Virus record (IMG/VR): IMGVR_UViG_3300035526_000057 | Location: 1 to 39,373 of that record | Reading direction: 5' to 3' (one strand) | Source of the DNA: a virus | Taxonomy: Duplodnaviria; Caudoviricetes | Length of the DNA: 39,373 nucleotides | Shown: piece after piece, positions 1-39,373 of the stretch | Layout of the letters: every line of letters starts with the position of its first letter | How positions within the stretch are numbered: position 1 is the stretch's first letter | Translations under genes and position numbers: made by a program | The notes under the pieces: model-generated | Databases searched by the model: none | Seen by the model: only the letters and a program-made list of their open reading frames with translations | What the model was told of the DNA's origin: nothing

Positions 1-1
1 T

Positions 2-958
2 TTACGCAAAAGCAAGAAAGAACAAATTGCAGAACAAAAACTAGCAAAGACACCATTTGATGAAGCAAGTGCATCTCATACGGAAATATTAAATGAGAAG
101 ACATCCCAACTAGATATGTACAATAAACAGCTGGAGAACAAAAAGAAAGAATTAAGTGATTTTGTAGAATCGTTAACTCCAGAAGAAGCACAAGAAGCAA
201 ACGATACAATAGAAGAGATAAATGACCTTAAGTATTTTCATGAGATAGAAACAAATAGCATAAGAGATAGTATTAATGGGCTAAAGGGGCAGATAGCAGT
301 TATAAACACCATAATTGACGAGACAGTCTCATTGATGTCCTCTGCAAATACCCTTGAGGAAGAAGCTGATCTGAACGATGAATATAATGCTAGAATGGCG
401 GATAGAGAGAAACTATTAGAAGATATAGATGCTTTAGAAGTAAAGCTAATCACAAACGCAGAGCAATATAATAATCAGCTACAATACTTAACAACAAAAG
501 ATGAAAATGCAAATAAGATCTTAGGACTCAAGCAAGAAGTGGCTATCGCAGAGATGAACAAGAATACATTTACAAATGATATAGCTGCAAGAGAAGCTGC
601 AAGCTCTGCAAACCTTGAAAAGGTTAAGAAAACCTATGATGACATAACTGCTGAAGTTAATGATACTAATAATCAGATATCAGATATAACAAAATCAATT
701 ATCTCACTAAAAGGAGAGCTTGATGCAGTAAATAAGGCAATATCTGAATACATAGAATCAGGTAATGATTATGTTAATAGTGAGAGAGGTAAAAGGGCTG
801 AAGACTATAGTCACTTTAATATTTATGTAGAATACAATGGAAATATTCATAAAGTTATTAATACATGCACTATAACAGGGCACTCTCATGTATTAAATCA
901 TTCTGGTGAGCCCGTAAAAGAATATTACACTTTTATAGCCCGTGATATAAATCAATAA
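2..958 (+). CDS. 5'-truncated coiled-coil virion protein with a C-terminal tail-tube-like beta segment
   Basis: The frame is open from position 2, so the ORF-track start at 116 is an internal Met. The protein is long, heptad-rich and E/K/N-rich. It ends in ...HFNIYVEYNG..KVINTCTITGHSHVLNHSGEPVKEYYTFIARDIN, which resembles the end of tail-tube-fold proteins. It lies upstream of chaperone-like genes. Confidence 0.5.
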   Translation, partial: LRKSKKEQIAEQKLAKTPFDEASASHTEILNEKTSQLDMYNKQLENKKKELSDFVESLTPEEAQEANDTIEEINDLKYFHEIETNSIRDSINGLKGQIAVINTIIDETVSLMSSANTLEEEADLNDEYNARMADREKLLEDIDALEVKLITNAEQYNNQLQYLTTKDENANKILGLKQEVAIAEMNKNTFTNDIAAREAASSANLEKVKKTYDDITAEVNDTNNQISDITKSIISLKGELDAVNKAISEYIESGNDYVNSERGKRAEDYSHFNIYVEYNGNIHKVINTCTITGHSHVLNHSGEPVKEYYTFIARDINQ

Positions 959-959
959 T

Positions 960-968
960 TTATTAACA
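960..968 (+). promoter_or_regulatory. TTATTAACA motif, candidate phage promoter element
   Basis: Located in the 959-993 gap, 25 nt before the ATG at 994 and upstream of an AAGGAG RBS. The identical 9-mer occurs in the other two long intergenic gaps. Confidence 0.55.
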
Positions 969-993
969 GATATACAACATCAAAGGAGAGTAT

Positions 994-1401
994 ATGAGCG
1001 AAGAAATTCAAGACGCAACAACTAAAACATTTTGGGATAGAGTAGAATGGGATAATGTTGGATTTAACAAGATATCCAAAGAGGACTATCTCAGAATTAG
1101 ATCACTACACCCGAAACTATATGCAACATTCTTAGGGCCAGATAAGAAAACTCAATTCTTTTTATTTAAACCTCTTGGCTGGGGAAAGTATAAAGATATT
1201 AGAGCTAAAGATTTAGATAAAGATACAACAAGAGAGTATATTGTCTCATCATGTATCCTATGGCCTAAGATGGATCCTATCGTAATATCAAACATGGATG
1301 CTGGTGTAATGCTGGCATTAGCAAATCAAATATTAGCAGTTAGTAACTTCATAAAAGATCCAGACCAAGTATTAGAATTTATATTTGAATGCGAAAATTA
1401 A
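994..1401 (+). CDS. Putative tail assembly chaperone
   Basis: 135 aa with a strong RBS (AAGGAG). The pattern F-x-F-K-P-L...EYIVSSCILWP...DAG-V...LANQILAVSNF is chaperone-like, and the gene sits between a tube-like gene and the giant ORFs. Confidence 0.55.
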   Translation: MSEEIQDATTKTFWDRVEWDNVGFNKISKEDYLRIRSLHPKLYATFLGPDKKTQFFLFKPLGWGKYKDIRAKDLDKDTTREYIVSSCILWPKMDPIVISNMDAGVMLALANQILAVSNFIKDPDQVLEFIFECEN

Positions 1402-1402
1402 T

Positions 1403-1993
1403 ATGGCTAAATCATTTAGACTATTAACAGAAAAAATAGATATAAAGTTTAAAACTCTTGGCGCTGAAGAATCTGATAGATATGTATATGCCTTAAAAAC
1501 ATTTCCAAATAAACATGATATTGAAGAGGCTATATTTTTAAAAGTAACTGACTATAATGAATCTGATATATCAGAATTAGATGCTGGTATAATTCCAACA
1601 ATTGCATATCTATCATTAAAACTATCTGGATACCTAAGAACAGACTTTTGCCTTGTTGATAAAATAGACAAGGCAAGAGAAGATATAAAAAACAATCCTT
1701 ATAACAAAATATATTCAATAATAGTAGCTACACAACCACACTATACTCTTGAATCTCTTAGAAAGAAGACTCTTAATGAAGTGCTAGAGCTATTTGCCTT
1801 TAGCGAACTTATAGTTGAAAGAGAAGCTATTGACACTAAAGAGATTAGAGCAAATATCAAAGCTGCACAGAATGAAAGAAAAGCTACAGTTAGTGCAACT
1901 AAGAAAAGTGGTATTAGTAATGTTACAAAAGAAGAAATTGATCTTGTTAAGCAGATGTTAAACGCATCAGAATTTAACCCAGAGATGATTTAA
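1403..1993 (+). CDS. Second tail assembly chaperone-like protein, probable paralog of the upstream gene
   Basis: The ATG at 1403, directly after the TAA at 1399-1401, is more plausible than the TTG at 1385. It shares EEAIF...LDAGIIPTIAYLSLKLSG with the upstream EYIVS...MDAGVMLALANQILAVSN. Confidence 0.5.
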   Translation: MAKSFRLLTEKIDIKFKTLGAEESDRYVYALKTFPNKHDIEEAIFLKVTDYNESDISELDAGIIPTIAYLSLKLSGYLRTDFCLVDKIDKAREDIKNNPYNKIYSIIVATQPHYTLESLRKKTLNEVLELFAFSELIVEREAIDTKEIRANIKAAQNERKATVSATKKSGISNVTKEEIDLVKQMLNASEFNPEMI

Positions 1994-1995
1994 TA

Positions 1996-4900
1996 ATGAA
2001 ACCTATTAACCCCTTTAACAAAGTAATGTCTATTGACCTTGAGGGCACACAGCTACCTGGAGACTTCTATCTCTTTAGCAAGCCTGACGGGTCTTTAGAC
2101 CTTCCTCCTTTAGGAGAAATAACACGAGGATTTGAGCACGTTCATATATTCCAGGCTGGATATATAAGTGGCGATGATATGGTACATTTAGATGTATCTG
2201 AAGCGAAATTCTCTTCTCCTAAAATGCTAGGAGAAAACTTAACTGTACCAGAAGTATTTAAAGATGCTAACGGTGTAACTAGGACATATGTAAGAAACAG
2301 TACCTCATCTATGTCTGAAGAGGGAGTTAATAAGCTATTCAAGTCTTCTTTATCAAAGCTAAGCCCAGCAAAACAAGAAGCATATAAAAAGAAAGTATTG
2401 CCTTATTATCTGATGAAATCAAAGAAGAATACTCAGTTTATTCTTGATGATGGATCCGCGATAGGTTCAATGCCATTTGAAGTATTCTCCAAGTCATATG
2501 AAGATATGCAAAAGATAGCTTCTGACGCTGGGTTTGATTATGCAAAAGTTACTCAGGAAAAGTTTCTTGGCAGAGGAGAGGGATCTTTATTTAAAGCAAT
2601 ATCAGACTTACTAGATGGGGCTACAAAGCAAAAGCCATCTATCATGCGTGCATGGAATCCTTCATACGATGCTCCTGCAATCATTGCATCACTAGAGAGA
2701 TCTGGCAATAAAGATCTTGCTGAAAAAATGCTTAATAGCTATAAGAATGGGCTGTTAAAGATTGAAGGCATCGAGAAGGAGTGGCATGAGATCCTTTGGA
2801 AGTTACTAAAAGAGAATAAAGAAATTACTGGCGATATCAAAATAGGCATGCACCCATTAGCAGCAGCAGCTACAGGTAGGCCAGGGGGAATAGTAAGAAC
2901 CTTTGAAGAGTTTAAATACTCTACATTCTCTTGGAATCAGCGTGACCTTGCAAAGCTATTTCATGGCCATAAAAATCTAAAAGAAATTGGACATATTGCA
3001 TCTACAGATATAAAGCAATCAGAAGCATTCGCCAGCATAATGAAAGATATAAAAGCAGAAGCCATAAATATACATGGCGGAAACATATCTTTTGAAGAAC
3101 TATTTGCATCTGATGACACTAATGGCATATTCACAAAAGCCTTAAACAGAGTAATCAAAAAGGACTTCACAGGCAAAGCTAGGCAAAAAACAGGTAGAGA
3201 ATTAGTTGAAGCAGCAATAGGGCAAGCAAAGAAGACAGAGCTATTCCATAAGCAGCAGTTTGCATCGTGGTTTGCTGCTGACATATCAAAAGCTAAAGGT
3301 GCTAGTTGGAGAAAATATCCAGGATTCTTTGGTGTTGCTGCTGGCTTAGCACTTACTACTTATATGGCGGCTGGAGAAACCCCCCTTAGCTTATCTAAAG
3401 ATGGAACGAGATATTCATCTGGCGTTCCTATGGGTGGAAGTATCTCTGAAAGTGCACAAGGTGGAGGGGATAATATATTCCTAGAGAATGGGTTAGTTAG
3501 GCCGCTGGTAACAGGATTAGTTATTCCGGGCCTAACAGTAGGCGCTATAGGGTATGGTGCTAGCCAGAGATTTAATATCATGTCTAGTGATGTTCCTATG
3601 CCTAGTAACTTTAGAGAGGCAAAAGATCAGTTCTTTAAAACTATGCGGTATGGCATGAAGGTAATTGAGGGACAATTACCAATAGCCAGGGTTTTTGGTA
3701 TCGGATCTCTTACTGATTATATTCGTGGCAGCAGATCTTATATGGTAGATGAGGCAGGTAATGGACTGAGACTATCTAGGTCAGGAAAGCCTATGCCTGG
3801 AAGATTCCATACATTTTCTGTTGTTGATAACGGAAGGATAATAAGAGAATCTAATCCAAGACATGGTACTAATCTAGATAACCTATTATTTAATGTAAAG
3901 AAAAAGAATCCTTCTCAGTATGAGCAATTACAAAATATACTAGCTCCAGACCTATCTAAGATAAATGAAAACATACGTCCAGATAGAAGAAATATACGCA
4001 TCGCATCTACAAACACCGGCAAGACAATAATCTTCTATGATGATTTCAAGTTAGATAAAGCTGGTAATGCTCAAAAGATTACTGGGCTAAGTAAAGAGAA
4101 GGTGCTAATTGATGAGGCTATCTCATTAGCACATGTACGAGATGTTATCCCTCAGGCAGCAAGCAGATCAAGAAGAGCATCTAGTGACAGCTCAAGGATA
4201 GTTTCTTCAAACGTAATAGAAAAATTACATGAGGATCTTGCTAAGTTTAACCCAGAGATTGGGCAAAAGATTAATTTTGAAGAATATCTTTCATCACTTG
4301 AAGTCCCAGGTTTCGTAAGAAACAATGAGGCTATGACTGGGGTATGGAGATCTGCAGAAAAGATTAGATGGGCTCTTGATTTAACATCTAAGGGTGTTGG
4401 AGAAAGGGCAAACAAGTTATTCCCTGAAATATCTAACAGGGTAGCTAGCACACAAACAGTAGCTCTTGTTAAAGATGCTCGTCATTATATGAGACTACCA
4501 GGAGCATTTACTCTTGGCGCTATGGATAAGTTCCTTGAAACTCCTTTTGAATTTCTTGGAATAGATTCTTCTAAAATTACTGGAGCTGCAAATAAATTAA
4601 AAGCTTCTCCAAATATTATATCTAACGTTTTAGGTAAAACGCTTTCTGCTATTGAGTCTCCTCATCTTGGGCTTGGATATTCTAGATATGGTAGTGCTGC
4701 AAAATACCTTGGAGCATTTGGTGTAAAAAGGGTACTTCCTGCATTCCTGGCAGTACAGGCATTTGGGTTAGCTGATCATGTACTTGGTAAAGTAACAGCA
4801 TCTCCCACAGGCAGAGGTCCATTAACAACTTTACCAATCAAAATGTACGAAGGGGCATCTCTACTATATAGTAAGATATCTGATATAGTTGGACTTACAT

Positions 4901-7881
4901 CATATTCTAAATGGCAAGAAAATGTAGCACCTGGTTCAACAGGTCTAGGGATAATGGCTCCTGCTTTAACGGCCACAACATCTATGTATCTAGGGCAGAT
5001 GGCATATAAATATGGCCCTGATTTTATAAAGGATGGGGCTAATAGAATTGGCAGAAAGATGCTAAAGCATCCGCTAATTAAAGCAGCTGCAAGGCCAGAA
5101 GCATATAAGGGTGCTCTTATGAGAAGCCCGGCAGAATCATTTCTGTCATATGTAATAAAGAATCCTAAAAAGGCTATATTTGGATTAAGCCTATTGCCAG
5201 CACTTCCGTTCTTACCTGGATTTCTAGGCTCTAACAAAACATACGAAGAAAGAAAAGCCGAGTTTAAAGGAGATAAGGAAGTAGCAGTTAGAAAGTACAG
5301 AGGATGGTTACTATCATCGTCTCCTTTTGCTGGTGGAAGTGTGAGATCTTGGAGAAAGCATGCGCTTAATGTATTTGAAAGTGATTATGAGAATAGAGGA
5401 GTTCTATATCCTAGCTACTGGGATAAGTTCCTACATAAGATATCTTTAGGTACATATAAGCCATATATGCTAGAGGAATATCATAAAGAATCACAGCCTG
5501 TTTATAAGTCGGCCCCATGGGGCATAAATGTTCCTCTTATTGGCCCTATATTAGCAGCGACTGTAGGAAAGGTAATACCACAAAAGGTTTACCATACACC
5601 GGGAGAGGAAAATGAAGTAGAGACAACTGATCATAGATTCGGACTATCAGCTGGACTAGATAACGGGTCAATTAAAAAGTTTTTTGATAAAAGAGAATCA
5701 ATGGAAGGCTTTATGGTTAGTTTGCATGATCCAACTAGCCTAACATCCTTAAGCTCAAGATTCGCAGATAGCTTAGCAGATCTTGCTGGTTTTAGAGGAT
5801 TTGCACTACAGACAGCATATCAAAAAGTTAGTGGCCAAGCATTGCCTGATGAGTTTGTCCCATATGCACAAGATGCAAGTCAGATGTATAACGCATCTGA
5901 ACTGATGTGGCAATATAATCTTGGTGATATCTCGGTTGTTGGTGGTGAATTTATGAGACGTATTCTTCAGTCATCAGAAAAGAAATGGCAAGAAAATAGA
6001 ATACGAAATGAGCTATATGGAGTTAGCTGGATTCCTCAAGGCGAAAATGGAGGTAAAGATCTAACACATGGTACCACATTTAATAAAGTAGATATGGGAT
6101 GGCTATATGGTGCCAGAAAAGGCTGGGAGTTCTTATATGGAAATGAAGCACGTGGACCTCTAGAGTCTTATGGGGCGCCAGTTAGAACAGAGATCTTAAA
6201 ACATATAGCACCTTACTCTAACCAGTTTAACCAAGAAGCACGATCAACTCTTGAGATGGCATTAACTGATCAACTTGATCCAAAAAGAGAACAGAGGTTC
6301 TATGAAACTCTATTTCAAGTTGCACAAGTAAAAGAGCAGTTATATGCAAAAGCTTCTGAGTTTACATATACATTAGAGACAGATGATGATGAGGGAACTG
6401 TAGATTTCTTAGATGAGGAGTCTGGTGCATTTAGTATTAATGGAAAGAATTATAGATTAGCTGGCGTCTCTCTTAACGAAGCTGATATACGTGCGCGACT
6501 GTTACAAAAGCGTGAATATAAAGATGCTCAGCAACTACACAATGATGTAGATGATATAAGAGAAAGATCTATGAATATTATGCGCAGGCATCTATCAGCA
6601 GGATCATTCGTTAACTTCCAAAAAGCAAAAGCAGAAATGCTACCCGAAACAAGAGGCATGGGACAGGAAGTAATGATGGAAGATCTTGCCCAAGAACTAT
6701 GGGATGCTGGTGCACCGTTTGCAAACACAGGACACTTAGCAACACATAATGTTGCACAGGATAAAGCTGGAATCTCAAGCAAAATAATGGCATCATACTG
6801 GGATGCATTAACCGAAAGAGATTCATTCTGGAATAAGAAGCTTATAAATAAAAGAGATTACCTAGATAGCTACTTATCATCTCAAGTATTTAATAGAGAA
6901 GTTAAGCTATGGACTAGGCCAATAGAACATATCTTAATGCCGTTTATTTCGACCACAATGCATAGTTTATTTGGAGTTGATATCATTCCCTCATTTACTA
7001 AAGAAAGACGCGCTAATCAGCAATATTGGGACGTTATACGGTATATTAAATATAAGCGATTATCAGTAGAGGCTAGCATGGAAGGTGATGCTAGTGCAGC
7101 GGCTTATTATGAGGGCAAATGGCGTAGCACTATGGTTGGTGCTAATCCAACTGACTCAAGCACAAGAGATGAGCTAAACGCATTACCATACGGCGAAAGA
7201 AGATTCTTTGATATGTTCTCTAGCGAATCAGATCCAGAAAAAAGGCAGAAACTCTTTAAGTATCTACCTGAGGGTGCAAAGAGAATATACTCATCTATCT
7301 GGATGTCTAAATTAGCACAAGCAAGTGATGACCCAGAGGTAATAGCACAATTTAATAAGCTTAGAGAATCAGAGGGATGGAACTTATCAGAAGAGGAAGA
7401 GCAAGCATACCTAAGTGAGACTGATGGTACAATCAATAAGGCTGATTGGGCAAGGGCAAAGTTTGTACAAGAATATGCTTCAAAGAACAATCTTCCTGGC
7501 CCAGACTGGATCGGTTGGAATGAAGGTGTTGATTTAGATAACGCACATGTCCTATCATTACTTAAGGGCGATGAGAATGTTCAGGACTATGGATATTTCG
7601 ATAGCAAGATAAGAGAAGCTGTATATGATGAATCTGCACATAAAGCCGTTCTTCAAATAGACTCTAATAGAGCAACCTCGTCTAGGTTAATAAATGCATC
7701 TATGGGATATTTATTAAGTGATAGATCAATAGTATCTGCAACAACGTTGCCAACGTCCTCACAGGTACCAATGGCTCAGGTAGAGATACAGAGCAATAGC
7801 TACAATAAAATTCTTTCAAAATTACACAATTTCGAATCCTCAATCTTAGATGATTCATACATAGATCCGATAGATATTTAA
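1996..7881 (+). CDS. Giant tape-measure-like or ejected protein with an N-terminal DEDDh 3'-5' exonuclease domain and a degenerate SNase-like C-terminal domain
   Basis: 1961 aa. ExoI SIDLEGT (D14, E16), ExoII WNPSYD (D225), ExoIII HIASTD (H333, D338). Several Gly/Ala-rich hydrophobic segments follow. GTVDFLDE..F.ING..YRLAGV...LAQELWDAG at about 6390-6715 is SNase-like. It occupies the tape-measure position after the chaperones. Confidence 0.65.
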   Translation: MKPINPFNKVMSIDLEGTQLPGDFYLFSKPDGSLDLPPLGEITRGFEHVHIFQAGYISGDDMVHLDVSEAKFSSPKMLGENLTVPEVFKDANGVTRTYVRNSTSSMSEEGVNKLFKSSLSKLSPAKQEAYKKKVLPYYLMKSKKNTQFILDDGSAIGSMPFEVFSKSYEDMQKIASDAGFDYAKVTQEKFLGRGEGSLFKAISDLLDGATKQKPSIMRAWNPSYDAPAIIASLERSGNKDLAEKMLNSYKNGLLKIEGIEKEWHEILWKLLKENKEITGDIKIGMHPLAAAATGRPGGIVRTFEEFKYSTFSWNQRDLAKLFHGHKNLKEIGHIASTDIKQSEAFASIMKDIKAEAINIHGGNISFEELFASDDTNGIFTKALNRVIKKDFTGKARQKTGRELVEAAIGQAKKTELFHKQQFASWFAADISKAKGASWRKYPGFFGVAAGLALTTYMAAGETPLSLSKDGTRYSSGVPMGGSISESAQGGGDNIFLENGLVRPLVTGLVIPGLTVGAIGYGASQRFNIMSSDVPMPSNFREAKDQFFKTMRYGMKVIEGQLPIARVFGIGSLTDYIRGSRSYMVDEAGNGLRLSRSGKPMPGRFHTFSVVDNGRIIRESNPRHGTNLDNLLFNVKKKNPSQYEQLQNILAPDLSKINENIRPDRRNIRIASTNTGKTIIFYDDFKLDKAGNAQKITGLSKEKVLIDEAISLAHVRDVIPQAASRSRRASSDSSRIVSSNVIEKLHEDLAKFNPEIGQKINFEEYLSSLEVPGFVRNNEAMTGVWRSAEKIRWALDLTSKGVGERANKLFPEISNRVASTQTVALVKDARHYMRLPGAFTLGAMDKFLETPFEFLGIDSSKITGAANKLKASPNIISNVLGKTLSAIESPHLGLGYSRYGSAAKYLGAFGVKRVLPAFLAVQAFGLADHVLGKVTASPTGRGPLTTLPIKMYEGASLLYSKISDIVGLTSYSKWQENVAPGSTGLGIMAPALTATTSMYLGQMAYKYGPDFIKDGANRIGRKMLKHPLIKAAARPEAYKGALMRSPAESFLSYVIKNPKKAIFGLSLLPALPFLPGFLGSNKTYEERKAEFKGDKEVAVRKYRGWLLSSSPFAGGSVRSWRKHALNVFESDYENRGVLYPSYWDKFLHKISLGTYKPYMLEEYHKESQPVYKSAPWGINVPLIGPILAATVGKVIPQKVYHTPGEENEVETTDHRFGLSAGLDNGSIKKFFDKRESMEGFMVSLHDPTSLTSLSSRFADSLADLAGFRGFALQTAYQKVSGQALPDEFVPYAQDASQMYNASELMWQYNLGDISVVGGEFMRRILQSSEKKWQENRIRNELYGVSWIPQGENGGKDLTHGTTFNKVDMGWLYGARKGWEFLYGNEARGPLESYGAPVRTEILKHIAPYSNQFNQEARSTLEMALTDQLDPKREQRFYETLFQVAQVKEQLYAKASEFTYTLETDDDEGTVDFLDEESGAFSINGKNYRLAGVSLNEADIRARLLQKREYKDAQQLHNDVDDIRERSMNIMRRHLSAGSFVNFQKAKAEMLPETRGMGQEVMMEDLAQELWDAGAPFANTGHLATHNVAQDKAGISSKIMASYWDALTERDSFWNKKLINKRDYLDSYLSSQVFNREVKLWTRPIEHILMPFISTTMHSLFGVDIIPSFTKERRANQQYWDVIRYIKYKRLSVEASMEGDASAAAYYEGKWRSTMVGANPTDSSTRDELNALPYGERRFFDMFSSESDPEKRQKLFKYLPEGAKRIYSSIWMSKLAQASDDPEVIAQFNKLRESEGWNLSEEEEQAYLSETDGTINKADWARAKFVQEYASKNNLPGPDWIGWNEGVDLDNAHVLSLLKGDENVQDYGYFDSKIREAVYDESAHKAVLQIDSNRATSSRLINASMGYLLSDRSIVSATTLPTSSQVPMAQVEIQSNSYNKILSKLHNFESSILDDSYIDPIDI

Positions 7882-7893
7882 TAGGAGATTAAT

Positions 7894-10800
7894 ATGTCAA
7901 CAAACAATCCTTACGAAAGAGAAAACTCTTTTGCAAAAGGTGTATTCAAGGCAGGGGCTGTTGCTGGTGCAGGAGCCCTGTCCTGGAATGCATACAAGCA
8001 TCCAATTAAAACTTATAGTACATTTACTAAGGTTTCCAATAAAGTATTCCCAGTTAAAAACCCAATACTTAATTCTGCTCAATCAAGATACGCAGAGGCT
8101 CAAGAGATTATTGCTACTGCTATGGGTGAGCGCGATAAAAGGGATATGATATTGTCTATGGATAAGAAAAAGCATGCAGCTAAAGTGTTCGGTAAAAGTA
8201 TCGACTGGGGTATTGTTGATCCTTTATATACTAATAGCATGGAAAAAGCTGCATCTAAATATACCTTTACTGACGTTGATCAAATCCTAGATATTAATGG
8301 CAACTCTATAGGAAAGAAAATACAAGATGTATTAGGTCAAAAGTTTAATACATCTGCTACATTAGATAGGTTTGAAGGAACTACAGGTATCTTTAAGATT
8401 GATGGCAAGGAGCTGAAGATAGATTTTGCTAAAAGAGTTGGTAACTCGGAGTCATGGCTATCAAGACGCGGAGAGGCTTTCTACTCTGCGCCCTGGAGAG
8501 CGCACATGACTAAGAGAGGGGATAAGCTTGGGTATGACATGATGGATCCAAACTCTGCTGTACTACATGCCTTGCTTGATGACTTAAATGATGGTGGCAC
8601 ATTAATGTGGCATAATAATAATGATTCAATCAGAAGTATGTATGAAAAGTTTCGAGGAGATGTAGAAAACCCAATTCCCCACAGTCAAGTAATCAGTAAA
8701 ATCAAAGATGAGATCAGAAGGAATAAAACCGGAATAAGGCTTAAGGGCACGGATACAATAAGCGAGTTACAGGAAGCGCTTAACTCATATAATAGATTTG
8801 ACACATTTGTTATAGAGAATAATGATATGTTGCAATCATTATATGGCAGTGAGGCTGTTGTAGATAAGTGGTCTAGATATATGGTAGGGCATGACAAAAG
8901 ATTTGTTGGTGTTGGTGCCGATAGGATATCTGCGCGTGCAGTTAATGTAGATACATCTAAAGGATCAGCACTAAGAAAAGCTTATAACATATTTACAGAT
9001 CTAAGAAAAGATAAGTCGCTTGTAAAGGTAGTAAACTATAATAGATCATCAGCTAAATCCAAATCAGCAAGAGACGTAGAAGATCTAGTTGGCATGTTTG
9101 GTGGATATACGTTAGGCCAAGAAAGAACAGCTGAATTTGGTTTTGCATTCAGAACATCTACATTCCCTCAATACGCAGAAGGCTTTAAGAGTATGAAGGG
9201 TTATAGCTTTATGGATAAACATATCTATTATGATAAAGAAGCCGAACTATCATATCTTGGCGAAAGTATGGAGCATATAAAGTTTGGTGGTATAACTCAA
9301 CATGGCGGAAAAATAGATGAGGCTGCAATTAAAGAACTTAGATTCAATCCATTCATAGATGACAAAACTATGAACAAAAGATTTGGATGGACCAAGTTTG
9401 TACAAGAGAAAGAAGCACTTGTAAAGAATAAGGGCATATATAATATGTCACTAGTAATTAATCCATTTACTACTGAAACAATCCAGGTATCATCTAAATA
9501 CAATAAGCACATGAAGACCCTTGGGCATAAACAGTTTACTGTTGGCACAGTTAATATTAACCCGAACTCAGAAGCATTTGAGGCATCTAAGATAGATTTT
9601 AAATGGCTAGATCATACTGACATATCAGGAGGTGATGGTAAGCCAATTGTTAGAACAAAAAAAGTAAGTATTAAAGATGTGATGGAAGATAAAACTATGT
9701 CTAGGCAGGTGCTTAATGGAGATGCGTGGCTGCAAGTAAACAAAGGAACTGTCCTTGGAGCTAAGAAAGCTGGCATGGAAATTACACCAGACCTTACATT
9801 AGAAGAGGTCCTTAATAAAGACTCAGAGGTTCTAACTAGTAAGTTTAACATGCTTATTGAAAGTGAAGATTATCGTCAAATGCTAGTGGCTACAAAAAGG
9901 ATGCGTAAAACAGAGAAGTATTCTGACTCAGTTAAGTGGATAGGAAGAGTTATCGATAATCCATCCAAGCTTGCACTATGGGGAGCTAGAACAAGAAGCG
10001 CATATAGCTCTGGTGATTCAAAGATAATGAATGATGTGCTTTCACAAGCAGGGTTATACGGTGCAGAAGGAACTATATCATTAGACTTTTATAAGAAGAC
10101 ATTATCGCAATCTGTAAAAGGTAAGGGTGTTGTATTTGGCAAAGATAGTGTTGAGTCGTTGCATTTTATGCAATCAGCACTAGGATGGCAAGCATTACAG
10201 GATACCAATATAGTTCTAGGTGGAGATGCTGCAGTAGACTTTGCAAGATATATAAATGATGGCGAAAAATATATAGATGCATCAGGAAACCTGTCACTAA
10301 CAAGCCTCATGAAAAGAGGGAAGCTAACCTTTAAGCAGCTTACAGATGATACAAAAGCTTTTGGGCAACAATACACGGATACAGTTCAAGTCCTTGGGCG
10401 AGCAAGAAGATCATGGGTAAGAGGTAGAAAATCATCATTGACCACTAAGTTTAGTTCTGATCAAGCAAAAGAAATGGCAGATGTATTAACTGGCCATATT
10501 GAGAAAATAGAAAAGTTTGGTAAGTTCGTAAGTGGAACTGAAGGATCTAAAGAATCAGTTGCACTAGCTAAGCAGATGGTTAAAGGAAACATTGATGTAA
10601 AAGAAGCAATGAAAGCCGCTGGCGTTAGCGCTAAAGAAGTTACCATGGGCATATTCGCAGGAGTAATGCCACAGGAGCAGAACTGGCAAGCACTAGGAGA
10701 AGGATTCAATGAAATGAGAATTTCTTTTAAAAGCTTACCTAGCTTCCTAAACAAGCCAGAAGTGCTAAGAGACCTATCAGTTCAAAGCTTAAATAATACA

Positions 10801-13335
10801 AGTAAAATAGCACAAGAGCTGCTATTGCTAGAAGAGTCTGCTGCCGGAAAAGATGTATCTAAATATGCAGCAGCATATGCATCTCAGTTTGGAGATATAG
10901 CAGAACTAAGTGGCAAAGAAGAGATACTTGAAATGCTAGGTGGAAACTTATCATATGACAGATCAAGCTTAAAGAATCCAGAATTCTTAATGAAATCATT
11001 CTTAAACAATGAACAAAATAAGAATGGCTTCTTTGTTAACATGGCTGATAGGAAAGTATATATCCCTAGTAGAGATATGTGGAATAGCTATATAACAGCA
11101 GATAAAACTCCAACATTTGATGGATTCTTTGCAGAGACACACGAGCTATTAACCGGTGCTGCAGAGGGTGTAAATATGTCACCAAAGTCATTCGAGCAAT
11201 GGCAAAGATCATTATTAGAAGAGGTGCACAGCACCAAAGAAGGGTTAATGCAAAAAGCAACAATGCGTGTAGACCATGCGTTGTATTCAAAACATGTTGC
11301 CGACTATGATTTTATACATAATGAGTCTATTAGAAATGTACTTAAAGACTACATGGAAAATGGACTTAATGGAGCTGAAGAAGTTAAGCATGCGGCCAAA
11401 GAGATGGAAAACATGCTTGGCAACATGGCTCAGATATCTAAAAAAGATTTTGAGTATTCGCTAACACAACTACTAAGTGACACGAAAAAAGAAGCCTCAG
11501 CATCTAAGAGAGAAATGGGAGAAGTCCTTACTGCTCAATTCGGAGAAGATCATTTCCTATCCAAATATTCATCTAAGATGCGTGCCAATATGGAGAAGGC
11601 AGATATAAACAAACTCGTTGGTGAAATTACTGGTGACCAGATAGAGGTTGGCAAAAAGATTAAAGCAGCATACTCAAGATTTATTGAATCAGGAGATGTT
11701 GGAGAATTGCATAACTTAAAAGAACTATCAGGAGATGTATTACATACGCTTAATGTCAGATACCCTGATATCTATACTGGATCTTATACTCAAACAATGA
11801 CACTTATTGGCGGGCCAAATGAGAGTAAAAGAATCTCTCTTGGATCTTTAGTTTCTACTATTATGAATTCTGACATGGACGGTGATGCTATTAATACTAA
11901 ATGGATTATGAGTAGAGCCGCAAGAGAAAGAACACAGACATTAATAAACAGAGATCAGAGAGAAGCATATAAGTACATGAAGATGGGTACTAAAAGTGCA
12001 ATGAATGACATCTTCTTTGGCAAGTCAGATCCTAAATGGAACATTAGAGCAGCCATTGAAAATGCAGATGATTTTGCAGCAGCAATACTGAGAGATACGC
12101 CAGGGTCAACAGCAGTATCATCTTACTTTACTAAAGGGCTAACTGGTTCGTTCAATATTCAGGCGATGGGAATTAAGGGGTATATAAAAGAGCTTGAAGA
12201 TATAAAGAATCTAAGAGAGCAAGACATAAATGTGCTTGAAGGATTCTTTGGTCAGGTAACTTCCAAAATAACAGAACAGGAAGTTATCTCATCTAAGCAA
12301 GCTGAGATCTGGATTAAAGATATAGCAGGCAAAGCGACAAGGCAAGGCAGGATAGAGTCCCTTATAAACATAATCGGAACAGACGATGGAATTAATGCAG
12401 TAAAAGAGTCTGTAAGAGAAATTGGAGGACTTCATCCTCTTGTTATGATGTCAGCTATGACAGAAAAATCACTAAATCCTGCAAGCCAAAAAGCTAGTGC
12501 AGCATATGATGCTGTTTCGGATATGTTAGATGTTCAGAATGGATGGAGAGAAATAGAGGCTGATAGATATAAAAGCATGTACAACTATTTTGATCTTAAT
12601 CAAACAAGCGGTGTGAGTGCAGATGATGCATATAAACAATATAGTGACTGGCTATCTGTAAATAGAAGCGGGTTAATGTCACAGCAAGAGGCCTATGAAA
12701 AAGCAGGGCTAGAAGGCAAAAGCTTATTAGATGTAATGTCAACAGCCTTGTCTGAAGATGGAAAAAGAAATGGATCAATGGTATCTGACAATATTGATTC
12801 AATACTAAGTAGAGCAACCAAGGCGCTTGGGCGTAATCCAGAAGCAAATCTAATGGATGAAGCTTTTGACACAGTAAGAAACCTCCAATACGCAAAAGCA
12901 TCTTACAAGATGTTGACACCTAGGCCATTTAACCCATCTATGCCTCAGGCAGGAAGAAGTGTAATAGGACTAGAAAGTCTACAAAAAGGAATTAGCTGGA
13001 TGCTTGAAAGTAAGACAAGGACGGCTGGTGTTATTGGGCTAGGGCTAACGGCACTAACTGCATTCAACGTGCTAACAAGTGACGGAAGCGTTGAGGACCC
13101 AAATGACCTTCCAAGTGTAAATAATCCTTCATTTGACATAGGTAGAACATCGATGCTATCATCAGAATCACTATCTCCAAATGTCAATGTAAATGCTAAT
13201 ATAAGCTTATTAACAGATAGCAACACATCAACAGATAGTATTTTAAATAAAATGGGATTCCGTACACATAACACAATTTCGGTAAGAAATGACGGAGAAG
13301 ATCCATATAAGCAAGATTTAATGTATTATAGATAA
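7894..13335 (+). CDS. Putative single-chain two-barrel (double-psi beta-barrel) RNA polymerase, probably virion-associated
   Basis: 1813 aa with RBS AGGAG. LNVRYPDIY (R1289) is followed 36 aa later by NSDMDGD (11866-11886), matching the beta-prime N-R-x-P...NADFDGD arrangement. KTEKYSDSVKWIGRV (K675, K681) resembles the beta GDK...KG lysine pair. Both termini are hydrophobic. Confidence 0.75.
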   Translation: MSTNNPYERENSFAKGVFKAGAVAGAGALSWNAYKHPIKTYSTFTKVSNKVFPVKNPILNSAQSRYAEAQEIIATAMGERDKRDMILSMDKKKHAAKVFGKSIDWGIVDPLYTNSMEKAASKYTFTDVDQILDINGNSIGKKIQDVLGQKFNTSATLDRFEGTTGIFKIDGKELKIDFAKRVGNSESWLSRRGEAFYSAPWRAHMTKRGDKLGYDMMDPNSAVLHALLDDLNDGGTLMWHNNNDSIRSMYEKFRGDVENPIPHSQVISKIKDEIRRNKTGIRLKGTDTISELQEALNSYNRFDTFVIENNDMLQSLYGSEAVVDKWSRYMVGHDKRFVGVGADRISARAVNVDTSKGSALRKAYNIFTDLRKDKSLVKVVNYNRSSAKSKSARDVEDLVGMFGGYTLGQERTAEFGFAFRTSTFPQYAEGFKSMKGYSFMDKHIYYDKEAELSYLGESMEHIKFGGITQHGGKIDEAAIKELRFNPFIDDKTMNKRFGWTKFVQEKEALVKNKGIYNMSLVINPFTTETIQVSSKYNKHMKTLGHKQFTVGTVNINPNSEAFEASKIDFKWLDHTDISGGDGKPIVRTKKVSIKDVMEDKTMSRQVLNGDAWLQVNKGTVLGAKKAGMEITPDLTLEEVLNKDSEVLTSKFNMLIESEDYRQMLVATKRMRKTEKYSDSVKWIGRVIDNPSKLALWGARTRSAYSSGDSKIMNDVLSQAGLYGAEGTISLDFYKKTLSQSVKGKGVVFGKDSVESLHFMQSALGWQALQDTNIVLGGDAAVDFARYINDGEKYIDASGNLSLTSLMKRGKLTFKQLTDDTKAFGQQYTDTVQVLGRARRSWVRGRKSSLTTKFSSDQAKEMADVLTGHIEKIEKFGKFVSGTEGSKESVALAKQMVKGNIDVKEAMKAAGVSAKEVTMGIFAGVMPQEQNWQALGEGFNEMRISFKSLPSFLNKPEVLRDLSVQSLNNTSKIAQELLLLEESAAGKDVSKYAAAYASQFGDIAELSGKEEILEMLGGNLSYDRSSLKNPEFLMKSFLNNEQNKNGFFVNMADRKVYIPSRDMWNSYITADKTPTFDGFFAETHELLTGAAEGVNMSPKSFEQWQRSLLEEVHSTKEGLMQKATMRVDHALYSKHVADYDFIHNESIRNVLKDYMENGLNGAEEVKHAAKEMENMLGNMAQISKKDFEYSLTQLLSDTKKEASASKREMGEVLTAQFGEDHFLSKYSSKMRANMEKADINKLVGEITGDQIEVGKKIKAAYSRFIESGDVGELHNLKELSGDVLHTLNVRYPDIYTGSYTQTMTLIGGPNESKRISLGSLVSTIMNSDMDGDAINTKWIMSRAARERTQTLINRDQREAYKYMKMGTKSAMNDIFFGKSDPKWNIRAAIENADDFAAAILRDTPGSTAVSSYFTKGLTGSFNIQAMGIKGYIKELEDIKNLREQDINVLEGFFGQVTSKITEQEVISSKQAEIWIKDIAGKATRQGRIESLINIIGTDDGINAVKESVREIGGLHPLVMMSAMTEKSLNPASQKASAAYDAVSDMLDVQNGWREIEADRYKSMYNYFDLNQTSGVSADDAYKQYSDWLSVNRSGLMSQQEAYEKAGLEGKSLLDVMSTALSEDGKRNGSMVSDNIDSILSRATKALGRNPEANLMDEAFDTVRNLQYAKASYKMLTPRPFNPSMPQAGRSVIGLESLQKGISWMLESKTRTAGVIGLGLTALTAFNVLTSDGSVEDPNDLPSVNNPSFDIGRTSMLSSESLSPNVNVNANISLLTDSNTSTDSILNKMGFRTHNTISVRNDGEDPYKQDLMYYR
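13207..13215 (+). promoter_or_regulatory. Intragenic copy of the TTATTAACA motif upstream of the hub gene
   Basis: TTATTAACAGATA at 13207-13219 is identical to 960-972 and lies about 130 nt upstream of the ATG at 13344. Confidence 0.35.
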
Positions 13336-13343
13336 GAGGAAAT

Positions 13344-16300
13344 ATGGCACTTTCTAACGAAACTGTACAGAAAATTTTAAGTGATAATAATTTATCTTCA
13401 CCAAATAGATCACAGACAGAAAATCACATAGGAGAAGTAATTACTTTCAGCCCCGGAACTCTAACAACTGATGACGGGGTTGAAATTACTTCTGTAAAAG
13501 TTCTTGACGGTGACACAGTAGTAGATGAGTCTACTGGGCAAAGTTATCGTATATATGGCGTAGATACAAACGAAACAGCTAAATGGAAAAGCGAAGCAGA
13601 AGATTATGCTAACTACCAAAAAGATGTTACTTTTGCAATACTTCAATACGCAGCCGCAACCGGTAAAGAAATTACAATGGTTAGGCAGCGTGATGACGGA
13701 TATGAAAGATGGGTAACTGATATTCAGATAGATGGGACAAGTCTATCTGGAATCTTGGCTGAAAACGGTATTGCACCTGTTAGTGGAGGAGCGGAGTCTA
13801 ATCCTACTCCTAACGGCTTTATATCAAAAAGAGATCTGCAAGATAAAGAAAACAGAGCACAGTCTAACTATAATGGCATCTGGTCACAAGAATATATTAG
13901 ACATCCACTTAAGTATAAAACAACAGATGGAACCTCTGTTACACGCGGAGAGACTGATCCTGCGCTTGGATCTAAAGTTAAAGCAATGAGAATTGCAAAT
14001 GAGACTGATCCCAAAACAAATAGCAATGCGTTAAGGGGACAAGAAAAGATATACAAAGAAGGTATAACAAAGATTGGCGATGTATATCTTGATATTCCTC
14101 CTACTCAAATTAATATCTCTCAGTTAAGAAACTCTTATTCTGTGCCACAGATAGGTGGAGAGTCACGTCCTATATTCAATAGCTCTGCTAGAACAGTAGT
14201 AAAGATAAGTAATGTATTTAGTGGATCATCTCAGATAAATAATGATCTTAAAAGAATATTGTGTCAATTTATATACAACCCAATTAACCTAGTATATTCT
14301 GAAGACATTTATAACAAAGTTATTGGAGATAATAAGTATATAAGAGAAGCTTATAATGCAGATGAAAAGCAATGGTGGGTACCTATGACTATGGACGAGA
14401 TCGTTCTATATACACTAGAGGGTCATCCAGATTGCGTATGTGCAAACATACAAATGTCTGTATTTAACTTTGCTGCATATTTTAATAGTGATCCAAATGT
14501 CAGAATTGAATATCACAAATGCATAGATTATGATTCATCAAAAGAAGTAGAAAATAATCCGCAGATAAATGAAAACACATATACGCTTCACCTAGAAGAA
14601 GCTATCCATCCATATAATATAAGAGTTGAGCAAAAACTAAATCAAGAGAATAGAAGATTTACTCCTGGGGATAGCACAACTACAATCTTTAAGATTGCTG
14701 GCACAGCATCTAGCCTTTCTGTATCTACAAAAGAAAAAGAGGGTGAAGAGCTAGAGCTAAAGAAGGCTAACAAAAAAGAAGGCCTTGATTATCTTGATGA
14801 TAGTATTATAAGAATTGTAAACTCAGAGGTTGAAGGCTTAACAACTGGCGTTCAAGTTCATATGAAGAACAACTGGGCATGGATGCCTGTAATTGGATAT
14901 AGCCAACCAGTTGCTCAATATATTGGACCTGGAGAAACAAGCGTATCTCTTAATATCAAAACAAACCAGAAAGAAATGATATCTAAGCTTCTTTCTACAT
15001 TTGGTGATGTTCAAAATGATAATGGCGTAGAAATATTCTATGACGATAGATATATCGTATCAAATTCTTTAACAAGGCTAGTTGGCTCAGAAATTTGTAG
15101 CATGAACAACTTCTCTGCGTCTAACGTAAATGGACATCCAGGCTGGAGCGATATAAATATAACATTTACAAAAAGCACATATGCAACATCAGAGACAGAG
15201 GACGAAGAGCCCAATCCGTTAGCAGCATTTGATGAGTACTGGGGATTGCAAAGAATACTTGCGCCTATTGGTAACAAAGTAATTGAAGAGGCAATTTACA
15301 GAGAAACAAATCGACTAAGAAAATATATGAAAGATATATCTAAGGAGAATAATGCCATTGGTGCATTATGCTCTGAGAGTGGATTTGATGATGTTGTTAG
15401 GTATTTAGATCCTAGATCAATTGTTGCATATAATAAGTGTTTACAGGTAATCAGAAATCATGCATCCACCTTCAGTGTTCCCTCAGATGAGTCAGTAAGC
15501 TTTAATGTTCTAATGACAAACACTATTGGTCTTAGTTACTTTAAAGGCATTACAGGGCAATATGAAAAGAAAAATATTAAGCTAAACGGGCTGGATATAT
15601 TTGATCGCATGTCTATTGCACGCATGCCTAAAGAGTTTGCAAATAATGCACAGTCATCAGAAGCAATAGCAGCTTATGCATATTATACTAGCAACTCTCT
15701 AAAAGTAGGAGAGGAAGAAAAGAACTTTGATGGCAGCCTTGAAGAAGAGACATTAGCTGGATACCTATTAAGAGACAGGCTTATAAGAGTATATTGCAAC
15801 AGTAAAAGCGTAAAAGGACTAAATGGAAATAGGACATCTTTTGTTAATTTGAATACTGAGCTATGGAATGAGATGAAAAAGATTCAGGAAGGCAGTAAAG
15901 ATAGTCCATATGTAAATCTAAAAATTTACTCTACAAGAGCAAAGACAGTTACATTTGATTTTCCTGGATCAAAATATGATAAGTATAAGACACTTATTAT
16001 AAACTCAATAAAAAATGCGATGGATGATGCGCAAGGGACTTTAGAGGTATATAACAAAAACTGGAGTAAGTTAGCCCTAGCAAAATCAAGAGGATACTCT
16101 ATAGATATAGGATTTATAGGCACAAGAGCAGAGGCAAAATTAATTCAACTTGCATTTAGCCTTGGGTCAACAGGAGAAGCATTTAAGTGGATAAGAGGTA
16201 GGGCTGTAAGTTTCTTAAAAGAAAACCAAGATGAATATCCTAATATCTTTGTCGCAAACTGTTACACAGATAGCGATAACGATAATGTAATGATTCTTGA

Positions 16301-19300
16301 CCCTAAGACAAAAGAAATTCATGTAACAGAAGAAAATTATGACGAGAGACTTAAATGGGTATTTAAGCTTACTCATGCGCCATCACAAGCACTAGAGATG
16401 TTTGATGAGGATGATGTAAAAGAAACTGTACAGGCAATAAAAACAGAAGATTCAGTTGCTGACCCAACAGCAAGATATATTCTTCCGTATGCTGCACATA
16501 GATACTATCCAAAAACCGATTACTTTATTAAACATCATCAGGTACTAAGCGCAAGCGTTGGTGACTGGTTTGTTAATGAATATATTGGTAACCCAGATAA
16601 GCTTTTTGATATGATAGAGAACTCAGTAGAGGATGCAATAAGCCCTCTTTTAAATAAAGAAGCATGGTTATATCCATCTGCTAATCAAGCAAAGCTTAAT
16701 AAAAATATAGTAAGAAAAATAAGCGAAGATGAAAACGATCCTTCAAAAGTAATAGAAGGTATTTGCTTGCCTTTCTTCTCGAAGGACTTTAGTGATATTG
16801 ATAAAAAGGGAGCCCTTAAGAGAGAAAAGGAAGGAGCTATCAATACAGCAATCAGTGTTATCTCTAAAGGAATATATTTTGATGATGACGGTGAAGCGAT
16901 AGAGGAGTTACCAAGCGATATCCCTCTGGATACATTTGCTACTGCATCAATGTGTAGTAAAGGATATTATGACAAGATAAAAGATGTAGGCGGATACATT
17001 AAGAGATATAGGAATAACCTATACAATATCTACTCGCAGAACATTAACACAAGTGGAAAGACAGCATTCTTATATGACTATGCAAATGCGCTGCAAGGAA
17101 AGCAGGTTGGCGGATATGTCAAATTAGCATCTAATGTAGCAAGCAATAGTATAATTGGAGACTTCGATGGATCTTTTGTAAATAGCAATATTGACGTACA
17201 AAGAAAACTTGGCGGATCATACCCTGCTAACTGCTTGATGTTTGCAATGCAAAAATCTCCATTGCTTTTTATGGAGCAGGTTGGAAGATATGCAGAGGAC
17301 GTATCAGTAATAGGGAACAGCTTAGGCTTCAATGAAGTAGAAGCAGACCTAAAGCTTAAGGCTAAAATACTAAGGGTACTTATTCAGGAGAACGCAAAGG
17401 GTATTATCAGAAACCCGTCAACGTCAGGAGAGTCTCTTAAGTATTATAAGAAAACAGAGAAGTGGGAACATATGAATGGTCTCACAACTGAAATGAAAGA
17501 TACTCTTAATAAGCTTCGTGAAGAGATAGGTCTTCCATTTAATATTAATTGTGGATATGCAACAAATGGGCATTCCCCAGAGTCATATCACTATAAGGGA
17601 ATGGCTGTAGACTTTTACATTAAAGAAACTGGCTTTGCAGATGCATATAAGCGCGTTGTTGGTGCTTTAAGTGCATTAGGAATTGCAAACAAAGTAGGGC
17701 TTGGTGTTTACCCGGACTGGAATCATCCTGGATTCCACCTTGATGTCCGTGGGCGTCATGCAAGATGGGGTAGAATTGGCAGCACATATACATCTCTAGA
17801 AAATGCATTAGCACATTATGATAGAAAGCAGAACACAGGGCAGTCGTCATATGAATTAGAGTCAAAAGCTTCTAGCATTGTAACTGACTTAAAAGCTAGG
17901 CTATCTCCATATAAATATGCTTACTATGTAAATGATCAAGATATTAGAGAATATATAAATAGAACAAATTATGTAATGCGGGACAGGGAAAGTCTTTCTT
18001 GGCTACAATCAAGAATAGCGAAGAGAACACAGGCATATTATCCGGCGCGTTTAAGAAATGTAGACAATCAAACCAAAGAGATGGCTGCTAGAAACTCACT
18101 AATCTCCATGCCAGTAACAGTTGGAGTAGAGAACGCATTCCCGACATATAAGATGTATATAATAGAAGAAGATACATCAGATATTAGATACTTCTCACTA
18201 GATGATTATTATGATGTAAGAACATTGCAAGATGTTATGGTTGTTAGATCAAAAGACAACCCGGTTCATACATTAAAAGCTCGCGTAATAATTGATCCTA
18301 AGTACATCTCTGTAAGTAGTAGCGTAAAACAAAAGGTTGGACCACGCAATGAAGATCTAGAAGGAGAAAATGCAGTACCCGCTACACCGGACGTAGATAC
18401 AGATAGAGAAAACTTTTTCAATAAAGGACTAGCTCCTTTTAGGACGGGAATGCGTATATGCTTAAAGCTTGGATATCATAGTGATCCCAGAATATTAAGC
18501 ACTGTATTTATTGGTGTAATCACTGGCCTGCAGGGAAATATGAATACTGGCGTATATGAGGTTGAAGCAAAAGGTGATGGCAGAGAACTAACAGTTCCTC
18601 CTTCTCCAGCGCTAAGACCTAATGTATCTGGTAAAAACTTTGCAGAGATTATATCCATACTAATGAGAACAAACCCTAGCGTTCTTCATTTTGGTAAAGT
18701 ATACGGATCATTCCTAGAGAAGTTCTCAAGAAGGCATTTCGCGTTACTAGCAATGGTTAAACAAGGCTTATTAGATAATGCAATGAAAACATCTTCGTTC
18801 TTAGGGATAGGTGCAGCAGTTGGGTTCTCAGCTGGATACTTACTCCCAGGAAGAGTTCTTTCTAGATCAGCAGTTATGAAGATTCTTGGAGCTGCCGGTG
18901 GAGGCTTAGTGGGAGTAACTACTAGCTTATATATGACATCTGGAGGCATGTACAATAGATCCTCTTTACCTTTTTCGGCAAGAAATAGATATGAAAAATA
19001 TGCAGAATTTGCTAGCAAGATAGATAAATTTGATGGAGCCAAACCATTCATTTTTACTAAGAGATTTATTTCAGCTAGATGGAACAATCTATGTAAATGG
19101 ATGATGGGAAATACATTTAATGTAGCAAAAGCATCTAAGCAAGTAGCTGAGATAATGTATCTAACTTACAAGCAAGGAAACGATCCAATAGATGATAATA
19201 TCTTTGCAGTTGATATATGGAATACTGCATCAATAGAAGATACATTTAATATGCCTATTAATAGCTCAAGATCTATCTGGGAAATTATGTCAGATATAAA

Positions 19301-21215
19301 GAAGCTATATCCTAACTTTGCTCTTGATGTTCGCCCATATGGATCTAGATCTACAGTATTTATGGGGCCGACAGAGTTCAACTATTGGAGAACAGATGAT
19401 CCGCTAGAGGCAATGGCTCCACAGTTACAGCAAATTAGTAACAAGAACTTCTTTAATGACAGCAATTCTTATGGAGCTGCTGTAAAAGATAAGATTCAAA
19501 ACTTAGTAAAAGAAGATCTTTATGGAGATAGAATTGTAGATGGAAAAAATACTGGTAGCTTTATTCCTTTTGTAAAACATCATGTAGCACTATCATCTAG
19601 TGATATTATAATGAATGGCATTAGATCAACGCCATTTAGAGGGTGGAATAATGTTGTAGTTTCTTACTCTAAAAAACCAGAAGACAACGCTAATCCTCCA
19701 GTTGTTATGCAATCAGCAAATGCCAACTTAGACACCAAGGCTATTAGAACTAAGTATGCTAGTATAACTTGGACAGATGATGAAAAGATGGCTAACCAAT
19801 ATGCTCTTGGATTACTTAAAGAGGGCGTTGAAAAGATGTATGGTGGAACACTAGTCGTTAGAGGTAATGATAAGATTGAGCCATATGATAAGATATATGT
19901 ATGTGACACTGTAAATAAAATGTTTGGATGGGTGGAGGTAGAAACCGTAATCCATAAGTTTGACTGTAAGACTGGATTCACTACACACATAGTTCCAAAT
20001 ATGGTGTGCTCAATTAATAATGATGCATATTCTACATTCTCTCAGGTTGCCAGAAGAAACATCATGAATAACCTAGGAAAGATACTTGTTCACGGTGGCG
20101 TTGCATTAGGTAGCTTAGCGGCAGGAAGTGCTGTTGGTAGTGCAATGACAGCATTAGGTGTAACCGCAGGGGCGACTGCAGGGGCAGTTCTTGGAGCAGC
20201 ATTAGCAGTACTATCAATTGGATATGTCGCATACTCTTCATATCAAAGCGTAAAGCAGCAACTAGCAGACATAGAATTTAAAGCAGAGGAAGAAGATAAG
20301 ATAAAGGCAGAAAAAAAAGCTGCCTCTGAAGTGCTAACTGATCTAATGCTTGTGAATATAATGTCTAAAACATATGTTTGTGGATTAGCAGCTAAAGAAC
20401 TGTTAGGCCTAATTGGAACAAAGAACCTAGCACACGCAGTTGCACATCCATTTGACACTGTAGAAAACATAACATATAAAGCTGCAGAAAAATCAGCAGA
20501 AAAATTTAGACTCGGCGCTGCATACATATCTGAACTAAAAGGTAAATTGTCAACTAAGATTGATGACAGAAACTTTAGAAGACTCAGAGATATAATGGAC
20601 GATCAGGCAAAAAAGGTTGGACGCACAATAGACTGGGATGAAATCGCAGATGAGTTTTCAAAAGGCCCAGAGGCTGGAAAAGCAAGGCTTATGAGCGAGT
20701 TTAATGAAACCGTAATGAAGTCGGATAGCTTACCTGATTCTGCAAAAAGTAAATGGTCAAAAATTATAGGCAAAACAGCCATAAAAGAGGCTGATGATAT
20801 AGCGGGAGATGTAGCAAAAAAATCAATTAAGTCTAGCATTACAGAATCAGCAGCGGCAGCAATGAAGAAAATAAATCTTAAAAAAGCTGGATCATCCTTA
20901 CTGGCATTTTTAGCAGCTGGGGCGGAAATGGTTCCTGCGGAATTTGAATTAATGGTAGTAAATGCTATGTTAAAATCTAATGCAATTATTTGCCATCCAG
21001 TATATAGTAAATATGCTATGCTTATGACAGGCCTTGAAGGCTACTCAAATAGCCCATCATATATGTACATAAAAGATATGATCGTAAGCGCACAAGGGGC
21101 CTTGTCTAAAGCAGCAGAGGCTATTGAAGATATGAGCTATGTCTTTAGAATAGGCGATGACCTAAGTGGCATAGAGCAAGCATTTAGCAAAGCTATACCA
21201 GGGGTACTAAAATAA
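13344..21215 (+). CDS. Multidomain baseplate hub protein: thermonuclease (SNase), two tube-like domains, M15 peptidase, gp27/gpD-like hub and membrane segments
   Basis: 2623 aa. SNase: KVLDGDT, YRIYGVDTNE, DGYER, LAENGIA, NGIW. M15: LREEIG.PFNINCGY, SYHYKGMAVD, GLGVY, FHLDVRG..ARW. Hub: GMRICLKLGY...VFIGVIT...VEAKGDG and GTLVVRGNDKIEPYD...VETVIHKFD..TGFTT. Confidence 0.8.
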   Translation: MALSNETVQKILSDNNLSSPNRSQTENHIGEVITFSPGTLTTDDGVEITSVKVLDGDTVVDESTGQSYRIYGVDTNETAKWKSEAEDYANYQKDVTFAILQYAAATGKEITMVRQRDDGYERWVTDIQIDGTSLSGILAENGIAPVSGGAESNPTPNGFISKRDLQDKENRAQSNYNGIWSQEYIRHPLKYKTTDGTSVTRGETDPALGSKVKAMRIANETDPKTNSNALRGQEKIYKEGITKIGDVYLDIPPTQINISQLRNSYSVPQIGGESRPIFNSSARTVVKISNVFSGSSQINNDLKRILCQFIYNPINLVYSEDIYNKVIGDNKYIREAYNADEKQWWVPMTMDEIVLYTLEGHPDCVCANIQMSVFNFAAYFNSDPNVRIEYHKCIDYDSSKEVENNPQINENTYTLHLEEAIHPYNIRVEQKLNQENRRFTPGDSTTTIFKIAGTASSLSVSTKEKEGEELELKKANKKEGLDYLDDSIIRIVNSEVEGLTTGVQVHMKNNWAWMPVIGYSQPVAQYIGPGETSVSLNIKTNQKEMISKLLSTFGDVQNDNGVEIFYDDRYIVSNSLTRLVGSEICSMNNFSASNVNGHPGWSDINITFTKSTYATSETEDEEPNPLAAFDEYWGLQRILAPIGNKVIEEAIYRETNRLRKYMKDISKENNAIGALCSESGFDDVVRYLDPRSIVAYNKCLQVIRNHASTFSVPSDESVSFNVLMTNTIGLSYFKGITGQYEKKNIKLNGLDIFDRMSIARMPKEFANNAQSSEAIAAYAYYTSNSLKVGEEEKNFDGSLEEETLAGYLLRDRLIRVYCNSKSVKGLNGNRTSFVNLNTELWNEMKKIQEGSKDSPYVNLKIYSTRAKTVTFDFPGSKYDKYKTLIINSIKNAMDDAQGTLEVYNKNWSKLALAKSRGYSIDIGFIGTRAEAKLIQLAFSLGSTGEAFKWIRGRAVSFLKENQDEYPNIFVANCYTDSDNDNVMILDPKTKEIHVTEENYDERLKWVFKLTHAPSQALEMFDEDDVKETVQAIKTEDSVADPTARYILPYAAHRYYPKTDYFIKHHQVLSASVGDWFVNEYIGNPDKLFDMIENSVEDAISPLLNKEAWLYPSANQAKLNKNIVRKISEDENDPSKVIEGICLPFFSKDFSDIDKKGALKREKEGAINTAISVISKGIYFDDDGEAIEELPSDIPLDTFATASMCSKGYYDKIKDVGGYIKRYRNNLYNIYSQNINTSGKTAFLYDYANALQGKQVGGYVKLASNVASNSIIGDFDGSFVNSNIDVQRKLGGSYPANCLMFAMQKSPLLFMEQVGRYAEDVSVIGNSLGFNEVEADLKLKAKILRVLIQENAKGIIRNPSTSGESLKYYKKTEKWEHMNGLTTEMKDTLNKLREEIGLPFNINCGYATNGHSPESYHYKGMAVDFYIKETGFADAYKRVVGALSALGIANKVGLGVYPDWNHPGFHLDVRGRHARWGRIGSTYTSLENALAHYDRKQNTGQSSYELESKASSIVTDLKARLSPYKYAYYVNDQDIREYINRTNYVMRDRESLSWLQSRIAKRTQAYYPARLRNVDNQTKEMAARNSLISMPVTVGVENAFPTYKMYIIEEDTSDIRYFSLDDYYDVRTLQDVMVVRSKDNPVHTLKARVIIDPKYISVSSSVKQKVGPRNEDLEGENAVPATPDVDTDRENFFNKGLAPFRTGMRICLKLGYHSDPRILSTVFIGVITGLQGNMNTGVYEVEAKGDGRELTVPPSPALRPNVSGKNFAEIISILMRTNPSVLHFGKVYGSFLEKFSRRHFALLAMVKQGLLDNAMKTSSFLGIGAAVGFSAGYLLPGRVLSRSAVMKILGAAGGGLVGVTTSLYMTSGGMYNRSSLPFSARNRYEKYAEFASKIDKFDGAKPFIFTKRFISARWNNLCKWMMGNTFNVAKASKQVAEIMYLTYKQGNDPIDDNIFAVDIWNTASIEDTFNMPINSSRSIWEIMSDIKKLYPNFALDVRPYGSRSTVFMGPTEFNYWRTDDPLEAMAPQLQQISNKNFFNDSNSYGAAVKDKIQNLVKEDLYGDRIVDGKNTGSFIPFVKHHVALSSSDIIMNGIRSTPFRGWNNVVVSYSKKPEDNANPPVVMQSANANLDTKAIRTKYASITWTDDEKMANQYALGLLKEGVEKMYGGTLVVRGNDKIEPYDKIYVCDTVNKMFGWVEVETVIHKFDCKTGFTTHIVPNMVCSINNDAYSTFSQVARRNIMNNLGKILVHGGVALGSLAAGSAVGSAMTALGVTAGATAGAVLGAALAVLSIGYVAYSSYQSVKQQLADIEFKAEEEDKIKAEKKAASEVLTDLMLVNIMSKTYVCGLAAKELLGLIGTKNLAHAVAHPFDTVENITYKAAEKSAEKFRLGAAYISELKGKLSTKIDDRNFRRLRDIMDDQAKKVGRTIDWDEIADEFSKGPEAGKARLMSEFNETVMKSDSLPDSAKSKWSKIIGKTAIKEADDIAGDVAKKSIKSSITESAAAAMKKINLKKAGSSLLAFLAAGAEMVPAEFELMVVNAMLKSNAIICHPVYSKYAMLMTGLEGYSNSPSYMYIKDMIVSAQGALSKAAEAIEDMSYVFRIGDDLSGIEQAFSKAIPGVLK

Positions 21216-21592
21216 TGAGTGATATAAAAGATTTAAATTCAAGAATTGAAGGACTACAAGAATCTGGCAATAAGGCGGCATCTCAGGATGTCGCCGTCAG
21301 AGAAATATCGATTGGACAAGTAGAAGGTTGTGATGTAAAGAAGAACACCTACAGGGTGAGGATATTGGATGAAGACAAGATTGTTAATGCTAAGCTATCT
21401 GGGCTATTAAGTGATGGATTTATTTTTAGTAGACATTATTCTGGAGACTTAGTAATGGTCGTGCATAAGGGCGGCAGTGATGCAATCATTCTTTGCAAGA
21501 TAGACAAGTACAGAAACAATGATATAAAAGAAAATAAGGAGTCTGATCCAAAAAACCACAACATAATTCAAACCAACGTTGCTCCAACGTAA
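21215..21592 (+). CDS. Baseplate spike OB-fold-like protein (gpV/gp5 N-terminal-like)
   Basis: 125 aa. IGQVEGCD.....YRVRI...GDLVMVVH.GG..AIIL is typical of spike OB domains. It is coupled to the hub gene by a TAATG overlap. Confidence 0.55.
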   Translation: MSDIKDLNSRIEGLQESGNKAASQDVAVREISIGQVEGCDVKKNTYRVRILDEDKIVNAKLSGLLSDGFIFSRHYSGDLVMVVHKGGSDAIILCKIDKYRNNDIKENKESDPKNHNIIQTNVAPT

Positions 21593-21602
21593 TAGGTGAT
21601 AT

Positions 21603-22001
21603 ATGGCAATAAAAAATAATGAACTAACAAGCTTTGGCATTGAGGGAGAAACGCAAGATGTAGACGATATGAATCTTGTAAAACATGAACAAGACCATAG
21701 AAAAATAGCTACAAGAACTGGATCTGCTCAGATATATATAACAGATAATCTTGTGGTGGTTTCAAATGGAGCAAACGGATTATTAGTTAATGACAGAGGA
21801 ACAGCCGTGGCGAATCCTTTTCATATAGCTACGGATCCATCTCAAACAAGAATAAATACATTTTGGGTAGTAAATGACGAAATCATGACAACATTACCTT
21901 CCACAGTTTACACTCCAATCCCAATGTTAAGATACAAGAAACCAGCAGTAGTAGATCAAATATCTGATCTGGCTAAAAAAATATCAGCCCTATCTGAATA
22001 G
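21603..22001 (+). CDS. Putative spike beta-strand-repeat protein
   Basis: 132 aa with RBS AGGTGA. Short beta-strand and turn periodicity (GSAQIYITDNLVVVSNGANGLLVNDRGTAV). It lies between the OB-fold gene and the gp25-like gene. Confidence 0.4.
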   Translation: MAIKNNELTSFGIEGETQDVDDMNLVKHEQDHRKIATRTGSAQIYITDNLVVVSNGANGLLVNDRGTAVANPFHIATDPSQTRINTFWVVNDEIMTTLPSTVYTPIPMLRYKKPAVVDQISDLAKKISALSE

Positions 22002-22002
22002 G

Positions 22003-22011
22003 TTATTAACA
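22003..22011 (+). promoter_or_regulatory. TTATTAACA motif, candidate phage promoter element
   Basis: In the 22002-22027 gap, upstream of the GAGG RBS and the ATG at 22028. Confidence 0.55.
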
Positions 22012-22027
22012 AAAGAAGAGGAACGCA

Positions 22028-22429
22028 ATGTTAGCAATATACGATTTAGTTACAGATGACTCAGATGATCTTATAATTGACGGGGACTTAGATATTGAAG
22101 TGGATCCTCTTAAGTCTCTTATAAAAGTCGCACAAAGACGAGTATCAGCAAGGTGTGATGACTTCATGCTAGAGAATGTTGGTGCTGGTATTGAGCGTTA
22201 TCTGCAAAAAAGAATTAACACAAGCACGAAATTTCAGATTCAAGAAGAAATTTCAAGAGTCCTTTCAGACAACAATCTTTTTCTTCGCAAAGAATTTAAA
22301 ACAATCTTATTAGACGAAAATGAAGATGGAAGTCTTCCTATTATAATAAAACTAAAATCAAACTTTACAGATTATGGCTACTCATTTAGAGTATTAATAA
22401 ATAACCAAAATCAAAGGTCTTATAATTGA
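22028..22429 (+). CDS. Baseplate wedge / sheath initiator, gp25/gpW-like
   Basis: 133 aa. DL..D..DDLII.GDLDI...RR......F....VGAGIERYL....N......I.EEI...L. Size and position just before baseplate J agree. Confidence 0.65.
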   Translation: MLAIYDLVTDDSDDLIIDGDLDIEVDPLKSLIKVAQRRVSARCDDFMLENVGAGIERYLQKRINTSTKFQIQEEISRVLSDNNLFLRKEFKTILLDENEDGSLPIIIKLKSNFTDYGYSFRVLINNQNQRSYN

Positions 22430-22434
22430 GCTAG

Positions 22435-22443
22435 TTATTAACA
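22435..22443 (+). promoter_or_regulatory. TTATTAACA motif, candidate phage promoter element
   Basis: In the 22430-22469 gap, upstream of the AAGGAG RBS of the endonuclease gene. Confidence 0.55.
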
Positions 22444-22469
22444 CATAGCGACAAATAAAGGAGAGCTAT

Positions 22470-23210
22470 GTGAGAACCAAAATAACAACAGAAGAGTTTA
22501 TAAAAAAAGCAATAAGTGTACATGGTGACGAATATGATTACTCAAAAACAAAATATGAAGGTGTCTATAAAAAGGTAACTATAATTTGCCCTATCCATGG
22601 AGGGTTTGAGCAAACACCAAATAACCATCTCAGCGGAAGAGGGTGTCATCTTTGTTCAGCTAAAAAATCTGCTAAAACCAGAACATTATCAACTAGAGAT
22701 TTTATAGAAAGAGCACAGAATGTGCATGGCAGCAAATATAGCTATTCTCTTTCTGAATATAAGGGACAAAGAAAGAAAATAAAAATTATTTGCCCTGAGC
22801 ATGGAGAGTTTGAGCAAAACCCAGTTGAGCATTGGGCTGGAAAAGGATGTCCAAGATGCAAGTCCTCAAAAGGTGAAGAGATAATTTTTAATTTTTTAGA
22901 AAAATCTAACATAAAATTTATAAAAGAAAAAACATTTAATAATTGCAAAGACAAAGTTAAGCTCAGGTTTGATTTTTACCTTCCAGAACATAATATGTGT
23001 ATTGAGTTTGATGGCATTGGACATTATAGGGCTCAGTCAAATTGGGGTGGAGAAAAAGCTTTTTTAAAACAGAAAAAAAGAGATAAAATTAAAGATCAAT
23101 ACTGCAAGAATAGCAATATAAAACTTATAAGAATACCATATTGGGATAAAGAAAATATTGGCTTAATTTTAACGCAGCATTTGGAGGGTAAAATTGGCAA
23201 CATACAGTGA
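22470..23210 (+). CDS. Free-standing putative homing endonuclease (two DUF723-like Zn-binding repeats plus a Vsr/DUF559-like PD-(D/E)xK domain)
   Basis: 246 aa with a GTG start after AAGGAG. Two repeats of FI..A..VHG..Y.YS...Y......I.IICP.HG.FEQ.P..H..G.GC..C, then SKGE, FDFYLP....IEFDG.GHY, D..K..YC....I.LIRIPYW. Confidence 0.85.
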   Translation: MRTKITTEEFIKKAISVHGDEYDYSKTKYEGVYKKVTIICPIHGGFEQTPNNHLSGRGCHLCSAKKSAKTRTLSTRDFIERAQNVHGSKYSYSLSEYKGQRKKIKIICPEHGEFEQNPVEHWAGKGCPRCKSSKGEEIIFNFLEKSNIKFIKEKTFNNCKDKVKLRFDFYLPEHNMCIEFDGIGHYRAQSNWGGEKAFLKQKKRDKIKDQYCKNSNIKLIRIPYWDKENIGLILTQHLEGKIGNIQ

Positions 23211-24408
23211 CAAATTATCAAGAATTCTTCAGGTTATGTCAGAAAGAATGGGTCTTAAGAATCTTGTACCTGGCTCTAAAGCATATCAAATTGCTGAGTC
23301 GATGGCGTATGAGCTTATGATGCAAGAGGCTGACCAAGAAGAATATGGAAAAAGCAACAGTATAGCAATAAGTACAGGATCCGATCTCGATAGGATCGGT
23401 GAAGATTTCTTTAGGGTTAGTAGGCTTGATAGTATAAGAACATATACATCATCAAGGATGAAGGCTATTAAGTTTTATGTTGATTCTGGATTAACATTTG
23501 GTAGCATAAACTATGATTCGTCTACTGGGACAAATGTGCCTATGGATATTACAATCCCAGAAGGAACAACAATAAGTGGCACAAGAAACGGCGCTACATA
23601 TAGATTCAGAGTAACTGCAGACACAGTGTTATCATCAGATGATAGTGAGGCATATGTTCCAACTGAAATTATCCAGGGAAGCTTATCAACAATCCCATCT
23701 AATACACTAAAGACACATAGTTTTACAAATTATACACAAAATCTTAACAGGCTACTTAAAGTTACAAACCCAGTTCCTATTAGTACCGGGCGTGAAAAAG
23801 AAGAGGATGAGGACTTTAGATATAGAATCCCTAATGCACTTAAAGTATTTGTAAAGACAAATACGCCATCTATATATGAGCTATTGACAAATCTCCCAGA
23901 GGTTTCGAATGTATATATTGATGAGGCTGCAAATGGCGGTGGAACTTTTACAGTATACGTACAAGGCATAACGCCTGTAACAGAAGATAGCCTATTAGAA
24001 GATGTACAATCACTAGTATCAGATACTATATCACCATGGGTTATCTCATATAACATAACAAAACCAAATTACATTGGCCTGTATATGTCAATAAATATAA
24101 CTGTAAGAGAGTCAGTTAGCGCATCTTTTGCTGAAAGTATTAAGAACAGCATAGACACCTTTATAAACAACTTCTATGGAGAGAAGTTTTATGTTAATTC
24201 GATACTTAGTCTAGTAAATAGTCTAAGCTCAAAAGTACTAACATCATCCTTTAATTATGTAAGAGTATATACGGGAGATGAGGATTCAAGGAGATATACT
24301 GAAATAAATTTCGAAGAAACTCCGAACCCTGTATTGTATATAAACTCAAAAGAAAAACTAATAGTTGAACAGGTTAGCAATTCAATTTCTGTAACAGCAA
24401 CGGTATAA
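23194..24408 (+). CDS. Baseplate J-like wedge protein
   Basis: 404 aa with a TTG start preceded by GGAGG. PGS motif, STGSDLDRIG....V.R, ITIPEGT, VTNP....TGRE.E.DE.FRYRI and GGTF.VYV are hallmarks of Baseplate_J. Confidence 0.85.
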   Translation: MATYSDKLSRILQVMSERMGLKNLVPGSKAYQIAESMAYELMMQEADQEEYGKSNSIAISTGSDLDRIGEDFFRVSRLDSIRTYTSSRMKAIKFYVDSGLTFGSINYDSSTGTNVPMDITIPEGTTISGTRNGATYRFRVTADTVLSSDDSEAYVPTEIIQGSLSTIPSNTLKTHSFTNYTQNLNRLLKVTNPVPISTGREKEEDEDFRYRIPNALKVFVKTNTPSIYELLTNLPEVSNVYIDEAANGGGTFTVYVQGITPVTEDSLLEDVQSLVSDTISPWVISYNITKPNYIGLYMSINITVRESVSASFAESIKNSIDTFINNFYGEKFYVNSILSLVNSLSSKVLTSSFNYVRVYTGDEDSRRYTEINFEETPNPVLYINSKEKLIVEQVSNSISVTATV

Positions 24409-24409
24409 A

Positions 24410-26095
24410 ATGATCTATCCAATAACAGCAACTACACTAAAAAACATAAGTCAAATGAACTATAGCCTATATAGCGCTATAGATGTAAATCAACTTAAAC
24501 AAAACCATGACTCATCATCAGCGGTTAGGCTTTTAAGTTGTCTTACAGATGTTTCTAAAGAAGTATCTTTAGATAGAGAATATCAAATAAGATTTGATCT
24601 TAAGAACATTGACTTTATAAATATTGATAGGCTTAATGGTTTTGATATAAAATCCATACCTGGATTCTCAGTAGACAATGAAGATGAAAGGGTCATAACT
24701 GGATATAGCAACTATACAGACACATGGTATGTGTTAGAGCAGGTATCTAGAAGGAATGAATTTATAAGACAATCATTTCCAGCAGATGTTTTTCTTAGTA
24801 GCGAGGTTGATGTTGGTAACTCAATAAGCCAGGTTTTATATCCTAAAAAGAAAATAGCAATTGATATGATTGTAAATGATAGTGCTATTACAATTAGGCC
24901 AGTATCTGGTTTTAATTTATTTAACCTTGAATCAGAATATCCTATAGTAATAAGAGTGTTTGGCATAAACGTAGATGGCGATGAAGTAGTTGAAGATATT
25001 CCGGTATATTCTAGTATCGATTATTTTAGCGATAAAGAATATATGAAGATTAATCATATGATGGTTCTTAATTCACAATACTCGATTGAAATTGAAGTAA
25101 TGCCATATATATCTGGATCAATAGTTACTTTAGATGCAAAGTATTTTGATAGAGAGCAGAGACAAGAATATGAGTGCATATTGTCAGTCAATAAAGAAGA
25201 CAACACGCTAGACTATAACATCTTAAGAGAGCATATATCAGAATACCCGTTCCAGTACGAAAGGATGAAGTATGTAGACATTGATATTCCTGATGGGGAA
25301 ACAATTATAGAAGAATACATAGATGTTCCAAGTAAGCTATTATATCTGCTTACAGATAACACGGAAAACAAAACCCTTAGATGCTATCCTTTAATTATTC
25401 CTAAGACAGAAAATCCTGAGCTTGATGAAATAAAAACAAGAGAGCAGGCTATTCGTGTTGAGTACTACGAAGATTGCACTACAAATAACTTTGTTTTTTA
25501 TGTATTCCCAGTATCAAAAACTGGAGATATATCATATATGCATATACTAATAGATGATGAAGTATATGAGAGTGATATATTACTAGATCTTATTAGAGAA
25601 AATATTGAGACAAATAGATTCGAGATTCCATTCTCTGACATATTTACAGACGAAAAAGAAACTGCTACAATCTCCTTTAAGACATATGGAGATAAGCAAA
25701 CAGTTCAGCCAGTATTTGTAGATAGAACGAAGCTAAAGGAATTATGGGCAAAGAGTCTATCAGAAATAAACTATGTATTTAAAGAAGCTCCAGAGGAAGA
25801 GGCAATAGAGCCAAGCATCTTTAGTACAAAAGTTCCGTATAACACAGTAAAGATATATGGATATGGTGAAGAAGGCTATAGTGGCGACATACAAGATAGC
25901 GACACCAATTATGGATATGGCGGATATGTAGCTGTAGATAAAAGCTCACTTATGAAACTATCTAATCACGGAAGCGTTCTTCTTGGCGGGATTAAAATAA
26001 TCAACATATTCAACACATTCTATTATGATGAAGATGATGGGACAATTATTACATCAGATACAATTACGCACTTAAGTAGTCAGGAGCAATCATGA
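24410..26095 (+). CDS. Putative baseplate structural protein
   Basis: 561 aa, acidic and beta-rich, immediately after baseplate J. No recognisable catalytic motif. Confidence 0.45.
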   Translation: MIYPITATTLKNISQMNYSLYSAIDVNQLKQNHDSSSAVRLLSCLTDVSKEVSLDREYQIRFDLKNIDFINIDRLNGFDIKSIPGFSVDNEDERVITGYSNYTDTWYVLEQVSRRNEFIRQSFPADVFLSSEVDVGNSISQVLYPKKKIAIDMIVNDSAITIRPVSGFNLFNLESEYPIVIRVFGINVDGDEVVEDIPVYSSIDYFSDKEYMKINHMMVLNSQYSIEIEVMPYISGSIVTLDAKYFDREQRQEYECILSVNKEDNTLDYNILREHISEYPFQYERMKYVDIDIPDGETIIEEYIDVPSKLLYLLTDNTENKTLRCYPLIIPKTENPELDEIKTREQAIRVEYYEDCTTNNFVFYVFPVSKTGDISYMHILIDDEVYESDILLDLIRENIETNRFEIPFSDIFTDEKETATISFKTYGDKQTVQPVFVDRTKLKELWAKSLSEINYVFKEAPEEEAIEPSIFSTKVPYNTVKIYGYGEEGYSGDIQDSDTNYGYGGYVAVDKSSLMKLSNHGSVLLGGIKIINIFNTFYYDEDDGTIITSDTITHLSSQEQS

Positions 26096-26880
26096 GTTTT
26101 GGCATTTGGAACAATCTAGATGATGCAGCGCTATATCTTGGAGTTAGCAGGCTAGATTATGAATCAGATGAAGTTTTTTATAACAGAATAAAAAAGTTCG
26201 GTAAATGGAAATATCGCCCTGATTATTTTACTCAAGTACATTCTTTGCCCCTACAAATAGGCCTAGACTTTAGAACTATTATGGAGATTAAGTCTGCCTC
26301 AGATAAAAGAATAGAGTATGTTTTAGATTGGGAATATTTCACACTAGAGACATTTAATGATGATGGATCCACTAATGAGTATATAAGAGTTTTCATAAAC
26401 ACTCCTGATTGCACACTGGAAAAGATTACAGACCTGTTAGATAGTTCTGAGGATATAGAATATTTATTTTTTAAAGAAAATTACAAAAACTATTCGACAA
26501 AGAATCTAATAAGAAATAAAAATACATTTGTAAAGAAAGAATCTATTTCAAGCAAGAATAGCAATCTTGAAAACAAGAATATAATAAAGGGATCATTTAG
26601 GGCTATAAATACACAGCTATTTAAAAGAGAAGTAGACAGTCTTCAAGATCTTAAAAAAGATGGAGATTACTTTATAGATTACGAAAATGGATATGTAGAA
26701 ACATTTACAATTCCAACAGATGTTGCTAATATTACATATAAGTTCTTTAAGAAAAACATAAGAATAGAGCATACAGATTTAAATTTAATCCCACTTAATA
26801 TTATATCCAAGTACGGAGTAACAGATAAGTTTATAGATCTAGTTCCATATATTTTAGCGGGAAATGTTTGGGGTAAATAA
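26092..26880 (+). CDS. Putative baseplate wedge protein (gpI/gp7-like N-terminus)
   Basis: 262 aa. WNNLDDAALYLGVSRLDYESDEVFYNRI matches the LD..G..LG..R...E.D..Y..RI wedge pattern. GDYFIDYENG resembles a motif common in structural proteins. ATGA overlap with the upstream gene. Confidence 0.55.
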   Translation: MSFGIWNNLDDAALYLGVSRLDYESDEVFYNRIKKFGKWKYRPDYFTQVHSLPLQIGLDFRTIMEIKSASDKRIEYVLDWEYFTLETFNDDGSTNEYIRVFINTPDCTLEKITDLLDSSEDIEYLFFKENYKNYSTKNLIRNKNTFVKKESISSKNSNLENKNIIKGSFRAINTQLFKREVDSLQDLKKDGDYFIDYENGYVETFTIPTDVANITYKFFKKNIRIEHTDLNLIPLNIISKYGVTDKFIDLVPYILAGNVWGK

Positions 26881-27506
26881 TGTCAGTTTTAGAATCATAC
26901 AAAGTTAATGGGTTTACAATTAACGGATCAAATATATCAAACGTTTATAACCTTGGGCCATTACTAATATATGCAGTAGACATTTTTGTATCATCAAGAT
27001 CTAAAAGCGCAATAGATTGGTTGCTTACAACTAATAGTGATAGTTCATCAAGGATAAAGATTAAGCTAGACGGCATCTCCGAGTATGAAATAAAGTCAGG
27101 ATCGGCAGGAGAATCATTCTCAAATCCAATCTCATATAATAGAGCTGAGGACGTTGGTAATGCACAAAAGCTATTGCCTTCACATAACTCTAAGTATGAA
27201 CAGCTTATTCCATTTATGGGAGGAAGCGAATCTAGCTCAAAGGGCACTAGTTGGTCTTCATTGTTACAGCGCAGTAGCACAGAGATTGACAAAGCACTTA
27301 AAATGCTTACTGTAAAAAATGATAATCCATTAAGAGTTACGGTTGTAATAAACGAAAACACAGATTTTGAAACACTCAATAATATCATGAAAGATATTAC
27401 GATCACCGTAGTTCCATCAACAATGAAATCTTTACAGAAAGACTATTTACATTTTGATGACGAAGATGAATCACCAGTTACTATAGAAAAAGGTGTTAGA
27501 TACTAA
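26880..27506 (+). CDS. Hypothetical protein, probably structural
   Basis: 208 aa, coupled by TAATG overlaps on both sides. No recognised motif. Confidence 0.45.
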   Translation: MSVLESYKVNGFTINGSNISNVYNLGPLLIYAVDIFVSSRSKSAIDWLLTTNSDSSSRIKIKLDGISEYEIKSGSAGESFSNPISYNRAEDVGNAQKLLPSHNSKYEQLIPFMGGSESSSKGTSWSSLLQRSSTEIDKALKMLTVKNDNPLRVTVVINENTDFETLNNIMKDITITVVPSTMKSLQKDYLHFDDEDESPVTIEKGVRY

Positions 27507-29674
27507 TGGCAAATATTAACACATCACTTGATATTTTAAGAAGAAATGCACTGTCTGTTATATTAAAAAATGCAGATATAAAATTTACAACAATAAAAAA
27601 TAAGCTAACAAAGTACATAGAAAATGGTAGCTCATCATTCCTCTCACTTGCAGATGAAATTGGCTTTAATCCAACAGAGATAGCATCTTCAAATACAAGC
27701 GCCACATTCCTATTAGCATATACAGATTTCTTTTCTGCATATGTCTTGATGTATTCTAGCTATATCCCGGTATTTAAGAACCTGAAAAATATCTCTAGCA
27801 ATAAATATGAATATATATATTCGGTATATAAAAGGCTAGCAGCTTCAATCAAAGAAAAGGAAAAGAATAAGGATAATCTTTATGTCGTCTATTCTAACTT
27901 TCTAGATGAGAATAAAATAGATAAAAAGAGATCTGGTGTATTAAATAGAGAAGATAAGGTTTCTAGTACGCTTGGATACAATGGTATCTGCACTCTTCCA
28001 ACAAATGATTCATCAGTTGCTTATCCTACAAACATAACTTACTTTTCCGACGATGGTAGCCTTTCATCAATTGATAGCACATCAGGGAAAGACTTCTTAA
28101 CATATAACCTACTTAGGCAGCAGGGAAGAAATATAGGGATTGTTGACAAGAGTGGAGTAAAAAGCTTGTCCGATACAAATAAGGGATTACCTGATGTTAA
28201 AGGGACAATCTTTGGATATTTTTCTGATACAATTTATGTAAAAGTTACAAGCATAGAGTTTGCTGGCGGGGTAATATCCCAGATTGGAATGAAGGGATCA
28301 GTTGATAATGTAGAGTGGTCTTCAGAATTCTTTACTGGATTAAATGAAGAGGTAAACATACTTATTGATGACGACCTGGAGCTAGGACTCACTATAAGCT
28401 TTAAAGGAAACTTCCAGGTTGCTACAGGTAACTTTTGGTCAATTGGAGTAAAGAACCTAAGACTAGACTCTCCATCTCTAGACATAACAATAGACTTTAA
28501 TATCTTAGAGCCTGTTTCATTTATAAAATTTCTTGATACAAGCGAATACATGTTAGATATTAGTGGAGATATAGTTGATAGAAATAAGTTTAGTTCTGAA
28601 ACATTTACACCACAAGTATTTAATTCAAGAATCTCACATATAGTAGCGACAGAAGGAGAAGTAAATACCTATAAGATTTCTGCTAAACAAACCGAAAGCG
28701 AAGTATATAGTTATGCAGATAATGTATATAATAAGTTTAACTTTGATATATCTGGAATAGAAGCCTACTGTAACAAATATGGAAGGCATGGTTCTTTAGC
28801 ATTCTCAGAGCTAGAAGTAGAGAATATAAATACAGTAACAGTTGAAACATCAGGAAGAGTTCCTGAGTATATTCCGCACAGAATAGATTATACTGCAGAT
28901 CAAGAAGACCAAGCATCAAAGATTAGTATGCCAAAATCATACACAGAACTTAATGTTGCAGTAATAGCAGACAGTGGAAATGTAATAATCCCAGTACTGG
29001 ATACAAACATATTAATTGATCAGAAAACAATATTAGTTAACTCTGCGGGAGAAAGAGATGCCCTAGTGGTAAATAGTGGAGCTATTGCTACAGTAAAAGA
29101 TGACGCAACATATGTTTATTACGACGGTGAGTGGAATTTATATACCCAAAGTGCAGGAATAGATTGCCCTGTTATATTTGAAAGTGTAATTCCAGAAAAC
29201 GTATTTCATGATGAAACATACGGAGATATTGAATATGCTCCTGCAACATATACAACAAGGTTCCCTGTAGACAATACGTATGACATAAAAGACTCATCTA
29301 GCATTGTTGCTTACGATTCCAATAGTAGCTTAGAGGTTGGCTATGTTTTCAATGAAGCAGAAAACAATATAACAATCACACAATACTTTATGAAGGGTGC
29401 TCATACTGTATTCTATCCGGTTAAGCTTTACACGGTACTAGATTCGGCTGAGATAACTCTTAGTAATAAATGGACAAAAGCATCTGCATCAATATATTAT
29501 ATGTATTATAAAGATGAGAACAGAAAAGTACATACAGCGATTCGTAAATACAATAAAAAGACAGGTGAGCTAGAGCTATTTACTGGAACAATTTGTGGAC
29601 AAATAGAAATGAGATCTTCTGACGATAGCTACAAGACACCAATGGTTTTTGAATACACATTAGGAATATTATAA
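27506..29674 (+). CDS. Virion structural protein, paralog 1 of 3
   Basis: 722 aa with a helical N-terminus and beta-rich body. Contains GICTLP, KYGRHGSL.FS and C-terminal KTPMVFEYTL. Confidence 0.55.
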   Translation: MANINTSLDILRRNALSVILKNADIKFTTIKNKLTKYIENGSSSFLSLADEIGFNPTEIASSNTSATFLLAYTDFFSAYVLMYSSYIPVFKNLKNISSNKYEYIYSVYKRLAASIKEKEKNKDNLYVVYSNFLDENKIDKKRSGVLNREDKVSSTLGYNGICTLPTNDSSVAYPTNITYFSDDGSLSSIDSTSGKDFLTYNLLRQQGRNIGIVDKSGVKSLSDTNKGLPDVKGTIFGYFSDTIYVKVTSIEFAGGVISQIGMKGSVDNVEWSSEFFTGLNEEVNILIDDDLELGLTISFKGNFQVATGNFWSIGVKNLRLDSPSLDITIDFNILEPVSFIKFLDTSEYMLDISGDIVDRNKFSSETFTPQVFNSRISHIVATEGEVNTYKISAKQTESEVYSYADNVYNKFNFDISGIEAYCNKYGRHGSLAFSELEVENINTVTVETSGRVPEYIPHRIDYTADQEDQASKISMPKSYTELNVAVIADSGNVIIPVLDTNILIDQKTILVNSAGERDALVVNSGAIATVKDDATYVYYDGEWNLYTQSAGIDCPVIFESVIPENVFHDETYGDIEYAPATYTTRFPVDNTYDIKDSSSIVAYDSNSSLEVGYVFNEAENNITITQYFMKGAHTVFYPVKLYTVLDSAEITLSNKWTKASASIYYMYYKDENRKVHTAIRKYNKKTGELELFTGTICGQIEMRSSDDSYKTPMVFEYTLGIL

Positions 29675-29675
29675 T

Positions 29676-31982
29676 ATGTCTAAATTAGGTAAAATTATTT
29701 TTAGTAATGACATAACATCTAAGACATCTGAAATCTTATCTAGAAGCAATCTTCTATGCGAGGAGATTTCTACAGGTTTTAATAGAAGCAATATTCTTTA
29801 TGGACTATCTTCTGCGATAGAAGACATTGTCCTGGAAGATTATTTGTCTATGCAGAACACAACAAATGCTATTAATGTAGGCAACGCCTCTAGTAACTTA
29901 GTAATAGAATCATTTACATCTACAGATTATATGGATCAGGAATTTCCTGTTGATTCTAGCTTAAACATAGATGTTCAAAATGGCGACCTTACACTGCCAA
30001 TAAAATCCACCACAAAGCTAACAGTATCCGATATCTTAATTGGTAGTGAAAGCAATGGGAGCATAGGAAACTCAACTGAAGGTGGCATAAATAATAATGT
30101 TACAACAATATTAAATTCAAATTCATCAGAATTATTTGAGTATGAATCTATTGTTTCCCCATCAAAAAGCACAACACTAACATTAGCCTTAACATTAAAG
30201 CTTAAAGCTGAGAATTATGCAAATGGCATATATGTTCGCACATTTACTTCTGATAGCATTTCTTATCCTGAGGTAGTACAAGTTATGGTTTCTAAGGATG
30301 GCGCCAGCTGGGAGAGCATAGACTACGTCTCAGATGTAAATAAATCAGATCATTACATCAGATTCCAAGCTAAGAAGATTAGGTTTGCTAAGATAGTACT
30401 AAGTCAAGATTCCTATGTAAGAACTAGTTCTTATTTTAACGATATAAAAAGATATTCAATTGGATTAAAAGAAATATCCATAAAGCAAACAGAGTATAAA
30501 AAGTCTGGTGAATATGTATCTATTCCATTTAATAAGCTGTCAAACATTAATGCTGTGTACTTTGTATCAAAAGAAGATTCTAATAACGATATAAAATATT
30601 ACATATCTGCAGACAATGGATCCAAATGGGTAGAGGTAGAAAATGAAAAGTTACTATATCTAACCTCAGGAATACTTGGGCTGTATAATAGCAATGACGT
30701 AAAGTCAATAAGGGTTAAGGTTCTTATGGATAGAGCACTTATTTATAAGCCAGTTGCTTTTGCAGAATATACGGCACTAACTAGTGATAATAAATATTTC
30801 TTATCTTATACACCAATATCTATCTCGTCAATGAAGGCGAAGCTTGGAGGACATATTTCTTGCGGAGATGCAAAGTCATATGAGGTATCCTTATATAGTT
30901 CAAACCAGGTTGACTCTGAGATTGTACAAAAATCAACATGTATAATTGATACAAAATCAAACTTTGCAACAACACTTAAGTATGTACCATACTTTCAAGG
31001 AATAGAAGACTACTTAAAGTTAAAAATTAATGATGTAGCAGTTAAGAATAGCAGAAGCATTTATAATGTAATACGTCATATTAACCCCTTACATTCTATA
31101 CTTGTATTTAATAAGAATGCTTTTTTAAGCAAGTCAGTTCCATCAGCAAACTTATCAATAGAATATAAACCACATATTCATAACAATGTAGACTTGCAAA
31201 CACAAACAATCACATTGCCTGACACGCTACCAATCTTCACAAGTAACAAAGGGGATATATCAATTACTACAGTTGAGTACACAAATATAATTGTAGAAAA
31301 TGGTTCACATCCGAACCTGTTTGATAGAGACGTAACCACATATCAGGTGCTTGACACAAAGGCAGATGTAGGAGGAGTTAATTGCTGGTCAGTAACAACA
31401 GGCGAGTTCAGCGACTATGTATGCCCGAAGCAATATTCAATAACCCCATATGCAGACGATCCTCTTCAGAGCCCCTCAGAGTGGACAGTTGAAGGATCAA
31501 CAGATGGAACAAAATGGACTACAATTGATACTCAGTCAGAGGTTACAGATTGGGATTTTAATAAAAAATACTTTAAGCTAGATAATGATTGCTATTTTAA
31601 ATACATAAGATTTAAGATAACTAAAAATTCAAATCCCGTAGATAACTCAACATTGACAGTTTGCGATATAGATCTATATGAGGGCGAAGGAGCTACATTA
31701 TCAAGTGCATCATTTGAAGTTATTGATAACAGGACAATAAAGATACTTGATGAAAGCTATAACCTAAGATCAGATTATATAGTTGAATACTATCCATCTG
31801 TAGACGTAACAAGCTATCTACCAGATGCTTTAGACGAAAACAAAATAGAGCTACAGGGATTACCAGATATACCAGATGAGGCATCTCTATGTTTTGAGTA
31901 CCAATATCAAAACAAAGAGTCTACATCAGGAAAAGAGTTTTATTCTCCTATTTGCAATGAGTATAGAGTGGAGTTATTATGA
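29676..31982 (+). CDS. Virion structural protein, paralog 2 of 3, with a discoidin (F5/8 type C)-like domain
   Basis: 768 aa. Contains GDLTLP, EYKKSGEYVS.P and C-terminal SPICNEYRV. The discoidin-like segment is NLFD...YSITP...PSEWTVEGSTDG.KWTTID...FKYIRFKIT. Confidence 0.6.
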   Translation: MSKLGKIIFSNDITSKTSEILSRSNLLCEEISTGFNRSNILYGLSSAIEDIVLEDYLSMQNTTNAINVGNASSNLVIESFTSTDYMDQEFPVDSSLNIDVQNGDLTLPIKSTTKLTVSDILIGSESNGSIGNSTEGGINNNVTTILNSNSSELFEYESIVSPSKSTTLTLALTLKLKAENYANGIYVRTFTSDSISYPEVVQVMVSKDGASWESIDYVSDVNKSDHYIRFQAKKIRFAKIVLSQDSYVRTSSYFNDIKRYSIGLKEISIKQTEYKKSGEYVSIPFNKLSNINAVYFVSKEDSNNDIKYYISADNGSKWVEVENEKLLYLTSGILGLYNSNDVKSIRVKVLMDRALIYKPVAFAEYTALTSDNKYFLSYTPISISSMKAKLGGHISCGDAKSYEVSLYSSNQVDSEIVQKSTCIIDTKSNFATTLKYVPYFQGIEDYLKLKINDVAVKNSRSIYNVIRHINPLHSILVFNKNAFLSKSVPSANLSIEYKPHIHNNVDLQTQTITLPDTLPIFTSNKGDISITTVEYTNIIVENGSHPNLFDRDVTTYQVLDTKADVGGVNCWSVTTGEFSDYVCPKQYSITPYADDPLQSPSEWTVEGSTDGTKWTTIDTQSEVTDWDFNKKYFKLDNDCYFKYIRFKITKNSNPVDNSTLTVCDIDLYEGEGATLSSASFEVIDNRTIKILDESYNLRSDYIVEYYPSVDVTSYLPDALDENKIELQGLPDIPDEASLCFEYQYQNKESTSGKEFYSPICNEYRVELL

Positions 31983-34132
31983 GAGAAATTATTTTAAAGA
32001 AAATACTTGATGAGAAAATTAAAAATTCAGTTAAGCTTCATGGCAACTGCCCTTCAGTTGCTGACAGCTATAGTTCTGCAAGCGAGGGTCTTAATAATGT
32101 GTTGTCGGTTAGCAATATTCCTGAGATAGCATATCAAGAAGAGTTTTCTGCATCTAAGTTCTTTGATGAATCGGATAACATTTCATCATGGCTTCTAATA
32201 GCAGCAAATACAATGAACTCACTAGTTGCAGACTATGAAAGCATTTCTAATAAGTACAATATAATAGCTAAAAGAATCTTTAATGAATCATCAGATATTA
32301 GAGATAAGATAGATGCTTTGTCCGGATATGTTTGTCGTAGCATATCAACAAGGCAGTCAAACCAGGCGGACACGTCAATTTGTGGCAAGATTGGGAACTA
32401 TATATGCTTACCGTTCTTTGTAAGATCTGCAACAATGTATGAGGACTCGGCACAAATATCTACACAGTCATCCGGAGAGACGGTTTTTACTAATGAGTCA
32501 TATGTATCTAATATTCCACTCAATGAGCCACTGTCAGTAAAAGCAGAGAGCACAAGTAGCGAATCTTCTGTAACGGTAAATGTTACGCTAAATAGCGTCA
32601 CAGCTAATTTGGTATATGCTAAGTTTTTAAATAAAGCCAAGAGCATAAAAGTATCACTATATAACTCAACAGATAAAGTTTACGAAAAAACATTCTCATC
32701 CAATGAAGTATTTGCAAATTTTGACCCAATAACATTTGATCTTGCATCGTTCACTGTAACATACCAAAATCCAAATAAGGATAAGCCATTTTCTGTTGTA
32801 ATGAGCAACCTATCTATCTTTACCAATATAAAGTTTGCCAAAACAGGATCCTTTGAGTCTAAGCCAATGACGATAACGCTAGATAAAGATATTAGTTATA
32901 TAAATCTAGAGTATAGAGACCTGAGCGATTCTGATAGTACATCATCTATAAAAATGATGTCAGTTTCAACAGATAAAGACAAAAAGTCATTTAATATCGT
33001 AAGTGACGACCAGAATGTTGGACTATCAAGTTATAAGTTTAGATATGCAAGAGAGTTTACTGGAATTACAGCAGACTATGATTCTACAGCTATAGGTGAT
33101 AAGAAATTCTTTATATCAGATATTAGTAGCAGTGGTGACAATATGTGGAATATGGATTTCGAAAATGCGCTTATGTTTAATGGGCTAAATGTTGACTATG
33201 GAGAAACCTCACAGCTTGTTCCGGGATATTACGGACAGCATTTTGAGAACTGGTCTAAGAATGAAAACTATTGGGAAACAATGGTAAGTGTTACCGAAGA
33301 TGATGTATTCATAGACATCGGAACAAAGACATGTTTTATTAATGGAGTAGAAAAGACTGGGCGATTTGAAATAAGAAGAGGAATCTCTAAGATAAGAGTT
33401 CATGAAAAAGATATAGATTTTAACCTAGGAAAAGAACAGCTATCTGATATGTCAGATAAGGATGATGTATATTCCGATCCATTATTCCCATTTAACTTTG
33501 CATATATATTTGCCGGGCTACCAGAGTACGACTCAGAGGGAGATATAGAAGGCAAGATAATTAGACGATTCAAAGTATCTAACTCAACAACACTCTCAAT
33601 GGAGGAACCCTTTATTCCACTATCTGTTGAGATAAAAGAATTAGGTACAAACAGAGAATATAAGATGCAATTTACAGAAGGAGTATCTACGCCTGGAACA
33701 TTCTCTATTGAGCCAAACAAAGGCAGAATAAGAATATTCCCATTTGATACAGACTCTGACAGCACTGTGCAGATAAAGTATAGAAGAGCATCTACATTTA
33801 AGAAACCAGTAGGCGTACTTTTCAATAGGTTATTAACATTTGTACCAATTAAAGTTCTACTTAGTGTGAGCACATCATCAAATACTGAATCATCATACAA
33901 TAAAGCACTTACTGGCTCATCATTCTTCACGATTCATGGAGACTTAACAACAAAAGAATTGTTAATCGAAGATACATCAGGGCTAAGTAATGTTCCAAAT
34001 GCACTTCAGCATTCTCATATTATATTTAACAGATCAGATGAAGATCTTTATGTCGCTACAAAAATAAATATGAGCACGGAAAACAGATACCTAACACCAA
34101 TTATAAAAGATATTTATTTATCTGTGGAGTAA
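31979..34132 (+). CDS. Virion structural protein, paralog 3 of 3
   Basis: 717 aa. Contains YICLP, KFAKTGSFESKP and C-terminal LTPIIKDIYL. ATGA overlap with the upstream gene. Confidence 0.55.
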   Translation: MREIILKKILDEKIKNSVKLHGNCPSVADSYSSASEGLNNVLSVSNIPEIAYQEEFSASKFFDESDNISSWLLIAANTMNSLVADYESISNKYNIIAKRIFNESSDIRDKIDALSGYVCRSISTRQSNQADTSICGKIGNYICLPFFVRSATMYEDSAQISTQSSGETVFTNESYVSNIPLNEPLSVKAESTSSESSVTVNVTLNSVTANLVYAKFLNKAKSIKVSLYNSTDKVYEKTFSSNEVFANFDPITFDLASFTVTYQNPNKDKPFSVVMSNLSIFTNIKFAKTGSFESKPMTITLDKDISYINLEYRDLSDSDSTSSIKMMSVSTDKDKKSFNIVSDDQNVGLSSYKFRYAREFTGITADYDSTAIGDKKFFISDISSSGDNMWNMDFENALMFNGLNVDYGETSQLVPGYYGQHFENWSKNENYWETMVSVTEDDVFIDIGTKTCFINGVEKTGRFEIRRGISKIRVHEKDIDFNLGKEQLSDMSDKDDVYSDPLFPFNFAYIFAGLPEYDSEGDIEGKIIRRFKVSNSTTLSMEEPFIPLSVEIKELGTNREYKMQFTEGVSTPGTFSIEPNKGRIRIFPFDTDSDSTVQIKYRRASTFKKPVGVLFNRLLTFVPIKVLLSVSTSSNTESSYNKALTGSSFFTIHGDLTTKELLIEDTSGLSNVPNALQHSHIIFNRSDEDLYVATKINMSTENRYLTPIIKDIYLSVE
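33830..33838 (+). promoter_or_regulatory. Intragenic copy of the TTATTAACA motif
   Basis: AATAGGTTATTAACA at 33824-33838 is identical to 21997-22011 and lies about 300 nt upstream of the 93-aa and Cas4-like gene pair. Confidence 0.3.
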
Positions 34133-34135
34133 CGT

Positions 34136-34417
34136 ATGTTTGATAATGAATTATATGAAGATCGTGAATTTCTAAATACGGATGAACTTGTAGACAAAAG
34201 TATAAAATATCAAATGCTTGGTTCTGTAAAATATAAAACAGAACAGTTAAAACTAATCACAGAAGATGAAAATATACTAGATGCATTGGATGCAATATTG
34301 TTAGTTGTAGAAGATGCATATAATGTAGACTTATACAAGTTTCAATTTAAGTCTCTATCTAATATACTTTTTACAGAGCTGAAGGATTTGGAAGAAACGA
34401 TAGAGTTTTTAGAATGA
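34136..34417 (+). CDS. Small acidic helical hypothetical protein
   Basis: 93 aa, D/E/L-rich, with an ATGA overlap to the nuclease gene downstream. Confidence 0.55.
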   Translation: MFDNELYEDREFLNTDELVDKSIKYQMLGSVKYKTEQLKLITEDENILDALDAILLVVEDAYNVDLYKFQFKSLSNILFTELKDLEETIEFLE

Positions 34418-35262
34418 TAACAAACTTATTAAAAGAACAGTTAGAAGATAGTCAAAGCGAAAAAAGAGTACATGAAGATAGATTTTATCCATCACAATCC
34501 TCTTCGATAGTAAACAAGGGGAAGTATAAGAAGGTTGAAGGTAAGTGCCTTAGGGCTGCTTATTATCATTGCTTAGGCATGCCAGACGAGGATGAGTTCT
34601 CAACAAGACGGGAGCTCATTTTCAAAATTGGTGACTATACAGAAAAGATGATCCTTGATATACTTGATAAAAAGGGTGTCCTTGTAGATAAAAATGTTAA
34701 GTTTGATATAGAGAAATATAATATATATGGAGCCTTAGATGGCATTATATTGGACAAGGATGGAAATAAAGTTGGCCTAGAAATTAAAAGCATTGGAAGC
34801 AATAAGTGGACAGCAAATCAGATCTTTGGAAGTAGATGGAATACTCCATTTCCAAAATGGCAAAACTTATTTCAGACATTAATTTATTGCTATGCATTTA
34901 AAGATGAAATATCAAAGTTCATTCTCTTTTATATAAGAAGAGATACGTGCGAAACAAAAGAGTTTGAAATATCTATTATCCCAAAAGGAAAAGAAATATA
35001 TCCAGTGATAGACGGAAAGATATATGAAGACTTTTCTGTAACAGGGATACTAAAAAGATATAAGGCTCTCAAGAGCTATGTAGAAAAAAAAGAAGTCCCA
35101 CCAAGAGAATTCCAAATAACTTATCCTAAAAACAAAATTAGTACATATAGAAAATTAGGAATTATTTCAAAGACTAGAGCAGAAAAGTATTTACTATCTC
35201 CTCTCGGGGATATAGAATGTGAATTCTGTTCATATCTTAATCAGTGTAAAAAGGACGAATGA
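34414..35262 (+). CDS. Cas4-like / RecB-family PD-(D/E)xK exonuclease with a predicted Fe-S cluster
   Basis: 282 aa. FYPS...KCLRAAYY, GALDGII...GLEIKS, Q-x-x-x-Y (FQTLIY) and C-terminal CEFCSYLNQC give the 1+3 cysteine layout of Cas4/AddB. Confidence 0.85.
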   Translation: MITNLLKEQLEDSQSEKRVHEDRFYPSQSSSIVNKGKYKKVEGKCLRAAYYHCLGMPDEDEFSTRRELIFKIGDYTEKMILDILDKKGVLVDKNVKFDIEKYNIYGALDGIILDKDGNKVGLEIKSIGSNKWTANQIFGSRWNTPFPKWQNLFQTLIYCYAFKDEISKFILFYIRRDTCETKEFEISIIPKGKEIYPVIDGKIYEDFSVTGILKRYKALKSYVEKKEVPPREFQITYPKNKISTYRKLGIISKTRAEKYLLSPLGDIECEFCSYLNQCKKDE

Positions 35263-35270
35263 GGTAATAC

Positions 35271-36380
35271 ATGTCTTCAACAATATCGGCGCAACCAGGA
35301 GATACAAAAAAGTACTTCTATAGAGATATAAGCGAAAGTATTCCGAACCCAAACATAAAAGCTGCGGTTAAAAAGAATGACGACATAGTGTTATTCTACG
35401 GAGCAATACCAGGAATATCAGAAGATTTAAATCCTAGGCTTGCAAAAATTAATCTCACTACACAATCAATAGCACAAACAACGTGCACATTTAATGCACA
35501 AGAATCTAGCGATGTATATTCAGATGCTTTAGTTGAAAAAAACATTGATACACCTTGTAACTTTAAGGCATTTGTTTGGAACAACAATCTTGTAACAATC
35601 GCAAAAACTATCTCTCCGTATCACGGAGTAACGCTAATAAAATTAAACCTAGATTCTTTCTCTTTAACACTAACAGCATTAACAGCTATCCCATCAGATA
35701 CATATATAGCAGACATATCAAATAATGACAGCACGCTTTATATCTTAGGAAAAACAGGATATACTCAAAAAGAATACAATAAGATATATGCCATTGACAT
35801 ATCGTCGTCCTCGGAAGATGGGTGCCCAACGGTAGAGTATACGTTTAACTCTATATTGCGTGGCGGGCAGTCGTGTCTTTATCATAATGGATCTCTTTTA
35901 TTCTTTGGAGGAAAAGTAGTATCCAACTCCGTGATAGAAGACTGTACTGATAAATACTACAAGATAAGCATTGATGACTTAGGGCAATCAGACATCCTTA
36001 ATGGAAACAATATAGTATCATTAGTTCCTATGCCGTCAAGCTATACAGCTGTTCCTTTCATATTAGACAATAAGGCGTATATTGCCTCTGAGCTATACCT
36101 ATACTCATTAAATATAATTGATGGATCATTAGATAGAATTTCATTATCAGAAGAAATTAGCGCTAATATATTCATAAATGACGCTAACATATATATCAGT
36201 TATGATACAGGAAAAGTATTTGAGACAGAGCAAATAGGCGGAAGCTTATTAGACATATATGGAAGTATACAGTTTTATGATTCCAATGAAGAAGAGATAG
36301 GGATAAGCGGCAACCTTATTGCGGAAACTGTAAAAAAGATAGATAACAGTAAATTTATAAGTAGGATAAAATTCTCATGA
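35271..36380 (+). CDS. Putative beta-propeller (Kelch-like) protein
   Basis: 369 aa. Repeated blade-like segments (VWNNNLVTI, NDSTLYILG, HNGSLLFFGG, LDNKAYIA, NDANIYIS). Confidence 0.45.
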   Translation: MSSTISAQPGDTKKYFYRDISESIPNPNIKAAVKKNDDIVLFYGAIPGISEDLNPRLAKINLTTQSIAQTTCTFNAQESSDVYSDALVEKNIDTPCNFKAFVWNNNLVTIAKTISPYHGVTLIKLNLDSFSLTLTALTAIPSDTYIADISNNDSTLYILGKTGYTQKEYNKIYAIDISSSSEDGCPTVEYTFNSILRGGQSCLYHNGSLLFFGGKVVSNSVIEDCTDKYYKISIDDLGQSDILNGNNIVSLVPMPSSYTAVPFILDNKAYIASELYLYSLNIIDGSLDRISLSEEISANIFINDANIYISYDTGKVFETEQIGGSLLDIYGSIQFYDSNEEEIGISGNLIAETVKKIDNSKFISRIKFS

Positions 36381-38776
36381 GATTTGATCTTGAATTTAAT
36401 ATAGTATCACAGCTTAGTTATGATGGATTATCCAAATTGGCAGATATGTTCTATGGTGAGGGAAATGATTTAACACCTGCATCATGGGACACAAAACAAT
36501 TTAATGGAGAGGCATTAGCAACTAAAAGCACAATAGGCTTAGACAATTACAAGAACCTAAAAAATATTCCAGGATGGATGTATGCCTCTGGAGTCTCTGA
36601 TAGTACAGATCTTGGGTTAAGCTCGCTGATTATTAGAAACAACATGGTATGCCCTATCTTCAATGCCGGATCAGCATTTTTTAATAAGTATGAATTTGAA
36701 TGGTCTGGAAATTCAATAAGAAAACAGTTTGAATATGACGACACTCTTGGTTGCTATAAATGTGAAGTAGATAGCGATATTGATACTGAGAGTATAAGCG
36801 TATTTACGTTGAGATACAAATATCCAGGCTATGTAACATATGAAAGAGAATGGACATTTAACGGCGAGGACGGGTACATCGCAACGCTTGTAGAAGAGAA
36901 CGATAAGCTCTATATACACTTAAGTGGGGACAAGATTGAAAAATCTTCTTTCGAGATAGGAACAGCATTCGCACAGAAAGGTAGCATCATATCTTTAGGA
37001 GAATATCCAATAGATGAATCTTCATTCTCTATCGACAACTTTGATTCTTCAGTCGGAGAATATAGTCTTTTTAATAATACAGTTGCTATTAAAAATATAA
37101 CGAATGATGACTTTGCTGTAAAAGTAAACTATGAAGTTTTACCAATAATTTCATATAGACAAACATCAAGAGATGAAGATAGCCCAGTATTTGCACATGC
37201 AAATATAATCCCAGGAGCAGTTAGATTTAATAATGGTCTAGTTGCATTAAATAATATAGGCTATGCTGGATCAACAATACAAACAGATGAGGGAGCAAAT
37301 ATAATCGTTCCTGATTCAATAGACCTAAGTGTAAGCAAAACAACATCTGCGACACTGGACTCAGTTGCATGCACAGCGAAGCTAACCTCTTTTGGTGGAG
37401 TGCCTGTTAAAAATGCAAACGTTAAATTCGAAATAACATCAGAAGATCATGATACTATCTGGCTAGAGTCTGGATCAGAATCGTTTACTGGCAAGACGAG
37501 TATAGACGGGACTGTAAGAGCTAATGCTTTCATAAATAAGAATAGATTTGGATGGTATCTTCAGAAGCAGTGGGTTTCGGGAAACAAAATAACTGTCCCA
37601 TTTGATATAAAGACATCAGATACAGACGAAGTATATCTATACTTTATAACATCTGATGATGCAGTAATGGGAAAGCTATTCTCCGAAAAGGTAGAAGTAG
37701 CATTAGATGAGTATTATACATCTCCAAAAACTCTAGAGACTTATGAAGTTAATGGAAGAAAAATAGCATATGTAAAAATGAGCAGTAGAGACGAAGGTGC
37801 AAGCCAGGTTGTATATAGCTCATTTGTAAAGCCAACCTCTATTACACGAAACCAGTCTGCAAACACAAGAATAAAAGATCTTTACATTAAAAATAGCAAG
37901 CAAGCATTATCTAGCTTCTTTGATAATATGGAGGATACAATATCTATTCCGCTAAGCACACCTGTTACAAGCTATGATGCATTATCAAAAGGATATTCAG
38001 ATGGGATTATCCCTAATAATACACTAGACTATTATGCAGCTAAGATCACAAATGCAACTGTTATAGAGTTTGAGGATGCAATTCCTAATCATGATAACAT
38101 AGTAGGGTTTTGGTTAATAACAGGTAGCTCTTCAGGCGCAACCGTCAAGGCTACATTTGAAGATACAAATAGTTATATAAAGCTAGAGTCGGAAGAAATT
38201 CCAATCACCACAACAAGCTATATAAAATCAGAATACGAATTTATACTTGATGATAATATAGATGGCAGCGTAAACAATTCAATGCTATCATTTGGATATT
38301 ACACAGTATCAGAATATCTAGAAAATCCATATAAAATTAACTCATGCACATATACTTGTAGATACTCAGATGCAGTAAGAAAACAATGCATCTATAGCAA
38401 TGGTGTCTACAGTGATTATTATGAGAATGATGGAAGCTCTGGTATTTGCATCAAGCCCTCACAAAATGATCAGATAGATCCAAGTAGCAGATGTCCAATT
38501 AAAAGCAAGTACATTACTAATTCAGATGGATCACCAACAATACAGACTGAAAATATTGATGGCAATGAAGTAGACATGTACGAATGGAAAACAATGGCCA
38601 TGTTAGTTCAGTATGGAAAGGATCCTCACTTAGCACTAATAGATGGGGATATAACTCAGGAAGAGTTTGATACTATGCTTGGTGATGGTGATATTTTACC
38701 TAACTATAAAGAAAATACATATTATGTAGAAAATGCTTGGGGATTTGTAAACCCATTCATTATGATAGCTGAATAA
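36377..38776 (+). CDS. Virion structural protein with an Ig-like (Big-1-type) domain and a Cys-rich C-terminal segment
   Basis: 799 aa. PDSIDLSVS......DSVACTAKLTSFGGVPVKNANVKFEI...TSIDGTVRA is Big-1-like. Five Cys cluster at about 38345-38494. Confidence 0.55.
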   Translation: MRFDLEFNIVSQLSYDGLSKLADMFYGEGNDLTPASWDTKQFNGEALATKSTIGLDNYKNLKNIPGWMYASGVSDSTDLGLSSLIIRNNMVCPIFNAGSAFFNKYEFEWSGNSIRKQFEYDDTLGCYKCEVDSDIDTESISVFTLRYKYPGYVTYEREWTFNGEDGYIATLVEENDKLYIHLSGDKIEKSSFEIGTAFAQKGSIISLGEYPIDESSFSIDNFDSSVGEYSLFNNTVAIKNITNDDFAVKVNYEVLPIISYRQTSRDEDSPVFAHANIIPGAVRFNNGLVALNNIGYAGSTIQTDEGANIIVPDSIDLSVSKTTSATLDSVACTAKLTSFGGVPVKNANVKFEITSEDHDTIWLESGSESFTGKTSIDGTVRANAFINKNRFGWYLQKQWVSGNKITVPFDIKTSDTDEVYLYFITSDDAVMGKLFSEKVEVALDEYYTSPKTLETYEVNGRKIAYVKMSSRDEGASQVVYSSFVKPTSITRNQSANTRIKDLYIKNSKQALSSFFDNMEDTISIPLSTPVTSYDALSKGYSDGIIPNNTLDYYAAKITNATVIEFEDAIPNHDNIVGFWLITGSSSGATVKATFEDTNSYIKLESEEIPITTTSYIKSEYEFILDDNIDGSVNNSMLSFGYYTVSEYLENPYKINSCTYTCRYSDAVRKQCIYSNGVYSDYYENDGSSGICIKPSQNDQIDPSSRCPIKSKYITNSDGSPTIQTENIDGNEVDMYEWKTMAMLVQYGKDPHLALIDGDITQEEFDTMLGDGDILPNYKENTYYVENAWGFVNPFIMIAE

Positions 38777-38792
38777 GCTTAAGGAGTAGATA

Positions 38793-39373
38793 ATGTCAGA
38801 CAATCAATTGTTTCAACCTTTAATACCTGTGGATATAGGATTTGCAAGGGGAGAATCTCCTACGCCAACAAAGTTGACTGGGATATTTAATTACATACAG
38901 GCATCTAATTATGTGCTAGAGTCATACCTAGGCAACGGAACAGATTATAATGTTTCAGATGAAAATCTTGAAAAAAGAAAGATGATTCATAATGTTGCTA
39001 GCGCTATTGGGCAGAATAGTAACTTGTATAAGCCTGTAAATAAACTTGGTAGCCTATTACATCTACATAAGTTCTATGGCGCAACTAATGATGGAGATAC
39101 ACATACCACAGGGCTTCTAACACCTAACACAACATATACAGCAGGAAATGGTGAGATAGAAGAAAACCTTCTAGTTAATAAAGATATAACAATCCCAGTT
39201 TCAATATGGGTAGAGCCAGTTGATACATTTTACCTAAAAGTAGACTACACTGGAACTGGAACAATAACAGTACAGGGGTCATCTTCTGCAACACAAATTA
39301 GTGCAGAGCCTGATCTGGAATATGATTCAATAAAAACAGTTGAATATACAATCCCTGGCGGATCGTTTATCAC
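38793..39373 (+). CDS. 3'-truncated probable virion / tail-fibre-related protein (absent from the ORF track)
   Basis: RBS AAGGAG, then ATG at 38793: MSDNQLFQPLIPVDIGFARGESPTPTKLTGIFNYIQ... The frame appears to stay open to the window end. Confidence 0.6.
   Translation, partial: MSDNQLFQPLIPVDIGFARGESPTPTKLTGIFNYIQASNYVLESYLGNGTDYNVSDENLEKRKMIHNVASAIGQNSNLYKPVNKLGSLLHLHKFYGATNDGDTHTTGLLTPNTTYTAGNGEIEENLLVNKDITIPVSIWVEPVDTFYLKVDYTGTGTITVQGSSSATQISAEPDLEYDSIKTVEYTIPGGSFI

What the first reader, a model, noticed from the sequence alone, without database searches (positions are those of the whole stretch)
1996..21215. Three consecutive giant tail-module proteins, each carrying a nucleic-acid enzyme: a candidate injected takeover cassette
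Seen: 19 kb with gaps of only 12 and 8 nt encodes exonuclease plus SNase-like (1961 aa), RNAP-like (1813 aa) and SNase plus peptidase plus hub (2623 aa). Each protein has Gly/Ala-rich hydrophobic segments. Established: this slot normally holds one non-enzymatic tape measure protein, sometimes with muralytic domains, followed by hub genes. Inference: the tail delivers a coordinated set that breaches the wall, spans the membrane, degrades or processes nucleic acid, and transcribes the incoming genome, possibly pulling it in. I do not recognise this combination as a characterised system.
Basis: inference. Interest (0 to 1): 0.85.

Follow-up and report, generated by a model that had tools for sequence, protein, structure and literature searches.

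The report
Phage tail gene hides RNA polymerase
In an uncultured contractile-tailed phage, the giant gene where the tail's length-setting protein belongs keeps the catalytic signature and predicted fold of a cell-type RNA polymerase and lies next to a giant with exonuclease motifs, so the phage likely injects its own transcription enzyme through the tail.

Summary
The three ORFs (A 1961, B 1813, C 2623 aa) are real. They are the gp145/146/147 tail block of the Bacillus phage 0305phi8-36 / Acinetobacter ME3 lineage, so the three-giant layout is in print (Hardies 2007).

B, in the tape-measure slot, is a single-chain two-barrel RNA polymerase. R-x-P and DxDxD are present in 14 of 14 related loci that reach the motif, and the top 17 of 48,161 structures matching its AlphaFold model are all RNA polymerases. 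Cultured WH1, KLEB27-3 and ME3 keep the motif unannotated; 0305phi8-36 and MTATph1 lack it.

A keeps all five DEDDh acid/His residues in 44 of 44 close homologs (motif evidence only); its SNase-fold domain is degenerate. C is a hub with an intact SNase here, degenerate in about half its relatives, and a swappable wall hydrolase.

A and B are almost always cysteine-free and C is not. So two proteins, not three, are likely ejected.

Best reading: a P23-45-like injected virion polymerase in a myophage. Activity and ejection are untested. This scan noted the same system on other DNA; the fold support is added here. New variant of a known kind.

The parts
994..1993 (+). Two small genes (135 and 202 aa) in the tail-assembly-chaperone position
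   Evidence: Homologs precede gene A in the related loci; same position as annotated tail chaperonins gp143/gp144, ME3_33, WH1 gp097/098. Function inferred from position.
1996..7881 (+). Gene A, 1961 aa, gp145 ortholog, zero cysteines; likely ejected virion protein
   Evidence: tblastn to WH1 gp096, ME3_35 and 0305phi8-36 ORF145; 88 homologs; cysteine counts.
2008..3045 (+). DEDDh-type 3'-5' exonuclease motifs in A (D14, E16, D225, H333, D338)
   Evidence: D14, E16, H333, D338 in 44 of 44 rows; position 225 is D in 34 and E in 10. Motif-based; fold not modelled.
4279..7878 (+). Conserved, mostly helical core of A with no clear known fold apart from its SNase-fold domain
   Evidence: AlphaFold pLDDT 85, pTM 0.83; fold searches.
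6376..6768 (+). Degenerate SNase-fold (OB) domain inside A
   Evidence: Z 8.4, rmsd 2.3 over 98 residues to Tudor-SN; Z 7.0 to staphylococcal nuclease; catalytic acids absent.
7894..13335 (+). Gene B, 1813 aa, tape-measure slot (gp146 position), zero cysteines; single-chain two-barrel RNA polymerase
9091..10713 (+). Beta-like half of B (about residues 400-940) with invariant K692, R701, K750
   Evidence: Model 1-540 aligns to beta/Rpb2 at Z 10-11.5; the three residues are in 23 of 23 rows that cover them.
10846..12528 (+). Beta'-like half of B (about residues 985-1545) with R1289-x-P1291 (11758-11766) and the D1327/D1329/D1331 loop (11872-11886)
   Evidence: Model 586-1146 aligns to beta'/Rpb1 at Z 8-9.4; invariant in 12 of 12; profile hits phiKZ and AR9 beta' at this motif.
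13006..13332 (+). Conserved C-terminal end of B (hydrophobic helix, Pro-rich linker, terminal motif); candidate baseplate anchor
   Evidence: Invariant columns; similar layout in WH1, KLEB27-3, 0305phi8-36, MTATph1. Role inferred.
13344..21215 (+). Gene C, 2623 aa, gp147 ortholog, expanded baseplate hub, 20 cysteines
13479..13889 (+). SNase domain of C, catalytic residues intact in this copy (D55, D57, R69, D74, E77, R122)
   Evidence: Pfam PF00565 7e-8; degenerate in about half the relatives.
14061..15263 (+). Conserved region of C, possibly distal-tail (Dit)-like
   Evidence: Only weak hits in relatives: Dit_like 0.023 in gp147, DUF6046 4e-8 in P0146. Tentative.
17466..17843 (+). M15-type zinc peptidase (wall hydrolase) inserted in C
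   Evidence: relatives carry SLT, glucosaminidase, NlpC/P60 or M23 instead.
18135..20078 (+). Hub region of C (gp147 / T4 gp27-type)
   Evidence: PHROG 20474 and 8809, tblastn to annotated hubs; gp27 assignment from Hardies 2007 passages.
20082..20243 (+). Two Gly/Ala-rich hydrophobic segments of C
   Evidence: Kyte-Doolittle 1.5 and 1.9.

Best explanation
Gene B encodes a protein with the catalytic motifs and predicted fold of a one-chain, cell-type (two-barrel) RNA polymerase in the tape-measure slot of a 0305phi8-36-lineage myophage, and it is likely packed in the particle and ejected with protein A to transcribe the first phage genes. Steps: (1) C builds the baseplate hub and its M15 domain cuts peptidoglycan on contraction (hub shown by homology; wall cutting inferred). 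(2) A and B, both cysteine-free, are held unfolded or partly folded in the tube or head and cross the envelope (inferred; both cores are predicted compact, too large for a tube lumen when folded, lumen size recalled). (3) B refolds and transcribes pre-early genes, likely including the second polymerase seen elsewhere in two close relatives (inferred from P23-45). (4) A's exonuclease acts at the same place and time; my single most likely role is trimming the 3' end of the entering DNA (about 35%), ahead of RNA 3' trimming or proofreading (25%), attack on host nucleic acid (20%) or other/inactive (20%). These splits are judgement. Odds by step: B is an active RNAP 0.9; A and B are virion proteins 0.9; both are ejected 0.75; B also sets tail length 0.5.
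For: Motif invariance across sequences only 12-13% identical and in 14 of 14 loci that reach it. AlphaFold pLDDT 83, pTM 0.82; top 17 of 48,161 chains are RNAPs, beta-like then beta'-like in order. Conserved basic residues in the beta-like half. KLEB27-3 gp034 weakly hits Pfam RNA_pol_Rpb1_2 (E 0.015). gp145 and gp146 noted as virion proteins by MS. Cysteines: 41 of 43 A homologs and 18 of 18 full-length B homologs have none, while 28 of 28 C homologs have 8-21 and two second-RNAP candidates have 11 and 15. Exonuclease and RNAP share one chain in WH1 and KLEB27-3. A second RNAP candidate lies outside the tail genes in both close relatives examined. 0305phi8-36, whose gp146 lacks the motif, is the only lineage member hit by the stand-alone RNAP gp99. 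Precedent: P23-45 gp96.
Against: No activity, localisation or ejection data exist for any member. The one ortholog with MS evidence (gp146) has no RNAP motif and no significant sequence similarity to B; orthology rests on position, the C-terminal layout and a weak link through WH1 (E 0.004-0.02). Fold scores are modest (Z at most 11.5; Foldseek PDB best E 1.2e-3). The exonuclease has no library or fold confirmation (hhalign to B-borne exonucleases E 0.0055, probability 6.6%). The exonuclease and RNAP occur without each other in some relatives. Five shorter window ORFs (93-404 aa) also have no cysteine. MTATph1's B is interrupted by an insertion sequence. The N- and C-terminal flanks of B (about 400 and 270 aa) are short for a tape unless the polymerase itself is unfolded.
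Confidence: 0.7

Rival explanations
1. One reading: all three giants are delivered as one coordinated set; C's SNase and A's exonuclease degrade or process nucleic acid in the cell and B's transcription pulls the genome in.
For: Conserved order. In this copy every catalytic motif is intact except A's SNase-fold domain. C has hydrophobic segments near its C-terminus. Chaban et al. propose transcription coupled to translocation for gp96.
Against: C has 8-21 cysteines and hub homology, as a baseplate-resident protein would. Its SNase residues are kept in only 13-19 of 29 rows. The enzyme domains come and go independently.
Confidence: 0.12
2. A and B are head-packaged ejection proteins, like N4 or crAss-like virion polymerases, that merely lie in the tail operon; B is not the ruler of tail length.
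For: Both cores are predicted compact (pTM 0.82-0.83). The RNAP is central in B, not terminal as in gp96. B lengths vary from 1367 to 2537 aa.
Against: They follow the tail chaperone pair directly and no other long candidate tape lies in the window. Hardies 2007 assigned gp146 as tape measure from tail length. This rival is compatible with most of the best explanation and differs only in packaging site.
Confidence: 0.3
3. B's polymerase fold is a non-transcribing relic or has another job (structural, primase-like, or RNA-templated), with early transcription done by the host enzyme.
For: gp146 and MTATph1 B do without the motif. QDE-1 and RDR2 are among the fold matches. ME3 has a DHDQD variant.
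Against: The aspartate triad, R-x-P and three basic residues are invariant while the rest drifts to 13-25% identity.
Confidence: 0.08

Closest known systems
Thermus phage P23-45 gp96, tape-measure-fused virion two-barrel RNAP, with gp64 non-virion RNAP (Chaban et al. 2024, PMC10770324; read parts 1-3 of 7 of the text and searched the supplements)
   Same: Single-chain two-barrel RNAP in the tape-measure gene; a second RNAP elsewhere; some relatives lack the fused RNAP. B's model matches the P74-26 gp62 paralog at Z 7.6.
   Different: P23-45 has a long non-contractile tail and a 5,002-aa tape with the RNAP at the N-terminus. Here the tail is contractile, the RNAP fills the middle of an 1,813-aa protein, and an exonuclease-motif partner (A, or fused in WH1/KLEB27-3) goes with it. 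'Exonuclease' and 'nuclease' do not occur in that paper's main text. No sequence similarity found.
Bacillus phage 0305phi8-36 gp145/gp146/gp147 and BtI1/BwK1 elements (Hardies et al. 2007, PMC2147016; passages read)
   Same: Same gene order and sizes; A is homologous to gp145 and C to gp147. The paper already notes swappable wall hydrolases and an SNase on the BtI1 hub.
   Different: In the passages read gp146 is only a tape measure and the RNAP is gp99, on the other genome arm (ABS83659.1, cited by Iyer 2021, is gp99). gp146 lacks the DxDxD loop but has exonuclease motifs.
Cultured lineage members WH1 gp095, Edson, KLEB27-3 gp034, ME3_36
   Same: R-x-P..DxDxD in the slot-B protein of WH1, KLEB27-3 and ME3 (core profile E 6e-10, 4e-8, 1e-5 among 375 proteins); Edson is 94% identical to WH1 over the full length.
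   Different: Annotated only as structural or hypothetical. WH1 and KLEB27-3 fuse the exonuclease to B; none was detected in ME3 A or B.
N4 virion RNAP and crAss-like phi14:2 gp66 (mentioned in PMC10770324; details recalled)
   Same: Large virion polymerases ejected into the host; N4's is cysteine-free (recalled).
   Different: Short-tailed phages with head-packaged enzymes; N4's is T7-like, not two-barrel. gp66 was not among the 50 rows shown.
Streptomyces Sle1 tape-measure-related contractile-injection effectors (PMC13277306; abstract only)
   Same: A tape-measure-like scaffold in a contractile tube carrying an exchangeable functional domain.
   Different: A bacterial nanomachine with no polymerase and no genome delivery.

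Membership tests
Two-barrel RNA polymerases | DxDxD metal-binding loop preceded by R-x-P in a double-psi beta-barrel | tested here: met
   model residues 729-960 match stand-alone DPBB structures at rmsd 2.1.
Two-barrel RNA polymerases | Second (beta-type) barrel supplying conserved basic residues | tested here: met
   Model 1-540 matches beta/Rpb2; K692, R701, K750 invariant in 23 of 23 covering rows. Their one-to-one equivalence to the E. coli beta residues is inferred from order, not read from a superposition.
Two-barrel RNA polymerases | Template-dependent RNA synthesis | not testable with these tools
   Needs purified protein.
P23-45 gp96 family (TMP-fused vRNAP) | Detectable sequence homology to gp96 | tested here: not met
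   No tblastn hit in 50,697 phage records at E 0.01 and no PDB sequence hit. It works like gp96 but is not filed in that family.
P23-45 gp96 family (TMP-fused vRNAP) | RNAP at the N-terminus of a very long tape in a non-contractile tail | tested here: not met
   RNAP spans about 400-1545 of 1813 aa; Baseplate_J gene and sheath genes in relatives.
P23-45 gp96 family (TMP-fused vRNAP) | Flat, clamp-less structure | tested here: inconclusive
   gp96 itself was not listed among the rows shown; model coordinates could not be inspected.
Tape measure protein | Position after the tail chaperones and before the hub | tested here: met
   applies to both A and B.
Tape measure protein | Length sets tail length | not testable with these tools
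   No tail lengths for this phage; gp146 assigned by length correlation in print.
DEDDh 3'-5' exonucleases (domain in A) | ExoI D-x-E, ExoII N..D, ExoIII H-x4-D in order | tested here: met
   44 of 44 rows.
DEDDh 3'-5' exonucleases (domain in A) | Profile or fold match to the DnaQ/RNase T family | tested here: inconclusive
   No Pfam, PDB-profile or Atlas hit for A; MTATph1 B hits RNase_T at 5e-5; this region was not folded.
Staphylococcal nuclease, active (domain in A) | DGDT and D40-equivalent metal ligands | tested here: not met
   fold present.
Staphylococcal nuclease, active (domain in C) | Pfam match and catalytic D/R/D/E/R residues | tested here: met
   true for this copy, not for about half the relatives.
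0305phi8-36 / ME3 lineage tail module | Order chaperone pair, gp145-like, giant, gp147-like hub, small genes, baseplate J, with homology in A and C | tested here: met

The most novel reading that the evidence does not exclude
Across a wide myophage lineage (Bacillus, Acinetobacter and many uncultured hosts) the 'tape measure' is itself a new family of RNA polymerase, stored unfolded as the tail ruler and refolded after ejection, working with an ejected 3'-5' exonuclease and a 1,200-residue partner of unknown fold as a membrane-docked machine that trims, pulls in and transcribes the genome. One chain would be both ruler and enzyme.
Probability: 0.3. Interest if true: 0.85.

Novelty: new variant of a known kind. 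Interest (0 to 1): 0.66.

Why it matters
It would extend tape-measure-borne virion RNA polymerases from one Thermus siphovirus group to contractile-tailed jumbo phages, in a family that sequence libraries miss. Cultured phages annotated as 'structural protein' here (KLEB27-3 gp034, WH1 gp095, Edson) make it directly testable. It raises a concrete question: how a compact enzyme of about 1,100 residues passes a tail tube and refolds. The exonuclease partner, found fused or adjacent, is not part of the described P23-45 system.

Tried and rejected
Single-sequence searches with B found nothing outside close kin: phages tblastn, word-based protein search (one 94% relative), IMG/VR patterns, PDB phmmer; ESM Atlas gave one unnamed cluster at 0.77. 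Pfam and PHROGs do not recognise A or the RNAP of B; B's weak Tape_meas_lam_C row (E 0.076) was ignored.

The full-length B profile missed WH1, KLEB27-3 and ME3 in whole-genome search (0 of 5 cultured records; 2 of 5 IMG/VR records), so blanks from that tool mean little. PF05183 (RdRP) rang in 0 of 5 records and 0 controls: uninformative.

Attempts to confirm A's exonuclease by library all failed. No known fold was found for the helical core of A beyond generic bundles; the model was searched whole, so this is not evidence of a new fold. gp96 and gp66 were not among the fold rows shown.

I rejected the idea that the published 0305phi8-36 RNAP is gp146: it is gp99. Microcystis LMM01/MaMV-DC structural hits were not resolved: five large LMM01 ORFs in 78-125 kb had no motif, one being cut short. 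No tRNA in the window. No complex prediction was run. Host not determined.

Full report
OBSERVATION. The window is one AT-rich, single-strand operon of a virus record. A (1996-7881, 1961 aa), B (7894-13335, 1813 aa) and C (13344-21215, 2623 aa) are open and closely spaced as stated. Downstream lie an HNH gene, Baseplate_J (E 2.4e-13) and further tail genes.

LINEAGE. A hits WH1, Edson, ME3 and 0305phi8-36 'virion structural' genes (6 records, E 3e-8 to 3e-6). C hits their hub genes plus KLEB27-3 and MTATph1. B hits nothing in 50,697 phage records. The five annotated regions fetched show the same order: chaperone pair, three giants, small genes, baseplate. In the 0305phi8-36 record gp145 and gp146 are noted as identified in virions by MS; the gp147 note does not say so. 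Hardies 2007 (passages) calls gp146 the tape measure from tail length, calls gp147 an expanded T4 gp27 hub with exchangeable wall hydrolases, and notes an SNase on the BtI1 hub. The three-giant layout is therefore known.

PROTEIN B. It carries R1289-x-P1291 and D1327-x-D1329-G-D1331. A profile of A fetched 14 IMG/VR and 3 metagenome loci. In 14 of these 17 the next gene extends through the motif region and all 14 have R-x-P..DxDxD (11; L014 under TAG=Q; L020 and L022). L008, L015 and L021 are cut short. In 12 aligned full-length sequences, six only 12-13% identical to B, the only invariant columns are G935, R1289, P1291 and the three aspartates. phmmer over 1.84 billion proteins gave 27 hits. 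Of these 27 plus L014's protein, 23 of 28 show the motif; the 5 without are 233-905 aa pieces, which I did not inspect further. The pattern appears in 13 of 20,000 shuffles, 0 of 43 A and 0 of 28 C homologs, and 17 of 18 full-length B homologs under a strict spacing rule. The B profile's best PDB sequence rows are phiKZ and AR9 beta' at this motif (E 0.03-0.08, weak).

AlphaFold2 of B(400-1599) on 29 sequences gave pLDDT 83.4, pTM 0.82. Foldseek PDB had no row under E 0.001, but all 50 rows shown are RNA polymerases. The Foldseek-independent search of 48,161 chains ranks 17 RNA polymerases first: model 1-540 on beta/Rpb2 (Z 10.4, rmsd 5.0, 288 aligned), model 586-1146 on beta'/Rpb1 (Z 9.4, rmsd 5.3, 327 aligned), and the whole model on P74-26 gp62 (Z 7.6) and QDE-1 (Z 7.5), followed by bare double-psi barrels at rmsd about 2. 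These Z values are modest, but the order of halves and the motif agree. K692, R701 and K750 are invariant in the 23 of 29 rows that cover them. In BFVD the best matches include two entries whose lengths are half those of WH1 gp095 and ME3_36 (identity inferred from length), a 'minor tail protein' of ctnpt50 and Microcystis phage proteins. Among five cultured phages examined, WH1, KLEB27-3 and ME3 have the motif in slot B; 0305phi8-36 and MTATph1 do not. gp99, the published RNAP of 0305phi8-36, hits no other lineage member among 7 records. Both close relatives whose genomes I scanned (G001 whole, G005 most) have a second R-x-P..DxDGD protein outside the tail genes (1030 and 1207 aa, mutual E 2.5e-12).

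PROTEIN A. Of 88 hits I aligned the 44 full-length close ones, the window's own included, leaving out 2 truncated and 42 distant. D14, E16, H333 and D338 are invariant and position 225 is always acidic, in a region about 20-30% identical to the query. That is the DEDDh pattern (recalled), but no library confirms it, and the profile comparison with B-borne exonucleases is weak (E 0.0055). The domain profile found 3 of the 42 distant hits, and not ME3, WH1, 0305phi8-36 or MTATph1 A. The same three motifs sit in slot B of WH1 and KLEB27-3, on the same chain as the RNAP, and of 0305phi8-36 and MTATph1, without it (MTATph1 matches Pfam RNase_T at 5e-5). A(762-1961) folds confidently (pLDDT 85, pTM 0.83); only 1461-1591 matches a known fold, SNase (Z 8.4; Foldseek probability 0.7 at E about 2), without its metal ligands.

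PROTEIN C. Of 36 hits I aligned 28 close ones with the window, dropping the window's own fragment and 7 distant. SNase residues are all present in the window but in only 13-19 of 29 rows each. The M15 motif is in the window and, as a variant, in 1 of 28. Others carry SLT, glucosaminidase, lysozyme, NlpC/P60 or M23.

WHICH ARE EJECTED. A has no cysteine in 41 of 43 homologs (86,215 residues, two cysteines in all) and B none in 18 of 18 (31,870 residues). Six of seven distant B proteins and all A and B chains of the five cultured phages also have none. C has 8-21 in 28 of 28, and the two second-RNAP candidates 11 and 15. Absence of cysteine is a recalled trait of ejected proteins such as N4 vRNAP; I took the lead from earlier scan notes and tested it here. 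It separates A and B from C. It is indirect, and five shorter window ORFs also lack cysteine.

MECHANISM. Shown: genes, synteny, motifs, predicted folds, cysteine pattern. Inferred: C stays as hub and cuts wall; A and B are packed unfolded or in the head and ejected; B transcribes pre-early genes, including a second polymerase, as gp96 does in P23-45; A's exonuclease processes DNA or RNA ends at entry. Whether B is also the ruler is open. The parts are modular, not a fixed cassette.

LITERATURE. Seven full-text searches found P23-45 as the only tape-measure RNAP among the papers listed. Chaban's supplements have no ME3 or WH1 entry and the two-RNAP table no 0305phi8-36 entry. Passages of PMC5795418, PMC8878043, PMC12390700 and PMC13282480 and the whole of PMC5000817 assign no RNAP to these genes. 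Iyer 2021's supplement and Thomas 2007 were unavailable, and subscription papers are not searched. This scan has noted the same or similar systems on other DNA; these are unchecked AI notes and not independent support.

VERDICT. A new variant of a known kind: an unannotated family of likely virion two-barrel RNA polymerases in the tape-measure slot of 0305phi8-36-lineage myophages, with a mobile exonuclease-motif partner. Interest 0.66.

Noticed in passing
L014:8729-21643: A relative reads TAG as Gln: the three giants open only under table 15.
   Followed up: partly
L046:10826-14449 (+) and G001 17155-20247 (L032/L033): Second, cysteine-containing two-barrel RNAP candidates (1207 and 1030 aa) outside the tail module of two close relatives.
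   Followed up: partly
L057:17453-19849 (-) and 15114-16190 (-), phage ME3: A 798-aa ORF of the same length as a BFVD structural hit of B, with no DxDxD, lies near a 358-aa ORF with DVDGD: possibly a split second RNAP.
   Followed up: partly
L004:16539-18781, Moorella phage MTATph1: A transposase plus ATPase pair interrupts the slot-B gene, leaving 1309-aa and 313-aa pieces.
   Followed up: no
L029:7827-14980 (KLEB27-3) and L015:8084-12629: Gene A is split in two; in KLEB27-3 an HNH-like gene lies between the halves, possibly in an intron.
   Followed up: no
window 22470-23210: HNH/homing endonuclease gene inside the baseplate genes; a 47% identical copy sits between the chaperone genes of L009.
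   Followed up: partly
window 34414-35262: Cas4-like exonuclease gene among tail genes (PHROG 1706, 4e-23).
   Followed up: no
P0016, P0024, P0062, P0067, P0068, P0073, P0078, P0079, P0081, P0089: A homologs carry inserted REase/Vsr-like domains or inteins with homing endonucleases.
   Followed up: no
L017:7259-12769; P0082; P0086: Distant A homologs carry further Pfam-recognised SNase domains at other positions.
   Followed up: no
BFVD A0A075BUT7_2, A0A7J4_2, A0A8S5SD80_1: Microcystis phage MaMV-DC and LMM01 proteins and a ctnpt50 'minor tail protein' match B's model structurally; not located or checked.
   Followed up: partly
window 27506-34132: Three consecutive 717-768 aa genes, one with an F5/8 type C domain, after the baseplate genes.
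   Followed up: no

What the first reader, a model, noticed from the sequence alone, without database searches (positions are those of the whole stretch)
7894..13335. Divergent single-chain two-barrel RNA polymerase encoded in the tape-measure slot of a contractile-tail operon
Seen: LNVRYPDIY (11758-11766 for RYP) followed by NSDMDGD (11866-11886; D1327, D1329, D1331), and about 650 aa earlier KTEKYSDSVKWIGRV (K675, K681) preceded by a hybrid-motif-like V.KGTVLG. Established: two-barrel polymerases bind catalytic Mg with DxDGD downstream of an R-x-P motif, and the second barrel supplies two lysines. Single-chain phage versions include SPbeta YonO, the virion RNAP gp66 of crAss-like phi14:2 and gp96 of Thermus P23-45. 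Inference: this is a virion-packaged RNAP injected for early transcription. Its place between the tail chaperones and the baseplate hub of a myovirus-type tail, and the DMDGD variant, make it easy to mis-annotate as a tape measure or hypothetical protein.
Basis: partly seen in the sequence, partly recalled or inferred. Interest (0 to 1): 0.93.

Follow-up and report, generated by a model that had tools for sequence, protein, structure and literature searches.

The report
Fused RNA polymerase in phage tail
A giant gene in the tail-length-ruler position of a phage related to contractile-tailed Bacillus and Acinetobacter phages encodes a protein predicted to fold as a one-chain version of the cell's RNA polymerase, with its metal-binding motif unchanged in every relative that covers it; the phage likely packs it in the particle and injects it to start reading its own genes.

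Summary
The core claim holds. ORF 7894-13335 (1813 aa) keeps R1289-x-P1291 and D1327-x-D1329-G-D1331 in 29 of 29 aligned rows covering the site. A confident AlphaFold model (pLDDT 82, pTM 0.79) matches RNA polymerase beta-type chains over aa 383-939 and beta-prime-type chains over aa 985-1554. The top 17 structural hits are all two-barrel polymerases, so both barrels lie in one chain, in beta-then-beta-prime order. The gene occupies the slot of 0305phi8-36 gp146, a mass-spectrometry-confirmed virion protein labelled 'tape measure'. The family is cysteine-free (0 in 48,455 aa), as known ejected proteins are. Cultured phages WH1, KLEB27-3 and ME3 carry the motif in this slot; gp146 itself does not. 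Virion delivery, activity and any ruler role are inferred. The closest precedent is Thermus siphophage P23-45 gp96; this is a separate family in contractile-tailed phages. Nine literature searches found no description. This scan noted similar genes before in other genomes.

The parts
7894..13335 (+). 1813-aa single-chain two-barrel RNA polymerase-like protein (P0001), gp146 'tape measure' slot, no cysteine
   Evidence: Shine-Dalgarno-like AGGAG before the ATG
7894..9033 (+). N-terminal region aa 1-380, not folded here; weakly conserved, with N4/Y7 at the start and a glycine/alanine-rich segment
   Evidence: N4 21/22, Y7 20/22, G136 23/24; function unknown
9040..10710 (+). Beta-subunit-like half, aa 383-939
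   Evidence: VIA-align rows 1-4, 10, 13 are beta-type chains over model 4-560; Foldseek of aa 490-960 returns only RNA polymerase entries, best E. coli beta E 2.1e-4
9430..10680 (+). Second double-psi barrel (DPBB-B), aa 513-929, with two large insertions
   Evidence: bare DPBB proteins (msDPBB_sym2, VCP-like DPBB, PEX1-N) align to model 24-440 at rmsd 2.3-3.0
9736..9759 (+). VNKGTVLG, sandwich-barrel-hybrid-like motif inside DPBB-B; G622 invariant
   Evidence: G622 25/25, T619 18/25; fold of this insert not tested separately
9967..9996 (+). Invariant basic pair K692 and R701; inferred counterparts of E. coli beta K1065 and K1073
   Evidence: 25/25 each; equivalence by position in the barrel and by eye only, as the sub-profile did not align to E. 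coli beta
10675..10677 (+). E928, invariant, at the end of the last DPBB-B strand, where E. coli beta has H1237 (by eye)
   Evidence: 28/28; strand E430-437 of the second model
10846..12555 (+). Beta-prime-like half, aa 985-1554
   Evidence: VIA-align to AR9 7s00_d Z 9.2, phiKZ 7ogp_A Z 9.1, Mtb 6edt_D Z 8.9; every row listed by Foldseek is an RNA polymerase entry
11263..11907 (+). Catalytic double-psi barrel (DPBB-A), aa 1124-1338
   Evidence: CDC48-N, VAT-N and msDPBB_sym2 align over model 745-980 at rmsd 2.0-2.4
11758..11766 (+). R1289-Y-P1291 motif
   Evidence: 29/29 for R and P; aligns to R-x-P of phiKZ gp55 and AR9 beta-prime
11872..11886 (+). Catalytic aspartate triad D1327-M-D1329-G-D1331
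   Evidence: 29/29; aligns to the E. coli beta-prime aspartate loop, E 2e-4 in a two-sequence search
12064..12297 (+). Predicted bridge helix (aa 1391-1438; T1413, K1414, T1417, G1418) and trigger-helix motif (Q1462...K1468)
   Evidence: 48-residue helix in the model; G1418, Q1462, K1468 29/29, others 28/29; names assigned by order and knowledge of the fold
13021..13332 (+). Conserved C-terminal segment aa 1710-1813: a hydrophobic glycine-rich helix, then a proline/asparagine-rich motif and a conserved end; candidate loading or membrane-anchoring segment
   Evidence: N1725 28/28, D1730 26/26, P1804 and Y1805 28/28; role inferred
994..1993 (+). Two-gene tail chaperone pair (135 and 202 aa)
   Evidence: phmmer to ME3_33 E 3e-9, 0305phi8-36 gp143 E 1e-4, WH1 gp097 E 4e-4 in a 21-protein set; Hardies 2007 passages
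1996..7881 (+). 1961-aa cysteine-free gp145-type virion protein with three hydrophobic segments and an N-terminal DEDDh-like domain; the other candidate for the tape measure or entry channel
   Evidence: hits WH1 gp096, ME3_35, gp145
13344..21215 (+). 2623-aa baseplate hub (gp147 type) with SNase and M15 peptidase-like domains
23194..24408 (+). Baseplate J / wedge protein, marker of a contractile tail
   Evidence: PF04865 E 2.4e-13, phrog_6 E 3e-28

Best explanation
The gene encodes a protein predicted to fold as a single-chain two-barrel RNA polymerase, and the phage likely packages it in the virion and ejects it through the tail so that it would transcribe the first phage genes. Shown: the motifs, their conservation, the gene order, the absence of cysteine. 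Predicted: a beta-like half fused to a beta-prime-like half, with DPBB-A supplying D1327/D1329/D1331 for Mg and DPBB-B supplying K692/R701 for the phosphates, followed by a bridge helix and trigger helix. Inferred: it is made late from the tail operon and loaded with the neighbouring cysteine-free giant (1996-7881), probably in the tail lumen. The folded core is too bulky for a tail tube, so it would pass unfolded or domain by domain and refold in the cell. It may be tethered at the entry site by its hydrophobic C-terminal helix. It would then make early transcripts without the host enzyme; later genes would use host polymerase with a phage sigma factor, or a second, non-virion phage polymerase.
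For: Fold: AF2 model of aa 380-1570, pLDDT 81.8, pTM 0.79. VIA-align over 48,161 chains: rows 1-17 are all two-barrel polymerase chains, beta-type on model 4-560 and beta-prime-type on 606-1175. Single-chain P74-26 gp62 (Z 7.9, 306 aligned), QDE-1 (Z 7.7, 382 aligned) and RDR2 (Z 6.3, 347 aligned) span both halves. Foldseek agrees for each half. Catalytic residues invariant. A profile search of the PDB puts 4 beta-prime-type chains among the top 5 of 8 hits, aligned on R-x-P...DxDGD (E 0.024-0.53). Virion: gene order matches 0305phi8-36, whose gp145 and gp146 were found in virions by mass spectrometry, and is kept in both related metagenomic loci. Ejection: 0 cysteines in 48,455 aa of P0001-P0032 against 0.86% in the other window proteins. 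In four related genomes, all 8 proteins of these two slots lack cysteine, while the other 23 ORFs of 900 aa or more have 1-21. Cysteine suppression marks N4-like ejection proteins (PMC11445570 passages). Precedent: P23-45 gp96. The closest relative's contig holds a second, cysteine-containing candidate polymerase outside the tail operon, as a virion/non-virion pair would predict (motifs only).
Against: No activity, virion or transcript data exist for this protein. The mass-spectrometry evidence is for gp146, which lacks the motif and shows no detectable homology to this family, so only its position transfers. Structural scores are modest (best Z 9.8, rmsd 4-7; Foldseek E 2e-4), and the beta half does not align to E. 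coli beta by sequence. Baseplate J is also cysteine-free, so the signal is not exclusive to ejected proteins. A crude scan found no repeated phage-specific intergenic 12-mer in WH1, ME3 or the two related contigs. ME3 has DHDQD in place of DxDGD.
Confidence: 0.72

Rival explanations
1. Sub-question, compatible with the best explanation: the polymerase chain is itself the tape measure, stretched along the tail lumen, rather than cargo carried beside a separate ruler (the 1961-aa neighbour) or in the head.
For: It is the last giant gene before the hub. gp146 was assigned as tape measure on length, and 2537 aa against a 486-nm tail gives 0.19 nm per residue. The slot gene persists at similar length when the polymerase motif is absent. 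P23-45 is a precedent for the fusion.
Against: About 1170 of 1813 residues form a globular enzyme, with no long helical repeat body. Only a sub-threshold tape-measure Pfam hit (E 0.076). The neighbour has more hydrophobic segments (3 against 1), is better conserved across the lineage, and lies next to the chaperones. Only one tail length could be found.
Confidence: 0.4
2. It is an active, ejected two-barrel enzyme whose main job is not early mRNA synthesis: it pulls the genome into the cell by transcribing along it, or makes primers or other short RNAs, or copies another template type.
For: Invariant differences from the cellular active centre (R701 for the second lysine, E928 for the histidine, both by eye). 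A DEDDh exonuclease travels with these two slot proteins. The fold is shared with RNA-dependent enzymes such as QDE-1 and RDR2. No phage promoter motif was found.
Against: Best structural matches are DNA-dependent RNA polymerases. The characterised phage single-chain two-barrel enzymes transcribe genes. R1289, which matches the ribonucleotide-selecting arginine of beta-prime (established knowledge), is invariant.
Confidence: 0.13
3. It is a non-virion (middle or late) phage RNA polymerase whose gene merely sits in the tail operon.
For: No direct virion evidence for a member that bears the motif was seen. WH1's 'virion structural protein' label may be transferred by homology. Among five cultured relatives, a YonO/RdRP-type gene rang only in 0305phi8-36, whose slot gene lacks the motif, which could mean functional replacement.
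Against: Tight coupling inside a late structural operon (12 and 8 bp gaps). Family-wide lack of cysteine. A separate cysteine-containing candidate exists elsewhere in the closest relative.
Confidence: 0.08
4. It is a catalytically dead polymerase relic kept as a structural tail protein.
For: 0305phi8-36 and MTATph1 do without the motif in this slot.
Against: At about 20% overall identity, the invariant residues cluster at the catalytic positions of both barrels and the mobile helices.
Confidence: 0.04

Closest known systems
Thermus phage P23-45 gp96, tape-measure-fused virion RNA polymerase (Chaban et al., bioRxiv 10.1101/2022.12.01.518664 / PMC10770324)
   Same: Single-chain two-barrel polymerase encoded in the tail module, DxDGD, proposed ejection through the tail; a second non-virion polymerase (gp64) parallels the candidate seen in the closest relative.
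   Different: gp96 is a 5002-aa chain with an N-terminal, clamp-less polymerase and a long tape body in a non-contractile tail. Here the polymerase fills about two thirds of an 1813-aa chain in a contractile-tail module, and the model aligns from aa 985 with the N-terminal part of beta-prime chains. gp96 matched only as a bare barrel (Z 4.7, 73 residues, rank 44).
crAss-like phi14:2 gp66 virion RNA polymerase (bioRxiv 10.1101/2020.03.07.982082; search listing and abstract start only)
   Same: Large single-chain, virion-packaged two-barrel enzyme encoded among giant genes.
   Different: Podovirus-type particle (recalled). No sequence hit; crAss-type models rank low in the viral library.
YonO / RdRP-like phage polymerases, including 0305phi8-36 gp99 (PMC7824862, PMC2147016 passages)
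   Same: Both barrels in one chain; found in the same phage lineage.
   Different: PF05183 does not hit any of the 30 family members. gp99 lies outside the tail operon. YonO-type enzymes lack the sandwich-barrel-hybrid insert, for which this family has a conserved motif.
phiKZ and AR9 multisubunit polymerases; cellular beta and beta-prime
   Same: Best structural and profile matches for each half; collinear beta-then-beta-prime order.
   Different: Those are split into 2-5 chains; this is one cysteine-free chain, only 8-16% identical in structural alignments.
Bacillus phage 0305phi8-36 gp146 'hypothetical tape measure protein'; WH1 gp095, KLEB27-3 gp034, ME3 gp36
   Same: Same slot, no cysteine. 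WH1 and KLEB27-3 carry R-Y-P...DxDGD and ME3 carries R-E-P...DHDQD. The family profile hits WH1 gp095 at E 2.7e-13; ME3's viral model is a top structural hit (E 2.9e-4).
   Different: None is annotated as a polymerase. gp146 lacks the motif and has a DEDDh-type motif instead. ME3 gp36 is not detectable by profile.

Membership tests
Two-barrel RNA polymerase superfamily | DPBB-A carrying DxDxD downstream of R-x-P | tested here: met
   29/29 rows; barrel confirmed on the model
Two-barrel RNA polymerase superfamily | Second double-psi barrel (DPBB-B) | tested here: met
   separate model of aa 490-960 matches beta chains and bare DPBB proteins
Two-barrel RNA polymerase superfamily | Two conserved basic residues on DPBB-B | tested here: met
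   K692 and R701 25/25; their equivalence to beta K1065/K1073 is by position, not by a residue-level structural alignment
Two-barrel RNA polymerase superfamily | Bridge helix and trigger loop after DPBB-A | tested here: inconclusive
   long helix and invariant G1418, Q1462, K1468 in the expected order, inside the aligned ranges; no residue-level alignment, no sequence match to E. coli
Two-barrel RNA polymerase superfamily | Template-directed RNA synthesis | not testable with these tools
   needs purified protein
P23-45 gp96 tape-measure-fused vRNAP | Polymerase at the N-terminus of a much longer tape body with peptidase and membrane domains | tested here: not met
   core spans aa 383-1554 of 1813; about 260 aa follow
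P23-45 gp96 tape-measure-fused vRNAP | Long non-contractile tail | tested here: not met
   baseplate J and hub in the window; relatives are myoviruses
P23-45 gp96 tape-measure-fused vRNAP | Clamp-less flat architecture | tested here: inconclusive
   aligned ranges start at beta-prime residues 7-21 from model 606, which suggests clamp elements, but ranges give only the ends
P23-45 gp96 tape-measure-fused vRNAP | Present in virions; transcribes pre-early genes | not testable with these tools
   indirect only
YonO / RdRP-like polymerases | Match to PF05183 | tested here: not met
   0 of 30 members at E 0.1, while gp99 scores E 1e-20
crAss-like gp66 vRNAP | Structural or sequence closeness to gp66 | tested here: inconclusive
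   no sequence hit; structure lists do not exclude it
phiKZ/AR9 multisubunit RNAP | Beta and beta-prime split over several polypeptides | tested here: not met
   one ORF; 22 of the 31 hits are 1636-1964 aa long
Tape measure protein | Position between tail chaperones and hub | tested here: met
   shared with the 1961-aa neighbour
Tape measure protein | Mostly extended helical or repeat body | tested here: not met
   aa 380-1570 fold as a globular alpha/beta enzyme; the termini were not folded
Tape measure protein | Length sets tail length | not testable with these tools
   one tail length found; none for ME3

The most novel reading that the evidence does not exclude
[quoted passage not shown] It is stored unfolded in the tail lumen as the tape measure itself and refolds after ejection. 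The slot acts as an exchangeable payload carrier, holding a polymerase, a DEDDh exonuclease or both between conserved terminal loading segments.
Probability: 0.33. Interest if true: 0.86.

Novelty: new variant of a known kind. Interest (0 to 1): 0.7.

Why it matters
Single-chain virion polymerases of the cellular type have been characterised in crAss-like phages and in one Thermus siphophage. This adds a family invisible to Pfam, PHROGs and single-sequence PDB search, in contractile-tailed phages, and closer in predicted fold to cellular and phiKZ/AR9 subunits than to gp96. It re-annotates 'structural' or 'hypothetical' genes of cultured phages (WH1, Edson, KLEB27-3, ME3), which were not listed as polymerase-encoding in the passages read. 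How a 130-kDa enzyme core passes a contractile tail, and which promoters it reads, can therefore be tested at once. It also questions the tape-measure label of 0305phi8-36 gp146.

Tried and rejected
Single-sequence searches gave nothing: Pfam (only a tape-measure hit at E 0.076), PHROGs, PDB phmmer, tblastn against 50,697 phage records. Word-based protein searches returned only 1-2 known rows. Locus scans found only two related contigs; scans with P0001, of metagenome contigs and of genome contigs (108, 113) were empty, so no host could be assigned. K675/K681 were rejected as the catalytic pair. Sub-profiles of the beta half, bridge helix and trigger region did not align to E. coli beta or beta-prime; only the aspartate loop did. 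hhalign found no homology of the family to ME3 gp36, 0305phi8-36 gp146 (111) or the second candidate polymerase. gp66 is in neither VIA top-50 list, and gp96 is absent from the whole-model list. ESM Atlas hits were leads only: 0.84 to RNA_pol_Rpb1_2 clusters and 0.83-0.85 for the neighbour's N-terminus. Promoter and terminator counts were at chance. The exact 12-mer intergenic scan gave at most 3 copies, mostly ribosome-binding or A-rich words; the long pairs in G001/G002 are artefacts of overlapping stretches. Two of the 31 hits were left out of alignment A1: P0016 (233-aa fragment) and P0025 (repetitive, short match). P0032 ends before the catalytic site, hence n = 29.
Full report
OBSERVATION. 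The ORF at 7894-13335 (+) encodes 1813 aa. A lone DxDGD occurs in 4% of 5000 shuffles and R-x-P...DxDGD in 0.3%, so the motif alone is a fair lead, not proof. Pfam, PHROGs, PDB phmmer and tblastn against cultured phages gave nothing useful.

FAMILY. A phmmer scan of 1.84 billion representatives with aa 901-1500 found 31 proteins. I aligned 29 of them with the query (A1), leaving out a 233-aa fragment and a repetitive short match. Apart from one 97% relative they are 18-38% identical. R1289, P1291, D1327, D1329, G1330, D1331, G1176, G1418, Q1462 and K1468 are present in 29 of 29 rows that cover them; T1413, K1414 and T1417 in 28 of 29. In the N-terminal half K432, G622, K692, K750 and R701 are 25/25, and E928 and G935 are 28/28. 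The family profile against the PDB returned 8 sequences at E up to 10. Four of the top five are beta-prime-type: phiKZ gp55 (E 0.024), two AR9 forms and S. aureus; the three alignments shown sit on R-x-P...DxDGD. Ten members looked up are unnamed or 'hypothetical', on contigs up to 402 kb. Two related viral contigs are rated 52% and 42% complete at 108 and 87 kb, implying genomes near 200 kb.

FOLD. AlphaFold2 on aa 380-1570 with 30 sequences gave pLDDT 81.8 and pTM 0.79. Every row that Foldseek listed against the PDB is an RNA polymerase entry, with best E 2.3e-4. VIA-align against 48,161 representatives put two-barrel polymerase chains in rows 1-17. Beta-type chains align over model 4-560 (aa 383-939; Pol I Z 9.8, rmsd 5.0, 271 aligned; Xanthomonas beta Z 9.2, 337 aligned). 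Beta-prime-type chains align over 606-1175 (aa 985-1554; AR9 Z 9.2, phiKZ Z 9.1, Mtb Z 8.9). The single-chain enzymes P74-26 gp62, QDE-1 and RDR2 align across both halves (306-382 residues), which indicates that the two barrels sit in the usual relation. A second model of aa 490-960 (pLDDT 78.7) returned only RNA polymerase entries in Foldseek. Bare double-psi barrels matched it over aa 513-929 at rmsd 2.3-3.0. The Z values are modest and each alone could be chance; their unanimity and the two-part order are the evidence. By position, K692 and R701 stand where E. coli beta has K1065 and K1073, and E928 where it has H1237. That is my reading by eye: sub-profiles did not recover these matches, only the aspartate loop (E 2e-4).

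CONTEXT. The hub gene hits Bacillus phages WH1, Edson and KLEB27-3, Moorella MTATph1 and Acinetobacter ME3. The window's order (chaperone pair, 1961-aa giant, this gene, hub, small genes, baseplate J) matches 0305phi8-36 gp143-gp151 and both related contigs. [quoted passage not shown] GenBank lists gp145 and gp146 as virion proteins by mass spectrometry. The phage is a myovirus with a 486-nm tail (PMC1817643, passages). In the slot, WH1 gp095 and KLEB27-3 gp034 carry R-Y-P...DxDGD and ME3 gp36 carries R-E-P...DHDQD. The profile hits WH1 gp095 at E 2.7e-13. In the viral structure library the top hit is an unnamed 1258-aa model (E 3e-8; its length is half of WH1 gp095, an inference), then a 'minor tail protein' of Siphoviridae ctnpt50 (3e-7) and ME3 (3e-4). 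Against a uniform picture: gp146 itself and the MTATph1 gene (interrupted by a transposase) lack the motif, and gp146 shows no homology to the family. Of five cultured genomes only 0305phi8-36 has a PF05183 gene. WH1 (over the cut-off) and KLEB27-3 (below it) have sigma-factor matches, 2 of 5 records searched.

EJECTION SIGNAL. P0001-P0032 contain 0 cysteines in 48,455 aa, against 80 in 9292 aa for the other window proteins. In WH1, ME3 and the two contigs, all 8 proteins of the gp145 and gp146 slots lack cysteine, and the other 23 distinct ORFs of 900 aa or more have 1-21. Cysteine suppression is reported for the ejection operon of N4-like phages and linked to passage through the envelope (PMC11445570, passages). 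The limit is that baseplate J is cysteine-free too.

MECHANISM. Shown: motifs, conservation, order, composition. Predicted: both barrels, a long bridge helix and a trigger motif in one chain. Inferred: late expression with the tail genes, loading with the neighbouring giant, ejection on contraction, refolding, and host-independent transcription of the first genes (0.72). Whether the chain is also the ruler is open (0.4): two thirds of it is globular, and the neighbour has more hydrophobic segments. The closest relative's contig encodes a second 1207-aa, cysteine-containing protein with R-N-P...GDVDGD outside the tail operon. It has no Pfam, PDB or phage match and no homology to this family. 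It would fit a non-virion partner but was not folded. No phage-specific promoter motif emerged from a crude scan.

KNOWN SYSTEMS AND NOVELTY. It works like P23-45 gp96 (bioRxiv text, parts 1-3 of 6 read; PMC10770324 passages), but it is not a member: different tail type, no long tape body, and only a bare-barrel structural match. It is not YonO/RdRP-like (0 of 30 members hit PF05183) and not split like the phiKZ enzymes. Iyer et al. name only the YonO-like enzymes for group 3 jumbo phages and state that the rest encode none (PMC7824862, passages). The ME3 announcement mentions no polymerase (PMC5000817, whole text). A 2026 review has no passage with '0305' or 'ME3' (PMC13282480, passages). Chaban's supplements name none of these phages. 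That is weak evidence: the table lists only viruses with two or more polymerase chains, one file was cut, and the 7z family alignments could not be read. Nine paper searches found no description; papers on WH1, KLEB27-3 and MTATph1 were not found in the library. I also saw passages of PMC12474458, PMC5795418 and PMC5348500, with nothing on this gene. This scan's notes list eight similar findings in other genomes (unchecked); none is a look-alike by shared words.

VERDICT. Real feature; polymerase fold about 0.95; virion-delivered early polymerase 0.72. New variant of a known kind. Interest 0.70: the concept has a precedent, but this is a separate, unnamed family with both barrels supported and with cultured phages ready for testing.

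Noticed in passing
window 1996-3081: The upstream giant begins with a DEDDh-exonuclease-like domain. D14, E16, H333 and D338 are invariant with the domains found on the slot proteins of WH1, KLEB27-3 and MTATph1 (PF00929 E 5e-5 for MTATph1), so the domain appears to move between the two cysteine-free giants.
   Followed up: partly
L029:15826-19446 (+), G001: Second candidate single-chain polymerase in the closest relative: 1207 aa, 11 cysteines, R-N-P at 770 and GDVDGD at 806-811, no family match; possible non-virion partner.
   Followed up: partly
window 22470-23210: HNH/homing-endonuclease-like gene inserted just before baseplate J and overlapping its start; absent from both related loci.
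   Followed up: partly
window 34414-35262: Cas4-like nuclease gene among baseplate and fibre genes (phrog_1706 E 4e-23).
   Followed up: no
window 13344-21215: Hub carries an N-terminal staphylococcal-nuclease domain (E 7e-8) and a weak M15 peptidase match, like the BtI1 hub described by Hardies et al..
   Followed up: no
L003:9933-14744: ME3 gp36 has DHDQD instead of DxDGD in the catalytic loop, yet is a top structural hit.
   Followed up: partly
L002:8061-15417: The MTATph1 slot gene is interrupted by a transposase and an ATPase-like IS gene, and its annotated pieces lack the polymerase motif.
   Followed up: no
BFVD A0A8S5SD80_1: A 'minor tail protein' of Siphoviridae sp. ctnpt50 matches the model over 1159 columns (E 3e-7): possibly the same polymerase at the N-terminus of a longer tail protein.
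   Followed up: no
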